Virus record (IMG/VR): IMGVR_UViG_3300033047_000013
Coordinates: 1-54,689 of that record
Length of the DNA: 54,689 nucleotides
Origin: a virus
Lineage: Duplodnaviria; Caudoviricetes
Reading direction: 5' to 3' (one strand)
In this document: positions 1-54,689 of the stretch, one piece after another
Layout: every line of letters starts with the position of its first letter
Numbering within the stretch: position 1 is the first letter of the stretch
Notes under the pieces: model-generated
The model's database searches: none
What the model was told of the DNA's origin: nothing
Seen by the model: the letters and a program-made list of their open reading frames with translations, nothing else
Translations under genes and position numbers: made by a program

Positions 1-183
1 CTGCTGCTTATGCTGCTGATGCTGCTGCTTATGCTGCTGATGCTGCTGCTTATGCTACTGATGCTGCTGCTGCTGCTTATGCTGCTGATGCTGCTGCTTA
101 TGCTGCTGCTGCTCGTGCTGCTGCTGCTTATGCTGCTACTACTGCTGCTCGTGCTGCTGCTGCTTATGCTGCTACTGCTGCTG
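1..183 (+). repeat. Low-complexity triplet repeat (GCT interspersed with TAT/GAT/ACT/CGT)
   Basis: Seen directly. Confidence 0.95.
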
Positions 184-248
184 AACGAGAATTACAGCGG
201 AAGGACTTGATTGAAGCCTTTCCACCGCTTTTAACCCCGCCAGCGTAG
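3..248 (+). CDS. Ala-rich C-terminal part (AAYAADAAAY...AAERELQRKDLIEAFPPLLTPPA) of the gene that starts at 54378 and wraps across the window end
   Basis: The frame starting at base 3 is open to TAG 246-248. It matches the paralog tail at 1822-2121 and lies in the -1 frame relative to the N-terminal part if the junction is exact. Confidence 0.55.
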   Translation, partial: AAYAADAAAYAADAAAYATDAAAAAYAADAAAYAAAARAAAAYAATTAARAAAAYAATAAERELQRKDLIEAFPPLLTPPA

Positions 249-256
249 ACACCACC

Positions 257-279
257 ACCCCCATCAATGGAGACACTCA
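257..279 (+). repeat. 23-bp start-associated repeat ACCCCCATCAATGGAGACACTCA; identical copies at 257, 780, 1058, 1485, 2095, 2421, 2672, 2816, 54352
   Basis: Nine exact copies read by eye. Each ends 1-5 nt before an ATG and contains a GGAG SD. Confidence 0.95.
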
Positions 280-282
280 CCA

Positions 283-807
283 ATGCAAGTAACACTTACC
301 AGAGACCAAATGCAGACGGCTTTTTGTGTGTATTCTCACGCAATGGGCGGCGCGGTCGTGTTCCTGGGTATTTGCCAGATCAGAGACGTGTATAACGCGC
401 CTGATGCGCGTAACAACACGGAATGGGTTAAGATGACCGAGAACAACGCACAAGTGACCGTGACCGTCCTACACGCATCTGAGGACGCCAACGAATGCAT
501 AAATCACCGTTACAAACTGTTCAAAGAGCAAGGGACACCACTTTGCAATCAGCGCGGCCAATTTTACGGCAGCGTGTTGACACATGTAAAATGCATAGAG
601 ACGGGCGAGATTTTTGTATCGCAAGCGGATTGTGCGCGTGTGTTAGGGCTTAATAAGTCGCAATTATGCAATCATTTAAACCGTAATGCAGGTTTTAATT
701 CAGTAAAAGGCCGCACGTTCGAGAAATGTGCAGCACCATCAAACCAAGGCGCACACCCCTTCCAGCGTAGACCGCCACAACCCCCATCAATGGAGACACT
801 CACATGA
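283..807 (+). CDS. Hypothetical protein with C-terminal NUMOD1-like HTH DNA-binding motif
   Basis: VKCIETGEIFVSQADCARVLGLNKSQLCNHL motif; SD supplied by the repeat. Confidence 0.6.
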   Translation: MQVTLTRDQMQTAFCVYSHAMGGAVVFLGICQIRDVYNAPDARNNTEWVKMTENNAQVTVTVLHASEDANECINHRYKLFKEQGTPLCNQRGQFYGSVLTHVKCIETGEIFVSQADCARVLGLNKSQLCNHLNRNAGFNSVKGRTFEKCAAPSNQGAHPFQRRPPQPPSMETLT

Positions 808-1087
808 AAGTTCACACTATAGTAATTCGGAATAAATTGAATGGTAAATTCTTGAGTTTAACAGCAGGATATGACACATCATATGTTCGAGAAGGGGATT
901 TTATCGGAATGTTTGAATCGTTGTTGGTTGCTAATTACATTAGATCACAAATGACCAATAAGAACGATTACGAAGTTTATGCAACTGAAAGTGGTAAACC
1001 TATTCGACTAACCCCATCAAACCAAGGCGCACACCCCTTCCAGCGTAGACCGCCACAACCCCCATCAATGGAGACACTCACATGAAA
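736..1087 (+). repeat. Perfect 74-bp direct repeat (736-809 and 1014-1087)
   Basis: Identical text. It gives two adjacent genes the same C-terminus, PSNQGAHPFQRRPPQPPSMETLT. Confidence 0.9.
804..1085 (+). CDS. Hypothetical protein
   Basis: ORF with repeat SD and ATGA coupling. Confidence 0.7.
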   Translation: MKVHTIVIRNKLNGKFLSLTAGYDTSYVREGDFIGMFESLLVANYIRSQMTNKNDYEVYATESGKPIRLTPSNQGAHPFQRRPPQPPSMETLT

Positions 1088-1366
1088 ACCGATTCCCCTA
1101 TTTGCATTCAGTGCAGACCCGTCCAAGACGAAAAAGATTTATGCCCGTCTTGCAACCTAAGACTCGCTGCAATTCGTGCACAATCAAAACCATCTGTAAT
1201 TGAAAGTAAATTAACAGATGCAGAGAAATACCATCAGAATTGTTTACATGACCTACATGTTGAATATAGGCAAAAAGCTAAGGTTCACATAGACGCACTC
1301 AAAGAAATAGCATCATTAAGACCGCCTTTACCTGTATTTGTAGGAGTAAATCATGAGCAGAATTAA
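1082..1366 (+). CDS. Hypothetical protein with CxxC...CxxC zinc-ribbon motif
   Basis: CIQC and CPSC motifs; repeat SD. Confidence 0.65.
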   Translation: MKTDSPICIQCRPVQDEKDLCPSCNLRLAAIRAQSKPSVIESKLTDAEKYHQNCLHDLHVEYRQKAKVHIDALKEIASLRPPLPVFVGVNHEQN

Positions 1367-1514
1367 AGACTATTACTGGTGCAATAGATGTGACGGTATT
1401 CATAGCCATAGCATTTCATGTGCAGACCATCAACTCGAACAAGACGCACGATATAAAGCCTTGCCAGAACCGGACACCACAACAACCCCCATCAATGGAG
1501 ACACTCAATCATGA
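1353..1514 (+). CDS. Small hypothetical protein (53 aa, Cys/His-rich)
   Basis: Manual translation MSRIKDYYWCNRCDGIHSH...; AGGAG SD; stop overlaps the next ATG. Confidence 0.5.
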   Translation: MSRIKDYYWCNRCDGIHSHSISCADHQLEQDARYKALPEPDTTTTPINGDTQS

Positions 1515-2121
1515 CTAAAATAACATTAAAACAAGCGATCGAAGCGGACGCATGTAAGAGCGGCATAGCTTCAATGCGTAAACATCTCAAAAGCATCAAC
1601 ATGCCGGAAACCAGTACGTTTTCGATTGGTGACGTGGCAAAAGGTTGTGATGTTTCAGATGCTTTATGGTGTTTACGGTTCGTAAAAGACCGTAGAACAA
1701 TGATCGCCGCTATCATGCCAAGCGTGATTCGCGCCAGTAAACACACGTCCGATAAGCGAGTACATGAATGCATTAAAGCCCTTCAAGCATGGCTTGCAGG
1801 TGACGACACAATAGACCTCAAACTGCTTATGCTACTGCTACTGCTTATGCTGCTGCTGCTGCTTATGCTACTGCTACTGCTGCTAATGCTGCTGCTGCTT
1901 ATGCTACTGCTACTGCTGCTAATGCTGCTGCTGCTGCTTATGCTACTGCTACTGCTGCTAATGCTGCTACTGCTGCTCGTTCTGCTGCTCGTTCTGCTGC
2001 TTATGCTGCTGCTCGTTCTGCTGCTTATGCTGCTTATGCTGCTGAACGAGAATTACAACGTCAGGACTTGATGAAAGCCTTTCCACCGCTTTTAACCCCC
2101 ATCAATGGAGACACTCACTAA
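1511..2121 (+). CDS. Phage protein with Ala-rich repeat tail. The tail is in the -1 frame; the zero frame gives poly-Leu and ends at 2071.
   Basis: The N-terminus (AC..G...DALWCLR) resembles phage proteins that end in Ala-rich repeats and an ERExQ motif. The Ala frame ends in TAA overlapping the next ATG. Confidence 0.6.
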
Positions 2122-2447
2122 TGGAAGATTTTAACAAACGTATGAACGCTTCAATCGACCTGCTTGCTGAGATCGGCGAGACGGTACATGTCGCAACGCT
2201 TAAAGAAGCCATGAAACGACTGAACACCCCCAACAGCGTAGACGCCGACTCTAAACCTGGCGGGCTTGGTAAAGGTGTGGTGTGTGTCGAGACGGGTAAA
2301 GAGTACGAGTCGCAGCGTCAAGCATGTGTAGACCTTGGTGTGACACCTGCCGCACTATGCCACCATCTAAAAGGTCGGACAGGCTACAAAACAGTTCGCG
2401 GCTATACGTTTACACCTGTGACCCCCATCAATGGAGACACTCAGTAA
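2121..2447 (+). CDS. Hypothetical protein with NUMOD1-like HTH
   Basis: VVCVETGKEYESQRQACVDLGV, similar to the 283-807 C-terminus. Confidence 0.6.
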   Translation: MEDFNKRMNASIDLLAEIGETVHVATLKEAMKRLNTPNSVDADSKPGGLGKGVVCVETGKEYESQRQACVDLGVTPAALCHHLKGRTGYKTVRGYTFTPVTPINGDTQ

Positions 2448-2701
2448 TGTTAACACTTGATAAGAAACATACAGCGCGGATTGTGCGCAATGCTCGTAAA
2501 ACGCTTGGTTGGACGCAAAAGCGGCTTGGTGAAGAATTGCACATACACCTATGTACAATATCTAAAATAGAAACACCTTCACACAAGCAAACAATACGCG
2601 CATCTGACTTCATGTGGTTAATCAACAAAGCCATGTCCCGACCTCAACCAAAACCAATATTTTATAAATACACCCCCATCAATGGAGACACTCAGATATG
2701 A
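2447..2701 (+). CDS. XRE/Cro-type HTH protein
   Basis: RNARKTLGWTQKRLGEELHIHLCTISKIE; start placed at ATG 2447 after the repeat SD. Confidence 0.75.
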   Translation: MLTLDKKHTARIVRNARKTLGWTQKRLGEELHIHLCTISKIETPSHKQTIRASDFMWLINKAMSRPQPKPIFYKYTPINGDTQI

Positions 2702-2790
2702 CCGATAAATTAAAAGACGACCTGCACAGTGGATTTTGGCTCGCAGCTTTTATCACTGTATTCCTCTGTTATATTCTGTCTGGTGTGTGA
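2698..2790 (+). CDS. 30-aa single-TM peptide
   Basis: MTDKLKDDLHSGFWLAAFITVFLCYILSGV follows the repeat SD. Confidence 0.5.
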   Translation: MTDKLKDDLHSGFWLAAFITVFLCYILSGV

Positions 2791-2843
2791 CACCCCATCA
2801 GCGTAGACCACCACAACCCCCATCAATGGAGACACTCAGTAGC

Positions 2844-3438
2844 ATGACACGTAAAGACTTTAATCAAACTGGTGCACTGTCCACAACTAATGAATGGTTG
2901 ACCCCACCGGAGTTGATAGCCGCTCTCGGTGTGTTTGACTTAGATCCGTGTGCGCCACCACCTGAACGTAGACCTTGGAACACTGCGCCGCTTATGTACG
3001 ACGAGAGAATCGATGGACTTAAAACGCCGTGGATAGGTCGTGTGTTTTTAAATCCACCATACGGACCAAATACTTTCACATGGTTAAAAATATTGTCCGA
3101 ACATTCAGGGGGGGGGGATTGCTTTGATTTTTGCTCGCACTGATACAATCGGTTTTCACGCTGAGGTATTCGCAAAAGCTTATAGTATTTTCTTTTTTAA
3201 ATCGCGTCTGAAATTCAACGGGATAATATCGCAATTGGAATTAAACACACCAACCGAAGCAGTACGAAAACGGATAAAAGGTAAGACCTTGAACCGAATT
3301 AATGCTGATTACTCATGGTTCAAAGGTGACGCTGCAAACGCTCCAAGCTGTTTAATCTCTTACACTCATGACGATTCTCAAATTATAAACGATGCTTTTA
3401 ATCGCGGTGACATCAAAGGATGTCATGTAATTTTATAA
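2844..3438 (+). pseudogene. Phage DNA N6-adenine methyltransferase (Dam-like), frameshifted at a G10 tract (3108-3117)
   Basis: EWLTPP, FDLDPCA, DGL..PW, VFLNPPY motifs. G9 restores HSGGGIALIFARTDT and fuses the two ORFs. Confidence 0.8.
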
Positions 3439-3439
3439 C

Positions 3440-3739
3440 TCACTCGTCCCACATGATTAAAACTTCCGTTTGACCGTTATAAACATCTCTTTTGGCATCG
3501 ACTTCGTTAACCGTTCTGATTTCAAACCTTACATTGTCTCCAACTAATATAGAGAAAAATCCACCATTTTCATCGACATGGTGCGTTCGTGTTTGCAACC
3601 CTAAATCTGCTAAAGCCTTTAAAATGGGTATAGCTTTTTTATTCGCAACAAACTCACCGTTCCCAAAAGTTACAATTTCATGGTCTTTTGTCAATTCGTG
3701 ATGATGATTAACATGTTTATATTTATCCGAAGCTTTCAT
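3440..3739 (-). CDS. Hypothetical protein
   Basis: ORF abuts the primase stop. Confidence 0.65.
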   Translation of the reverse strand: MKASDKYKHVNHHHELTKDHEIVTFGNGEFVANKKAIPILKALADLGLQTRTHHVDENGGFFSILVGDNVRFEIRTVNEVDAKRDVYNGQTEVLIMWDE

Positions 3740-6130
3740 CTATTCATATCCCTGAGCACGACCGAATGCATTAATATCAGAAGTCCGGTCGATGTGATAC
3801 AACTCTGACTTTGATTCAGCACCTTCTTGAAAGTATGCACGCGGGGATCTACCGAGTGGTTTATATCCAAGGCTTTCACAAATATTACTCACTGCACGGT
3901 TTGATATGCGTTTCATTCCGAGTTCTTTGACGCGCCTATGGACGGCTAAACTGCTCACCCATCCGGCGCAGAACCCTGGTATAGCGTCTTCAACAGCATC
4001 ATATATCAATTGCTCCATTGGTGTCCGGCTAATCCTGATAGCTTCATCAGTGCTCGACGTGTGCGGTGCTCGCATAGGGATGTCACCGCGTTCAATCGGA
4101 TAATTCCATAGATAGTTGGCAATTATAGCCGTACCGTCCGCATCCATCCAATCGTATAATTCTTTGAAATATGCATCGTTCATTCCAAGTCGTATTAAAT
4201 CTTCATATGTTTGTATTTCGAGATAATATACAGCAAAACGGCGGTCATTTTTGGTCGTGGGAATGGCGTCTTTAAAGTTGGAAAAGAACCCCCAATTCGC
4301 CCAATTATCTTCAACCTCTTGGTCTTGACCCTTGGCCTGAACCTCAATTTCTTGCTCGGTTATCATTGGCTTGAGAACTTCGATCATATCGCGGCGGTCA
4401 TCGACTTTGATTTCATCTGCCAGAATGAACAATTTACCGCGCATCCAAGCATTGAATTTTGCACCACTGTCGGCCAAGTCTTTAGCGTTCGGGAAATGCG
4501 TATAAGACCTGCCAATGGAATGTCGTATAATGCGTTTGAACACACCTTTACCCGCACCCTGCTCCGATTGTAACAGCCAAGCCCAAGGAATTTTAAACCC
4601 TGGATATTTTACATTATGAGCAAGGTTGTCCAAGAAGTTTTTTTGGTCGGACTTATCCGGCATTATCAAATCTAAATGACGGTCGAATAGATAAGTGCTA
4701 CCTTCCACGCGCCGCACAATTTGCGGTTTATACGTGTTGATACCTTCCCGTCCGAGTTCATCTTTGATAATCTCACCGAAAGATTGGGACGGCATAAATC
4801 TTATATGGTCGGCCTTGGGAACCTGCCACAGCGTAGACCGCGTAGCGGCTTGCCAAGGCTCGTTGATAAGTTTACCGACCGAATCGATTATGAATTTCTT
4901 ACCGCCGAATTGTGCGTTAAATTGTGATGAATTTAAGAAGCGTACATCTTCGGTCAACATTTTACCAAGGTTGGTGACATAGGTGCATCCTTTAAACCAT
5001 TCCTTTTGTTCAAGGTCACTGAGGATTTCACCACTGCAATCCAACACAGGCGGTTTGCTCAAATCTGGTTGCTCTATGGTAACTGCACCTCGGCTGCATT
5101 GAATACCTTCCGGTGCTTCAACATCACCCATCGGCATAGCGGGAACAGATGGTGTGACAGCAGCTTTAGCTTTTTGTTCACCGAATAACATTTGAGCCTT
5201 AAGTGCGGGCGTCCGACTGACAATAGATTTCCAACCAAGTTCGGTTTCTCGTATGCTTTCCCAATGTTTCAGGTTTTCAGCAACATCATTGTCTTCATAT
5301 CCAGCGCACCACTGCGACCATAAATCATACATATATTCAGGTGTCGCCAGCGTAGACCCCGCTTGTTTGACAGCCGCCATAAGCGCAATCCACTCGCTGT
5401 GCTCTAAATTGTTCGGATCTGTGACTTGTAGAGCGTATATGAGCCATTCCAGTGACGGAGCCGCTAGGTCTGGTTCACCGAGTGGTTTACGGCTCCCTGC
5501 ACCTTCTATGACGTTCACAGCACCCAATGCTTGTTCAAGTGTGCTGACGTTATATTGGAAACCGTGTGCTGCAAGCGGGATAAACGTTACCATGTGCGGA
5601 TTGGTCGGGTCTTTTAAATGCAGTGTACCTGGAAGGCGCATGACGCGGGACGCATCTACAATGGATTTATCACCGTCGAACAGTTGACGTAATTTACGCT
5701 GTAATAATGTAAAGTATTCATTACCAGCGTAGGGTTCGACAGACCAATAAACGTGAAATTTGTTAGGGCTGGTCTGTACTGCAAAACTCGGTGCAGGTTG
5801 CCACTCGGTTGCGCGGTGATAATTCTGCAAAGCTGAGAGATTGTCCAAGTCGATATATTGTGCGCGAATACCAGAGACATTTTCAAGGCGGTAAATCGGT
5901 CTACCTCTGTCGTCTATTTTGTCACCGATCATATTTGCGTTAACAAACATGCCGTAACCTTGTTCCTGATATTGGACTATGGACGGCCAAACATCAGCGA
6001 GTAGACCGCGAAACGGTATAGCCGGAATGTCTTTTCTGACACCGTGAATAGCCCTAAAATCGACCACACTTGTTTCAGGTGGACCAACGAGCGCAGCTAT
6101 AAAAGCATATGATTGATTATAGTCTTGCAT
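3740..6130 (-). CDS. Primase-helicase (RepB-like primase, PriCT-2-like, DUF5906/SF3-like helicase)
   Basis: YIDLD, TSPNKFHVYW, RVMRLPGTLHLK; Walker A QGAGKG and ILADE. Confidence 0.85.
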   Translation of the reverse strand: MQDYNQSYAFIAALVGPPETSVVDFRAIHGVRKDIPAIPFRGLLADVWPSIVQYQEQGYGMFVNANMIGDKIDDRGRPIYRLENVSGIRAQYIDLDNLSALQNYHRATEWQPAPSFAVQTSPNKFHVYWSVEPYAGNEYFTLLQRKLRQLFDGDKSIVDASRVMRLPGTLHLKDPTNPHMVTFIPLAAHGFQYNVSTLEQALGAVNVIEGAGSRKPLGEPDLAAPSLEWLIYALQVTDPNNLEHSEWIALMAAVKQAGSTLATPEYMYDLWSQWCAGYEDNDVAENLKHWESIRETELGWKSIVSRTPALKAQMLFGEQKAKAAVTPSVPAMPMGDVEAPEGIQCSRGAVTIEQPDLSKPPVLDCSGEILSDLEQKEWFKGCTYVTNLGKMLTEDVRFLNSSQFNAQFGGKKFIIDSVGKLINEPWQAATRSTLWQVPKADHIRFMPSQSFGEIIKDELGREGINTYKPQIVRRVEGSTYLFDRHLDLIMPDKSDQKNFLDNLAHNVKYPGFKIPWAWLLQSEQGAGKGVFKRIIRHSIGRSYTHFPNAKDLADSGAKFNAWMRGKLFILADEIKVDDRRDMIEVLKPMITEQEIEVQAKGQDQEVEDNWANWGFFSNFKDAIPTTKNDRRFAVYYLEIQTYEDLIRLGMNDAYFKELYDWMDADGTAIIANYLWNYPIERGDIPMRAPHTSSTDEAIRISRTPMEQLIYDAVEDAIPGFCAGWVSSLAVHRRVKELGMKRISNRAVSNICESLGYKPLGRSPRAYFQEGAESKSELYHIDRTSDINAFGRAQGYE

Positions 6131-6855
6131 TATTTGTGAGCGCCCACACGACCTAACGCACTATAATAATAACCCGCGTCTTTCTCTATACAAATTGACC
6201 GACGATTTGTATTGATTGCTGCAATAGCAGTTGTGCCGGAACCTGAACAATTATCAAGAACCATATCACCTTCGTTGGTGTATGTTTTGATAAGGTATTC
6301 AAACAAATCTGCTGGTTTTTGTGTTGGATGGTCGGGTTTATTTACATGGTTGAAATGCTGTACGGTTCTCGGATAGCGTAAACCTTTGTTGTCGTTTCTG
6401 TTAGACTTATATTCGCCATAATTTCTGTTATTTGATTTGCCTGGTCTGGCTTTGTACGGTTCACCTATAACCATTTGCGGATTATAAACACACTGTTTGC
6501 GATAGAATACGAGTATGTTTTCGTGCGCTTTCATGGGTTGTTTTTTGCTATTGAGATGCCCAGTAGCTTTTGGTTTCTCCCATATCCATTCATATTTCAT
6601 GTATTTAATTTGTGAAGCACCGAGAACTTTATCAAACGGTGTTTGAGCAGTCAAAACAACAGCACCATTAGGTTTTAGAACACGCCAGTAATGTTTCCAA
6701 AGTGGTTCAAACGAGATAATTACGTCCCATTTATTTTGAGTTGTTCCATATGGTAAATCACATAGAACCATGTCTACCGACCCATCGGGAATACCCACCA
6801 TAACTTCTAAACAGTCACCGAGTAACATATTTTGACCTTGGACAATCATGCTCAA
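6130..6855 (-). CDS. DNA methyltransferase, N6_N4 family (beta class)
   Basis: DLPY, HPTQKP, VLDNCSGSGTT. Confidence 0.9.
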   Translation of the reverse strand: MSMIVQGQNMLLGDCLEVMVGIPDGSVDMVLCDLPYGTTQNKWDVIISFEPLWKHYWRVLKPNGAVVLTAQTPFDKVLGASQIKYMKYEWIWEKPKATGHLNSKKQPMKAHENILVFYRKQCVYNPQMVIGEPYKARPGKSNNRNYGEYKSNRNDNKGLRYPRTVQHFNHVNKPDHPTQKPADLFEYLIKTYTNEGDMVLDNCSGSGTTAIAAINTNRRSICIEKDAGYYYSALGRVGAHK

Positions 6856-7103
6856 TACTCCCCTTTAATCCATGCATCTATATCGGTTTTTCGATACCTT
6901 GGTGGTTTTGAACCAGGTATTTGAAGCACCGGAAACCGTCCATCCGTCTTCATGTTATAAAGCGTCCGCTTTTTGATGTTGGTTGCAAGCGCAATTTGTG
7001 TGAGAGTCATTGTTTCAATATTTATCATGCAGGTGGTATCAATGTTTAATCTATTTATGTCAATAAATATTTTGCACGTTTTTGCACATTTATCATTTGA
7101 CAC
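6852..7103 (-). CDS. AlpA/excisionase-like HTH protein (start may be downstream)
   Basis: MTLTQIALATNIKKRTLYNMKTDGRFP...RYRKTDIDAWI. Confidence 0.7.
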   Translation of the reverse strand: MSNDKCAKTCKIFIDINRLNIDTTCMINIETMTLTQIALATNIKKRTLYNMKTDGRFPVLQIPGSKPPRYRKTDIDAWIKGEY

Positions 7104-7114
7104 ATTGTTTGACA
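7097..7114 (+). promoter_or_regulatory. Conserved tandem-TTGACA promoter/operator TTGACACATTRTTWGACW; also at 36634(+), 44951-44968(-), 46720(+), 54318(+)
   Basis: Five near-identical copies, each upstream of a co-oriented gene start. Confidence 0.75.
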
Positions 7115-7272
7115 GGGGTTAGAGATGGTTTATGAAAAACAATGTAACAAATAGTTTTGATACTTTAATAAGGTTTCAACTTACGGCAATGGCTGCGACG
7201 GATGACATTAATAAACAAAAAATACAGAGAGAGATTAACAAATGACCATAAATGCTTCACGGAGCCTGACAA

Positions 7273-7425
7273 ATGATTAGTATATTAATTAACATAATTG
7301 GTTGCGTGTTGTGCATGTTAGGATTTATCTTAATGGGTAACAGTCGCATGGAAGCCGAACCATTTCTTGCATTTATTTTTGGGTTCATAGGTGCGATAGG
7401 ATGCATTATTTTAATATTAAACTAA
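7273..7425 (+). CDS. Small two-TM membrane protein (50 aa)
   Basis: Manual translation MISILINIIGCVLCMLGFILM...; GGAG SD. Confidence 0.5.
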   Translation: MISILINIIGCVLCMLGFILMGNSRMEAEPFLAFIFGFIGAIGCIILILN

Positions 7426-7434
7426 GGATAAATC

Positions 7435-8058
7435 ATGACCACCACACTCACAAAAGACATGCCCGTCCAATTCAACAACGCGGTCAGAACAGTCACAGTC
7501 AAATCAATTCCTAAAGAGATGTTTGACGAACAGGCTGAAAAACAATGTTTCAATTGTCACGGTGTATCACTTGAAAAAACTCATGAACTCGGTGGGTTCA
7601 CCGCTGTTGAAGCAATTTGTGTTCTTTCAAATGTCATAAGTTTAAGCATGTCATATGACGAAGCACACTTAATACTGGACGGTATGATTCGTCGGTGGGA
7701 ATCGCAGCAGACGATTGTTGCTGATTACGCTGAATCACACCGATTGCAAGCAGAAGAAATCGAAGAATTGCAACACATGTTGGATCACCGAGATAAAACA
7801 CTTGACATGGTTCGGTTGGGCATTGCTAAACATGTTTTACCGAGTTTGATTGGACCACTCTCTAAAATAGCTTTTAGTGACCCGTCTAATGAGAGCGTTG
7901 CCAAAGAAGCCCTCAGATACGCAGATGCTTTAATTGAACAAGGAAAAACCAATGACCAAAAACAAAACACGTACACCAAAACCTGTCGATACTCATGTTG
8001 GATTACGCATTCGGATGCGCCGACAAATCATGAAAATGAGCCAAGAAGTGCTTGGTGA
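7435..8058 (+). CDS. Hypothetical protein
   Basis: AAGGA SD; 3' end overlaps the XRE gene. Confidence 0.6.
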   Translation: MTTTLTKDMPVQFNNAVRTVTVKSIPKEMFDEQAEKQCFNCHGVSLEKTHELGGFTAVEAICVLSNVISLSMSYDEAHLILDGMIRRWESQQTIVADYAESHRLQAEEIEELQHMLDHRDKTLDMVRLGIAKHVLPSLIGPLSKIAFSDPSNESVAKEALRYADALIEQGKTNDQKQNTYTKTCRYSCWITHSDAPTNHENEPRSAW

Positions 8059-8359
8059 CATGCTTGGTATAAGTTTCCAACAGGTACAAAAATACGAGAA
8101 AGGCATGAACCGTGTCAGCGCGTCTCGTTTGTGGGAAATGTCCAAAGCTTTAAAAGTTCCGGTGCAATACTTCTATGAAGGTTTGCAATATGACGGAAAA
8201 TTAAAAACTATAGATGCCAAGTCGGACGCAACGGGTATTCTCATAGAGGAATTTATTGACAGCCATGACGGTATCAAATTTCTAACATCTGTGTCAGGTA
8301 TCAAAGACAAAGCAATCCGGCAACAGGTTTTAGACCTCGTTAGAGCGTTGTCGTTATGA
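7952..8359 (+). CDS. XRE-family transcriptional regulator (alphaproteobacterial type)
   Basis: VDTHVGLRIRMRR...SQEVLG...SFQQVQKYEKGMNRVSASRL. Confidence 0.9.
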   Translation: MTKNKTRTPKPVDTHVGLRIRMRRQIMKMSQEVLGDMLGISFQQVQKYEKGMNRVSASRLWEMSKALKVPVQYFYEGLQYDGKLKTIDAKSDATGILIEEFIDSHDGIKFLTSVSGIKDKAIRQQVLDLVRALSL

Positions 8360-8553
8360 CCCAATTTTACGCAGGTAAACACGGAAATCGCAAAGCAACC
8401 GTTCAACATGATAAAAATAAACAATCAGGGGAATATCCGACACCTCTCGAAGCGATTGAAAAAGCATGTGAGATGACAGATTCACAGGAAGCACATCTCT
8501 ATTTACAAGCGTGGCAATACGGTGATGAATTGTCTGATTTTGACCGTGTTTGA
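8356..8553 (+). CDS. Hypothetical protein
   Basis: ATGA-coupled ORF. Confidence 0.55.
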   Translation: MTQFYAGKHGNRKATVQHDKNKQSGEYPTPLEAIEKACEMTDSQEAHLYLQAWQYGDELSDFDRV

Positions 8554-8830
8554 CCTGTTCCAAAGACTCGGATGGGGTTCCAAGGTTGAGACCGAGCGGC
8601 GTATTAGAATACGACTGAGCCTTGCTGCTCTCGCATATGAAACAGACCGACCGTTGACCATGACTGACGCCGAATTTGATGCACTGGCGCTACAGTCCGA
8701 CCCATCAGTGAGGACAGGTCGATTAGATGATTGGTGGGTAAAAGAGTTCTCACCGCATACAGGTCAATGGGTTCACACACATCCTGAATTAGATAAATTG
8801 GAGAAATGTTACAATGAATGTTATACTTAA
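8522..8830 (+). CDS. Small protein resembling the N-terminal Ia subdomain of NAD-dependent DNA ligase
   Basis: LAALAYE..RPLTMTDAEFDAL. Confidence 0.55.
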   Translation: MMNCLILTVFDLFQRLGWGSKVETERRIRIRLSLAALAYETDRPLTMTDAEFDALALQSDPSVRTGRLDDWWVKEFSPHTGQWVHTHPELDKLEKCYNECYT

Positions 8831-8984
8831 ACTGGTGATAGCAATACCTTTAATCGCAGCAATCTTTATAATCTGCACCTTGATTTCAATAACCTATCCA
8901 AATGTACAATCAACAGCAATGACGATTTACGGTGGAATTTTGATGTTATTATCTATATGGGTTTCTCGCACGTCAGATGATTAA
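8814..8984 (+). CDS. Small two-TM membrane protein (56 aa)
   Basis: Manual translation MNVILKLVIAIPLIAAIFIIC...; GGAG SD. Confidence 0.45.
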   Translation: MNVILKLVIAIPLIAAIFIICTLISITYPNVQSTAMTIYGGILMLLSIWVSRTSDD

Positions 8985-9065
8985 ATGTTATCGCTCAAGG
9001 TGTTGACAGACATGATGAATATAACTAACGTTAGTGCATATTTATACCTATGTTAAAGGAATGTT

Positions 9066-9335
9066 ATGACAAATCCATATTTAACCCGCACAAAAACGCT
9101 TCGAGACCCCGCATCTGAACCAGCAGATATAACCCCTAGTAATGATGATGATTTACCCAACCCAGTTCGCGCTATTTTCCCTGGTGTTGGTGGTGATATT
9201 AAAGTTACTACGCATGCTGGTAAAACTGTCACATATCCAAATGTAATTGGTGGTCAGTGGTTTGCTGTAATGGCGGTAAAAGTGTTTGACACTGGTACAA
9301 CAGCCACCAACCTCATAGGTGAAGAAATACTATGA
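9066..9335 (+). CDS. Head spike base protein (RcGTA Rcc01079-like)
   Basis: DPA...ITPSNDDDL...RAIFPGVGGDIKVT...AVKVFDTGTTATNLIG. Confidence 0.7.
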   Translation: MTNPYLTRTKTLRDPASEPADITPSNDDDLPNPVRAIFPGVGGDIKVTTHAGKTVTYPNVIGGQWFAVMAVKVFDTGTTATNLIGEEIL

Positions 9336-10495
9336 TTAACCTTGGGATAGACATACATACTGGTGTTGGTAATGCTCGCAGGAGTTTAACAACTCTACTC
9401 GACTACAATTTTCGTGCTCGAAGTTATTGGGAAAACGGTAATATCGTCACAGAGGATGATGCGGTCACGGTTACACGCGCAACGGATAAGTTCGCAACAG
9501 CAGCAAACGGTCAACTATTCCCGTTCTCAGCGAATGAGTTGGCACGGTCTAATTTAGGTGCGTTGATTGAGTCTGCGGCTACTAATTCACTGTTACGCTC
9601 ACAAGAGTTTGATAATGTCACTTGGGTTAAAGATAATTCAGGTGCTACAACCCCCGTTGTCACAGCCAATTATGGGGCTGCACCTGACGGGACAACTACG
9701 GCAGATAGATTTCAGTTAGATAAAACGGGTGGAACGCTTTCAAGGGTATATCAACTAACTTCTATCCCTAGCGCAATCTATACCTTTTCTATATGGTTAA
9801 AAACAACAAATGGTGGAGTTTCAAATCTAGGTATTAGGGTGAGTACTACCGATAAGAATGTGGTCGTTTCTGACACATGGCAAAGGTTTTCTATAAATTT
9901 ACCTTCGGCGGAAACAAATCCTTCCGTTCAAGTTTTGCTGCTTGATAGTATTGCAGGGAATGATGAAACTGCTGATATATTAGTTTGGGGTGCACAACTT
10001 GAAACAGGCGCAGTAGCCACAAGCTACATACCAACAACGGGCAGTGCAGCGACTCGTAATTATGATTTAGTTAAATTCCATGATACGGCCTTGGCAAATA
10101 CAGGCACTATCGTATTTAAGTTCAAACCCGCAATTGGTTGGTTTGATAGAACGTCATACTATCTACGGTCTGCTAGCGGTAAAAACTCCCTGTATTCCAA
10201 CCCCTCAACCAATGGGTTGACTGCATATGATGGTGCAGTAGAACATAGTTATGGGGATGTTACGGAAGACCAAGATAATATTGTCGCTTTCGCCTTTAGT
10301 CCGTCTGGTATGACGAGTTCGTTAAATGGTGCGGCTGTTGTATCGTCCTTAACTGTTATTACATTGACGGGCGGTGATTTATTTCTAGGTTCGGCGGGTA
10401 GCAGTGCTACTACAAGTTTAGGGACAATAGAAAGTATTCAATTCCTATCGACAGAGGAAAGCGATGCAAGTCTTATCGCACTAGCAACATCATGA
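9332..10495 (+). CDS. Head spike/fiber protein with carbohydrate-binding or LamG-like domains
   Basis: GALIESAATN, WGAQLETGAVATSYIPTTGSAATR; coupled to the spike base gene. Confidence 0.7.
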   Translation: MINLGIDIHTGVGNARRSLTTLLDYNFRARSYWENGNIVTEDDAVTVTRATDKFATAANGQLFPFSANELARSNLGALIESAATNSLLRSQEFDNVTWVKDNSGATTPVVTANYGAAPDGTTTADRFQLDKTGGTLSRVYQLTSIPSAIYTFSIWLKTTNGGVSNLGIRVSTTDKNVVVSDTWQRFSINLPSAETNPSVQVLLLDSIAGNDETADILVWGAQLETGAVATSYIPTTGSAATRNYDLVKFHDTALANTGTIVFKFKPAIGWFDRTSYYLRSASGKNSLYSNPSTNGLTAYDGAVEHSYGDVTEDQDNIVAFAFSPSGMTSSLNGAAVVSSLTVITLTGGDLFLGSAGSSATTSLGTIESIQFLSTEESDASLIALATS

Positions 10496-10797
10496 CCACA
10501 GCACTAATAATTATCCAAATCATCCTACAAATCACTGATGGTGTCTTGACGTATAAAGCCTTGAGTTTAAGGGGTGCGGCGGAAGGCAATCTGATAATGA
10601 AAAAAGCGTTCAACGCTATCGGGATATTACCCACATTGCTATTGCTTAAAGGTGGTATAATTGGCGCTTTGTTTTACGCCACTTCGAGAGTGCAATCAGA
10701 TAATATTCTTTTGTTGGCGCTACTCGTTGTACTCAACGCATTCTACGTTTGGGTTGTTTGGAACAACATCAATATCATCAAGAAGCTAAAGGAATAA
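10492..10797 (+). CDS. Membrane protein (DUF5658-like)
   Basis: LQITDGVLTY..L..GAAEGNLIM; three hydrophobic segments. Confidence 0.55.
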   Translation: MTTALIIIQIILQITDGVLTYKALSLRGAAEGNLIMKKAFNAIGILPTLLLLKGGIIGALFYATSRVQSDNILLLALLVVLNAFYVWVVWNNINIIKKLKE

Positions 10798-10800
10798 ACC

Positions 10801-11187
10801 ATGCAAATGACAGATAGACTATTATCATTCCCGAACAAAGCTGCTGCGAAAGCTAAACTTAAGAAGTGGCGGCGTAAGAATGAGGACGGTAAATCTGTAT
10901 GGTCGAACCTAAATAAATCAGGGCTTATGGAAGTGACCGTGGTTGAAGTTGAAGCTACACATGATGCTGAGGGTGTGGAATTAACGCCGCAGGTCAATGC
11001 GTCCGGTTTTTTCTTACTTTGCGCCACACCAGCAGGTGCGACAACTGGCGGCGTTAGAGGTAAGTCATTTGTTGGTAAAACATACGCACGTAAAACGCGC
11101 ACCCGTAAAAGACGTAAGAAGAATGACCGCGCTCACCCACGGCTTGCAAACATGATTAGAATTACGCCTATATTTGCGGATATGTAA
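10801..11187 (+). CDS. Basic hypothetical protein
   Basis: AAGGA SD; ORF. Confidence 0.6.
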   Translation: MQMTDRLLSFPNKAAAKAKLKKWRRKNEDGKSVWSNLNKSGLMEVTVVEVEATHDAEGVELTPQVNASGFFLLCATPAGATTGGVRGKSFVGKTYARKTRTRKRRKKNDRAHPRLANMIRITPIFADM

Positions 11188-11463
11188 TTAAATATCAGCA
11201 AACCACTCAGCACGTTCCAACGGTTCAATGTGTAGAATAGCGGGATGATCGTCACAAATTAAAAGACGCATAACGCGCGTATCACCTGTATCAACTGCAT
11301 GTTTTGCAACGGATTCTCTAAGTGCTCCTGTTCCTGGAAAATGATGTAAAATAGCCGAGTGAGTCATGTTACATGCACCTGCAACCGATCGAGATGATAT
11401 GGTCGGCCAACAGCGTAGACCCGCATTTAATATCTTCAATTTTGTATCGTCTGACTTACTCAT
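11188..11463 (-). CDS. TetR-like HTH protein
   Basis: TKLKILNAGL...SSRSVAGACNMTHSAILHHFP. Confidence 0.7.
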   Translation of the reverse strand: MSKSDDTKLKILNAGLRCWPTISSRSVAGACNMTHSAILHHFPGTGALRESVAKHAVDTGDTRVMRLLICDDHPAILHIEPLERAEWFADI

Positions 11464-11849
11464 GACATTATAATCCTCGGTATGTATTCGTTCCCTAGCA
11501 CAAAACCCGCAAATCCCCCTGCACTTTTTACAATTTCATGAAACTTGGCCTGAGCGGGTGCTCTTTTGTCGCTAGGAATCCACACCCAATTGGACGGTTT
11601 ACATTCCAGCGCAGTGAATACGCCGAGCGTTTGACCGACATGATGCGGTTGGATTAGAACAGGTGTCATACCTATGACATCAGAGGATTTTATGAGTTTA
11701 TTCGCTTGGGCGCTGACATTAGCCAGACCGTACCTAATTTGCCGTCCGGTCATATCTTGACATGCGCCAACATTATTGCGCCAAGCGTGACCACCCATTT
11801 GCGCCATATAAAGCATTGCTTGCTGTTGTACAACTGATTCACTGGTCAT
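11460..11849 (-). CDS. VRR-NUC domain nuclease
   Basis: ESVVQ, WRNNVGA, SSDVIG, ALECK, GGFAG. Confidence 0.8.
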   Translation of the reverse strand: MTSESVVQQQAMLYMAQMGGHAWRNNVGACQDMTGRQIRYGLANVSAQANKLIKSSDVIGMTPVLIQPHHVGQTLGVFTALECKPSNWVWIPSDKRAPAQAKFHEIVKSAGGFAGFVLGNEYIPRIIMS

Positions 11850-12106
11850 CTCATGACTTCCATAGCCAAACCGTTCGCTTCATATGTTTTTGTGTTGGAA
11901 GTGAATGTATGTGTATCGGTCGAATCTTTTAGAGACATTACAGCTATCATTTTATCAGGTTTCAATTCTCCGTTATCTATCATTCGCAAAATATTTATGA
12001 GCATTTCACGCGGAGAAATATCTTCTGAATTATTAGATTTACCTGCACGTATTTCACCCAAACTAACAGGTTCTTTCGTAAAGTCTTTGTCATTTATATC
12101 ATCCAT
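11846..12106 (-). CDS. Hypothetical protein
   Basis: Coupled ORF. Confidence 0.6.
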   Translation of the reverse strand: MDDINDKDFTKEPVSLGEIRAGKSNNSEDISPREMLINILRMIDNGELKPDKMIAVMSLKDSTDTHTFTSNTKTYEANGLAMEVMR

Positions 12107-14823
12107 TTGTCATTCCATCCTTCTACGGTTGCTGCTAGTTTTTCCATTTCTACGCGCGATAATGTCATAGCAGTGAGGACATCGACCTGCGCTGTCAAAT
12201 AAAATCTTCTGTACGATTCTTGGTCTGCACGTCCGAGATGTTGCTGTATTCCAGCCCATTGATTGATTGCAACGGTCAAGCGTTGTTGCGCTTGGTGCTT
12301 CTCAATCTGTCGGTTTACATGACCCTTAGCGGCGTAGACCGGAACACCAGACGCCGCAATCCTCTGACCGACTGACATAGGGCTTTCCAAGATAGCCGCT
12401 TGCATCATTTGTGCGATTGTTTCCCTGTCCATAAGTACCAAATCACCATCAACATGCTCTATGGAACGCGCTGCGCCCATCGGAACAGGTTCGTGACCAC
12501 AGTAAGGGCAAACGGCGTGAAACTTCTCATACGGGCGTGAGCAGCCACGACAAGCGGTTAAAGGTATGTCTTCGGGGTCTGGTTCACGCTTCCCGCGCTT
12601 CTCGCGCCTATCAAGCGTCCAAATGTGTGCTTTGTCGGGAAATCCGTGACGTTTCCAATTGCTCACATGGTCGATAATCAGGCCGTATAGTTTACCTTCC
12701 ATGAGCCTAAGAGCACGACCGAATTGCTGCAAATAGACACCGAGAGATGCAGTAGGTCGAGCCATGATGACAACTTCAACGGCGGGGCAGTCAAATCCTT
12801 CACCGAACAGATCCACATTAACCAATATTTTGATTTTATCTTCCCTGAACTGGCGAATGTGGTGTGCTCGTGTCTCTGCTGGTGTTTTTGCAGATATGGA
12901 AACCGCATTAATTCCAGCAGCTTTAAACTGTTCAGCAATTTTACCAGATGTTTCAACATCAGTAGCGAAACATATTGCCCGTTTGCCGGATGCCAATTTG
13001 ACATATTCGTCTACCACATTTCCGACAATGTGTGATTTCTCGGACGCCATTTTCATCTTTTGACGACTGTAATCGCCCGTAGCAGTCACCGCCGAATCAT
13101 CAATTATGAAATCTGTTTCAGGTATGGCAATTTGATAATCGGACAGTGAACCCATTTCGATCAGTTGTCGCATGGTCGGACCTGTCACCATTTCGTCATA
13201 CAAACCATCGTGGTGACGACCAAGACCCTGACCGTCCGCTCTCTGTGGTGTGGCTGTCACGCCGAGACCGTTGGCGTTCTTGAACATGTTTGCAACTCGA
13301 CCCCATTTATTAGGTGTCGTATTCCATACGGTTTCAGGCGTTTGACTTATAACTGCGCCAATGGCGTGATGACCTTCATCAATTGTCCAATCATCAATCT
13401 GTTCAGCCCAATCTTTAAGTTCGGCACGTCTTGCCCAAATCGTATCGACACCGCCGACACTACAATTTGATGTAGGATCTACAAAGTTCCGACCGAACTC
13501 GCGACGATGGTCTTGTCTGATCGCGTTGATGACATTCTTTGGTGCGATAATCCGGTGCTTGATGCCGCGTTGTGCTATGTGCATTGACATTTGACTGACT
13601 AGTTCGGTTCTATGAGCAATGACACACTGCGTTGCACCGAGCATGTGTTTGTCGAGCACGATGTCAGAAATTACGACAGAGTTGTGAACAACCGTGAAAT
13701 CAGCAAGCAAGAATAAACTATCATTACCCTGTACTTCAAACCCAAAATATTCACCAACACCAACAGGTTCAACAGAGATGCCAACATTCAATACATTTTT
13801 CTTCTGTTTGCGTGGACGTGCTTTTTTACGTTCTAAAATGCAGGGTATTTTTTCTATATTTCCTGATATTACACACCTAAAGTAAGTTCCTACGACTCCG
13901 TTATTCACACAAGTTTTGGATACTTTTCTTTTATATGCGCTGAACCCAAGCGACCGAGCAACAAATATTAAATCATCTAACAGTTTTTCGGATTTCAAAC
14001 AAATGTCATAACCTTTACCAGTGTAATAACCGTCTGAATCCATTAAACCTGCAAGAAGTTGCAACCTTTGTTTTTCCGATGCTGTTTTGTAATTGTGAGG
14101 TATGTGCTTATTTCGGTATAGGTTTTCACATTTTAAAAACTTCAACAATGGATTGTTACGTGGTTGTTTTCCAATAATGTTAACTGTTTGCGCTTTATTG
14201 TTTGGCTTTCTTGCAAAGGAGCATTTCAAACCAACCTTTTCAGCATATTCGATTAAATATTCCACAATAGGAGCGTCCTTTGTGGTTACTGCTGTATTCC
14301 GCGCAGTTCCATCACCGAGCCATAAACCGAGCCAATACGGATCATATTGTAAATCTTGCGGTGTTTCAAAGTTTACACCACTGCGCCAACCTTTGTGAAC
14401 ATGTTTGAAATTTTTAGATTTATTAATATATTCTTTAACGGGAATGTTTACAATGGAACCACCTAATTTTTGACAAGGATATTTCGGTTTGCTTCTTAAA
14501 TTAGTCATCCTAAGAGATAAAACATGCTCTGAATTTACGATATAAGAAGCACCTTTTACAGGGGTAATCTCATACATTTGATCCATACCAGAATGGAGAT
14601 TAACAACTTTTCTGGTTTTACCATCTGGTCCCATGACATGTTCACCAACCGTAATTGTTTCAACGGTTTTAACAGTGCCGTCATGCATCAAAACTTCCGT
14701 ACCACGCTTGAAACACTTACCCCCACCTGTCGGGAGCACCATCAGGACGTTTTTATGACCTGCGTTCCAAGAGTTATAAATACCTTGTTTGAGATCGGCT
14801 TGATATGGTCTGAGAATTATCAT
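12094..14823 (-). CDS. SF2 DEAD/DEAH-like DNA helicase containing an intein
   Basis: LRPYQ, PTGGGK/S, IDEGHH, VTATP, EGFD, QQFGRALR, C-terminal zinc finger. Confidence 0.92.
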   Translation of the reverse strand: MIILRPYQADLKQGIYNSWNAGHKNVLMVLPTGGGKCFKRGTEVLMHDGTVKTVETITVGEHVMGPDGKTRKVVNLHSGMDQMYEITPVKGASYIVNSEHVLSLRMTNLRSKPKYPCQKLGGSIVNIPVKEYINKSKNFKHVHKGWRSGVNFETPQDLQYDPYWLGLWLGDGTARNTAVTTKDAPIVEYLIEYAEKVGLKCSFARKPNNKAQTVNIIGKQPRNNPLLKFLKCENLYRNKHIPHNYKTASEKQRLQLLAGLMDSDGYYTGKGYDICLKSEKLLDDLIFVARSLGFSAYKRKVSKTCVNNGVVGTYFRCVISGNIEKIPCILERKKARPRKQKKNVLNVGISVEPVGVGEYFGFEVQGNDSLFLLADFTVVHNSVVISDIVLDKHMLGATQCVIAHRTELVSQMSMHIAQRGIKHRIIAPKNVINAIRQDHRREFGRNFVDPTSNCSVGGVDTIWARRAELKDWAEQIDDWTIDEGHHAIGAVISQTPETVWNTTPNKWGRVANMFKNANGLGVTATPQRADGQGLGRHHDGLYDEMVTGPTMRQLIEMGSLSDYQIAIPETDFIIDDSAVTATGDYSRQKMKMASEKSHIVGNVVDEYVKLASGKRAICFATDVETSGKIAEQFKAAGINAVSISAKTPAETRAHHIRQFREDKIKILVNVDLFGEGFDCPAVEVVIMARPTASLGVYLQQFGRALRLMEGKLYGLIIDHVSNWKRHGFPDKAHIWTLDRREKRGKREPDPEDIPLTACRGCSRPYEKFHAVCPYCGHEPVPMGAARSIEHVDGDLVLMDRETIAQMMQAAILESPMSVGQRIAASGVPVYAAKGHVNRQIEKHQAQQRLTVAINQWAGIQQHLGRADQESYRRFYLTAQVDVLTAMTLSRVEMEKLAATVEGWNDKWMI
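13681..14715 (-). mobile_element. Intein (345 aa) with LAGLIDADG homing endonuclease, inserted in Walker A
   Basis: GGGK|CFKRGT...VVHN|S; LGLWLGDG and LAGLMDSDG motifs. Confidence 0.92.
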
Positions 14824-15185
14824 ATTTTAATTTTGCAGTCGAGCCGATCACTTACTTTATTGAATTTATTTACGACACATTCTTCCAAAGACGTACCATG
14901 TTTTTGTGCAAGTAAATCTAGGTACGCCAATACATCCCCTATTTCGTCGCACAATTGGTTTTCTAAATCCTCTTTAGATTTACCCATGTTTGCAACTTCA
15001 AAACCGTCTCTGATGCGATTGAGTTTCTTTATGACATCACAAACTTCTCCGGCTTCGCCCGCCATTGCCACACCCCAATCAGATAAAGACCAAGCACTTA
15101 AAGGGTGATTAAACCCTTGTTCGCAACGTAATAAATTAATATCCGCAAATTGTTTAAATGTTAATTCAGTCATCTCAATGTCCAA
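14820..15185 (-). CDS. MazG-like nucleotide pyrophosphohydrolase
   Basis: AGEAGEVCDVIKK...DEIGDVLAYL. Confidence 0.85.
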   Translation of the reverse strand: MDIEMTELTFKQFADINLLRCEQGFNHPLSAWSLSDWGVAMAGEAGEVCDVIKKLNRIRDGFEVANMGKSKEDLENQLCDEIGDVLAYLDLLAQKHGTSLEECVVNKFNKVSDRLDCKIKI

Positions 15186-15946
15186 TCGTTTTTAGTTGAA
15201 GATTTATAAATTTGGGTAGGTTCGTCAGGTGTTTGTGTCTCACTCCATAATCGCCCACAGGCTTTTAAATAATACGCTTCGTCTAATTCCACAGCTTTAA
15301 ATCTGCGTCCCGACCTGATAGCTGCGAGCGCCGTAGAAGCGGTTCCGGCGAACGGGTCAAATATGATGTCACCACTCTTTGTGCTTTGCTCAATGTAATG
15401 TTGCACCAATCTAACAGGTTTTTCAGTAGGGTGTGTTTTGTCACCACTGTAAACAGGTGGACAGAAATAGATTTGCGACTGACCACAATCATTTATCTTA
15501 ATGGCGGGTTTGTTATAAAACATACAGACCATTTCAGTTTCCATCATGTAGAAACGGTTCGCATTCTTACGACCTTTACCCCAAAATAACATATTCGTAA
15601 GGTGAAACTTATTGTCGTGCGCCGCGTTGAGCAATGCTCTCAAAGTGATGCGGTTGGTCATAATATAACAGTGACCACCAGGTTTCAGAACACGGCTCAA
15701 TTCAGGTAAATAATCGGACGGTTTGATGTTGTTGTGTTTGAATATTTTACCGTCATTTTTATGCAGTGAACTAGCGTCCCAACCGTATTTACGACCCGCT
15801 TGGCTCGTTACACCACCGCTTACCGTTTTATAAGGCGGGTCTGTAAAAACCATATCCACTGAATCGTCGGCCATTTCCGCCATGACTTGCAGTGCATCAC
15901 CGTTAATTATTTCACCGTTTGGAAATATCATTTCAGTTTGCCCCAC
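15170..15946 (-). CDS. DNA methyltransferase, N6_N4 family
   Basis: TDPPY, HPTEKP, FDPFAGTAST. Confidence 0.9.
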   Translation of the reverse strand: MGQTEMIFPNGEIINGDALQVMAEMADDSVDMVFTDPPYKTVSGGVTSQAGRKYGWDASSLHKNDGKIFKHNNIKPSDYLPELSRVLKPGGHCYIMTNRITLRALLNAAHDNKFHLTNMLFWGKGRKNANRFYMMETEMVCMFYNKPAIKINDCGQSQIYFCPPVYSGDKTHPTEKPVRLVQHYIEQSTKSGDIIFDPFAGTASTALAAIRSGRRFKAVELDEAYYLKACGRLWSETQTPDEPTQIYKSSTKNDWTLR

Positions 15947-16401
15947 AATTTATCAATATCATTAGGTCGAGCCAAGTTTAAAACTTCAATATGATTGTAA
16001 TGAGCAATACGAATTGTTTGACCTGTACCACCAATTATAGCAGCGTTTGGCGACCAACAAACAACAAAATCAGAATGTTCTGTCAATGTTGACCCAAGAA
16101 CGATAGGTACGTTTCGTGCATGAAGTTGACGTGCATATTGCCCACATTTATCCCAAGCCGGATGAAGTGCTGCGCTATAATCCATCCACCATTTTTGTTG
16201 TGTGGCATCTCCGCTCAGAACCGTGAATATTTCAGGCAATGTGCCACCATCTTTTGCTCCGTTTCCAAAAGCATCATCAGCACCAATTGCACCACCGCTT
16301 CTTAAAACATGACCTTGTTGGCTTGCTTCAAAAGCAAAAGCATACATAATATTGAGAATTTCCAAGGGCGTTTTACGTGCGCCAACACCTGAGTAAATCA
16401 T
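15928..16401 (-). CDS. SLOG/DprA-like nucleotide-binding protein
   Basis: YSGVGARKTP, LRSGGAIGAD, LHARN, GGTGQTIRIA. Confidence 0.75.
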   Translation of the reverse strand: MIYSGVGARKTPLEILNIMYAFAFEASQQGHVLRSGGAIGADDAFGNGAKDGGTLPEIFTVLSGDATQQKWWMDYSAALHPAWDKCGQYARQLHARNVPIVLGSTLTEHSDFVVCWSPNAAIIGGTGQTIRIAHYNHIEVLNLARPNDIDKLWGKLK

Positions 16402-16634
16402 TCGACTAACCCCAAATCTCTCATAATCTGAACATATTCATCATATTGGTTGATAACATCTTTCATATGATTAGCTAATACAGTTAATTCCAAATCAACA
16501 TCAGCAGGTGTAATATCCATTCTGTTCTGAAAAATATCACCTAATTGTGGAGACATTTTTCGTGCCAGATTAAACACCTGTTCTCTATCTTTACCGCTAA
16601 TTCTCATTTCAACGTCACCACCATAATAATCCAA
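16398..16634 (-). CDS. Hypothetical protein
   Basis: Coupled ORF. Confidence 0.55.
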   Translation of the reverse strand: MDYYGGDVEMRISGKDREQVFNLARKMSPQLGDIFQNRMDITPADVDLELTVLANHMKDVINQYDEYVQIMRDLGLVE

Positions 16635-17014
16635 TCATCTTCAATCGGTGTTCTAAGTCTCGGAATAGTTTTAACCCATGCAGGGTCATGTGCCACTTCA
16701 CCATTTGCACAAACCACAACATGCCCGTCACCAAACATTAAATAGTGACAATCAGGAATGGCTTGACCACTTATTAGCAAAGCTTCCTCAAAATCATGCT
16801 CTTTAGGTATTGAATTAAATACGGCAGCATATCCAATGGAACTGAGATATTCTCTCAGTCGGATCATACCTTCCTCACCATCACATCCATCATGATAAAA
16901 ATGCGGAACATCCTGAGACGGTTTATCTAATATGGACGCTACACAGGCTCGCAGACAGTCACCATATGTACCGTCTTTACCGTCACCGCCAACTCTACAA
17001 ACTACGGGTATCAT
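16604..17014 (-). CDS. Putative papain-like/C39-like cysteine peptidase
   Basis: GDCLRACVASIL ... GHVVV ... HDP (Cys-His-Asp order of C39 peptidases). Confidence 0.5.
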   Translation of the reverse strand: MIPVVCRVGGDGKDGTYGDCLRACVASILDKPSQDVPHFYHDGCDGEEGMIRLREYLSSIGYAAVFNSIPKEHDFEEALLISGQAIPDCHYLMFGDGHVVVCANGEVAHDPAWVKTIPRLRTPIEDDWIIMVVTLK

Positions 17015-17619
17015 CGGTTCAACCACCAAACGGGCAATTCAGCAGGTGGAACTGACCCGTCCTCAACACCTGGAACGAATACAGCAAACCAATTTTCATC
17101 GTTCATGTCTCGAATGAGGATGGGTTTCCGTTCATCTATATATTGCTCGAACACGATGCAACCGGACGGTGACGCTTTGCTCAAATTAGCGATATTGGTC
17201 GCTTCCCAAAACATCGCGCCATATGTCATAGTGTTGTGAGCGGTCGGTATTGTCTCGGCCCATCTGTCCATATGGTTCTCTTGATCGCTCCATAATGTTG
17301 CATTTTCAGGGAAATTATAACCAAATGTGGTTTTAGCACTTGCAAATTTCAACATAGGATTTACATGGATTGTTAAATCACTGTTAAATTTAGCTTCTTC
17401 GAGACATTGTTTTCGCAATACTTCACTGTTTATAATATGGATAGGTTCTGATGGATTTACATAATTTAAGCGTTCCACAATTAAAATTTGCCGATTGCTT
17501 GCAATTACATAATTTCCTTCGAGTCTTATAGAGTTAAACCATTCGTTTGCGTTTTCAGGCATATAATCTAAAACATTACATAATCTAGCGTAAGTTTCAC
17601 ACTTTAATTTATAATTCAT
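17011..17619 (-). CDS. Possible sliding-clamp (DNA pol III beta)-like protein
   Basis: FNSIRLE..YVIASNRQIL weakly resembles the clamp motif. Confidence 0.4.
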   Translation of the reverse strand: MNYKLKCETYARLCNVLDYMPENANEWFNSIRLEGNYVIASNRQILIVERLNYVNPSEPIHIINSEVLRKQCLEEAKFNSDLTIHVNPMLKFASAKTTFGYNFPENATLWSDQENHMDRWAETIPTAHNTMTYGAMFWEATNIANLSKASPSGCIVFEQYIDERKPILIRDMNDENWFAVFVPGVEDGSVPPAELPVWWLNR

Positions 17620-17660
17620 GGTACGTCCTTTAAATTTATTCCAAATTGGTAAATTATTTA

Positions 17661-17690
17661 TTGACACAACGCAAGCGTTGATATAGTGAA
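17661..17690 (+). promoter_or_regulatory. Putative sigma70-type promoter for the replication operon
   Basis: TTGACA...TATAGT in a divergent intergenic gap, followed by GAGGA SD. Confidence 0.5.
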
Positions 17691-17724
17691 AGCGAACAAA
17701 TTATTTAAAACGAGGAAATAAATT

Positions 17725-18537
17725 ATGAAATGCACATTAACAATTACCGCCAGCACAACGACATTGGCTTCACTTTTGTCGATTATCGAAAATTACGATG
17801 TAGAAGTCAAAACCGCTCCATCGGTAGATGAACCTGTAAACACTACTGTAATTGTCGAACAGACACCCATCAGCGTAGAATCAGTTATTGTTGAACAACC
17901 AATCGCTCCGGTCACACCAGTTGTCGCGCCGACACCTGCCAGCGTAGACGCAGAATTGGATGCAAACGGTATTCCTTGGGATGATCGCATTCACGCCAAA
18001 ACTAAAGCGCGTGTTAAAGATGATACATGGCGTAAAAAGCGTGGTGTTGATGATGTGATTTATGAATCCGTCGTAGCCGAACTTAAAGCTTCTGTCGCTC
18101 CGGCAATGCCAACGGGTGATGCTCCGGTGGTTCCAGTAGTTGAACAACCTGTCGCACCTGTGGTTCCAGTAACACCACCAATGCCGAACGGTGATACAGT
18201 CGTCCCAAACGCACCAGTGACGGACCCTGTCGTTTCTGTGGCTCCGACAGTTGCCCCGACCCCTGCTCCGGTAGCGGATATTGTGCAGCCAGTAGAACCT
18301 GTTACTGCACAGCCTGTGGCGGCGGGGTCTGTTGACTTCAACGGTTTCATGCAAACGCTTGGTAAAAACATGCAGACCAACCCTACCAAAGTGAATACCA
18401 TTTATCTGACCACAATTAAAGATGAAATCGGGACGGCTTTTAATACGTCATTGAGCGCAATTACCGACATCGCCGCAAATCCGGCGATGATTGATTACGC
18501 TATTCAGTTAATGCAACGCGACAACACTTGGGCATAG
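17725..18537 (+). CDS. Pro/Val-rich phage protein
   Basis: ELDANGIPWDDRIHAKTK...WRKKRGV motif, typical of genes upstream of DUF2800. Confidence 0.75.
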   Translation: MKCTLTITASTTTLASLLSIIENYDVEVKTAPSVDEPVNTTVIVEQTPISVESVIVEQPIAPVTPVVAPTPASVDAELDANGIPWDDRIHAKTKARVKDDTWRKKRGVDDVIYESVVAELKASVAPAMPTGDAPVVPVVEQPVAPVVPVTPPMPNGDTVVPNAPVTDPVVSVAPTVAPTPAPVADIVQPVEPVTAQPVAAGSVDFNGFMQTLGKNMQTNPTKVNTIYLTTIKDEIGTAFNTSLSAITDIAANPAMIDYAIQLMQRDNTWA

Positions 18538-18539
18538 AT

Positions 18540-19646
18540 ATGTTGATAACGACCGCAACAAATCTACCGCGTCTTATGGCGTGTCCAGGGTCTAGGTTGG
18601 TGGGCGGTGCTTTGCCGCCCATCGAACCTGATCCGAAAAGAAAGCTACAACGCGATGAAGGTGATGCAGCGCATTATATGGCTGAAACAGCTTTCAATGG
18701 CGAGAGCACTCTCGAAGAATTGGTAGACCAAAAAGCACCAAACGGTGTGTATATGACTGCTGACATGGCTGAACATGTTGAACTGTATTTGAACGCATTA
18801 CCTGAAAAATCACCTACGAGCGCAATGGAAGTTGAATGTAATTATCACGGTGAAGGATTTCAAGTGAATGGTCGTTCTGACCATTTGGATTGGCACGACA
18901 CCACGGGAATTTTGCACATTGGCGACCTTAAATACGGTTGGGGAATTGTCGAACCTATTCACAATTGGACGCTAGTTTCTCATGCTGTTGCTTGGTGTTT
19001 GAGTAATCCATCACTTAAACCAACGTCTATAATCATGACAATTTATCAGCCGCGACCGTTTCATAGAGACAGTAAGGTTCGTCGTTGGGTTATAAGTTAC
19101 GATCAGCTTATGGTTTTATGTGCTCAGATATTTGCACAATTGTCAAACCCGACTGATAATTTAATGACCGGACCAAATTGTTATAAATGCAAAGCACTTG
19201 CGGCTTGTCCTGCTGCACGAAAAGCAGCGCTGAACGCCGTCGATATTGCTGATATAGCACATGACGATACGGTTAGTGGTGTTGAATTGTCGCTCGAATT
19301 GGACAATCTAAAAGCGGCCGCTGCACGTATTAAAAACCGTCTCGGTGCTATTGAAGATTTAACCAAACACAATATCCGGTTGAATGCTAATTCAGCACCA
19401 GGCTATGCAGTAGAACATCAGTTCGGCAATCTCAAATGGAACGATGGAGTCAACATAGATTTTCTCAAAGTGATGACAGGGAAAACACTGTCCAAACCTA
19501 AAATATTAACGCCGAAGCAAGCAATCAAAGCGGGTGTTGACGAAGCAACTGTTAAATCATTTAGCCACGAACCATCAACCGGATTAAAACTTATCCGAAT
19601 CACATCTGACGAAAAAGCGTCAAAACTGTTCAAGAAAGGAACATAA
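18540..19646 (+). CDS. PD-(D/E)XK exonuclease (DUF2800/Cas4-like)
   Basis: CPGS, EGDAAH, GRSD, GDLKYG, IYQPR, CYKC...C. Confidence 0.8.
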   Translation: MLITTATNLPRLMACPGSRLVGGALPPIEPDPKRKLQRDEGDAAHYMAETAFNGESTLEELVDQKAPNGVYMTADMAEHVELYLNALPEKSPTSAMEVECNYHGEGFQVNGRSDHLDWHDTTGILHIGDLKYGWGIVEPIHNWTLVSHAVAWCLSNPSLKPTSIIMTIYQPRPFHRDSKVRRWVISYDQLMVLCAQIFAQLSNPTDNLMTGPNCYKCKALAACPAARKAALNAVDIADIAHDDTVSGVELSLELDNLKAAAARIKNRLGAIEDLTKHNIRLNANSAPGYAVEHQFGNLKWNDGVNIDFLKVMTGKTLSKPKILTPKQAIKAGVDEATVKSFSHEPSTGLKLIRITSDEKASKLFKKGT

Positions 19647-19647
19647 T

Positions 19648-20556
19648 ATGTCTAAAGAAATCTTATCACCACCAGGTCGCATCGTTTGGGGAAATCCAGG
19701 TAAAGCGAGAGCAAAAACGGACAGTAAGACAGGTCAACCAGTTTTAAAAGACGGTCAACCTGTTCAGCAATGGGTGTTCGGTCTGGCTATTCCTAAAGAG
19801 GAATTTCAAGCACACGTATGGCCCGCTATGGCTGAGGAAATCGCAACAGGTTTCCCACAAGGAACGCCACCAAACTTTTCGTTCAAGTATAAGGACGGTG
19901 ATGGGGTTGACCATAAAGGTGTGCCGTTCTCGAATCGTGAAGGTCATGCAGGTTGTATGATTTTGACGGTCGCTACCGAATCATTCGCACCACCAATTTT
20001 CAAACTAAACCCACAATCCGGTCAGTACGATCAGTGGCCTGCCGAGCAAATTAAGACAGGTGATTATGTACGGGTTTCGTTGAGTATGAAAGTTAACGTA
20101 CCGACCAACCCAACACATACACCTGGTATTTATGTAAATCCTCAAGGTGTTGAGTTCCTCGGATATGGTGAAGAAATTCACAATGGACCGGACGCTCAAG
20201 GTATGTTCGGCGGTCAAGCTGCTGCATTACCACAAGGTGCAAGTGCTACACCGTTGGCATCAACACAAGCACCAGGGATGCCAATACCTCAACCTGCTGC
20301 GGCTCCATTGGCTCCGGTTCAACCTGCTGCGGCTCCATTGGCTCCGGTTCAACCTGCTGCGGCTCCATTGGCTCCGGTTCCTGGTCAAGTAGCAATGCCC
20401 GCACCAGCGCAGAACTTTGTTCCACAACAACCTGCACCGTTGGCTCCCGTAGCACCTGTTGCTGCACCGTTGGCTCCCGTAGCACCTGTTGCTGCACCGT
20501 TGGCTCCCGTAGCACCTGTTGCTGCACCGATACCAGGAGCAATGCCCCCGCGATAG
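19648..20556 (+). CDS. Single-stranded DNA-binding protein (DUF2815-like) with Pro/Ala tail
   Basis: PPGRIVWG, KYKDGD, PGIYVN; position between exonuclease and polymerase. Confidence 0.7.
   Translation: MSKEILSPPGRIVWGNPGKARAKTDSKTGQPVLKDGQPVQQWVFGLAIPKEEFQAHVWPAMAEEIATGFPQGTPPNFSFKYKDGDGVDHKGVPFSNREGHAGCMILTVATESFAPPIFKLNPQSGQYDQWPAEQIKTGDYVRVSLSMKVNVPTNPTHTPGIYVNPQGVEFLGYGEEIHNGPDAQGMFGGQAAALPQGASATPLASTQAPGMPIPQPAAAPLAPVQPAAAPLAPVQPAAAPLAPVPGQVAMPAPAQNFVPQQPAPLAPVAPVAAPLAPVAPVAAPLAPVAPVAAPIPGAMPPR
20290..20529 (+). repeat. Two 30-bp tandem arrays of three copies each, encoding QPAAAPLAPV and AAPLAPVAPV
   Basis: 20290-20379 and 20431-20520, seen directly. Confidence 0.9.
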
Positions 20557-20661
20557 TTGCCCCGATTGCGGCGCGTTTCATGGTGAAATGTGCCGCAAAT
20601 ATGGCGCTGTCGAATATGATAGTATTTTAGGGGATTGTCTCCCGTATTGAGGTAAATTGAT

Positions 20662-21093
20662 ATGATAACCGACGAACAACGCTCTGAGAGCATGGGTCAA
20701 GCGACCCGTGAAAAGCTTAAACAATATATTGCTCGCATCGAACGCTTGAACGCTGAAAAAGATGAACTTCTTGCCGATATTCGTGAAGTGTATGCAGAGT
20801 CCAAAACATTTGGATTTGACACTAAAATACTACGTACAATCATTAAAAACCGTAAGATTGAAGCGGCTGAACGTGCCGAACAAGATGCTCTTGTAGAATT
20901 ATATGAGGACGCCATAAACGGGTGTGAATCAACTCCCGATACACCTGACATAGCAGGTGTTGAAGCCATTCTCATGAATGCGGACGGGTCACGGGAAACA
21001 ATCTTGGTTGAGATGTTGATGACAAGTTTAACGCATAACAATAGATTCTACGCTCATTATACTGAAAACGCTTATAGACAGGTTGGACCATGA
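20662..21093 (+). CDS. gapR: GapR/DUF2312 family nucleoid-associated protein with C-terminal extension
   Basis: LKQYIARIERLNAEK...DIREVYAESKTFGFDTKILRTII. Confidence 0.85.
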   Translation: MITDEQRSESMGQATREKLKQYIARIERLNAEKDELLADIREVYAESKTFGFDTKILRTIIKNRKIEAAERAEQDALVELYEDAINGCESTPDTPDIAGVEAILMNADGSRETILVEMLMTSLTHNNRFYAHYTENAYRQVGP

Positions 21094-21488
21094 AGAATGT
21101 TAAAGAGACAATCAAAGACCGCAATTCATCTTATGGTGATTACGGCGACCAATCTGAAATAGCCGAACAATTGATTATAGCTATGGAAAACACACCTGGT
21201 TGGTCAAAGCTTTGCGCTTATAAAAAACAATCAATGCGAATGATTCAGTATAAAATCGCACGATTGCTAAACGGTAATTCCAACCACGTCGATAGTTGGC
21301 ACGACATCGCCGGATATGCTGAATTGGCTAAGGAACGGTGTGTGACTGCACCCATCGACGTAGATTACGTTCCTGAAAAATGTAAATCTAAAAAGTGTCG
21401 GAACTTCGCACCTGGTTTCCATTCACCGTATTGTGAACATAATTATACTAAAGTTCGGATGTGTTGCCCCACATCATTCAAACTGTAG
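21090..21488 (+). CDS. DUF6378-like protein
   Basis: R...YGDY...KIARLLNG....DSWHDIAGYAEL. Confidence 0.7.
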   Translation: MKNVKETIKDRNSSYGDYGDQSEIAEQLIIAMENTPGWSKLCAYKKQSMRMIQYKIARLLNGNSNHVDSWHDIAGYAELAKERCVTAPIDVDYVPEKCKSKKCRNFAPGFHSPYCEHNYTKVRMCCPTSFKL

Positions 21489-21501
21489 CCGCACATAGAT
21501 A

Positions 21502-23541
21502 ATGACATTCACGCTCGATCACGCTGTTGTCTATGATATTGAAACCCTTCCAAATGTATTCACATTAAATGCTCAGTCCCTTTATGGTGACTTTGAATCG
21601 ACGTGGGAAATAAGTTGGTTTCGGGACGACCGTATTCAAATGCTTCAATGGTTCAATCATTTACGTCTGACGCAGGCGCCGATGATAGGGTTTAACAACC
21701 TTGGCTTCGATTATCCGGTCATTCATTTTATTATGATGCACCCGCAATGTACAATCGACCAGATATATCAAAAAGCCCAATCTATAATCACAGGTAACGA
21801 CAGATTTAGTCATATGATTTGGCCGTCCGATCGTTTCGCTCCACAAATAGATTTATTCAAAATACATCACTTCGATAACCGAGCAAAAACCACTAGTTTG
21901 AAAGCACTCCAAATCAATATGCGTTCGGAGACTGTGGTCGAATCATCTCTTGGTTTCGGTATAAATTATACAGCCGAGCAAATTGATGGTGAACTAATAC
22001 CGTACAATAAGCATGACGTTAAAGAAACCAAAGCATTTACATTCCACACGCTCAAAGCTATCAATTTCCGCATTGGTCTGATTGATGAATACGGTATAGA
22101 AGTTCTCAATTATAACGACACAAAGATTGGTTCCAAAATCCTTGAACATAGGTTGGGCGAACATGTCTGCTATGACAAATCATCTGGACGGAAACAACCC
22201 CGACAGACACCGCGTTGGCGCATCGACCTTGCTGAAATCATCTTCCCTTACATATCGTTCGATAATCCCGAATTTCAGCGTGTATTGGAATATATGAAAG
22301 CGCAAGTTCTGGTTCCTGATGACCTTACAGACCCCGAAGCAACTATCAAAACCAAAGGTGTTTTTAGCAATCTAAAAGCTAATGTAGGCGGATTAGAGTT
22401 TCACTTTGGGACAGGTGGTATTCATGGTTCAATCAGCGCACAACGCATCATGTCTGACGACGAATGGTTGATAAGAGACATTGACGTGGCAAGTCTGTAC
22501 CCGTCCATAGCTATCGTCAACAAGCTATATCCGGCGCATCTTGGTGAAGCGTTTGTACATGAGTATGAAAAGATACCGTTGGAACGCGGGAAGCACAAGA
22601 AAGGGACGATTGAGAACGCCGCTCTAAAACTTGCAGCCAACGGTACATACGGTAACAGCAACAACAAATATAGCGTGTTTTACGACCCACAATTCACCAT
22701 GACCATCACCATCAACGGACAGTTGATGCTTTGTATGTTAGCAGAGCGTTTGGCTCTCGTCCCGACTATTCAGATGGTGCAAATTAATACGGACGGCTTG
22801 ACATACAGAATACATATAGACCATGAACCACAAGCCGCTCAAATTTGTAAAGATTGGGAAGCGTTCACTTGTTTGGTGTTGGAAAGTGTGGACTATAGCC
22901 GCGTATTTATAAGGGATGTGAACAACTATATTGCCGAATATAAAGTTCCGGCCGGATCTAATCAGAAACCTAAGTTGAAACAAAAAGGTGCGTACTGGTT
23001 CCCCGACCCGCTCGACTATGCAGACTCCATTTCTAACAACTCACCCCCTGCGTGGCATAAAGACCTTGGTAACATCATTTCACAGCGAGCAGCATTAGCG
23101 GCTATGATAGACGATGTTGACCCTGAGACGTTCATCAGGGCGCATACAGACCCGTTTGACTTCATGTTACGGGCAAAGGTCAACCGTGCGTCCAAACTCA
23201 TGCTAGGAGACCAGCAGATACAGTCTACCAGTAGATATTATGTAGCGACGAACGGGCAAGAATTAATCAAGGTCAGTCCACCCGCTAAAGATTATCAGGT
23301 TGGAGCGTTTAAACGTGCAAGTAAGGTTCCTGATTCATTGTGGGCATCGGTGAACGCCGATATTCCTATTGGAAGTTGGGACGTGCGTATTCACACTAAA
23401 AACAAATCAAAATACACAATACGGCGCATGAACATGCAAGCGGGTTGGAAATGCGCGGAATGCAATGATGCAAAGACTTTCGACTTTGCAAACATTGATT
23501 ATGCGTTTTATGTGAACGAAGCTAAGAAACTTATTATTTAA
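21502..23541 (+). CDS. Phage DNA polymerase (B-family-like, with 3'-5' exonuclease)
   Basis: YDIET, FNNLGFD, DVASLYPS, KLAANGTYG, NTDG. Confidence 0.9.
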   Translation: MTFTLDHAVVYDIETLPNVFTLNAQSLYGDFESTWEISWFRDDRIQMLQWFNHLRLTQAPMIGFNNLGFDYPVIHFIMMHPQCTIDQIYQKAQSIITGNDRFSHMIWPSDRFAPQIDLFKIHHFDNRAKTTSLKALQINMRSETVVESSLGFGINYTAEQIDGELIPYNKHDVKETKAFTFHTLKAINFRIGLIDEYGIEVLNYNDTKIGSKILEHRLGEHVCYDKSSGRKQPRQTPRWRIDLAEIIFPYISFDNPEFQRVLEYMKAQVLVPDDLTDPEATIKTKGVFSNLKANVGGLEFHFGTGGIHGSISAQRIMSDDEWLIRDIDVASLYPSIAIVNKLYPAHLGEAFVHEYEKIPLERGKHKKGTIENAALKLAANGTYGNSNNKYSVFYDPQFTMTITINGQLMLCMLAERLALVPTIQMVQINTDGLTYRIHIDHEPQAAQICKDWEAFTCLVLESVDYSRVFIRDVNNYIAEYKVPAGSNQKPKLKQKGAYWFPDPLDYADSISNNSPPAWHKDLGNIISQRAALAAMIDDVDPETFIRAHTDPFDFMLRAKVNRASKLMLGDQQIQSTSRYYVATNGQELIKVSPPAKDYQVGAFKRASKVPDSLWASVNADIPIGSWDVRIHTKNKSKYTIRRMNMQAGWKCAECNDAKTFDFANIDYAFYVNEAKKLII

Positions 23542-25757
23542 GAAGTCGCTACGCTTGAATCGTCCCGATAAACGTTCGCTGTACCTGCTGTTATTTTAAA
23601 CCCGCTAAACGGAACCACTTCCAATGCTTCTGCACAACCTAGTGATATTTGTGCGCTATCTGCACACCTCAACGGTGATCCGGCACTGTTCTCTATTTTA
23701 CCGGATGTAATACGAACCCAACTGGAACCTTTTGCGTATATCGCATGAACGCTCGATCCGACATTGTTATGTTTTATGTCAGCACGATCAATGGTGACGT
23801 TGGCTTGATAAGTGCCACTGGCAACAGTCTCCAATCCCTGATTATCACCAATTAACACAGAGCAATGACCGATATGTAAATCAACATCACCATTAGTAGG
23901 TGTGATTAACGCAAGTCTTTGATAATCACCTTTGAGTGAACCAATGCTAATACGCAATTTCTTATTATTGTTCACATCCAAATTATTAATTGTGATTGCT
24001 GGTTGTGTTTCTACAGCACGTTGATAGCCGTTAATACTGGCTATAGTTAACCAATTTGTTGCAGCAAAATCACCATTACCTTCATTGAGTACAAGCAGTG
24101 TTGATCGCATCCCATTTACACATACTAATGGACCGCAATAACCGTTAACACTTTCAAACGTAGCAAAATCATCAGAACCATTACCATATTTCATGGTAGC
24201 ATTGGCTCCGGCATAATACCAATCAGTACACCCCGTATGAGTGTCCAAAACCGCATCACGATAATTTGTACCTGTGACTATGCCAACTTTAAGACCTCTA
24301 CTCACCACTGAACCTTCGGGTGCAACAGCAGAAGCCGTTCTGCCTTGGGTTATGGCATGACGACAATTATGTGCATCAATTCGTCCAACAGAACAATAAT
24401 ATTGACCAACATATGCTCGGACGTAGCCCCAACCATCTTCATTTATGTTTTCAGCATAGTCATTGCCGCCAACACATTTTATTATGTTCAATCCTTTGAA
24501 CCCGCGACGACCACCGTTGAGAAAATTAAATCCTTCATCTATGCAGTCAATAACTCTCGCAGCTTGAAACAATGAATGTTGGGACGCATCGCCGCCGCCA
24601 ATCAATCTTGTTTTACCGCGCATGATATATTTGGTGTCTTTGTCACAAATATAAACCCGTGCGGCATCAGACGTAGCGTAGACGCCTTTCAGGAACCCGT
24701 GAATCGTACAAATCCCTGTTCCTGTATCTCGACTTTCAATTTGTGCGTATTCTGTTTGTAAAGCACTGCTATTATCCCACGCACCATCAGATTTAATCAG
24801 CACCCAATCGTCATCGCTTAAAATAGCAGAATCGCCAGTAGACACTTTGAAATTGTCATCAGGTCCAGTGGCGTCAATTGTAAGGCTATACGCTGTTCCG
24901 TATTGTGCGCCGAAGCAAGCAATACCTGTTGAACCAGTGGGTAAACCAGAAAAATCAAACGCTAAATCTCTGGTTTTCGTCGTTTTACCTTCTAAGAATA
25001 CAATACCAACATTTATAGTACCAGTGCTTTCAGGGTTATCGACAGCCACAACTGTTGTAATTGGAAAAGCAATGTCCTGACCCTGGTAATATAAATCATT
25101 ATTAGCCGTCCAATCCAATGCCGCTTGACAAGCAACACGGTTATCGGCGGTATTGGTGTCAGCACCAAACCACTGTGGTAAAATATACAAACCTGAGAGT
25201 TGTCTAACCCACGCACCACTCACACCAGTAACATCACTATCGGGAGCAGCATAAACACCTTGTTGCGGATCAGCAGTCACACCCGTTGATTGATCGCCAG
25301 GAGTCCATATGAAAATACCACCACCATTATCATTTGATACACTGCGATTCGATACCCTGATGGATGAAACAATAGCATCACCTGCTGTCAATTCAGCAAG
25401 TGAACCTACTTCCAAGAATATTTCAAGATAATACGGTGAACCAAGAATTGTACCGTTACTGACCCTTGCCGTTCTATATCCTGATGCATTTTCATCAGCC
25501 AATATATAAACAATGTCATTAGCGTTTAAAGTCAATGCAGCAGCTTGTGCATAAGTTTCAGCAATCACAGTTGGGACGCTCAAATTAGCTGCTGTAATTA
25601 TATCGTCTCGTAAACTCTGTGATTCAATTAGCAACGTTTCAGCAGCAGTGACATCTGTTTCAATAGCTTCAACAGCATCCACAACCCCTTGACGGCTTGG
25701 TTTGTGTGTTGGCGATTCGGGATTTCCTAAGACTGCGTTGCGAATTGCTGAGGGCAT
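23538..25757 (-). CDS. Tail spike / receptor-binding protein (probable beta-helix)
   Basis: Last tail gene; DNGGG, PQWFGA...DNRVACQAALD, beta-rich body. Confidence 0.7.
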   Translation of the reverse strand: MPSAIRNAVLGNPESPTHKPSRQGVVDAVEAIETDVTAAETLLIESQSLRDDIITAANLSVPTVIAETYAQAAALTLNANDIVYILADENASGYRTARVSNGTILGSPYYLEIFLEVGSLAELTAGDAIVSSIRVSNRSVSNDNGGGIFIWTPGDQSTGVTADPQQGVYAAPDSDVTGVSGAWVRQLSGLYILPQWFGADTNTADNRVACQAALDWTANNDLYYQGQDIAFPITTVVAVDNPESTGTINVGIVFLEGKTTKTRDLAFDFSGLPTGSTGIACFGAQYGTAYSLTIDATGPDDNFKVSTGDSAILSDDDWVLIKSDGAWDNSSALQTEYAQIESRDTGTGICTIHGFLKGVYATSDAARVYICDKDTKYIMRGKTRLIGGGDASQHSLFQAARVIDCIDEGFNFLNGGRRGFKGLNIIKCVGGNDYAENINEDGWGYVRAYVGQYYCSVGRIDAHNCRHAITQGRTASAVAPEGSVVSRGLKVGIVTGTNYRDAVLDTHTGCTDWYYAGANATMKYGNGSDDFATFESVNGYCGPLVCVNGMRSTLLVLNEGNGDFAATNWLTIASINGYQRAVETQPAITINNLDVNNNKKLRISIGSLKGDYQRLALITPTNGDVDLHIGHCSVLIGDNQGLETVASGTYQANVTIDRADIKHNNVGSSVHAIYAKGSSWVRITSGKIENSAGSPLRCADSAQISLGCAEALEVVPFSGFKITAGTANVYRDDSSVATS

Positions 25758-25773
25758 TGTTCATTTCCTTTGT

Positions 25774-27912
25774 TTAACTTATTACGATTTCAAATGTACC
25801 AAAATCGACAGTTCGACCTAACCCATCCTGCACTCTAATTAAGATGTTAGAGTATGTTGCAGCGTTGGTAGGTGTTCCCGATACTACTCCTGTTGATGGG
25901 TCTATCACTATACCATCTGGTAGTCTATTGTATAAATCACTGAAAGTGAACGGAGATGAACCACCTGTTGTAGTAACGGTAAAGCCTGTATAAGCGGTTG
26001 AAACCGTCCCTGTTGTAATAGGTGTTCCACCTAATGTAAAAGTTGCAGGTGTGGCAGTGATCGTCGTACCATGCACGACCCAATCCGAAACACTACCACC
26101 CGAAGTAACAGCACGATGTCTGATAGAATATTGAACACTGTTGTCTAATACAACACTGGTGAAGAAATTAACATCATCAACATTAGACGATAAATCAACC
26201 CACTTATCATTTGATACATCAACAGTTGCGACATACTGATATTGATTAGTAATACTTAAATTACTTTGAGCACTTGACACTATTTCAATCCGTCCGTTCA
26301 CATACGTTAAACTTGAAATAGTAGGGTTTGAGGGTATCACAACGCTTGCCGTAGATTCGCTCACAACAGGTTTAACTTTTTCCTCACCTGCTTCTAATAT
26401 CCACCGTTTATCGTCCATAGGGACGGCTGCAAACCCACAATAACTACCTGTTGAATCAATTTCCACAGTGGACACAATCTCATATTCACCAGAAATTGTG
26501 TTGTCATATATTATATTAACGAAACGTTCAGACCGCGCTCTCACACCACGCAACCCGATAGTCGGACCAATTCTTGTACCAGATTGGGAACGTTTCCCTA
26601 TAATCTTAGCAAGACGCATTGCTTGGTTGTGATTTGGGCATGTTGGTATATCTACTGTTAGAAATGAAGCACGTTCACCTTCAACATATAAATCAGGATT
26701 ATACCAAGGTGCGGACGGTTGGATTTGATAACCTGATTCAACGTCTAAATATCTGACAATTACACCTTGTTTTTGATTTTCAATGTTCGTGGAATCGATG
26801 GTTTCCATTGCAACAATATCACGACTACGAGACAGTGTGAGTGTTGGGGTTTCATAATATCCCACTTTCACCCAAGCTTTTCCGTCATCATCAAAAATCA
26901 TTATCGCGTCACAAGATGCTAGAATTTCTTGTTCGGCAAGTGACCGTTCTTTATCTTCCGGTATTGCAGTTGCACACTCGTAGCGCGGCTGACTGCCTGA
27001 AATACCTACAATTATTTCATCGCATTTATTAGCTTGCTCCGCTACTTTATCCCAATTAACTTCATTGGTTGATTTATTACGACCAAAAGGGTGCGTCCTG
27101 AACCAAGCCCATATCAGAACATTATTGCTGCTATATTTATAAGTGGTTGCATCACCTAAAGTTTGCGTAACATCGCGAGGGTCATAAACTTTCCCCCATT
27201 TCGCAGCCAATGATAACGCAGGTTCACCAAGACCGAGCGTACCGCGCCATTTATATACTTTATGTCTTTCTTCAATTTCAATAGGTTTGCATTTCAGGAC
27301 GCTGTATGTTGTACCTACAAGTTTGTGGTCAGAAGTCCACAAAGTCGGAAATGCTGCTTGCAATGCGGAAATAGCAGGTGGTGTTGGGTTTGCGTGTGAA
27401 TGAGTAGTTGTTGTGATGTTGTAATATGAAATTTTCGTACCAGTATAAGTATCATCAATTATATTACCTTTTTCAGACAATTGAAAATCCAATGTATTCA
27501 CATCACCATTTCCAGCCAATGTGACGGGAATATCATCTAAATAATACTGCACCACCGAATCCATAATACTATCACAATGTACCAAAACCACCCATAAATA
27601 ACCGGAAGAATCAAACTCAGCAAACAAAGGAGACGCACCACGTCTGATGACACCTGCAAGCATCCACCTCATAGGTTCGGTTACGCGAGTGTTCACAGGC
27701 GCTAGTTCTTGGGGTGTACCTCTACCTCTCAACTGTCCCGCTATAAACTGACCTGCAAATTGTAACGCAGTCAGAACGGCAATTTGAGCCAAAGCACTGA
27801 GACCCGCATATGCAGCAGCAGCTTGACTAAAAAGCGCAGCAGCAGCAGCAAAAAACGTAGTAACAGGTTCAAACACGCGAGGGAGTTTTGATGTTTTTGA
27901 TAGTCGTAACAT
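25774..27912 (-). CDS. Tail tip/central tail protein with FN3 and C-terminal Ig (He_PIG-like) domains
   Basis: VYDPR, NQAMRLAKI, LPDGIVIDPSTGVVSGTPT. Confidence 0.8.
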   Translation of the reverse strand: MLRLSKTSKLPRVFEPVTTFFAAAAALFSQAAAAYAGLSALAQIAVLTALQFAGQFIAGQLRGRGTPQELAPVNTRVTEPMRWMLAGVIRRGASPLFAEFDSSGYLWVVLVHCDSIMDSVVQYYLDDIPVTLAGNGDVNTLDFQLSEKGNIIDDTYTGTKISYYNITTTTHSHANPTPPAISALQAAFPTLWTSDHKLVGTTYSVLKCKPIEIEERHKVYKWRGTLGLGEPALSLAAKWGKVYDPRDVTQTLGDATTYKYSSNNVLIWAWFRTHPFGRNKSTNEVNWDKVAEQANKCDEIIVGISGSQPRYECATAIPEDKERSLAEQEILASCDAIMIFDDDGKAWVKVGYYETPTLTLSRSRDIVAMETIDSTNIENQKQGVIVRYLDVESGYQIQPSAPWYNPDLYVEGERASFLTVDIPTCPNHNQAMRLAKIIGKRSQSGTRIGPTIGLRGVRARSERFVNIIYDNTISGEYEIVSTVEIDSTGSYCGFAAVPMDDKRWILEAGEEKVKPVVSESTASVVIPSNPTISSLTYVNGRIEIVSSAQSNLSITNQYQYVATVDVSNDKWVDLSSNVDDVNFFTSVVLDNSVQYSIRHRAVTSGGSVSDWVVHGTTITATPATFTLGGTPITTGTVSTAYTGFTVTTTGGSSPFTFSDLYNRLPDGIVIDPSTGVVSGTPTNAATYSNILIRVQDGLGRTVDFGTFEIVIS

Positions 27913-27913
27913 G

Positions 27914-28294
27914 TTAAACTCTCCAAGCTTTAACGATTCGGGTCATGTTCAAATTCATCTCCATGACACCATGTAACATGCGAACAGCGATGCCTTCACC
28001 TGTATGAATACCACTCACTACACCGAACGCCGTTCTAATCAATACTATATCACCCCTTTTAGGTGTTTCGGTTTCTTTCAATTCAATGGAATCAATCAAC
28101 GATTCAAAACCATCATTATCTTCAACCAATTTCAAAGCTTCGAGTTCTGTCACATAAAACCCTCGAAACTTAACACCCATGTCCTCATAACCACATCTAA
28201 CAGCATGGTCTGCAATGCTCAACAAACAATCTTCTGTACCATATTTGAACGGTGTGGAACGCCAGTGGTTTAATGTTTTATCGACAACATCCAT
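27914..28294 (-). CDS. Tail-associated NlpC/P60-like protein (DUF6950-like)
   Basis: PFKYGTEDCL...RGFY...PKRGDIV. Confidence 0.7.
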   Translation of the reverse strand: MDVVDKTLNHWRSTPFKYGTEDCLLSIADHAVRCGYEDMGVKFRGFYVTELEALKLVEDNDGFESLIDSIELKETETPKRGDIVLIRTAFGVVSGIHTGEGIAVRMLHGVMEMNLNMTRIVKAWRV

Positions 28295-28935
28295 TATGGT
28301 ATCACAAATGTTCGATTGGCTAAACCGGACAGGTGTTCAGAACCCTTGTCCAAAGCTACACCCAATTGACGAGCACGTTCTTTCTGAATTGCATCTGCAT
28401 AACTACCATTTGGTCTATTCGCTCGACCGAAATTATTATCTTTTGCTGTCACGCTTGCTTTATATTGATTTACCAATACACCACTCGAATCAATGCTTGC
28501 AGATTCAGAGAATTTAACATCCAGTATTATCATTTCCTTGAAGAAACTAATTGGTGTGTCCGGACGCAATGCTTCACCTTCTTTGAAAATAGCCAAATAT
28601 ACTGTTATTTTCCGCCCTCTCGCTTTGTCTTTATCAGCTTTCAAAGCATCATACGTTGCGGGGTCAAGACCAACCAGTGACATAGTATATGATGCGCTGG
28701 AACCATCTCGACCATCCTGAATGGAAGGTGTAACATGTGCATTGATTTCCTCGGCATTTATGGTTCCCATCCATTCATTGCCGTCATCGGTAAATAACAA
28801 ACCTTTACCATCCCAAAGACGTGCAGGTGCATCAAGGAAGTCATAAAACCAAAGGTTACGCACAACAACACGAATATCTCCAAAAGCATCTTCTTGACCT
28901 AATGTTTCTTCGAGGACGGTGTTGAAATCAGTCAT
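28294..28935 (-). CDS. Minor tail protein
   Basis: Position; RLWDGKG...DGNEWMG. Confidence 0.65.
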   Translation of the reverse strand: MTDFNTVLEETLGQEDAFGDIRVVVRNLWFYDFLDAPARLWDGKGLLFTDDGNEWMGTINAEEINAHVTPSIQDGRDGSSASYTMSLVGLDPATYDALKADKDKARGRKITVYLAIFKEGEALRPDTPISFFKEMIILDVKFSESASIDSSGVLVNQYKASVTAKDNNFGRANRPNGSYADAIQKERARQLGVALDKGSEHLSGLANRTFVIP

Positions 28936-29624
28936 TATACAATCGCTTCTTTGAATACGATTCTAGGTGGTGCAATGTGACCGTTATTCGCAGCTTTATA
29001 CATCTGCTTGAACTCACTTCCGTTTGCAATATATCCTAAGAAATAAGGTTCTAAAACAATAGTTTCTCCATTAACCAAATCGGCTCTAAGTGGTGGTTTC
29101 ACAACAACCGTAGCAATGTTACCGCTATAACTGATTTGGTCAATTTCATGACAGCGATTGTTTAAACCAATAACATGACCTATTTTTAAATATGCATTAT
29201 CATCACCAACATCAATATCAAAAGTATTAGAACTTCTTAAATGATTACCACTTACAGTCATTTCACTAACTTCAAAATACCAAGGAACACCACCGTCCCA
29301 AGGTTGATTGTTATCCCACACCATACCGTCATAGAGTGCATTAGGTTGTCCGATAGATTTACCTGACAAAAGTTGTGGAGTCTTCTTGAGTTTTATCTTG
29401 AAAACCTCACCGTTGGTTTTGGACATCAACCAACTCACGGTTGGGTCTGCGAACTGATTTGTTTGTAGTGATAATTCTATTTCAAGCATTGCAAAACCAC
29501 CAGGTTCCGGCGATAAGATTCGAGTACCACCAACGGTAATACCACCGTCATTCGCCGCACCTGGAACATAGAAAACTTGCCCACTCACATCTAATTCAGG
29601 GAAATCAAAAATAGTTAATGCCAT
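28935..29624 (-). CDS. Distal tail-like protein
   Basis: Directly after tape measure; VKPPLR motif. Confidence 0.6.
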   Translation of the reverse strand: MALTIFDFPELDVSGQVFYVPGAANDGGITVGGTRILSPEPGGFAMLEIELSLQTNQFADPTVSWLMSKTNGEVFKIKLKKTPQLLSGKSIGQPNALYDGMVWDNNQPWDGGVPWYFEVSEMTVSGNHLRSSNTFDIDVGDDNAYLKIGHVIGLNNRCHEIDQISYSGNIATVVVKPPLRADLVNGETIVLEPYFLGYIANGSEFKQMYKAANNGHIAPPRIVFKEAIV

Positions 29625-32431
29625 TACACAACTGCTCCGTCAATTTGCTGTTCAGCAAGCCAAACAGTCAATGAACGTTTTACTTCTTCTTTGCTCTGAT
29701 TGGCTGCTTCTTTAGTTAAGGCGAGTACGTCATTAGAACTAATAGCACCTTCGAGCGTGAACGTCTGATTGATGTTAATAGGTGCATTGATTTGTTGACC
29801 ACCTTTGCCGCCACCGCCGAACATTTGGACGCCTAGCGAACCGTCAGAACCACGTTTGAGCGGTACAATAGCTTCTGGTCCTGCTTCCCCCATCAAACCT
29901 GTTCCCTTAGCAAATTTGAACAGCGTAGGACTGTTTACAATACCATTGGTGAACGTTCCACCTTTAGCGAATTTCTTACCGCCAGCAACTTTTCCTATGT
30001 TACCGAGCAACTTACCAAAAAACCCGCCGCCGCTACTTTTACCAGTGTCACCAGATAAAAAACCATCTAGCAATTTATCAAATGCTTTATCTAGCAACTT
30101 GTCGATGATTCTATTTAAAGCACTCACCACTGAATCTGCGAATGTTTTAATAAGACTCTGACCTTGAGCAATTCCACTTTGAAGGTCTTGAAAGAATTTC
30201 TTAGTTGTTGATCTGGCAAACTCGGTCTTTTCTTTTAATTTATCGTAAGATTCTCCCAATTTGAACAACGCAGCAGCTTCTTTCTTCAATGCTTCTGTTT
30301 GTGCAGGGCTGTACGCGATGCCCCTGAACATTTCATCGTTCAGCAGTTTACGTTCAAATCGCAACGCAGCAGCCGCTTCTTTTGTTTTACCTAATGCTTC
30401 TATTTCTGTTCCAATGGTTAAAATTGATTCACGCATTGCATTTCTTTGCTCGATGAAAGATTTCAATGCCTTGTTGGTGGCGGTCTGTTTGGCTTGTTTA
30501 GCGAGTAACATATCCAACACTTTCACTTGCCCTTCTGTCAATTTAATGTCTTGTTTCTTGATTTTAGCCAATAATTCGGTTTTACCTCTCATAATGTCTA
30601 ATTCAATACCAACAAGACCAATCGCATATCTTTCAGCACTCAACGCTCTCGTAGACGCAATCAGGTCTTCATTGAATGTTTTAAACGCTTGTTCATTCTT
30701 AAGGTTCTCTTGTAATGCTGACATTTTAGTCGCTAATTCAGTCAGTTCACCTTTTTGAGCCTTGGTTAATTTTAAACCTTTTTGACGTGCTTGATTCAAC
30801 AGAGTTGTTTCATTTTTAAGCTGTCTAGCAGCTTCGGACGTGAGGTTCAGCCCTCTGATTTCAGCTTGAATAGACCGAATTTTATTACCTGCACCTGTTT
30901 TTATATCCGCAAATTTCTCAGCATCGGTCTTACCGTCCGAATCTTTTTTACCCGCCGCAATGCCTTTGGCGATACCACGCAATTTGTCAGCCGCCTTATT
31001 TGCACCGGATTTTATACCTGCTACAATACCACCGACATAATCCACACCTTGAGCCTTGCCGATTTCTTTCATGAAGTCGGTTTCACCCAATTGCTCTTTT
31101 AGAGTTTTTGAAATTGATGTTGTGTTGAACTCCATCTTAATTGGTTCTTTACCAAACTTAACACGTATTTTATTATAAATAGCGATAACGCCATTACCCA
31201 TTTCTTTAATTCTATTGAGCATTGCATTCGCAGCCATGAGACCAAGGATTCCAAATAGTTCAGGTAATTGTTTCCATTGCGTTTTAACAGCATTAAACCC
31301 ACCAACGAAGACGCCGATTATAAAATTAACAGCCTTTTTAGCAGCACCAACAATATCGAAACCTAATATATTAGTCAGTTCATCTCTGAAAACATTAGCA
31401 GCAGCCACAATAGCAAGAAATCCTGCCACCAATAAAATAGGCAACCCCAGTGTAGCGTAGATTGAGATTGCTAAAGCCCTGAAAGCCATGACAGCTTTCC
31501 AAACCATACCAGGCATCGCAATCATTCCACGAACAATAGTTGGTGCATACATTAGTGCCAGTCCAACAGCAGCAGCCGTAGCGTAGACCGCCACAGTTGG
31601 AAGTATGTTAGCAAGACCGTTCAATGTTCCTATTGCCAACTCTGACCATTTAACCATCTGGACACCTACAACAGCCAGAGCAGTCATTACGATGACCAAC
31701 AGAGACATAGGAGAGAATACAGCCCTAAAGGACGCTGCAAGTGTTTTGAGCGCGCCTGAGAGACCCAACGGTCCTAGAATAGCACTAATTTGCGTACCTT
31801 GTTGCAATGCGACCATCATTGGGTTCATACCCATAGCCGCCGTAACACCAACGTCCTGAAATTGCGCCGCTAGATTGCCAATGTTATGACGGGCTGCACC
31901 TGATTTAATACCATGAGCTTTTACGGCATTGCCATTTGCTTTAATTGCACTGATGGCCGTCAGTGCGGCTCGACGTTGACGTTTGATAGCTGCGGTCATT
32001 TCATCGACGCTAATTGCACCCGATGCATTTGCAGCGCGGATTTCACTGAGGTTCATTTTATATCTTTGAATGACAGCAAATAGCGGGTTGTGCTTTGCTC
32101 TCAGCATGTCAAGTTTTTGACCTAATGCTTCATAACCCGCACCTGCTGACATGGCCGATTTATTAGAAACACCTGTAACGCGATTTACACGCTCCATCGT
32201 TGTACCTAATCCTGTGTATGATTTGGATAAATTGTCATTTGCTGTCTTGCCTTTGGCTGCTCGACCAACACTACGTTCCATTGTAGTGATTAGGCGCTCC
32301 ATTGTATTATTCAAACGGTCTACATTACCCTCAACCTTAGCAGCAGAAGGTGCTAGTTTATCAAGTTTGATTTTAGCGTCTGAAAGGTCGGACGTGTCGG
32401 CCTTGAAGCCAATTTCAGCAATATCTGTCAC
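29624..32431 (-). CDS. Tail tape measure protein
   Basis: 935 aa, helical; NLAAQFQDVGV...LQQGTQI; FAKGG...MGEAGPEAIVPL. Confidence 0.92.
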   Translation of the reverse strand: MTDIAEIGFKADTSDLSDAKIKLDKLAPSAAKVEGNVDRLNNTMERLITTMERSVGRAAKGKTANDNLSKSYTGLGTTMERVNRVTGVSNKSAMSAGAGYEALGQKLDMLRAKHNPLFAVIQRYKMNLSEIRAANASGAISVDEMTAAIKRQRRAALTAISAIKANGNAVKAHGIKSGAARHNIGNLAAQFQDVGVTAAMGMNPMMVALQQGTQISAILGPLGLSGALKTLAASFRAVFSPMSLLVIVMTALAVVGVQMVKWSELAIGTLNGLANILPTVAVYATAAAVGLALMYAPTIVRGMIAMPGMVWKAVMAFRALAISIYATLGLPILLVAGFLAIVAAANVFRDELTNILGFDIVGAAKKAVNFIIGVFVGGFNAVKTQWKQLPELFGILGLMAANAMLNRIKEMGNGVIAIYNKIRVKFGKEPIKMEFNTTSISKTLKEQLGETDFMKEIGKAQGVDYVGGIVAGIKSGANKAADKLRGIAKGIAAGKKDSDGKTDAEKFADIKTGAGNKIRSIQAEIRGLNLTSEAARQLKNETTLLNQARQKGLKLTKAQKGELTELATKMSALQENLKNEQAFKTFNEDLIASTRALSAERYAIGLVGIELDIMRGKTELLAKIKKQDIKLTEGQVKVLDMLLAKQAKQTATNKALKSFIEQRNAMRESILTIGTEIEALGKTKEAAAALRFERKLLNDEMFRGIAYSPAQTEALKKEAAALFKLGESYDKLKEKTEFARSTTKKFFQDLQSGIAQGQSLIKTFADSVVSALNRIIDKLLDKAFDKLLDGFLSGDTGKSSGGGFFGKLLGNIGKVAGGKKFAKGGTFTNGIVNSPTLFKFAKGTGLMGEAGPEAIVPLKRGSDGSLGVQMFGGGGKGGQQINAPININQTFTLEGAISSNDVLALTKEAANQSKEEVKRSLTVWLAEQQIDGAVV

Positions 32432-32455
32432 TTTAACAACCTTTTGTTATACGAT

Positions 32456-33228
32456 TCACTTATTGCTATCACCTTTCATACGCTCATGATAGTCCCGAAG
32501 TTCTTTATTGCATTCAGAACAATACGATTGATCCATTGCTCTAAGAATTTCATATTCTCGCATATGCATGATTGTTCCGGTGAGTTCCAACCAAGCTTTC
32601 ATTTCTGTCGGCGGTATTGGCTCACATATATCGTTCTTAACACGCTGCAAGGTATTGGATATATCAAAATACCAATCCCAAATGTCTCTTGCGAAACCTT
32701 CAATAACGATTACAGGTGGGGTTAGATGTTCTTGCCCAAAGCTTTTATTACGTTCGCGTCGAGTTTGCCCTTTTTCATTAGGTATATCGTAGCGAACGTA
32801 ATTTTTAATTGCTTCAACTAAGTCGCTTTGGATTCCCCGAAAAAAGACTTGGTTTCTCCAAGTGCTTCATCAATTTCTTCTTCAATCCAAGGAAGTTTAT
32901 CAAACACAGCGTCAACATTTTTCCTATTGAACTCTGGTATAGATCCTTCAAACGTAGTATCTTCACCTTTTTTAAGTGGATACCATTCCCATCCTGTCAT
33001 GCATGTAAAAATAAGAGTTCTTTGATTTTCTTCGAGTTCCTCTGCTTTCATATATTTACCGCGAACCTCAAGATGCTGACGGCGATTCATAAAAGCGCGT
33101 TTTAATGCTTTCGTTCGTTTATCATCAATTGAAACAAGTGTAATTCGGACGCCTAATAATTCACCCGTGTCAGGGTAATGCATTTCAACAGTCTGTTCAA
33201 TAAGTTTAATTTTAGCAATATCGGTCAT
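32456..33228 (-). CDS. Tail assembly chaperone pair: short form 33228-32818, long form by -1 frameshift to 32456
   Basis: Slippery T TTT TTC at 32839-32845; the -1 frame is open into the 32456 ORF; lies between tail tube and tape measure. Confidence 0.8.
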
Positions 33229-33282
33229 TTTGGTCGCTTTCTTTATGGGTGATTGGGTGGGTTTGACGCCCACCCAAGAGAG

Positions 33283-33831
33283 TTACGGTGCAGCAGCAGC
33301 GTCATCAACGACTTCCGCTTGAACTAGACCGAGCGTATATGTTTCCAAATCAAAATCTTCATTTCGACCATGTGCGCGAACGGGTCCGGTCACAAGACCG
33401 CGATTATATAGGATTGTATTTGAACCACCTACTTCGGGCGAATCGTTACGTTCCATTTTGAAAGCATAACTTGCGCTATTACCAACGGCTCCTGCTGTAC
33501 GCATGAGAATTTGACCAGCATCAGTCACAATACGAGCAACCTCAATTTCAGGTGAACCAGCATCGGTCATACCTTTGGCTTTCTGAATTACTGCGGTGTC
33601 CCAACTGTCGTATGTCAGAATGTTGGTATTTGAACCAGTTTCACCGTGATTACCAACATTAGAAATTAGAACCCAAGTTAAAGCTTCATATGCTACTAAA
33701 TTAAGATCAGCAGGTTGTGCAGTTGCACAAATATAAATCATTGCCCCTGCATTTGTGTTCGCGTGAGCGACAGGAAGCACTGCGAGCATCAACGCTAACG
33801 GTGCAACAGTATTTAGATAAGTATTACGCAT
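33283..33831 (-). CDS. Major tail tube protein with N-terminal leader
   Basis: YEALTWV, KAKGMTDAG, DAGQILMR; position. Confidence 0.8.
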   Translation of the reverse strand: MRNTYLNTVAPLALMLAVLPVAHANTNAGAMIYICATAQPADLNLVAYEALTWVLISNVGNHGETGSNTNILTYDSWDTAVIQKAKGMTDAGSPEIEVARIVTDAGQILMRTAGAVGNSASYAFKMERNDSPEVGGSNTILYNRGLVTGPVRAHGRNEDFDLETYTLGLVQAEVVDDAAAAP

Positions 33832-33844
33832 GATAAGAACCCTT

Positions 33845-34261
33845 TCAAAAGAAACAACGATAACGTATTGTGGATGGATATAGCATTTCCGAATCTAACG
33901 CAATAGCCCCTGTGAATTTAGGTGCTTCATATATTTGGACGCGGGATGTTCCATATAATGTATTTTTTACGAAATAATCACTGATCGAAGCAAGCGCGTC
34001 CATTGGAGTATATGCACCGGAACCATTTTTAGGCCAATGTAAAACGAGTCGGAAAATTCCCTGATACACCTGTTTTCCACCGTAATATTTATCTGGCGGG
34101 TTATTAGGAATGTGAACAATCTCAAGATATTTCTGGTCATTGGGTGGAATATCCGAATTATCTACTCCAACAAACGAAATGGGTAATGTAGGCGTAGAGG
34201 ACGCTGCAACAGCAAGAATTATCTCACCTTGTATGATTTGTAAAATTTGACGCTCTATCAT
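33845..34261 (-). CDS. Tail terminator-like protein
   Basis: YQGIFRL..HWPKNGSG; position. Confidence 0.65.
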   Translation of the reverse strand: MIERQILQIIQGEIILAVAASSTPTLPISFVGVDNSDIPPNDQKYLEIVHIPNNPPDKYYGGKQVYQGIFRLVLHWPKNGSGAYTPMDALASISDYFVKNTLYGTSRVQIYEAPKFTGAIALDSEMLYPSTIRYRCFF

Positions 34262-34683
34262 AATTTACTTCTCTTGCGAATTTCTTCGGTGTTTTTGGCA
34301 ACAATTTGCGACCAGTTCTGCAACGATGTTTCCAAAAACCCATCATGTAATTCACGATACTTGGCATAGTTTGCCGTCCAACCAAAGTGAAAAGTTGAAC
34401 CAATTGTCATTTCATTGATTTTAAGCGATGTCAGTGACGCTTCATATTGATATGAATTATCTTCTTTTAATTCACCGCGACTAGGGCCAGTTGGCATACC
34501 ATTTAATGAACCTTGACCGGACCACCGTAGAAATCCAGTTTTAATCCGCATCCGACCACCTTGTTTAACAGGTGTTTGTGCATCATTTACAACATCTTGA
34601 ACACTTTGCTGAATTAGAATCAGTGTGTTCTTCTTGCTCTTGGCAATAAAGTCATCAACCTGTGCTGTAAAAGATTTGGTCAT
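34258..34683 (-). CDS. Neck/tail completion protein (HK97 gp10-like)
   Basis: MRIKTGFLR.S, WTANYAKYRE. Confidence 0.7.
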   Translation of the reverse strand: MTKSFTAQVDDFIAKSKKNTLILIQQSVQDVVNDAQTPVKQGGRMRIKTGFLRWSGQGSLNGMPTGPSRGELKEDNSYQYEASLTSLKINEMTIGSTFHFGWTANYAKYRELHDGFLETSLQNWSQIVAKNTEEIRKRSKL

Positions 34684-34692
34684 GTGACATAA

Positions 34693-35724
34693 CTATTCCA
34701 CTTGAGCCAAGAAATCAATCACAGTTTCAAACATACAAACACAATTGGCTATTTCTTCTACGGGAGCATTTAATGATATGTCCAAAGGATGCATTAGTTT
34801 TGCGCCAGACGGTGATTCAAAGGCTTCGTTCAATCCACGTTTTTGACCTTCCATCTTACGGTGGGTATCTCTACGGTTTGACCGTCCCGATGTTCGCCAT
34901 ATTTTAGTGACATCTTGTAATCGGGCGGCTCCTAATTCCACCGCTTGCGACACAGCTTCCCAACTGGACCTATTCATTGCTTGACCAACTTCTGTTCGAG
35001 CAACGGTTTCTGCTCGGTATTTTAATGCCTTGGTTTTATAACTACCCACTAACCGTTCAACATCGGAAGCACGTAAAGGTTTACCACTCTCGATCGCACG
35101 TCGAACAACACTATCAAACCGCTTGTCTCTAAGCGTTCTAGTGAAATATCTATCATCAAGGTTCTCAAGGTCACGCCTGACATTTGCAACCCAACCCTCT
35201 TGTCGTTGATTCAATCCAATCACACCACCAGTTCTATGACCTGTCAGTGGATCTATTCGACCAACCAAATCCAAGGCTATACTTCTAGGGTTCCTACCAT
35301 CAATCATACCGCGCTGAATCACCGCTTGTGTGTTCAAACGCGCTTCCTCGGTTAGATTGGATACAAGAGATGCCGATTTGTCCCTCAACCACACCTCAGC
35401 GCGACTGTTGCGTACATCAAAGCGGAATACTGCCCGACCATCGGACGTATTTATGTATTTAGGGAAGGTATCGCCTTTCATTTTACCACCTTGCTCAAAC
35501 GTGCGCTCAATGGATGCAGTCAACGGGCGCATCGCAGCAGGTGTAAAACCAAGAGTGTGAAAAGCATCTTGAATGCGTCCATCTGAAATATTACGAATCA
35601 GCCGACCAATCAGAGTGTTATCAACAACATCTTGGATTGCGAATAGAAATGCATTGGAAACTTCCGGCTCAAACAGAGACAGGTAAGCTTCTATAATTTG
35701 GGTTTGTGTCGGTTTACGAGCCAT
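34693..35724 (-). CDS. Head morphogenesis protein (SPP1 gp7/Mu F-like)
   Basis: RAETVARTE, KIWRT, RRDTH, NCVC. Confidence 0.8.
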   Translation of the reverse strand: MARKPTQTQIIEAYLSLFEPEVSNAFLFAIQDVVDNTLIGRLIRNISDGRIQDAFHTLGFTPAAMRPLTASIERTFEQGGKMKGDTFPKYINTSDGRAVFRFDVRNSRAEVWLRDKSASLVSNLTEEARLNTQAVIQRGMIDGRNPRSIALDLVGRIDPLTGHRTGGVIGLNQRQEGWVANVRRDLENLDDRYFTRTLRDKRFDSVVRRAIESGKPLRASDVERLVGSYKTKALKYRAETVARTEVGQAMNRSSWEAVSQAVELGAARLQDVTKIWRTSGRSNRRDTHRKMEGQKRGLNEAFESPSGAKLMHPLDISLNAPVEEIANCVCMFETVIDFLAQVE

Positions 35725-35727
35725 GAT

Positions 35728-36249
35728 TTATTTAACAGTAATTTTACGATATGCCTTTTGGACGGCGCGGGCTTGTGCCAGAGCATCGTCAAAAGCATAA
35801 TGTTTCACCATGCTTTTTTCAAACTCAGACCGAACACCTGCGATGTCATAGATTGTACGAGTATCACGAATATCCCAAAACTTCCAAGGTGCTTCTAATT
35901 TATAATGGTCTAAGTAAAACTGCCAAATCGGAACATCAAATCCAGCACCATGCGACCACACGTATTTAATACCATGTTTAATGCAAAAGGCGTTAAATGA
36001 TTCGAGAGTTACCATCGGGTCGAATTGTTTATCTTCGAGCAATGCTTTTGCTTCATCACCTTGCTTGCTCCACCATTTTTTAGTGCTATCATCTTCATGG
36101 AACGCTGTTGAAATCGGTCTAAGCATGTTTGCATAATATCCAGCACCAATATCAAGACTGTGTGGGTCGAACACAACTGCACCGACAGAGCGCACGACAC
36201 AACCAGGTCGTTGACCCCAAGTTTCCAAATCAAGCATTAAATGTTTCAT
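35728..36249 (-). CDS. DEDD 3'-5' exonuclease (Rv2179c/DUF5051-like)
   Basis: LMLDLET, WSHGAGFDVP, RDTRT, HYAFDDA. Confidence 0.85.
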   Translation of the reverse strand: MKHLMLDLETWGQRPGCVVRSVGAVVFDPHSLDIGAGYYANMLRPISTAFHEDDSTKKWWSKQGDEAKALLEDKQFDPMVTLESFNAFCIKHGIKYVWSHGAGFDVPIWQFYLDHYKLEAPWKFWDIRDTRTIYDIAGVRSEFEKSMVKHYAFDDALAQARAVQKAYRKITVK

Positions 36250-36252
36250 ATC

Positions 36253-36615
36253 TTATCGCCTTACAATTAATATGTGAGCAACAGTTGTACCTGCTGCCGG
36301 AATGTTCATAGGTTCGATGATTTTATACCGTACTCCGTCAATGAGAACGAAATCACCAATAGCAGGAGTCACACCGCTTTGGACGGCATGGTTTACCTGA
36401 ATGTCAGTTGTGAAGATTACAGTACCGTCAACATATTTAAAACTGACCGTTCGTGCTGTTGCTCCAACGAGCGTAGTTTCAACTTCCGTAGGTTCACCAG
36501 GATTGTCAACAGGTCCACCAGCAGCAGTTAATGCTACATATTTGATAACACCCTGATTGAACTCGGTCATTACATCAACCACTACATCTTTTATTTCGTC
36601 GTAAAATCCTACCAT
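36253..36615 (-). CDS. Head closure / head-tail joining protein
   Basis: Size and position; GDFVLIDGVRYKII. Confidence 0.6.
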   Translation of the reverse strand: MVGFYDEIKDVVVDVMTEFNQGVIKYVALTAAGGPVDNPGEPTEVETTLVGATARTVSFKYVDGTVIFTTDIQVNHAVQSGVTPAIGDFVLIDGVRYKIIEPMNIPAAGTTVAHILIVRR

Positions 36616-36688
36616 TTTATTCTTGACTCCTATTTGACACATTGTTAGACATATGTTATACATTTAGCAATATAAAAATGATGGAACA

Positions 36689-36949
36689 ATGAATAGCCCA
36701 AAAACAACACCAGTGACAAGTAAAGTTTCACCCGCTAAAAAAAAGCGCGGTCCGAAACTGGTGTATGATTTTAGCGCATTGATAAAACCTAAAATGTCTT
36801 TCGGTGTTAAAGGTCGTAAAGCAAGACAACTTCGCACCACAATTAGTAACGCCAACAGAGACTACCACCCTAAATCATTCTATGCAGTTGACGTAGACCC
36901 TGAAACAGATCCCGATAACGCAGACGTTAGAATTGTGAGAGAAAAATGA
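36689..36949 (+). CDS. Small basic protein, opposite-strand insertion with its own promoter
   Basis: ORF preceded by the conserved tandem TTGACA motif at 36634. Confidence 0.6.
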   Translation: MNSPKTTPVTSKVSPAKKKRGPKLVYDFSALIKPKMSFGVKGRKARQLRTTISNANRDYHPKSFYAVDVDPETDPDNADVRIVREK

Positions 36950-37037
36950 GAATTGTATTTATGCACGGTCAGAAACCTTCATTCACACTTGTAATTGACC
37001 ACTGCGCTCAAGTCATATCGTTTGACGAGAGAACGCC

Positions 37038-37541
37038 TTAAACTCGCGCAACACGACCGCTCAGTGAGGACAGGTTGCTTGTACCGGATAACAGCACCGA
37101 TAAGATGTGGTCGATGATATTAAATCTGGTTTGTGTATCAGATGCTTCCGCAAACGTCCTGTATTCAACAGAAACAGCACCGTCAACCGAAACTCTATTA
37201 TATTTATTAGGCGTCCAATCCAACGTTAAAGAACCTGCTGTCGTAGCTTGGCGAAGTGCTGCTTCATATGTGGCACGTTCCACTTCGGCAGGAACCGTTG
37301 TGTAATCAATTATATCATTGTTCACATCATAAGCACTTGACCTCGGCCAATCTCTTATTTGATCGCGTTGACCAACTTTCTCACCAGACCACATATTGCG
37401 ATAAACATTATCAACCCATTCGGACGCTACCAGAAGTGACCTTGTAATGTCATCATCTGCAATGCCTGAAATACTCGTCGCGTTACCGCGTTCAGTATGA
37501 TATGTTTTGAATGCGGCTATTGTTCCGTATGTTTCGGTCAT
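37038..37541 (-). CDS. Head-tail adaptor (DnaT-like annotated family)
   Basis: YHTERG, ASEWVD, Q.RDWPR, VPAEVERATYEAA. Confidence 0.75.
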   Translation of the reverse strand: MTETYGTIAAFKTYHTERGNATSISGIADDDITRSLLVASEWVDNVYRNMWSGEKVGQRDQIRDWPRSSAYDVNNDIIDYTTVPAEVERATYEAALRQATTAGSLTLDWTPNKYNRVSVDGAVSVEYRTFAEASDTQTRFNIIDHILSVLLSGTSNLSSLSGRVARV

Positions 37542-37556
37542 GGTTGTTTCTCCAAT

Positions 37557-37591
37557 AAAAAAGCCGTCACAGGTTATCCATAACGGCTTTT
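37557..37591 (-). terminator. Intrinsic terminator
   Basis: AAAAGCCGT...ACGGCTTTT stem with a T-run. Confidence 0.55.
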
Positions 37592-37612
37592 ACAATATCT
37601 TTTGCGGTAATA

Positions 37613-38014
37613 CTAGCCTTGAAGTACCAATAATGCGATAGCACCATTTGCTTCTTCTTCGGTTGCATAACCGTCTGCATTTATAGTATCGGAAACGATT
37701 GCAACATCGTCTTTATCAACAACAAAGAATTTGTCATCACGTTTGGCGACCAATGGCTGTGGTGGGTCAAGTGCCAGAATACGTGCTTGAATTTCATCAA
37801 CCGTACCTTTTGATGAAACACCAACACTTTTAGCGTGTGCAACCAGTTCAGGTTTCTTCATTTTTGAAAGTGGGGTTGGTTCGGATTTAGCGGCAGATAT
37901 GGCTTCGGTAACTTGCTCAACCAACTCATGTTCATCTGGTTTATAATCAGTTAGATTAATGACTACGGGACCGTTCTCGGTTTTAATTGTGACGGTGGGG
38001 GTCGTTTGGGGCAT
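37613..38014 (-). CDS. Head-associated hypothetical protein with HeH/SAP-like motif
   Basis: LSKMKKPELVAHAKSVGVSSKGTVDEIQARI. Confidence 0.6.
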   Translation of the reverse strand: MPQTTPTVTIKTENGPVVINLTDYKPDEHELVEQVTEAISAAKSEPTPLSKMKKPELVAHAKSVGVSSKGTVDEIQARILALDPPQPLVAKRDDKFFVVDKDDVAIVSDTINADGYATEEEANGAIALLVLQG

Positions 38015-38037
38015 GGCATTTCCTTTGTTTGTTATAA

Positions 38038-38064
38038 AGAGGGAGCGGGTTTTCCGCTCCCTCT
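38038..38064 (-). terminator. Strong hairpin after the capsid gene
   Basis: AGAGGGAGCGG / CCGCTCCCTCT, 11-bp stem. Confidence 0.7.
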
Positions 38065-38085
38065 ATACTTTATATACTATTTAAC

Positions 38086-39315
38086 TTAACCAAGCAACAC
38101 AGCAATATGTTCCGGTTTAACGGCTTTGACACCCCAAGCTGCGGAAACTTCTGCTCGGATTTTACGATACCCTGCATAAAGAGCAATTTCAAAAGCCATA
38201 CCCGAACGTGGGTCTGTAAGCATCATACGGTCAATTGCTGCATCACCTTCAACCGGAAGGGCTGGTGCTCGCATTGCAAGTTGCATGGCGCTACGAACAA
38301 AACCAACATTAGCTTCATAAGTCGCACCAATTGTAATCGCTGTGGTGGATGTGGCAATTGCCACACGAAGACCAGGTTCAGCGAGTGTGATTGTACCACC
38401 GTTTGAAACATCGGAATCACCAGAAGCGATCATATATTTGTTTGTGTCTCCGGCAAAAGTCACTGCATCACCTGCTAAGACAGTACCAGTACCAGCAGAA
38501 GCCAGTGTGATGACGGTAGCACCGACAGCATAACCAGCATTATCAGTCGTAGCAGATGAACCTGTACCTTTTGTATGCGTGACAGATTGACCACTTTCTT
38601 TAATTGAGAAACCTGCAAGATTAAGTATCTCACCTTGGCGAAGCGTCATGTTCGTACCAGCTTCATTAGCTTTGGTTAACTGTCCTAATGTGCGAAGGGC
38701 TGCACCTGCTGTTGTATTGATGACTTGTGAGCGATCGGACGGAGCCGCGCCATTATCATCAAGGATTTTACGCAATTGAGCGGCGTCACCAACGGTAGAA
38801 GCATACGGCGTAGTGCCAGCAGTACCAGTAGCACGACATGCATTTGCAGTAATTTCCACAGCAACATCAAGTTCAATTTCATTTGTTAAGGTTCGTAGAC
38901 CTTGTGCAAAATTATCAGCCTGAATAGAGAGATAACCAGGCCCGTTGTTTAGACCTTTTTGTTCCTCACCTGTCCAACCAAAAGCAACACCTCTTGATTT
39001 GGTGATTGTCATTGTACCATTTCCGATAGTTTGATCTGCTGGTTCGGGGATTGCCATTGCTGGAGTAATGTTAAAGGCGGCGGCTGCTGGTACAACAGGC
39101 CATACGATTGATTCACCAACCGATGCACGTTCAGCAGTTGAATCGCGAGCCACGGACGGGATGAACCCTACGAGTTCGCGGGAGATTACATCAAGACCTG
39201 CATATAAATCAGGAATCAGACGTGTAAGAGTATTTGCGTAGACAGAGTTGTGAATGATCGCTGGTGCAGCGCTCAGAGCCAACATTGCCATTAGTTTTTG
39301 ATTGAGTTGGGACAT
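38086..39315 (-). CDS. Major capsid protein (P22 coat-like family) with N-terminal leader
   Basis: ANTLT.LIPDLYAGLDVISRELVG...WGVKAVKPEH; follows the scaffold gene. Confidence 0.85.
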   Translation of the reverse strand: MSQLNQKLMAMLALSAAPAIIHNSVYANTLTRLIPDLYAGLDVISRELVGFIPSVARDSTAERASVGESIVWPVVPAAAAFNITPAMAIPEPADQTIGNGTMTITKSRGVAFGWTGEEQKGLNNGPGYLSIQADNFAQGLRTLTNEIELDVAVEITANACRATGTAGTTPYASTVGDAAQLRKILDDNGAAPSDRSQVINTTAGAALRTLGQLTKANEAGTNMTLRQGEILNLAGFSIKESGQSVTHTKGTGSSATTDNAGYAVGATVITLASAGTGTVLAGDAVTFAGDTNKYMIASGDSDVSNGGTITLAEPGLRVAIATSTTAITIGATYEANVGFVRSAMQLAMRAPALPVEGDAAIDRMMLTDPRSGMAFEIALYAGYRKIRAEVSAAWGVKAVKPEHIAVLLG

Positions 39316-39517
39316 TTTGATGACCTTTTGCTAAATTGAAATAAGGGATAGGTCATCCAACCTTAGCACCGCTAATGGTAATTAAAGCGACAAACAAGAG
39401 ATAACCGATAATTATGGGTCACGTCAAGTCTATATTTTATGTAATTGTAAATGCAAAAAACCCACCACGAACGACCGAACATGATGGGTTAAGAGATGTA
39501 CTGACGAATCAGACACA

Positions 39518-40345
39518 TTAGTCGGTGATTGTTATTTCACCTTTCATAGCAATTTCAGCTTGTTGCACTGGCCCTAATTTATCAAAATCAGAACGACTTA
39601 TATGAACACCACCACCACGTTGACCGCCTTGACCGCCGTTGCCGGAACCTGAATGTGCAGCATCTTTGAGAATTTGGTCTTTGGACGGGTAGTTGCCAAC
39701 AATGATTTCAACAGCTTCATCGAAACCAGCGAGTTGACCCATGTTTTTCTGACTGTAAATCTTATTACCGCTCGAATCATATGCGACAATATTTCCGTCT
39801 TCGGTCTTGAAGTTATCGCCGAAGGTTTTACGGAACATGTCTTGCGGTATCGCAATACGGTCTTTAACAAACTGTGAACCACTAAAAGCAATATCCAGCT
39901 TCAAACTGTCATTTGTAGAAGTAAGAGATTTATTCGTTTCATTGGCTGTTGTCATTTGTTCCGTAAACGTAGCGGTCACTTCTTGTGTAATTTCGGTACG
40001 AAGTTTCTCAACATCGGCTGATTTCACAAGGTCACCAGCATCTAAATTTGCAACAGTCTTTAACGCTTCACGCGCTTTAGCCGGATCAATGCCGTCAAAC
40101 TCTTTAACACGCGCTTCGGCTTTCTCTTTAGCTTCGCGATGGTTTTTCGATTCACCGTTCAAAGTGCTAATGGTTGTTTCGTTCACAGTGAGTTCAGCAC
40201 CTTGACCGTCAATGTAAACAGGATTTCCGTCTACGAGAGCCAAATTTCCATCGTCATCTTTCTTCCAACCCTTGTTAGGGTCGAATACAACAGGGAGCGC
40301 AATCATTGCGACAGAGGACATCAGTAGGAGTTTTCTTAAGTTCAT
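39518..40345 (-). CDS. Capsid scaffolding protein (DUF6651-like)
   Basis: DGNPVY, coiled coil, FDEAVEIIV..YP.KD.IL, SGSG. Confidence 0.8.
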   Translation of the reverse strand: MNLRKLLLMSSVAMIALPVVFDPNKGWKKDDDGNLALVDGNPVYIDGQGAELTVNETTISTLNGESKNHREAKEKAEARVKEFDGIDPAKAREALKTVANLDAGDLVKSADVEKLRTEITQEVTATFTEQMTTANETNKSLTSTNDSLKLDIAFSGSQFVKDRIAIPQDMFRKTFGDNFKTEDGNIVAYDSSGNKIYSQKNMGQLAGFDEAVEIIVGNYPSKDQILKDAAHSGSGNGGQGGQRGGGVHISRSDFDKLGPVQQAEIAMKGEITITD

Positions 40346-40360
40346 GGTCGTTTCCTTTGG

Positions 40361-41872
40361 TTATTCTGGTGCGGGGTCGTCATCATTGACATCTGTGTCA
40401 CCAGGTAGTTCTTTCATTAATCGTTCTACTTCAATAGCAGGGTCAAATTCATCTGACAATACGTTTCGACGTTTCATTTCATGCCAGAACGTTGCTTGAC
40501 TGATTTCTCTGTTCTCGCGCATCTTAATCAACGATTCAAGGTCTGCACCTTCAATGAATGTGTCAAAATCTTTATAAACTTCCACAACAGGTTCATAACC
40601 TGCATCTTCACCCAACCACATACAAGTGATTCGCAGAGCGTGTTCAAGAGCATCTTTTAGGGTCAAAGCCCATGACGCCACAGCAGAGCGAGCCTTATTA
40701 GCGGCTACTTGTGTTGTCACAACTGTTAAATTATCTGACTGAGCCGTTAACGGTTGGCGACCAAGTTCACGCAATTGCTGTTTGGTTTGTTCAATGTCTG
40801 ACGCTAGGAACTTGAGTGATTCAGCAGAAGGTTCAATAAACTCCCACCGACCAGAAGGGCCACCAGCTATATTTTGGCCTGTATATAATACTGTACCTGG
40901 ACCAATCGCTAATTTCTTAGGTGTCTTACCGTTTGCTTCTTTCGGCGGGTTGACACCATTACCTGAGAGCATTGGATATGCGGTTAGATTTTTAGCGTAT
41001 TTTAAACCGCTTTCTTCTAAGTATAATTCGATCTGCAAATCAGCAGCATCACGCATAGCCGGATAAATCTTAAACGTCCGACCATCGCGGCGTCCGACCA
41101 TAAACGGAACCAGTGGAATGACTGATATTGTAAGATCGCCACCATCTATTTTTTTAAAGCTGGTCTTATTTTCAAGAACTGGCTTTTTCATCTTTTGCCA
41201 CAGTTCCCAAAAAACACCACCATCATCAGAGCGACCAAAAATACGGATATGGTCAGGCGCACCAGGTTCTAATATACGAATATAGGTTAGTGTTTCAGTA
41301 CCGTCGATAACTTCACTTTTGGCTTCTAAAACATTGCGACCGAGCACATGAGACCACCACGGACGAATACCTTTTGCCTTGACATCAGCAACAGTCTTCA
41401 CTTGGTCAGGGTTTTCATCTGTTGGATAATCAATGAATATCCAATCAATCGCAGAGTTGATACCATTAAAAAACGATTGAGAACCAAACGCTGTAAGATT
41501 GTTACCAGCACCATCAACGTCTTTGACAAAATCTGCAATATGCTGAGGTGTAGGGTTTTTATCATTGTCGATTAAAGAAATCTGTTTCTCGAATGGTTTT
41601 GCAGAAAGTGATTCGATAATGTCACGATAAACATTCGTGAACTTGGTTAACTGTTTGCGGAAGTCATAGCCCTTTTGGTCTTCATCAGGGAACCTGGGGA
41701 GATATTTCTCACCAGCTTCACGGATAGCAGCAGTTCCGTCGATCAATGTGTCAGTGAGATCCCAATACTCAACCATAGAAGCAATGTCTTTTGCTCGCTT
41801 GAGCATAACATCACCATCAGCAATTGACGGGTGGTTTTCAAATACGCGAGGAAGTTTTGATATATTTAACAT
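40361..41872 (-). CDS. Portal protein (DUF4055-like)
   Basis: GTAAIREAGEKYLPRFPDE, DVDGAGN, ISQATFWHEMKRR. Confidence 0.85.
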   Translation of the reverse strand: MLNISKLPRVFENHPSIADGDVMLKRAKDIASMVEYWDLTDTLIDGTAAIREAGEKYLPRFPDEDQKGYDFRKQLTKFTNVYRDIIESLSAKPFEKQISLIDNDKNPTPQHIADFVKDVDGAGNNLTAFGSQSFFNGINSAIDWIFIDYPTDENPDQVKTVADVKAKGIRPWWSHVLGRNVLEAKSEVIDGTETLTYIRILEPGAPDHIRIFGRSDDGGVFWELWQKMKKPVLENKTSFKKIDGGDLTISVIPLVPFMVGRRDGRTFKIYPAMRDAADLQIELYLEESGLKYAKNLTAYPMLSGNGVNPPKEANGKTPKKLAIGPGTVLYTGQNIAGGPSGRWEFIEPSAESLKFLASDIEQTKQQLRELGRQPLTAQSDNLTVVTTQVAANKARSAVASWALTLKDALEHALRITCMWLGEDAGYEPVVEVYKDFDTFIEGADLESLIKMRENREISQATFWHEMKRRNVLSDEFDPAIEVERLMKELPGDTDVNDDDPAPE

Positions 41873-41916
41873 AATGTGACTATTAAACGCTCCATTAAAA
41901 ATGTCAATTAGCGTCT

Positions 41917-42282
41917 TTACGGTTTTTTATACCCCGATGCTGAAACAACTCCACCAATCCAACCCTTGAGTAACAGGTTCTTATCCCTGCAAGCATTAGC
42001 TGTCTTTCCCCAAGCGGCGGCTGTTCGGACGGCATCAATTCCGTCGATGTCAGGGCCGTCAGGAATATATTCACCTGTGAGCGTACCGCAATCTTCTGTA
42101 ACCTTGCTGTCCGGCGGAGTAATGACAACGTTCACGACTTCACCAGCAAGTGTCTCAATCTTTGTGATTATCTTTGTATCTGTGACTTCAACATCAGGCT
42201 TATCTTTTCCGCCTATTCCTAACGTCCCGCAAGAGGTCAGCGCCACCGCGCACAACAGAGTTACCATTTTCATCGCATACAT
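41917..42282 (-). CDS. Outer-membrane lipoprotein spanin (Rz1-like)
   Basis: Lipobox LTSC; overlaps the 3' end of the i-spanin. Confidence 0.65.
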   Translation of the reverse strand: MYAMKMVTLLCAVALTSCGTLGIGGKDKPDVEVTDTKIITKIETLAGEVVNVVITPPDSKVTEDCGTLTGEYIPDGPDIDGIDAVRTAAAWGKTANACRDKNLLLKGWIGGVVSASGYKKP

Positions 42283-42718
42283 TTGTCAATCCCTTTAATC
42301 GTTCCTCAAGACCAGCGTAGAACGCCTTATCTGCTGCACTGTTTCGATTAGCCGATGCAAGCGCAGTTGCATTGTTTTCTTGTGTTTTTAGTAATGTTTC
42401 AGATGCCAGTTTAGCGGCATCTGCATTTTGTTTCATGTGTGCCGCAACTTGACCTTTAGCCGTATCTCGATCCGTCTGACACGATTCAAGTAAAGCTTTC
42501 TTTTCCTTAGCATCTGATAAAGCAAGACCAAGGTCGGTTTCAAGCGTGTTGATATAAACAGCTTTGGATGCGACCCCTTTATTGAAGTTTGATACTGCAT
42601 GATATTTTATTACACCAAGCAAAGCGACCATAATGAGCAATCCACCAATACCTTTAGCAGCTAAAGCTTGTGGTCCGGAAAGACCCTTCATCAAAGCACC
42701 TGCAAATTTAAACATCAT
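42200..42718 (-). CDS. Inner-membrane spanin (Rz-like)
   Basis: N-terminal TM plus coiled coil, after the endolysin. Confidence 0.65.
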   Translation of the reverse strand: MMFKFAGALMKGLSGPQALAAKGIGGLLIMVALLGVIKYHAVSNFNKGVASKAVYINTLETDLGLALSDAKEKKALLESCQTDRDTAKGQVAAHMKQNADAAKLASETLLKTQENNATALASANRNSAADKAFYAGLEERLKGLTNVCDENGNSVVRGGADLLRDVRNRRKR

Positions 42719-43286
42719 TATCCTCGAATCTAATTGTGACTTTTTCACCGCGATTAATTGCAGCTATTATCAATTTATAGAGTTTCCAATAATTCGGTCG
42801 GGACGGGGAGACTGTTTCGCCGCCGCTCCAATGACCAGGGAGTAAGCAACCTGATGTGTCGTTGTGGGTGTTTCCAGGGTGAATTAATATCCAAGTGAAA
42901 CCTTTAACGTCTAAAATATGGAGCATTCCCTTGGCGTGTTCGTTGCCAAATGCTCGCAGCATCGAAGCCATGAAACGAGATTTAGGGTGTAAACCTATTT
43001 CATATTCACCAACCCATATACGTGTCTTATGTTTGATTTTTACTTCGCGACCTGCATCTTCAAGACCGTGACAGATAAACTCACCATCAACAGATATGCG
43101 AGAGATTGTCGTTGTCGGAGTTTTTAATATAGGGTCCCAACCGACTTGTTTGAAACGGTCTACAACAACTAACATTCCGTCATTCTCCAATTCCATCGGG
43201 ATAATTTCTTTTACAAATCTACCCGTTTCAAAATCTCGATGTCTACTGACCAGTTCACAATAATAAGTTGGTCGGTTAACTCGCAT
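42708..43286 (-). CDS. Putative endolysin (DUF5675-like)
   Basis: CHGLED, KTRI..GEY, ILIHPGNTHNDTSGCLLPG. Confidence 0.75.
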   Translation of the reverse strand: MRVNRPTYYCELVSRHRDFETGRFVKEIIPMELENDGMLVVVDRFKQVGWDPILKTPTTTISRISVDGEFICHGLEDAGREVKIKHKTRIWVGEYEIGLHPKSRFMASMLRAFGNEHAKGMLHILDVKGFTWILIHPGNTHNDTSGCLLPGHWSGGETVSPSRPNYWKLYKLIIAAINRGEKVTIRFEDNDV

Positions 43287-43671
43287 CTGCTTCTTTTTTA
43301 CGTTCGGTTTCTGCAATTTCTTCTGCTTCATCAGTTGCAGGTTCCAACTCTGAAACACCATCACCATCTTCATCAGTTGCAGTGTCGAGAATAGCATCGT
43401 AACCTTTACGGTTCAAACGGTCCATCACTAAAACGGTTCGGACGGTCGTATCTGTGGCACGTTCCACTTTGAAATACGTGTCATTGGTGTTGGGAGATGG
43501 GTCGGGATAATTGATGTCATTCATACGAAGCACGTCTATGATGACGCTCGCATTCATAGTCTGGTCGCCGTTCCAAGATGCTTTCACATGCTTCTTGGTT
43601 TCACTGAACTTAGTCGGTTTAGGAATACCAGCAGCAGCCAATGCAATATCAAATTTCTGTTTATTGTTCAT
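43276..43671 (-). CDS. Hypothetical protein
   Basis: GGAG SD; acidic tail. Confidence 0.6.
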   Translation of the reverse strand: MNNKQKFDIALAAAGIPKPTKFSETKKHVKASWNGDQTMNASVIIDVLRMNDINYPDPSPNTNDTYFKVERATDTTVRTVLVMDRLNRKGYDAILDTATDEDGDGVSELEPATDEAEEIAETERKKEADAS

Positions 43672-43690
43672 ATTCGTCTCCGATGTTTGT

Positions 43691-43765
43691 CAGCGTAGGT
43701 TGGATTCGAACCAACGCCATCGCAACTAAATGAGTCACGCAATCTGACCACTGATATACTACGCT
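43691..43765 (-). tRNA. Atypical tRNA or tRNA-like gene (Met/CAT-derived?) with 2 extra nt in the anticodon arm
   Basis: Acceptor AGCGTAG/CTACGCT; D-loop AGTGGTCA; T arm GTTGG-TTCGAAT-CCAAC; anticodon arm CGTGA-CTCATTTAG-TTGCG; no encoded CCA. Confidence 0.7.
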
Positions 43766-43784
43766 ATAATTTGGTTGTGGTTAT

Positions 43785-44009
43785 TTATCGTTTTTTCTTT
43801 TTACAAGACGCTCGTCTAACATTTCCTGCAAGGTTTCTTGGTGGGTTTTTAATTGCACCACTTTTGATACCGCTAATTGTTGAAGGGCTTCGATGTGCTG
43901 CGGTAGCAATTGATTTAATTGTAGCACCGCATTTCAATTTTGCTCTTATAGCTTTACGTGCTGTTCCACCGGTTCTTTTACCAGCAACCCCTTTTCTAGG
44001 ATGTTTCAT
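43785..44009 (-). CDS. Small very basic HTH-like protein
   Basis: AAGGA SD; TIKSIATAAHRSPSTISGIKSG. Confidence 0.55.
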   Translation of the reverse strand: MKHPRKGVAGKRTGGTARKAIRAKLKCGATIKSIATAAHRSPSTISGIKSGAIKNPPRNLAGNVRRASCKKKKR

Positions 44010-44065
44010 AATATTCCTTTATGTTTCAAATGAGATTGCCATTAAACACCTTGTCACGTTATATG

Positions 44066-44914
44066 TCAATCTGTAAAACAACCGCAACCACCCATATCAA
44101 AAGGGTCAATTTCCCAACCAGATTCAACACCTATTCTAAACTGTTTTAAAGTTAAATATTTTAATTCACCATTTATAGTTTTTCGTAAAAACGGTCGGGC
44201 TTTCGGATTTTTCAATATTGTACGTTCCATCCGCTCCTCATGTCGAGCGTAAGTTTCAGGAATCTTTTCCAATAATAGTTTGAATTGTCCTTGACCTGCT
44301 TTCACACAAAATCCACCGCAATTGTTATGCGTAAACCCCATGTCATAGAGCCTTGCTTGTTTCAGGTCATATTTAGCAAACAGTTCCGCCCATTTCGGTC
44401 GCCAGAACTTATAATCATTTATGAACGATCTCACAGGAATCGACCATCTTTTTTGTGCTCGTTCAAGTCTGTCCAACTCGGAAAAATCCATACCTAAAAT
44501 CATAACATCATTTTCTGTACCGTTTTCCTCCAACCACTTCGCAATTTGACTGGTTTTAAGTTGTTCGCTACAATGTGCTGTTCTAGTGTTTCCGATATAT
44601 TTTACATCATCAAAAACTTCCCAAGGTGTCCGACCATCACACACCTTAATTATTTCTTTACCTAGTATGTTTTGAAGGTCGTTGTTGAAACGGTATAAAT
44701 CCCAATCTTCAATCAACGTATCAGCAAAAATTGGGACGTAATTTAAGCCGTGTTCCATAGCTAACAGTGCTGAAACAGCACTTCCATTTCCACCCGATAC
44801 AGAAATGATAAACCTTGGTTCAGGTGTTTTATCAAACGCTTTCAGAACCTTTAACAGTTGTTCTGGTGAACCTTCAATTTCTAAGGATGTTTCATTCATA
44901 ACATTTATTCTCAC
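44066..44914 (-). CDS. PAPS-reductase-like (PP-loop) Cys-rich protein
   Basis: SVSGGNGSA, FADT, HCS..LK, HNNCGGFCVKAG, GGCGCF. Confidence 0.75.
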   Translation of the reverse strand: MRINVMNETSLEIEGSPEQLLKVLKAFDKTPEPRFIISVSGGNGSAVSALLAMEHGLNYVPIFADTLIEDWDLYRFNNDLQNILGKEIIKVCDGRTPWEVFDDVKYIGNTRTAHCSEQLKTSQIAKWLEENGTENDVMILGMDFSELDRLERAQKRWSIPVRSFINDYKFWRPKWAELFAKYDLKQARLYDMGFTHNNCGGFCVKAGQGQFKLLLEKIPETYARHEERMERTILKNPKARPFLRKTINGELKYLTLKQFRIGVESGWEIDPFDMGGCGCFTD

Positions 44915-44971
44915 TCACTCACAATATACATGAAACCCATAACTATACCATGTCAAATAATGTGTCAATTA

Positions 44972-46708
44972 TTAATATCTACCTGTGTACGCTTGACCGG
45001 AATCTTCTGGCATTGGGAAGAATGCCATAATACCGCTATCTGCCAAATCTGGTGATTTCGTTCCATCCGGTTTCTTTTCAATGATTGTACGCAAGCCCGT
45101 TGAACTTCCGCGCGTTGGTTGTGCCAGTTCCTTCATAAGCTGCATCAGGAGCGGCATTGTACCGTCAAGTGATATGAGTTCCTCTGGCTTATAAACAATA
45201 CCCTCTGTAACCGCCTTGTGTGTCTTATAGAAACGGGTTCGGACGCTCCACCATGCTTGGGCTTTCATGTTGCCGAACATATCTTTGTTAAGCAGACTTT
45301 CATCATCATCTTCAACGATACGCGCGAACGGATTGATGACCTTACCACCCGCATTCCAAGGTATCATGCGAATACCGTTCAACTCGACCTCGGAATCATC
45401 AACCAAACGATTGAACTCGGCTTTCACAGTCGCGCCGATGCTGACAACATCATATTGGATTTTAAGGTCTCTGATATGACGACAGGTATCTATTGCGCGG
45501 CGAGTGGTGACACCAACATCACGCGACCCCCATTCCTCTACACTGCGCCATATAATCCACTGGCGTAGAGTCAGAGCGTTCCGGTCAATACCTTCGTCTG
45601 CCAAATCAAGACCAGCACCCCAATTATTAGGTATCTCGGATGGGTGACAGCGTAGATATGGAATCTTCAAATGAGCATCAACAGCCGCTTGAATCCATTC
45701 ATATTTAATCAACGTGTTCTGAACCGATGCACTGTAATTACGCTCAACCTCTTGCGCGAAGATGTGTTGCATCCCTTCGCGCTCTGATTTGGCTTTCCGT
45801 TTGTCATACCATTCTTGGTTTTTCTCAGGATGGTGCGACCAATCAATTATGAACACCCTCGTAAAACCCGATTCAATCGGTTCGCTGTCCGGAGACCATT
45901 CAATCCCAGCTTCACGCTTACGGTGGAACACATTACCCAATCCGTTAACTGATGAAATATCAACCTGGCAATTGGTGTTGTCACCGAGCGCCGCTTCAAT
46001 CAATTCCGGTCGTTCATAATGCGCCGCTTCATCTTTAAAATACAAAGCAGTACGACCACCACGTCCAATCGCATCGCCTGTTTCACCTGTAATGGACGAA
46101 CCGTTTTCAGGATTGATGAACTTCATAAACGTTGCATGTTTGCGAGCGCTGAAATTGTCCGGCATCCATATATCAGGTAAACGTTCTATGATCTTACGCA
46201 TTTTCTCAAAGATACTGGACGTATCGCCAATCTTGTCCACCAACTCTTGCTTTCGCGAACCCCAACCAATTGCATCGTCATCAATGAACAACCATGACCA
46301 TATGGAATACCCACATGCGAGCCATGTCGCACCAGCATCACGACATTTCTCAATCAGACCACTTTCGCCGTGCTCACGCAATTCATGCAGGAAGTCGATA
46401 AATTCTAACTGTCGTGTGAAAAATACGAACGGCATCCACTTGTTATCGGCTTTACGCGGGTTATAAGTGTCCATCCAATGCATAATGAACTCGGCTGGAC
46501 GGGTTTTATAATATGTGTGAGCCGACCCCATCATCACAGGGTCTTGGCGTAACTTCTGCAATGTCTGAATACGCCATGTGTAGACACCTTTATAATCAGG
46601 TGGCCAATCGGAATGGTTCAAAGCGTGAGGTTTCCAAGGGGTTACAGCACCAAACGCTTTCAGGCGTTCTTGCCAACCGAACAAATCTGCTTGTTGCTGA
46701 AAAAACAT
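44972..46708 (-). CDS. terL: Terminase large subunit
   Basis: IEKCRDAGATW, GRGGR...KDEAA, GLDLADEG.D, KSPDLADS. Confidence 0.9.
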   Translation of the reverse strand: MFFQQQADLFGWQERLKAFGAVTPWKPHALNHSDWPPDYKGVYTWRIQTLQKLRQDPVMMGSAHTYYKTRPAEFIMHWMDTYNPRKADNKWMPFVFFTRQLEFIDFLHELREHGESGLIEKCRDAGATWLACGYSIWSWLFIDDDAIGWGSRKQELVDKIGDTSSIFEKMRKIIERLPDIWMPDNFSARKHATFMKFINPENGSSITGETGDAIGRGGRTALYFKDEAAHYERPELIEAALGDNTNCQVDISSVNGLGNVFHRKREAGIEWSPDSEPIESGFTRVFIIDWSHHPEKNQEWYDKRKAKSEREGMQHIFAQEVERNYSASVQNTLIKYEWIQAAVDAHLKIPYLRCHPSEIPNNWGAGLDLADEGIDRNALTLRQWIIWRSVEEWGSRDVGVTTRRAIDTCRHIRDLKIQYDVVSIGATVKAEFNRLVDDSEVELNGIRMIPWNAGGKVINPFARIVEDDDESLLNKDMFGNMKAQAWWSVRTRFYKTHKAVTEGIVYKPEELISLDGTMPLLMQLMKELAQPTRGSSTGLRTIIEKKPDGTKSPDLADSGIMAFFPMPEDSGQAYTGRY

Positions 46709-46778
46709 TTAATAATTATTTGACACATTATTTGACATATGCTAGATAATGGATGAAATCAAATGAAAGTCAAATATT

Positions 46779-47069
46779 ATGTCAGATAAATTAAGGTGGA
46801 TTCCAGTTACACCCATTATCCCACTATACGACCTTAAATCAAGTAAGACCACCGATCACATAACTTACAAAGGAATTAAAATGAACCGCCAACAATGGAG
46901 AGCAATACGGACGGCTAAATATGGTGCGATAGCTGTGGCGTTTTTTACATTGGGTGGGTTTGCAGGTTGGTATTCACACCAAGAACCTGAATTGAGTAAA
47001 AGAGAATTAGAAACTATCCGCGTAGCATCACAATTTGATAGTGCATGTGGATTAATTGAGAGGAAGTGA
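46779..47069 (+). CDS. Hypothetical single-TM protein (start may be ATG 46881)
   Basis: ORF after the tandem TTGACA motif; AAGGA SD before 46881. Confidence 0.5.
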   Translation: MSDKLRWIPVTPIIPLYDLKSSKTTDHITYKGIKMNRQQWRAIRTAKYGAIAVAFFTLGGFAGWYSHQEPELSKRELETIRVASQFDSACGLIERK

Positions 47070-47275
47070 AATGATATATTTTATCACATTGCTATTAATT
47101 ACACCTGTTTGTTTTGGGGTGTTGGTTATTAAATACATAGGGTGGATGAACTCATGACCTTCGCCAGATATTGTAAGCACAAATGGGTGTATAGTGATGA
47201 CCGGAAAATACGCAGATGTAGAATTTGTGGCGTCCGGCAAAAGGAGCATCTATCGCTCGTAACTAAGAAAATACA

Positions 47276-47497
47276 ATGGAGACCGATGTGACCGATAAAT
47301 ACAAACATAGATTTCACGCAGATGGAGCGTATGAAAAAGTTAAATGGAATTGTCCACCACCAGAAAATGCGGGGATGCAGTGTTTTATTTCCACTGACCT
47401 TCATAAAATAGAGTTAATTGATTTCACTATAAAACAGGCACTTGCATGGGCTGTTCACAACGGTCCAATTCCACTAGACGGGTCGGACGAGGATTAG
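47276..47497 (+). CDS. Hypothetical protein
   Basis: ORF only. Confidence 0.4.
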   Translation: METDVTDKYKHRFHADGAYEKVKWNCPPPENAGMQCFISTDLHKIELIDFTIKQALAWAVHNGPIPLDGSDED

Positions 47498-47626
47498 TGA
47501 TCTATGCCGTTGAGCCAACTCTCATATCTTGCTCGAACACACCGGACGATCATTTTGGTTAGTTTGATGATACTCTGAACGGCAAGACATAACCAAACCA
47601 GTTTTACGATTGATTGACCATGTTCC

Positions 47627-48061
47627 TTAAGAATAAACCCAGCTATTTCCAACATGACGCTTCCTTATGAGAGGATGACAGAGAGCCGCCAAACTTAGAA
47701 AAAATAGTCCGTAAGTCGTGTTTTGATATATTGACCTCACACTTTTCGACACAATGCTTACTTCCGTATAAGTTGCATACCACAAATCATTGCACGTAGA
47801 CAACACCATAAATATAGAAATCCACAAAGGCCACATCGTTCTGGTTTTAGCCGCAAACCGGACGGCTACAAAACCGACCAAGAGAGCCATGAACATGTTA
47901 GGGTAGGGAATGGAGTTGTTGAACGTGATGTCCTGTATAATTCCGCCGACCATCCAGTAAGCGATTAGAGCGAACCACAATAAAGCATGAGACCTGTCTC
48001 GTCGCCAAATGAGAACGAACCCACCAGCAACCAACATCAATATATCATCTAAAAGTGGCAA
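47627..48061 (-). CDS. Multi-TM membrane protein
   Basis: Four to five hydrophobic segments. Confidence 0.65.
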   Translation of the reverse strand: MPLLDDILMLVAGGFVLIWRRDRSHALLWFALIAYWMVGGIIQDITFNNSIPYPNMFMALLVGFVAVRFAAKTRTMWPLWISIFMVLSTCNDLWYATYTEVSIVSKSVRSIYQNTTYGLFFLSLAALCHPLIRKRHVGNSWVYS

Positions 48062-48364
48062 TTAGTCTTTGTCTCGACCGATACCGTCATCATCGTCGCC
48101 AGACGGGGAGAGGGCTTTGTTCTTAAGCGCATTTTCAAGTCGAGCAGCCGCGTCATGCGATTTAATCATGTTCTCAGCCGCATCACCGAGATTCCCGATG
48201 GTTTTTAACATGGGAGCCATGTCACGTACAATCTGATAATCGCTTGCACCCATCGTAGACGCCAATTTAATACCGTCAATTACGAGTTTGCATTGTTGTC
48301 TAGCAAGCAGTACCAGCGTAGATTCTTGTACTACCATAGTGCCTTTAATATGATCAGGGTTCAT
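48062..48364 (-). CDS. Hypothetical protein
   Basis: ATGA-coupled start MNPDHIK. Confidence 0.6.
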   Translation of the reverse strand: MNPDHIKGTMVVQESTLVLLARQQCKLVIDGIKLASTMGASDYQIVRDMAPMLKTIGNLGDAAENMIKSHDAAARLENALKNKALSPSGDDDDGIGRDKD

Positions 48365-48747
48365 TGTTTTTTCCTTGTGATTACTGATACGATCCAATCT
48401 CCGAGTGCTTCAATGTTGAAACCCGTTATGAAATAAAGAACCAAGCGCCCACCCATTAGAGAGAATATGTAAACGGGGAGCAATTCGGACATGTCACTGG
48501 TCAACCCCATGATGTCCGCGACAGCCCTGCCTATCAAATAACCAGCAGTGAACCCCGCAATAAAAGCCCAAGCCATGTGACCCCATCCTTTGAGCGAGCC
48601 ATTTCTAAACCGTGCAGATGCCGCTTGAATAGATCCAACCGTTGCAGCAGCTATAACAACCAATTCATGTGGTATTTCAGGAATAACCATTCCCATCGCC
48701 GCAATCGCTACAAGTGCTGCCGCACCAATTGTCTGAGCATCGAACAT
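48361..48747 (-). CDS. Membrane protein, holin candidate
   Basis: Three to four TM segments and a basic C-terminus. Confidence 0.5.
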   Translation of the reverse strand: MFDAQTIGAAALVAIAAMGMVIPEIPHELVVIAAATVGSIQAASARFRNGSLKGWGHMAWAFIAGFTAGYLIGRAVADIMGLTSDMSELLPVYIFSLMGGRLVLYFITGFNIEALGDWIVSVITRKKQ

Positions 48748-48779
48748 ATTACATCCCTATCATCTGATTTATGCAGACG

Positions 48780-49085
48780 CTACTTGGTGGTGCTCGCCGC
48801 GTCAAGGGATTTAACAAATGGTAACTCCGGCTCCGCGCGAGACGCTCGACCGTCAAATTTAACCAGTGCTGTACCGCTCAAATGAATAGGTGGATGGGTT
48901 TGACCGACCGCCATAAACCAGACGACTCCGGTCCGAGCAATCTCCGCCATTTCATCCTTGGACAGACGCCAACACGATACAGTCGATTCACCATCGCTAA
49001 AACACTCCAAATCCCTGCAATTGTCGTCTCCTGGTGGCGCTTGTAATATTTTATTTGCACCCTCAAACCCTACTGGTCGTGCCAT
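48780..49085 (-). CDS. Conserved phage hypothetical protein
   Basis: VSCWRLS.DE..EIARTGVVW...GQTHPP; AGGAG SD. Confidence 0.7.
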   Translation of the reverse strand: MARPVGFEGANKILQAPPGDDNCRDLECFSDGESTVSCWRLSKDEMAEIARTGVVWFMAVGQTHPPIHLSGTALVKFDGRASRAEPELPFVKSLDAASTTK

Positions 49086-49094
49086 GTCGTGCTC

Positions 49095-49799
49095 CTATCC
49101 AAGTAAAGCAGCATACGCATCGGCTGCGTCCGCTACGCTTGATTTATCTGTTATAGCGGTTGGACGGCGCTGTGATTGATCAAAATGTAGATTCTCAGGC
49201 TCTACGATACCCATATATTTAGCCAACATCTCAATCGCCTTCAATTTATCATGCGTCACAATCTTAACCCGCCGACCCTTTTTTACATCCTCTATATGCT
49301 CCCACGACTTAAGAGCCGCCAGTTGCTCCGGCGTACACGCTGTAAAATCATACTCAGGAATACCCCATTCATTAATCTTAAAGTAGTCCGACAAATTAGA
49401 AAACGCTATGGTCGTCAACTCCTTAATAACCCTCTGTACCGACAACTCAGCATTCGCCGCCAACTCATTGACTCGCTCGGTTATAGCAGCCTTCACCATC
49501 GGACGCTCAAGAAGCCCTCTCGACTGTTCCATGACAGAGCGGGAGATGGGTCGATACAATGCATTGGAAATCCGGTCATTGCGCTTATGAGCATCACGCT
49601 CAAGATGCGTCACATACCCGTCCACAAACGACCTCTCGGACGGGGTGAGTTGTTTATAGGCACTCAGCAGCGCGAGAGTGTTGGACGGGGTGAGTTGTTT
49701 ATAGGCACTCAGCAGCGCGAGAGTGTTGGACGGGGTGGTCGCTCCGTTGAGGGTGGTCGGTGCGGGTGATGCTTCCGTATGTGTCAATGAATTGGTCAT
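49095..49799 (-). CDS. terS: Terminase small subunit
   Basis: LTPSERSFVDGY, LLERPMVKAAI, RVIKELTTIAFSN, DKLKAIEMLAKYMG. Confidence 0.85.
   Translation of the reverse strand: MTNSLTHTEASPAPTTLNGATTPSNTLALLSAYKQLTPSNTLALLSAYKQLTPSERSFVDGYVTHLERDAHKRNDRISNALYRPISRSVMEQSRGLLERPMVKAAITERVNELAANAELSVQRVIKELTTIAFSNLSDYFKINEWGIPEYDFTACTPEQLAALKSWEHIEDVKKGRRVKIVTHDKLKAIEMLAKYMGIVEPENLHFDQSQRRPTAITDKSSVADAADAYAALLG
49638..49737. repeat. Perfect 45-bp tandem duplication (2.2 copies) in terS
   Basis: TPSNTLALLSAYKQL occurs twice. Confidence 0.9.
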
Positions 49800-50650
49800 A
49801 TATTAAATGATATAACGGGACGGGTCATTGATTGTAAAGCGATTTATATCGGTCGTTACATCAGGTGGGTGTTAGTGACCACTCAGGCGCAGCAGTAGGT
49901 GTCGAACCGTGAAAAAATAAATATATATTTTTATGGGAGTGATTATGAGGGGAATGACCCACATCTGTCGTACTGTATAAATGGGTCGCAACCACCAGAA
50001 TTAAGGGGTTCCGAATTGCGACCCAAGAGCGTATCGCATGATATGGGTACGACACCTCTGTACACATATTACATGAGGTTGGTGATGTCAATTACATATA
50101 AATCGGATGTGAGCACATACATGTTAGATTTTTCCAAATCTAAACCTGTAGTATGAGCGCACAGGAAAGCAGTAGCGTTTAAGCATTTGCACCTCGCAAT
50201 AAAATTACACCTTGATTCGGTCGCTTCTATATGCAAGAATCCAATTGAAGTGACGTGGATAGCATACTGGCAAACCAAATGGTAGGTCGGGCTTATCTAC
50301 CGAACCAAAGGCCGCGTAGTCCTATTGCTGTAGGGTTTATCGCGGTCTTTTTGGTTACGGGTCAACATGGCGGTTCTCTTGACCATGCCAGACCTATGTG
50401 CATCACATTGGCTTTCCCCTTATGTGATGCCGCGTTTTTGCTGAAATTACATAATTATATATTTTTTACACATAAAACGGTTTTGCTGAAATTTGGAATT
50501 GCTCGGAATTGACCCATTCGGCCACAACCTAGGGGTGTGGGGGGATGTTATGTTATAACATTATGTAATTATGAATTGTTATAATGTAACATCTACCCCC
50601 GTCGTAGAATACCCCTATGTTATAACATAACATTTTATAGTTATAGACAT

Positions 50651-50673
50651 AAAAAAAACACCCTTGCGAGTGC
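50651..50673 (-). terminator. Intrinsic terminator
   Basis: CACTC-GCAA-GGGTG followed by a T-run on the minus strand. Confidence 0.55.
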
Positions 50674-50708
50674 TTGAGTTAATTTATGTAATTTATGGGA
50701 TTATGTAA

Positions 50709-50885
50709 TTATATAGATACGTTGCCGTATGTAGCTAATCCGTCATTACTGTTAAAGCCTTTAAAATAACCTTGTTTTGGTTTAACAGTATGAAGCTTGG
50801 CTAATTCGTTACGTACTTTAAAATATGATCCACCTATCATTTTATGGTGATATTTTACTAATTTATTAAATTCTGTAATTGTCAT
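50709..50885 (-). CDS. Small hypothetical protein (58 aa)
   Basis: MTITEFNKLVKYHHK...; AAGGG SD, upstream TTGACA, downstream terminator. Confidence 0.55.
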   Translation of the reverse strand: MTITEFNKLVKYHHKMIGGSYFKVRNELAKLHTVKPKQGYFKGFNSNDGLATYGNVSI

Positions 50886-51483
50886 TTTATAACCCTTTTG
50901 TTTCTATAACCATAATATTCCATAAAATAGGTATATTGTCAAGCGTATAATTTATGTAATTCTTATAATGTTTATGGACTATCATAATTTATGTAATTAG
51001 GCGTTAAATTATGTAATTAAAACACTCTCGAATCTGAACTGCTAGTCTGAGCGTTTACTATAATCCTTATAACGACATATAACATACTATATAGAATCTG
51101 CTGGCTATTCGATTATGAAACTAACTTATTGAGAAAAGTAAGAAAAACACCATTGAAATCATTACACTTTTTAATTACATAATATTACATAATATTATGT
51201 AATAAACCGACAATTTACTATAATTTACTATAATTAAAACCCACTAGAATGTGCCTTAATTCAAATTGCTATAATTACATAATATTACATAAATTACATA
51301 AACCCGTCGCCTATTACATAATTCCTCACATATTTACATAATAAACGCTTGCACCTATTCTATATTTATGTAATATTATGGCATGGATAAAGGACGTAAT
51401 ATAATTATAGTAATATGGTTAATTGCCGCAATACTAAGCGCATTAACGTCCCATGTTTACAGTAAATTAAAAAGGATTATAAA

Positions 51484-51600
51484 ATGACTACTGTTAAAAA
51501 CGACTATCAACTGAATCAATACGCAGCAAGCATTGCTCAGGATATAATAGACAACACAACGAATCCAACAAGCGACTCAGACTACCAGGGCGCAATCTAA
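51484..51600 (+). CDS. Small hypothetical protein (38 aa)
   Basis: AAGGA SD; TAATG coupling to 51600. Confidence 0.45.
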   Translation: MTTVKNDYQLNQYAASIAQDIIDNTTNPTSDSDYQGAI

Positions 51601-51914
51601 TGACATATAACAAACAAATAGGACGCAATGCCGCAAAGCTGGCAAGCAAAACCGTCGGCGTTGCCGTGACTTTTGTCGAGTTTGACGGGACGCGATATCA
51701 TTTTTGCGCGCAATGGCATAGGCTATATAAAATTATAGGCTTAGGTGGTAAAACAGAGCGGGAATCGTCCTTAAGTAAAACCTGGCAAGCGGGCAATGAA
51801 TACGCCTATTTTAACACGGCTTGCTATCCTGAGCAATTAGTCAACGGCGATCTGGAATTTATGATTGAACGCCATATGACACAAGAAATTCACGAGAGAT
51901 TCAAGAGGGTATAG
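51600..51914 (+). CDS. Hypothetical protein
   Basis: Coupled ORF. Confidence 0.6.
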   Translation: MTYNKQIGRNAAKLASKTVGVAVTFVEFDGTRYHFCAQWHRLYKIIGLGGKTERESSLSKTWQAGNEYAYFNTACYPEQLVNGDLEFMIERHMTQEIHERFKRV

Positions 51915-52025
51915 AATGACGTTATTCAATATAAAAACAACTGATAAAACCTTGCAATCTTTAACGGGATTCCAGGTTTTGAATCACTATAAAGAATCGC
52001 CTGTTTACAAGCGGGTTTTTGGGAA

Positions 52026-52151
52026 TTATATACTTGACTTCCGTTTCTTGGGTTTTTCCTTTTCCAAGCGCGGTTTACGGGCACCCTTTGGGTTGTAGTT
52101 AAACACAGTTTTCGAGACCTTATCCAAAACCGCTATTATTTTTTTTGTCAT
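52026..52151 (-). CDS. 41-aa basic ORF downstream of the transposase
   Basis: MTKKIIAVLDKVSKTVFNYNPKG...; ATGA-coupled; stop lies in the IR. Confidence 0.45.
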   Translation of the reverse strand: MTKKIIAVLDKVSKTVFNYNPKGARKPRLEKEKPKKRKSSI

Positions 52152-53067
52152 GATGTGAGCCTTTTGTAAGTTATTCGTTTTCCATCGCTCATTTGCAACA
52201 ATGAGTCCATTCGTGCGAGTGTGTGTCTTTTAACGTCACCCTCATTCAACCTAAAAGTAAATTCGTTTATATATCTGCCCAAGTGTTTTGGGCTGGCGTG
52301 GTGGTAAACCCCGTGAAGCCCACGCTTCATAACGGCGAAAACGCTTTCAATACCATTTGTTGTAACATTGTCGCGAACATATTCACCTGCACTATGATTG
52401 ATGCTCTCATGCGTGTAAAACAACCCTCCAATCGGATTGTAAATAGGGCTTTCGTCTGTAAAAATGGTTGTGTTGGGTTTGATGTGTTTCAAAGCAAAAC
52501 CTAAAGCGTTTCGGCCGGTGACAGGTTGAATTACCTCTGCTTTTACTCGACCCCCGCGTTGGCGAGCGGCAATGACGGGTGTTTTTCCGATCGTTCCGCG
52601 ACCTCTTTTTTGTTTTTTACTTTGTGTTTTGCTCCCTCTTTGCCGCCAATGTAAACTTCATCAATTTCTACAATTCCGGACAACTGGTGTGGATCATCAC
52701 CACATGCCTCACGCAATCTTTGCAACATAAACCACGCGGTTTTTTGTGTGACACCTAATTGTTTTGATAACTGAACACTGCTTATCCCCTTTCGGGCAGT
52801 GACAAAAAGATACATTGCATAGAGCCATTTATGCAATCCAACCTTACTTCTCTCAAAAACTGTATTTGTTCTAACGGTAAATACTTTTAAATCTGCATTG
52901 CATTTATAATACCCCTCGCCTCGGGAATATATCCGTTCTTTTTCTCCACAATGCGGACAGACCACCCCGTCCGGCCAGCGGCGATCTTCCATGTATAACC
53001 GTGCAGTTTCTTGGTCAGGAAACATCTCGAAAAGTTCAAATGTTGATATAGTAGATTTACTCATCAC
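52148..53067 (-). CDS. IS1595-family DDE transposase split by one -1 frameshift near 52605-52625
   Basis: CPHCG zinc ribbon, VEIDEVYIGG; -1 frame KRGRGTIGKTPV...FTDE...INHS...TNGIES...YINEFTFR. Confidence 0.85.
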
Positions 53068-53383
53068 AAATCACCCGCAACAAAGCCATTGCGCCGGCAA
53101 TTTCTGCGGCACCTTTGGGTAATGGGTCGTACTGGTCAAATGTGGCCTCAAGATTACTCCACGCGGCGTGGCGAATGCCGTCCAAATCCATTATATGCTC
53201 TGCGTATTCCGCTGCATCTTCGATTTGGACGAACCTATCTGCTAACATCTCCCACACGCCTTGTGGTGCTTCTTGTTTATTTTGGAACCATCGCTTTACT
53301 GTGTCCGGGTTAACTCCGAAAAACTCTGCAGCCCCAGTTTTTGTGAGGCCACAGATGAAACATGCAGTTTGAAATGTGCTCAT
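53057..53383 (-). CDS. HTH protein, IS passenger
   Basis: GLTKTGAAEFFGVNPDTVKRW...APQGVW. Confidence 0.7.
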   Translation of the reverse strand: MSTFQTACFICGLTKTGAAEFFGVNPDTVKRWFQNKQEAPQGVWEMLADRFVQIEDAAEYAEHIMDLDGIRHAAWSNLEATFDQYDPLPKGAAEIAGAMALLRVICDE

Positions 53384-53868
53384 TATATATAACCCTCCAA
53401 ATCTTCACCAATAATATTAATTACGGCTGATAGGTCTTGACCTTCCCAAACAAAATCAACATCCGCCCCACCCGTTTGAGCGCGACCCGTCCAATCTGAA
53501 CCTAGGTGGTGGTCAGAAATTCTAACAACAATGTCATTAAATCTTATGTACAGACTGGTATTTTCATTGTGCGTAATCTTCCAGCCCAATTTCTTAGACA
53601 GCCGACGCACCGCCCGCATAATCCTTAGATAATTTGCATCGGCGTTAAGCATTTTCAACGCATTTGTCGCAACACCGCAATGATCGTCATATCCGCAATT
53701 AACTACAAATTCGATAGCTTCGTTTTCGGTCAAGTTACGAACAGGCACGTGGTCACAGCAGTCATCACCGCCCTCACAATCATCTTCGTGGTATAAATAG
53801 TCATTGTCTGTCAGAAAAACGCAGTTGCTGCCAGCCGACCATATTGTATATGTTATGGATTTTGTCAT
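53383..53868 (-). CDS. Acidic hypothetical protein, IS passenger
   Basis: ORF downstream of an inward TTGACT promoter in the right IR; SLY...VRISDH motif. Confidence 0.65.
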   Translation of the reverse strand: MTKSITYTIWSAGSNCVFLTDNDYLYHEDDCEGGDDCCDHVPVRNLTENEAIEFVVNCGYDDHCGVATNALKMLNADANYLRIMRAVRRLSKKLGWKITHNENTSLYIRFNDIVVRISDHHLGSDWTGRAQTGGADVDFVWEGQDLSAVINIIGEDLEGYI

Positions 53869-54001
53869 TTTAAAACTCTCTTTTAGTTTTGTGCGGTGAG
53901 CCAATCTCTCCGTCTATAACTATTGTATACGCTTTCTAAATTCGAAAGTCAAGTATATAATTCCCTAAATTTAACCACTGAGCAAATAGAGAGGACTCGC
54001 A

Positions 54002-54193
54002 ATGACTAACGAACAAAACAAAACACTAACTAAATTGAATGTTATATGTGACTTTGTGCAAAATAATAAACCAAATGAATCGGACAAAGCGCGCTGGCAA
54101 CATTATATAAATGTTAAAACCCTTTTGACGGATATGCGCACAAATTTATTTAGTCAAATAAAACCAGAAGCGGGTTTATTGGATTTAATGTAA
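54002..54193 (+). CDS. Hypothetical protein
   Basis: GAGGA SD. Confidence 0.6.
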   Translation: MTNEQNKTLTKLNVICDFVQNNKPNESDKARWQHYINVKTLLTDMRTNLFSQIKPEAGLLDLM

Positions 54194-54377
54194 TATTATA
54201 ACATAACATCTGATTTGCAACCGAAAATTGCAAAAATGACCGATTCAGCCCAAAATTGCACACCCCTTCGGCGTAGACGCCGGAACCCCTTCCAGCGTAG
54301 ACCCCCACATTTAATACTTGACACATTATTTGACTATGTTATGATAATTTAACCCCCATCAATGGAGACACTCAACT

Positions 54378-54689
54378 ATGACTAAAATAACATTAAAACA
54401 AGCGATCGAAGCGGACGCATGTGAAAGCGGTATAGCTTCAATGCGTAAATATCTCAAAAGCATCAACATGCCGGAAACCAGTACGTTTTCGATTGGTGAC
54501 GTGGCAAAAGGTTGTGATGTTTCAGATGCTTTATGGTGTTTACGGTTCGTAAAAGACCGTAGAACAATGATCGCCGCTATCATGCCAAGCGTGATTCGCG
54601 CCAGTAAACACACGTCCGATAAGCGAGTACATGAATGCATTAAAGCCCTTCAAGCATGGCTTGCAGGTGACGACACAATAGACCTCAAA
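54378..54689 (+). CDS. N-terminal 104 codons of the paralog of the 1511 gene; continues across the window end
   Basis: Only 4 substitutions seen versus 1511-1822; promoter and 23-bp repeat upstream. Confidence 0.8.
   Translation, partial: MTKITLKQAIEADACESGIASMRKYLKSINMPETSTFSIGDVAKGCDVSDALWCLRFVKDRRTMIAAIMPSVIRASKHTSDKRVHECIKALQAWLAGDDTIDLK

Follow-up and report, generated by a model that had tools for sequence, protein, structure and literature searches.

The word GCGTAGAC is strongly enriched, occurs strictly on one strand whatever the orientation or frame of the gene around it, and is unevenly spread in the window, that is, in the whole stretch of 54,689 nucleotides analysed here, which is a complete 54.7-kb siphovirus record of seawater origin. 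We tentatively propose, mainly by analogy with phages whose DNA is known to be nicked, that [C/T][A/G]GCGTAGA[C/A/T] is recognised by a phage-encoded activity which nicks one specific strand or marks it in a similar way, a reading that we regard as possible rather than probable. The word occurs 15 times on the plus strand and never on the minus strand (mean of 100 dinucleotide shuffles 0.77, maximum 4), in agreement with the first-pass annotation, whose 15 coordinates are all exact plus-strand copies with none missed and which had found no minus-strand copy where fewer than one was expected by chance. Its count of ten copies that extend to the 10-nt form CAGCGTAGAC is equally upheld. A reversed control word is absent from both strands. 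When one mismatch to CAGCGTAGAC is allowed, all 19 matches lie on the plus strand (expected 1.33, maximum 7); the near-matches listed earlier at 17871, 42313, 45648 and 48314 indeed share this orientation, and a further one lies at 48251. The k-mer count against a Markov background that had been suggested as a check places GCGTAGAC (15 plus, 0 minus) with AGCGTAGA (17 and 1) and CAGCGTAG (17 and 0) as the three most over-represented of all 8-mers in an unbiased order-3 scan, with z of about 16.5-16.9, and GCGTAGAC leads the 8-mers in strand bias; a partial match of CAGCGTAG at 43691 is to be discounted, as it overlaps a tRNA gene on the opposite strand.

Neither codon usage nor the early repeats account for the enrichment, and the refuting outcome named in the first-pass annotation, similar minus-strand counts or loss of the excess once the repeats are collapsed, did not arise. 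In the region 3440-54000, from which these repeats are excluded, GCGTAGAC still occurs eight times on the plus strand and not on the minus strand, as compared to 0.58 expected from 300 synonymous-codon shuffles (maximum 3), and CAGCGTAG is found 11 and 0 times (0.65 expected). Outside the early region CAGCGTAGAC with zero, one and two mismatches occurs 4, 8 and 14 times on the plus strand, where 0.08, 1.37 and 13.6 are expected, and there is no one-mismatch form on the minus strand; the excess is thus limited to exact and one-mismatch forms. The copies at 765 and 1043 are not independent, because both lie in a 74-nt perfect repeat. As noted before, the word is present in sense genes, antisense genes and intergenic DNA, and the antisense copies use all three frames, being read as VYA, STL or LRC. 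Ten of the 15 copies are bare words that lack conserved flanks and reside in genes of either orientation, seven of them antisense within minus-strand genes at synonymous sites. The C-rich run that had been seen in front of the word is real (A at -10, C-rich from -9 to -5), and C-A directly precedes the word, at -2/-1, in 12 of 15 copies. These findings support the view that the word is an oriented signal read at the DNA level and no codon or repeat artefact.

Overall the word reaches 274 copies per Mb in the phage. The density peak described from 54.2 kb to 5.4 kb is borne out, as nine of the 15 copies fall within 54271-5357 across the record junction, a stretch of 5.8 kb that makes up 11% of the genome; along the larger part of the genome, copies are 5-8 kb apart (Table 1). 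Nowhere on the circle does a copy change strand, not even across the putative origin at 51.2-51.4 kb: all are on the plus strand.

Table 1. Plus-strand copies of the word, their one-mismatch forms and the promoter-like site beside the tandem pair
Position	Strand	Element	Setting
241..250	+	CAGCGTAGAC	intercistronic cassette; word end 32 nt 5' of ATG 283
763..772	+	CAGCGTAGAC	74-nt perfect repeat 736-809; word end 31 nt 5' of ATG 804
1041..1050	+	CAGCGTAGAC	74-nt perfect repeat 1014-1087; word end 31 nt 5' of ATG 1082
2234..2243	+	CAGCGTAGAC	within early + strand ORF 2121-2447
2799..2808	+	CAGCGTAGAC	diverged early cassette 2772-2845
4829..4838	+	CAGCGTAGAC	bare; antisense to primase-helicase gene (3740-6130, -)
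5348..5357	+	CAGCGTAGAC	bare; antisense to primase-helicase gene (3740-6130, -)
11411..11420	+	CAGCGTAGAC	bare; antisense to ORF 11188-11463 (-)
12330..12339	+	CGGCGTAGAC	bare; antisense to intein-bearing helicase gene (12094-14823, -)
17871..17880	+	CAGCGTAGAA, one mismatch	
17940..17949	+	CAGCGTAGAC	bare; sense strand of ORF 17725-18537 (+)
24674..24683	+	TAGCGTAGAC	bare; antisense to 739-aa ORF (23538-25757, -)
31579..31588	+	TAGCGTAGAC	bare; antisense to tape-measure gene (29624-32431, -)
39236..39243	+	GCGTAGAC	bare; antisense to ORF 38086-39315 (-)
42313..42322	+	CAGCGTAGAA, one mismatch	
45648..45657	+	CAGCGTAGAT, one mismatch	antisense to terL
48251..48260	+	CATCGTAGAC, one mismatch	
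48314..48323	+	CAGCGTAGAT, one mismatch	
54271..54278	+	GCGTAGAC (as CGGCGTAGAC)	first of tandem pair 24 nt apart; about -75 of early promoter
54293..54302	+	CAGCGTAGAC	second of tandem pair; about -50 of early promoter
54318..54345	+	TTGACA, 16 nt, TG-extended TATGAT (11/12)	best sigma-70-type promoter-like site of the region

The first-pass annotation had offered four functions of an oriented DNA signal, namely nicking, translocation or ejection, primase loading and nuclease protection, with no choice among them. The oriented signal itself stands, and of these functions nicking fits best, because the signature matches that of experimentally nicked phages almost point for point, while Chi-type protection and primase loading find no support. 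The closest likeness is to the LUZ24-like phages. In phage tf, TACTRTGMC occurs 14 times, exclusively on the top strand, and each copy is described as nicked; if one substitution is tolerated there are 17 sites, again all on that strand, and 11 of the 14 sites lie in one genome half, with converging transcription units (PMC3517423). Rembedalsseter has 13 nicks at WACTRTGAC where 0.7 sites would be expected per 45 kb, and of 542 sites reported for 61 phages, which crowd one side, 88% fall within coding regions of either strand (PMC11780129). Both there and here an asymmetric word of 9-10 nt occurs in 13-15 copies on one strand where less than one is expected, its one-mismatch forms keep to that strand, and the sites fall in genes of either orientation and crowd one part of a genome whose transcription units are opposed. 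Different from these phages, however, ours is a siphovirus related to Rhizobium phage P106B and 9NA-like phages, it uses another word that no relative shares whereas theirs is common to 61 phages, some of its copies form part of early-gene cassettes and lie next to the early promoter, and nicking is putative.

Similar parallels, with similar limits, exist to two other groups. In phiKMV-like phages, whose nick consensus is CGACxxxxxCCTA/CTCCGG (PMC3517423), the sites likewise keep to a single strand, which for most genes is the non-coding one, and have a longer, bipartite-looking context, which in our phage would be the C-run plus the core word; yet they number only 3-4 per genome, and the consensus is group-conserved and different in sequence. 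T5, a siphovirus too, has all interruptions on one strand, major sites next to many weaker near-consensus sites, and a site near the first-expressed end. Its consensus, R/GCGCRGG (quoted in PMC3517423), is also present on the intact strand and therefore needs extra context, in contrast to the zero opposite-strand copies found here, and the T5 genome is more than twice as large and shares no word with ours. By eye, the word resembles none of the three nick consensus sequences quoted in PMC3517423. Knowledge of site-specific one-strand nicks goes back about 50 years for T5 and less far for phiKMV-like and LUZ24-like phages; their purpose is described as unsolved even there (PMC3517423, PMC11780129).

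How might such a system work? The word, mostly following a C-rich run, would be recognised by a sequence- and strand-specific activity of this phage, most likely a nickase, and the plus strand of packaged DNA would then contain ligatable single-strand interruptions; each word would thus be cut or otherwise marked. The polarity would be uniform because the duplex would be severed if both strands had sites. On the minus strand, one-mismatch forms of the 8-mer are weakly depleted (6 versus 12.3 expected, p ~0.035, not corrected for multiple tests), as expected if opposite-strand sites were selected against. The plus strand is the non-template strand for the early operon and the template strand for most middle and late genes, so that interruptions in it may spare early transcription until they are sealed. 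A search of the phage genes turned up no nickase candidate: the sole annotated small endonuclease (11460-11849) is conserved in nine of 11 relatives compared, which do not share the word, and no nuclease domain was found in the lineage-specific ORFs. Besides this negative result, it speaks against nicking that the five cassette-borne copies also suggest a role in expression, and that the tf and phiKMV groups keep their word among relatives whereas here the relatives do not.

These five copies belong to repeated early-operon cassettes, in intercistronic or promoter-proximal position; two of them, the tandem pair 54271/54293, lie directly upstream of the promoter-like site of Table 1, which is probably the main early promoter, with a predicted transcript start at the leader at 54352. 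The word might be a signal on plus-strand transcripts or for a regulator of plus-strand transcription, such as a binding or processing site on early mRNA or at the early promoter, with the copies in minus-strand genes acting on read-through antisense transcripts from a strong early promoter. The fixed place of four copies, 31-32 nt 5' of start codons in intercistronic cassettes, the tandem copies some 50 and 75 nt upstream of the best promoter-like site, the sense that every copy shares with the early operon and the C-rich upstream context all speak for this explanation, as does the fact that the one-strand repeats of the relatives are long promoter-like intergenic elements. We nevertheless consider it unlikely: the bare copies, above all those at synonymous sites of minus-strand genes, do not fit, a protein-binding operator would need no single orientation within genes, there is no match to an Rfam family and no common structure, and four of the eight early leaders compared lack the word, which is hence not needed for translation starts. 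A promoter specific for a phage RNA polymerase or sigma factor was rejected, since seven bare copies are antisense in minus-strand genes; the scanned ORFs yielded no RNA polymerase.

Uniform polarity would also suit one-way replication, and the phage primase-helicase has a RepB_primase domain. RepB' primases of the RSF1010 type act at specific single-strand initiation sites. The word could be a priming or replication signal that a RepB-type primase-helicase recognises on the lagging-strand template when a rolling-circle fork moves one way, with the copies crowded near the start; 3 kb ahead of the dense zone there is an iteron-like ATTACATAAT cluster (51.17-51.38 kb). Because the polarity does not switch at the putative origin, such a signal would not be compatible with two-way replication. 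The proposed primase loading, however, gains no support from structure: 11 sites folded as single-stranded DNA yield no consistent hairpin (z from -2.84 to +0.40, one significant). Moreover, the primase is found in relatives at 41-54% identity without the word, and intervals of 5-8 kb, as seen along most of the genome, are long for Okazaki priming. We therefore judge priming quite unlikely.

Chi and KOPS are, like our word, oriented over-represented 8-nt words with polarity; unlike it, they belong to the host, are over-used in its chromosome and change strand at the origin and terminus. A host-type signal of the Chi kind would attenuate RecBCD or AddAB entering from one end or from a rolling-circle tail. 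The length, the strict polarity, partial activity of near-matches and the roughly even spacing over most of the genome would resemble Chi, and the likely host class, Alphaproteobacteria, is mostly without described Chi. Yet the word is over-used in none of 425 sampled bacterial genomes (as stated, five candidate-clade genomes, 301 Gammaproteobacteria and 121 Alphaproteobacteria), a sample outside which the true host may lie. The maximum is 165 copies in 2.6 Mb among the Gammaproteobacteria (about 63 per Mb, 2.2 times the control word) and about 33 per Mb among the Alphaproteobacteria, and in most of the sampled genomes the word is rarer than the reversed control word. Nor would clustering within early cassettes be expected, and if P22-type packaging from terS to terL is assumed, the word would be in the inactive orientation for a nuclease entering the cut end. 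Nuclease protection of this kind, as suggested earlier, thus appears improbable. KOPS-type guidance or another replication-oriented skewed word finds no support, as the polarity does not switch round the circle.

Next to terL, ORF 44066-44914 has a PAPS_reduct domain (E 7e-5) and weakly matches the SspD model (E 1e-8, 33 bits), so that the word could mark a strand-specific covalent modification such as one-strand phosphorothioation. The single-strand phosphorothioation of Ssp systems targets C-C-A, and C-A precedes most copies of the word. But the SspD match reflects a shared fold and is far under the curated cut-offs, and one relative (G006) has a homologue of this ORF at 43% identity but lacks the word, which makes modification highly improbable. 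SspA, SspB and SspC partners were not found among the ORFs scanned; of a full SspABCD or DndABCDE set, only this weak SspD- or PAPS-reductase-like ORF was found. In phage T7 all EcoP15I sites are on one strand, which evades Type III restriction. T7 thus offers another asymmetric word with every copy on one strand, but evasion accounts only for a word missing from one strand, whereas here the other strand has a 20-fold excess at synonymous sites.

But why would a word so strictly ordered in this phage be missing from its kin? It is private to the phage and not conserved among related phages: ten near-complete relatives contain three copies in total, carried by two of them, 52 TerL loci have at most one copy each, and no equivalent bare in-gene one-strand word was found in the relatives. 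Kin that lack the word show 50-65% protein identity to this phage, and a search for a closer relative found none. The phage is publicly represented only by assembled contigs of seawater metagenomes; cassette number and order in 0.1-2.7 kb depend on repeat resolution, as these contigs break at the repeats. It is conceivable, though we think it quite doubtful, that the word is a private oriented self-mark which is read chromosome-wide and in one direction by a lineage-specific enzyme or tells phage from host DNA. As relatives at this distance lack such a system, its acquisition would be recent. Strand interruptions that spare the early template could then, for example, time the switch from early to late transcription; alternatively, the mark would separate phage from host DNA for a nuclease or translocase.

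The set position of copies, between cistrons of the early operon and next to its promoter, gives a new hint that such words are tied to early expression. If the word is not a nick site, it is an unexplained and strongly selected oriented DNA signal. If it is a self-mark, the phage and its kin would offer a rare natural before-and-after comparison for the purpose of one-strand marks. If, as we favour, it marks nicks, the phenomenon would extend to a marine siphovirus lineage with a new word, one lineage could gain such a system while close kin are without it, and the search for the enzyme would narrow to a few dozen lineage-specific genes, giving a comparative handle on the function of these interruptions.

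The DNA word GCGTAGAC occurs 15 times on the + strand of the window and not once on the - strand, whereas shuffled sequences contain 0.77 copies on average and no more than 4 in 100 shuffles; the positions and polarity that the first-pass annotation had read by eye are thus exact. As had also been noted there, ten copies extend to CAGCGTAGAC and near-matches point the same way: all 19 matches to the longer form with up to one mismatch (1.33 expected) lie on the + strand. An unbiased scan of all 8-mers per strand against an order-3 Markov background places the overlapping words AGCGTAGA (17/1), CAGCGTAG (17/0) and GCGTAGAC (15/0) at the top, with z of about 16.5-16.9, and the remaining top-ranked 8-mers come from a coding tandem repeat and from the early ribosome-binding leader. 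The core CGTAGA is invariant in 19 of 19 matches and GCGTAGA is kept in all except the one at 48251, variation being found in the two 5' letters, the third letter (once) and the last letter. Upstream, the context consists of A at -10, the previously noticed C-rich run, now placed at -9 to -5, and C-A at -2/-1; two G/C positions follow downstream, and by eye CGC stands 0-3 nt after GCGTAGA in 10 of the 15 copies. The excess is limited to the exact and one-mismatch forms (two-mismatch forms, 14 versus 13.6 expected). On the - strand exact and one-mismatch 10-mers are absent, and one-mismatch 8-mers number 6 versus 12.3 expected, as low a count being seen in about 3.5% of shuffles.

Could this excess be a by-product of repeats or of codon usage? 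The copies at 243, 765, 1043, 2801 and 54295 each sit in a diverged version of a cassette closed by the leader ACCCCCATCAATGGAGACACTCA plus a start codon, those at 765 and 1043 sharing a 74-nt perfect repeat. Word and leader are separable, since four of the eight early leaders listed lack the word. The 23-nt leader itself, which carries a Shine-Dalgarno sequence and stands immediately 5' of early-gene start codons in nine copies (see table), represents an unusually strict conservation of the translation-initiation region over one operon. Ten further copies are bare, that is, without the cassette, and have unrelated flanks: seven are antisense in - strand genes (in three frames), two fall within + strand genes and one between genes. 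By our own arithmetic, the two-sided binomial probability of ten independent bare copies falling on one strand is about 0.002. In a codon-aware null, in which synonymous codons were shuffled 300 times within each gene so that proteins and codon usage are kept, region 3440-54000 holds 0.58 words on the + strand (maximum 3 in 300) versus the 8 observed, and 0.65 versus 11 for CAGCGTAG. Enrichment therefore persists with the early repeats excluded, and the earlier argument that a word found in genes of both strands and in intergenic DNA is no codon effect is borne out. The word is a real, strongly selected and strictly one-strand DNA word.

Its density peaks, as proposed, from about 54.2 kb through 5.4 kb, with nine of the 15 copies in the stretch that leads from 54271 over the junction of the record to 5357. 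The others follow at spacings of 0.9 to 7.7 kb as far as 39236, and from 39.3 to 54.2 kb only one-mismatch forms are found. The region's strongest sigma-70-type candidate, which matches at 11 of 12 positions and pairs TTGACA (54318) with a TG-extended TATGAT over a 16-nt spacer, follows immediately downstream of the tandem pair 54271 and 54295 and so puts these copies at about -75 and -50; a transcript from this putative early promoter would begin at the first leader. From here to about 3.4 kb the + strand carries the early operon; the majority of the remaining genes are on the - strand, and coding sequence amounts to 37.0 kb on - versus 14.8 kb on +. The word thus lies on the non-template strand early and on the template strand for most middle and late genes. 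That it is a signal tied to transcription in the + direction is unlikely. As for promoters, the copies lying antisense within genes misfit them, and the ORFs scanned include no phage RNA polymerase.

We regard a host Chi-like signal as very improbable. A TerL profile run against bacterial assemblies found its best relatives among MAGs of Alphaproteobacteria and among contigs of marine Glaciecola and Paraglaciecola MAGs, and the GapR-like gene, by the range of its family, also hints at an alphaproteobacterial host. The phage carries 274 words per Mb. In five genomes of candidate clades, by comparison, the reversed control outnumbers the word two- to fourteen-fold; among 301 Gammaproteobacteria the word reaches at most about 63 per Mb (165 copies in a 2.6-Mb genome), which is 2.2 times the control, and among 121 Alphaproteobacteria the maximum is about 33 per Mb. 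Four of the genomes counted carry an unpublished flag (G058, G160, G315 and G359); none of them is an outlier, and the tallies give the same result without them. Enrichment in a host genome, for which a test had been suggested, is accordingly not seen in the sampled bacteria, outside which the true host may fall, and the idea of a host word of Chi or KOPS type gains no support. Replichore-type skew is ruled out, because polarity does not change across the iteron-like cluster at 51.17-51.38 kb, which resembles an origin more than any other feature of the window; the ATTACATAAT copies there look like iterons or operators of a candidate origin or control region. Chi as a family trait was considered and rejected, the E. 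coli Chi octamer being present 0/3 times in the window and showing no enrichment. In the relatives G002-G004, GCTGGTG skew tracks gene-strand bias.

A priming signal of the ssi type also seems quite unlikely: 11 sites folded as single strands share no hairpin (z -2.84 to +0.40). An Rfam scan returned tRNA only. Of the oriented DNA signal first envisaged, the orientation withstands the codon-aware null; the Chi/KOPS and primase-loading options gain no support from the host tallies and the folds, respectively. There is only a small likelihood that the word marks a strand-specific modification, in favour of which speak the C-A before it and a PAPS-reductase-like ORF, adjoining terL, that weakly matches SspD (33 bits).

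Searches with TerL identified 52 IMG/VR loci as relatives (36-69% identity), each with at most one copy of the word. Ten near-complete relatives hold three copies in total, and in six relatives whose entire records were scanned by k-mer no bare word of this sort turned up; the one-strand repeats of these six are long, intergenic, promoter-like elements in 6-7 copies. In G001 (L061-L063, about 26.4-54.2 kb) and G002 (L064-L066, about 24.7-47.2 kb) the 6-7 one-strand copies belong to conserved intergenic elements of about 50 nt around TCTAATGG and CAAGAGTTATTTT, respectively, which resemble phage-specific modules of promoter or operator type. Searching metagenome contigs with the primase gave no closer relative; the 23-nt leader has no match in these contigs, nor word plus leader in IMG/VR. 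Two word copies 5-35 nt apart occur in at least 116 IMG/VR loci, and the best 8 of the loci listed, by number of copies, carry only local tandem or coding repeats unrelated to the phage. Because the IMG/VR, metagenome and relative scans gave no other comparable carrier, the word appears, within the data covered, to be restricted to this phage.

GCGTAG is missing from G011, G013 and G014, the closest relatives of equal G+C; its active avoidance was rejected, general GTAG/CTAC and GTAC depletion being sufficient explanation. Together with G012 (L082-L084), these relatives (L079-L081, L088 and L089) show extreme word avoidance at the G+C of the window. G011 has 0 GTAC versus 56 expected and 3 GAATC versus 118. 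CCCGG, CCGCGG, GGCGCC, GCCGGC and other palindromes stand at zero or close to it; the window itself avoids GAATTC, CTGAAG, GTCGAC and AGCTC. Such avoidance probably reflects restriction, and that of GAATC may be tied to GANTC systems.

The 54,689-bp record is rated 100% complete and lacks end repeats. An ORF starting at 54378 continues in frame across the junction to 210 and has a near-identical paralogue in ORF 1511-2071, in both of which CTGCTGCTTATG-type tandem repeats code for a long Leu/Met-rich stretch behind a conserved N-terminal domain. Since the record was opened inside this tandem repeat of early paralogues, it is probably a circular assembly of a circular or circularly permuted genome. 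The nearest cultured phages are the Rhizobium phages P106B and RHph_X2_24 (TerL 61-63%, polymerase 59% identity), followed by 9NA/Sasha-like siphoviruses at about 43%. Public runs with the phage are three seawater metagenome runs of a single study, stored as contigs, with no RNA run listed; the likely source run has about 100x depth, and contigs break at the leader repeats. A divergent 151-nt contig of one run, X3, spans site 5348, and is uninformative on conservation because differences near contig ends are unlisted. The split transposase is an insertion sequence or remnant within a lytic-type phage genome.

Table. Features of the phage genome
Feature	Position	Strand	Remarks
Leader copies	257-279, 780-802, 1058-1080, 1485-1507, 2095-2117, 2421-2443, 2672-2694, 2816-2838, 54352-54374		
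Small endonuclease	11460-11849		core gene, kept in 9 of 11 relatives compared, all without the word
SNF2/DEAD-type helicase gene with intein	12094-14823	-	Hint and LAGLIDADG homing-endonuclease domains near N-terminus
Gp2.5-like SSB gene, C-terminal part	20289-20380, 20432-20529		perfect 30-bp tandem arrays (3.1 and 3.3 copies)
GapR-like DNA-binding protein	20662-21093		PF10073, E 1.8e-26; missing in 11 of 11 relatives compared
tRNA gene	43689-43766	-	ARAGORN tRNA-Asn, unusual anticodon ATT; Rfam tRNA match 44 bits
PAPS-reductase-like ORF	44066-44914	-	homologue only in G006 among relatives compared
Small terminase gene, tandem repeat	49638-49737		perfect 45-bp repeat, 2.2 copies; candidate packaging-recognition feature
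AT-rich intergenic region	51170-51385		GC about 0.35; many direct and inverted ATTACATAAT copies
IS1595/ISXO2-type transposase, split	52148-52492, 52543-53067	-	Zn-ribbon, HTH and DDE start in one ORF, remaining DDE in the other
Tape-measure protein, portal, large and small terminase			encoded
Primase-helicase, archaeo-eukaryotic type			encoded
DNA polymerase, Gp2.5-like single-strand binding protein, PD-(D/E)XK exonuclease			encoded
Two CcrM-like methyltransferases			encoded

What, then, might the word be for? We tentatively favour, at somewhat less than even likelihood, the reading that a strand-specific activity encoded by the phage would nick or mark the DNA at this word. In PMC3517423, phage tf carries TACTRTGMC 14 times on the top strand only, each site nicked; 17 of 17 sites within one substitution lie on that strand, 11 of 14 in one half, and transcription units are convergent. 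The same paper describes one-strand consensus sites peculiar to T5 and to phiKMV-like phages, and viable T5 mutants without nicks, the function of the nicks being unknown. Phage Rembedalsseter, in PMC11780129, has 13 nicks at WACTRTGAC versus 0.7 expected, a word common to 61 phages; its sites cluster on one side and fall mainly within coding regions of either strand. An enzyme that would read the present word was looked for in vain: about 55 ORFs (Pfam, PHROGs, PADLOC, NCBIfam), with two orphan ORFs also compared with the atlas, gave no nuclease beyond the core endonuclease, the PD-(D/E)XK exonuclease and the intein endonuclease, and the lineage-specific ORFs, located in 7.3-11.2, 20.7-21.5, 41.9-44.9, 46.8-49.1 and 50-54 kb, showed no nuclease domain. 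Searches of the newer phage-nickase literature yielded nothing on this phage group and no report of nicks for P106B or 9NA-like phages. At the level of sequence, the present word shares all features of the nick-word class apart from conservation among relatives.

Follow-up and report, generated by a model that had tools for sequence, protein, structure and literature searches.

The start-associated sequences (SAS) of Cluster K mycobacteriophages, as described in the excerpts of PMC3203893, are 13 bp long, occur in 11–19 copies in one orientation, and lie 3–7 bp before the start codons, mostly ATG, of non-structural genes. About half of them carry an additional upstream motif, a 17-bp imperfect inverted repeat termed ‘ESAS’ (PMC3203893, same excerpts). 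According to that paper their function is still not known; it proposes a role in translation. The stoperators of Cluster A phages, like the element described below, are asymmetric, have one orientation relative to transcription and stand at gene boundaries (PMC3203893, same excerpts). In T4-type phages, PeSLs—a promoter together with a terminator stem-loop—separate small non-essential early genes, and exchange between them shuffles these genes (excerpts of PMC2839356). Racrs, finally, are full-length, sense-strand mimics of CRISPR repeats; they are solitary, have their own promoter and bind Cas6/Cas7 (excerpts of PMC10651486).

The window analysed here is a whole virus record of 54,689 bases (CheckV completeness 100). 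It carries nine perfect copies of a 23-nt element, ACCCCCATCAATGGAGACACTCA, that works like the SAS but is not one of them. Both, so far as the SAS excerpts describe them, are short and asymmetric, with many copies in one orientation, a Shine–Dalgarno (SD) core inside and the ATG of a non-structural gene a few nucleotides downstream; in both, the upstream stop codon is often overlapped and a second motif lies just upstream of a subset of copies. The element differs in being 23 rather than 13 bp long and of another sequence (the SAS consensus of the Cluster K genomes in the excerpts, GGGATAGGAGCCC, is not matched), and its copies are perfectly identical and confined to a single operon, with the first at the predicted transcript start. 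Its upstream motif is a direct, strand-polar octamer instead of the 17-bp inverted repeat of ESAS; the phage lineage, with Rigallicvirus as its nearest relative, is unrelated; and the element matches a CRISPR repeat in antisense. The initial annotation of this DNA had named the SAS as a loose precedent, which is apt for the layout (asymmetric repeat, one orientation, SD core, spacing to ATG) but not for the consensus or the ESAS inverted repeat. Three observations go beyond that annotation: the antisense match to a CRISPR hairpin, the strand polarity of the upstream motif and the continuation of the array across the ends of the record.

Copies of the element and the early operon

A scan of both strands of the 54,689-base record, allowing up to 3 mismatches, found nine copies, all exact and all on the + strand, and no further copy on either strand; none of 100 dinucleotide shuffles gave a match. 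Searching the record with up to 2 mismatches returned 9 forward matches, 0 reverse, and 0 for a backwards control. Nine exact copies and none elsewhere, each ending 1–5 nt before an ATG, had been claimed from first inspection, and both claims hold: the spacer is 3 nt in six copies, 1 nt in two and 5 nt in one, and GGAG lies inside every copy, 8–12 nt 5′ of the ATG (9/9). Aligned with 50-nt flanks, the nine copies share exactly 23 invariant columns with sharp edges, and no nearly invariant column lies beyond this block. The SD and the inverted repeat CCAT-CA-ATGG that had been reported within the element are likewise present. The inverted repeat is only 4+4 bp, and the element RNA alone folds weakly (−1.4 kcal/mol). 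All five of the contexts folded were no better than shuffles (z +0.27 to +1.57), and the surroundings of GGAG are C/A-rich, with almost no G and no stable fold. Given this fold energy and contexts at shuffle level, a stable RNA hairpin in the element was rejected.

Neither the exact 23-mer nor the 18-mer of the element was found in other viral contigs, and the closest relatives (Rigallicvirus phages and one IMG/VR fragment) have no such repeat. Two loci, L012 and L015, match 21 of the 23 nt, but within a coding region, and were set aside. Logan contigs of one public run, possibly the source sample, independently reproduce every junction across the eight copies in 200–4200.

All copies lie in one rightward early operon, and the array runs on across the record ends (54352.. 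to 2838). Its features are as follows.

54271..54302, + strand: two upstream-motif copies (GCGTAGAC at 54271 and 54295), just 5′ of the promoter
54318..54345, + strand: sigma-70-like promoter, TTGACA-16 nt-TATGAT with TG, 11/12 matches
54352..54374, 257..279, 780..802, 1058..1080, 1485..1507, 2095..2117, 2421..2443, 2672..2694 and 2816..2838, + strand: element copies 1–9, exact matches
54378..54689, + strand: gene A1, N-terminal Imm5-like/YdhT_N-like domain (phrog_18326; Atlas lead), running off the record end
1..248, + strand: gene A1 continued, Ala-rich repeats with the tail ...ERELQRKDLIEAFPPLLTPPA; this part is read in the −1 frame with respect to the N-terminal domain
243..250, + strand: upstream motif GCGTAGAC within ACCCCGCCAGCGTAGAC, containing the TAG stop of the A1 Ala frame
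283..807, + strand: gene with a C-terminal NUMOD-like HTH, paralogous to 2121–2447; reads through copy 3, its stop overlapping the next start (ATGA)
736..809, + strand: 74-nt perfect direct repeat, copy a, comprising upstream motif, element copy 3 and the start of the next gene
804..1085, + strand: ORFan cassette flanked by the two 74-nt repeats; family search, no family
1014..1087, + strand: 74-nt perfect direct repeat, copy b
1082..1366, + strand: ORFan with a Cys-rich N-terminus
1353..1514, + strand: small Cys-rich ORF; reads through copy 5, its stop overlapping the next start
1511..2121, + strand: gene A2, a paralog of A1; frame 0 has its stop at 2071, and the −1 frame, rich in Ala, crosses copy 6 and ends on a TAA overlapping the ATG at 2121
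2121..2447, + strand: NUMOD-like HTH protein (PF22083, E 3.3e-5, below the curated cut-off); reads through copy 7, with an internal GCGTAGAC at 2236
2447..2701, + strand: Xre-type HTH protein (HTH_3, E 1.6e-4, just below the cut-off); reads through copy 8
2698..2790, + strand: 30-aa hydrophobic ORF
2801..2808, + strand: upstream motif GCGTAGAC before copy 9
2844..3438, + strand: Dam-like DNA methyltransferase, last gene of the operon, in two frames split at a G10 run (3106–3115); phrog_111 on both halves
3407..3426, + strand: terminator-like hairpin with a T run, at the operon end

The promoter is the sole promoter-like match in 53800–54689 and belongs to a four-copy family of promoter-like repeats. 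It ends 6 nt before copy 1, and a transcription start 6–8 nt after the −10 element is predicted to coincide with the first base of that copy. Copy 1 plus 3 nt then make up the entire predicted 5′ UTR of gene A1, whose start is 98% identical to that of A2. Five upstream ORFs cross an element, with a stop that overlaps the next start (copies at 780, 1058, 1485, 2421 and 2672); the copy at 2095 is a sixth case if the Ala frame of A2 is used. These overlaps, at internal junctions, are ATGA or TAATG. ORFs 283–807 and 804–1085 end in ...PPSMETLT, and ORFs 1353–1514, 2121–2447 and 2447–2701 in ...TPINGDTQ(S/I), in agreement with the earlier remark that upstream genes read through the element in two frames. 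ORF 1353..1514 is the only array gene that has no element of its own. Family searches leave most cassette genes as ORFans, an Rfam scan returned only tRNA, and no RNA run carrying the stretch is listed.

The sequence CAGCGTAGAC is found 25 nt upstream of four of the nine element copies, with more copies nearby, and belongs to a motif that is strand-polar genome-wide. The octamer GCGTAGAC, which is direct and non-palindromic, stands ∼15 nt before four of the nine.

A probable leader and ribosome-binding module

We lean towards regarding the element as a portable module, both 5′ leader and ribosome-binding site, that recurs before nine cistrons of one early operon driven by the host RNA polymerase. 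The transcript would begin with copy 1, from the near-consensus sigma-70-like promoter. Ribosomes terminating on an upstream gene would be held by the SD within the element and would then re-initiate, and re-initiation at each element would in consequence yield all early proteins from one standard initiation region. Caliciviruses possess a eukaryotic re-initiation signal, TURBS, that pairs with 18S rRNA. The likeness is that of a conserved motif in the end of the upstream ORF, at an overlapping stop and start, that would hold the ribosome; here, ordinary 4-nt SD pairing would serve. That the host uses SDs follows from other genes of this phage, which have AAGGA, GGAG or GAGG similarly spaced.

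The initial annotation had made two proposals, a shared operator of translation or transcription, and a recombination joint. The translational part agrees with normal SD spacing, an ATG in 9/9 cases, copy 1 at the predicted start, unstructured contexts and the stop/start overlaps; the joint is supported indirectly, by the A1/A2 duplication, the 74-nt repeats and unitig depths. Promoters at individual copies were also considered and were rejected: promoter-like matches in 1–7500 do not exceed those in shuffles, and none falls at any copy.

SD and spacing alone leave the 23 invariant bases of the element unexplained. Perfect identity over 23 nt and sharp edges exceed what an SD needs, and the element is therefore likely to be, in addition, a common handle for a factor acting in trans. 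Through such a handle, one RNA or protein could turn all the early genes on or off post-transcriptionally, much as T4 RegA and RegB act on early mRNAs. Also counting against the leader interpretation are gene 1353, apparently expressed without an element, the lack of such a repeat in the closest relatives, and a 17-nt antisense match to a CRISPR hairpin, which it does not predict and to which we now turn.

The antisense match to a CRISPR repeat hairpin

Scanning metagenomes with the element 18-mer gave 14 loci, of which 12 are single chance-like matches and two are CRISPR arrays, one with 51 repeats (L013) and one with 32 (L019). In both arrays the 17-mer lies at one end of the 36-nt repeat: nt 2–18 of the element are the perfect reverse complement of nt 1–17 of the repeat, which form its whole 5′ hairpin (−9.2 kcal/mol; the element:repeat duplex, −36.1 kcal/mol). 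Three variants of the repeat family keep a hairpin at the same place with a different sequence, and csx18, cas1 and cas2 adjoin the array in L019. Array direction was read from shared leader motifs, degeneration of the final repeat, the orientation of the cas genes and the RNA published for a Synechocystis family member; read in this way, it makes the phage mRNA strand antisense to the repeat.

The repeat family, GTCT-N20-TTGAATGGAAAC, occurs in 23 loci of species genomes; 22 of these have titles that we take to be cyanobacterial, and the remaining one is titled ‘uncultured bacterium’. Cmr2/3/4/6, Csm6 and Cas1 lie beside family arrays in L038 and L033. The metagenome repeat has the marks of type III-B(v)—36 nt, a hairpin beginning at nt 1–2, an AU-rich 3′ part ending ...GGAAAC, Cmr genes beside arrays of the family, and no cas6 within the 12–24 kb covered—and the Synechocystis CRISPR3 repeat has the same pattern. 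Microcystis DR3, of the same repeat family, is listed as III-B (PMC4428289), and in Synechocystis CRISPR3 the 5′ hairpin is described as an RNase E recognition element, with no Cas6 (excerpts of PMC12464536).

It is conceivable, if rather doubtful, that the element acts as an anti-repeat RNA against type III-B(v) CRISPR, a role that can coexist with a leader function. Nine sites per early transcript, which in this reading is the earliest and most plentiful RNA of the phage, would pair with pre-crRNA and open the hairpin that RNase E needs in this Cas6-less family; crRNA maturation would be blocked or misdirected, or cleavage of the duplex invited, and immunity lowered. Host-encoded tracrRNA, in types II and V, is an anti-repeat that promotes maturation through RNase III and Cas9. 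Both RNAs would pair with the repeat part of pre-crRNA, the difference being that tracrRNA belongs to the host, promotes maturation and serves other CRISPR types. With Racrs, as excerpted, the element shares a phage-borne match to a CRISPR repeat, early expression, proximity to candidate anti-defence genes and a proposed disturbance of crRNP biogenesis. Unlike those mimics, it covers 17/36 nt (47%) at 100% identity, where the Racr criterion, in the excerpts, is at least 90% identity over at least 90%, or 50–90%, coverage; on the operon strand it is antisense to the repeat, and it would have the pre-crRNA itself as its partner; and nine copies sit in mRNA leaders, five or six of them inside ORF ends, with one promoter for all. 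It would be discarded under the SRUFinder rules, which ask for at least 50% coverage and a solitary, intergenic position.

The 17-nt match may or may not be a coincidence. Known non-redundant CRISPR repeats number 17,823 (excerpts of PMC10651486); by our own rough estimate, the chance of a 17-mer match to some CRISPR repeat would be 10^-3 to 10^-2, and some ten times smaller if the match had to start at repeat nt 1. The surroundings, with small ORFans, Imm5-like proteins and HTH genes in one early operon, would also suit an anti-defence island. Several findings pull the other way. The invariant block reaches 5 nt past the complementarity, and element nt 1 (A) is unpaired with repeat nt 18 (C). 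A second array in L019 has a different hairpin, with no matching site in the phage. Complexes already formed would stay armed if only the maturation of new crRNAs were blocked. Among other viral contigs, none has several complements of the commonest family hairpins (0, 0 and 3 single matches). Of 571 unique spacers from the repeat family, none matches the phage over more than 15 nt exactly or 19 nt with one mismatch; the 80 spacers of L013 and L019 gave no convincing phage match, and the arrays gave none with named phages. The exact repeat was not found in 185,579 species genomes, and the 17-mer occurs in viral contigs at three chance-like loci. At one of these three, L050, it stands before an ATG in a 94-nt tandem duplication, in an unrelated high-GC contig. 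The anti-tag GTTTCCAT occurs four times on the + strand and once on the − strand, which is not striking.

The relatives of the phage also count against a cyanobacterial host. Its nearest phages infect Rhizobium/Sinorhizobium (Proteobacteria), with 61–63% identity in TerL, 63–68% in the capsid and 47–48% in the primase; for the cyanophage Pam3, TerL identity is only 49.5%. Atlas leads for the tailspike, which are leads only, point to Pseudomonadota. The HIP1 octamer GCGATCGC is absent from the phage, whereas the array contigs and cyanobacterial loci have 0.5–0.9 per kb. Its capsid protein gave one weak match (25% identity) against 401 sampled genomes of the cyanobacterial phylum. Tetranucleotide correlations (r 0.13–0.47) do not separate cyanobacterial loci from unrelated ones. 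Megablast against phages revealed no close relatives of 1–4200, and tblastn with the A domain no match; IMG/VR holds one fragment with a 55%-identical primase, without the early region.

Possible cassette exchange, possible operators and wider meaning

With an identical stretch of 23 nt (74 nt in one pair) on either side of each gene, homologous exchange between copies could duplicate or delete single expression-ready genes. We think it unlikely that this is the primary function, with single genes gained, lost and shuffled in the manner of T4-type PeSLs and the position at starts only ensuring expression. The A1/A2 duplication does begin 1 nt before an element and end at the next; the 23-nt upstream-motif unit is precisely what A2 lacks, and a perfect 74-nt repeat that includes the element brackets gene 804. 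A repeat-encoded tail of 23 aa is common to two unrelated proteins, and most cassette genes are ORFans. PeSLs, in the excerpts cited above, provide a precedent: short conserved motifs between small non-essential early genes, with exchange between copies shuffling the genes and giving rise to insertions, deletions and mini-circles. The element copies differ from these in having translation signals, with neither a sigma-70 promoter (1–7500) nor a stable fold. Unitig depth is 152 for the 74-nt repeat and 50 for the cassette 780–1043, against 82–103 (∼100) for single-copy flanks. These depths fit loss of the 804 cassette from about half of the population; each contig has a single depth value, so the hint is weak.

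For efficient homologous exchange, however, 23 bp is short, and a Pfam scan of 40 ORFs detected neither a recombinase nor an integrase family. Integron cassettes have an integrase and, at their 3′ ends, imperfectly palindromic attC sites of 57–141 bp; the same Pfam scan gave no integrase family, and the element is 23 nt long and barely palindromic. Exchange alone should leave ragged tracts of identity, not nine blocks with identical sharp edges, and the fixed 1–5 nt to the ATG and the copy at the transcript start are better explained by translation. No deletion junction or circle was seen in the Logan contigs. Two contig joints, 779>1484 and 2060>200, are not deletions: they are contigs of the A1 region (54285–54689, 1–199) mapped on A2 and a similar upstream motif. 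Taking the element as a leader, the duplication and loss of cassettes would be a consequence of the repeats and not the reason for them.

Stoperators are sites for a repressor; they are scattered across the entire genome and have no fixed relation to start codons. A stoperator-like array, in which one of the phage HTH proteins (the product of 283, 2121 or 2447) binds nine double-stranded sites, blocks RNA polymerase and shuts the early operon, is very improbable: the array does encode three HTH-type proteins, and its sites share one orientation at gene boundaries, as excerpted for Cluster A, and contain a short inverted repeat, but that repeat is just 4+4 bp, the sites are tied to start codons instead of the promoter, and a single operator at the one promoter would suffice.

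If the CRISPR match is real, the element would represent a new class of RNA anti-CRISPR, antisense instead of a mimic and aimed at crRNA maturation that depends on a host RNase. Repeat matches that are partial, multi-copy or antisense, and that current SRU searches throw out, would then be worth screening for, and a Rigallicvirus-like marine phage would be identified as a cyanophage. Knowledge of SAS goes back to 2011 and to one group of mycobacteriophages. The present phage, unrelated to that group, is a cleaner case, with a single operon, nine perfect copies and the first of them at the predicted transcript start, so that reporter and binding tests of the non-SD bases would be straightforward. 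On a small scale, the array also illustrates in nature how single genes become cassettes, open to duplication and deletion, once an expression signal is repeated before them.

The repeated element and its operon

The element, a 23-mer (ACCCCCATCAATGGAGACACTCA), occurs in nine exact copies, all on the + strand, that begin at 54352, 257, 780, 1058, 1485, 2095, 2421, 2672 and 2816. The initial annotation saw none elsewhere, and a scan of both strands of the window, which is a complete virus record of 54,689 bases, found no others at up to three mismatches; in a dinucleotide-shuffle control, 0 of 100 shuffles matched. When the nine copies are aligned with 50 nt of flank, exactly 23 columns are invariant and none outside them is nearly so, giving the unit sharp edges. 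Because both record ends lie inside the tandem-repeat region of one gene, the array is a single continuous block, from 54352 across the ends to 2838. Every junction across the eight copies in 200–4200 is reproduced in Logan contigs from a single public seawater-metagenome run (X1), which is possibly the source sample and so counts as a second assembly rather than an independent one. The element is real, and highly non-random.

Principal features of the early operon (genes other than A1 and A2 named by start coordinate)
54318–54345, + strand: promoter-like site, TTGACA, 16 nt, TATGAT, with upstream TG (11/12 matches)
54378–54689 with 1–248 (A1), and 1511–2121 (A2): paralogs with an Imm5-like/YdhT_N-like domain (phrog_18326 and an Atlas lead), each headed by a copy
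Genes 283 and 2121: paralogous NUMOD-like HTH proteins, each headed by a copy
Gene 2447: Xre-type HTH protein, headed by a copy
Genes 804, 1082 and 2698: ORFans, each headed by a copy
2844–3438: Dam-like methyltransferase, headed by a copy
3407–3426: terminator-like hairpin closing the operon

The promoter-like site is the sole such match within 53800–54689. A start at the usual distance, 6–8 nt past its −10 hexamer, would coincide with nt 1 of copy 1, giving the first gene a predicted 5′ UTR made up of the element and 3 further nt. The promoter-like repeat family to which this site belongs, with a doubled TTGACA, has four copies in the genome (7095–7126, 36632–36663, 46718–46749 and 54316–54347), and probably marks the promoters at which host polymerase acts.

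All nine copies end 1–5 nt before an ATG, as originally described (1 nt in two copies, 3 nt in six and 5 nt in one), and this places the GGAG of each 8–12 nt 5′ of the start codon; gene 1353 is not headed by a copy. At 780, 1058, 1485, 2421 and 2672 the upstream ORF crosses the element, in one of two frames as had been noticed from the sequence, and ends on a stop codon overlapping the following ATG, in the form ATGA or TAATG; the same overlap occurs at 2095 if A2 is taken in its Ala-rich frame. Ribosomes terminating upstream could re-initiate at an element so placed. Alone, the element folds at −1.4 kcal/mol; in five of five contexts it folds no better than shuffled controls (z +0.27 to +1.57), and its only G residues are the three of GGAG. 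Many other genes of the phage have AAGGA, GGAG or GAGG about as far ahead of the start codon, so the host uses Shine–Dalgarno-led initiation. Anatomy, weak folding, paucity of G and Shine–Dalgarno use together point to a standard unstructured ribosome-binding leader, and it is well supported that the element supplies the initiation region. Perfect identity and sharp edges suggest, further, that the remaining 19 bases may be recognized by a trans-acting factor. On balance, we lean towards an initiation leader that is repeated before each gene and also offers a shared post-transcriptional handle, with cassette exchange as a by-product.

The genes of this region have peculiarities of their own. 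In A1 and A2 the N-terminal domain is in one frame and the Ala-rich tail in another (−1, after ...GAC CTC AAA), and where the two paralogs differ, the changes are synonymous when read in the Ala frame. Three homologs in a protein collection (P0001–P0003, 191–206 aa) have the same domain in frame with the Ala-rich tail and end ...LQ..DL...FPP-like. The frame change may reflect programmed frameshifting, a 1-nt indel common to both genes or an error of assembly. The reading frame of the Dam-like gene breaks at ten consecutive G (3106–3115), leaving two overlapping frames; the cause is either a sequencing error in the homopolymer or phase variation of the tract. It is one of three DNA methyltransferase genes in the phage (2844–3438, 6130–6855 and 15170–15946). 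In the window as a whole, GATC (73 sites against 204 expected) and GGCC (37 against 112) are far rarer than expected. A truncated IS1595-type transposase (zinc ribbon and first 36 DDE residues; 52543–53067, − strand) adjoins the early region.

A match to a CRISPR repeat hairpin

An 18-mer of the element, scanned against 241 million metagenome records, found 14 loci, 12 of them single matches, as chance predicts. In the other two, L013 and L019, a single 36-nt repeat forms an array (51 and 32 copies; spacers of 34–50 nt). L019, on a cyanobacterial contig, comprises in order a related-repeat array, csx18, cas1 and cas2, a leader, the matching array, and a degenerate last repeat. Its two type III-B(v) arrays (1329–8252) have different 5′ hairpins and similar leaders with motifs in common, and the second is interrupted by an IS transposase. 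Leaders, degenerate ends and cas gene direction give the transcribed repeat as GTCTCCATTGATGGGGGCAAACAATTGAATGGAAAC, in agreement with other family members (L033 and L038) and with synthetic RNAs made to the CRISPR3 repeat of Synechocystis, given in the supplement to PMC12464536. Read in this direction, repeat nt 1–17 are the perfect reverse complement of element nt 2–18 on the phage mRNA strand. They comprise the entire 5′ hairpin (−9.2 kcal/mol), the position of which is kept in three family variants of differing sequence; the element:repeat duplex reaches −36.1 kcal/mol. A phage transcript of the opposite strand, if made, would carry the hairpin in sense. Nothing in the phage corresponds to the 3′ half of the repeat.

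The repeat family, GTCT-N20-TTGAATGGAAAC, occurs at 23 loci in species genomes, 22 of them titled with names that we take to be cyanobacterial and one 'uncultured bacterium'. Genes for Cmr2, Cmr3, Cmr4, Cmr6, Csm6 and Cas1 adjoin its arrays. Microcystis DR3, of the same family, is classed as III-B in a table of PMC4428289. Synechocystis CRISPR3 (type III-Bv), as described in PMC12464536, has no Cas6 and a repeat with a 5′-end hairpin; RNase E recognizes this stem-loop and cleaves the AU-rich stretch that follows it.

The leader might, then, double as an antisense to the type III-Bv repeat hairpin, a possibility compatible with its role in initiation that we hold only tentatively. A chance 17-mer match of the 23-mer to some CRISPR repeat has a probability of 10^-3 to 10^-2, a rough estimate rather than a computed control, obtained by scaling the known non-redundant repeats (17,823, a figure from PMC10651486) up 10–100-fold for metagenomes; other kinds of striking match would also have drawn notice. 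A match beginning at repeat nt 1 should be some tenfold less likely than any 17-mer match. Against a real link, the relatives of the phage infect Proteobacteria. The HIP1 octamer, frequent in the array contigs, is absent from the phage; no spacer of the repeat family matches the phage; and the exact repeat occurs in 0 of 185,579 species genomes. The invariant block exceeds the complementarity by 5 nt, and element nt 1 is unpaired. The second array of the L019 organism has another hairpin, for which the phage has no site, and multiple complements of the commonest family hairpins were found in no other viral contig. The same 17-mer as in the element, CCCCCATCAATGGAGAC, lies 8 nt before an ATG in an unrelated high-GC viral contig (L050, 2995–3190), within a 94-nt tandem duplication. 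It is probably there by chance and, judged by its position, shows that this sequence can serve as ribosome-binding context elsewhere.

Possible cassette exchange and DNA-level roles

A1 and A2 are 98% identical over 300 nt, beginning 1 nt 5′ of the element. At its far end, A2 (...CTTTTA) is joined straight to the element; A1 has one additional 23-nt unit, ACCCCGCCAGCGTAGACACCACC, that starts, as the element does, with ACCCC. Gene 804 is bracketed by a perfect 74-nt repeat (736–809 and 1014–1087), which puts an identical 23-residue tail on two unrelated proteins.

Unitig depths in run X1
736–809: 74-nt repeat, depth 152
780–1043: gene 804 cassette, depth 50
200–765: single-copy flank, depth 82
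1058–1540: single-copy flank, depth 103
2672–4200: single-copy flank, depth 101

Depths of 152 and 50 fit a population depth of ~102 in which ~49% carry the 804 cassette, a weak hint since there is one depth figure per contig. A deletion within the 74-nt repeat makes no new k-mer, and so could not show as a joint. The two joints seen in the X1 contigs were rejected as artefacts of the paralogous A1 region being placed on A2. The nearest named phages, Rhizobium phages P106B and RHph_X2_24 (Rigallicvirus; primase 47–48%, TerL 61–63% and capsid 63–68% identical), have no gene-heading repeat in their early regions, nor has the one IMG/VR relative. The initial annotation proposed a recombination joint or a shared translational or transcriptional operator. 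The anatomy upholds a role in the initiation region; that recombination is the primary purpose of the element we judge unlikely, exchange being read as a by-product. That it forms an array of DNA operators for the HTH proteins encoded among its genes is more improbable still.

The genome has other repeats and mobile features. An octamer (mostly as CAGCGTAGAC) has 15 copies on the + strand and none on the −, where ~0.5 is expected per strand:
243, 765, 1043, 2236, 2801, 4831, 5350, 11413, 12332, 17942, 24676, 31581, 39236, 54271 and 54295, + strand: octamer GCGTAGAC
It is present in genes of both orientations, seven copies clustering in the early region. It is a DNA signal with strand polarity, perhaps Chi-like or oriented for packaging. 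A 909-aa helicase (12094–14823, − strand) contains an intein, whose Hint and LAGLIDADG homing-endonuclease domains lie close to the N-terminus of the protein, and the ORF of the small terminase subunit (− strand) spans a perfect 45-nt tandem duplication (49638–49727).

Relation to known repeats

The element departs from the defining features of RNA anti-CRISPRs (Racrs) and solitary repeat units (SRUs; PMC10651486), since it covers 47% of the repeat, is antisense, is not solitary and has no promoter of its own. Among the papers listed on phage-encoded anti-repeat RNAs, the relevant ones concern Cas9 guide mimics, none antisense to type III repeats, and those listed on SRUs included no such case either. 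The element has neither the promoter nor the terminator that define PeSLs, the regulatory cassettes of T4-type phages (PMC2839356), and lacks the defining features of integron cassettes. It acts in the manner of the start-associated sequences that Cluster K mycobacteriophages carry (PMC3203893), but differs in sequence and lineage, and so is not one of these. The element is best regarded as a new variety of start-associated repeat, and it carries an unexplained antisense match to a CRISPR maturation hairpin.
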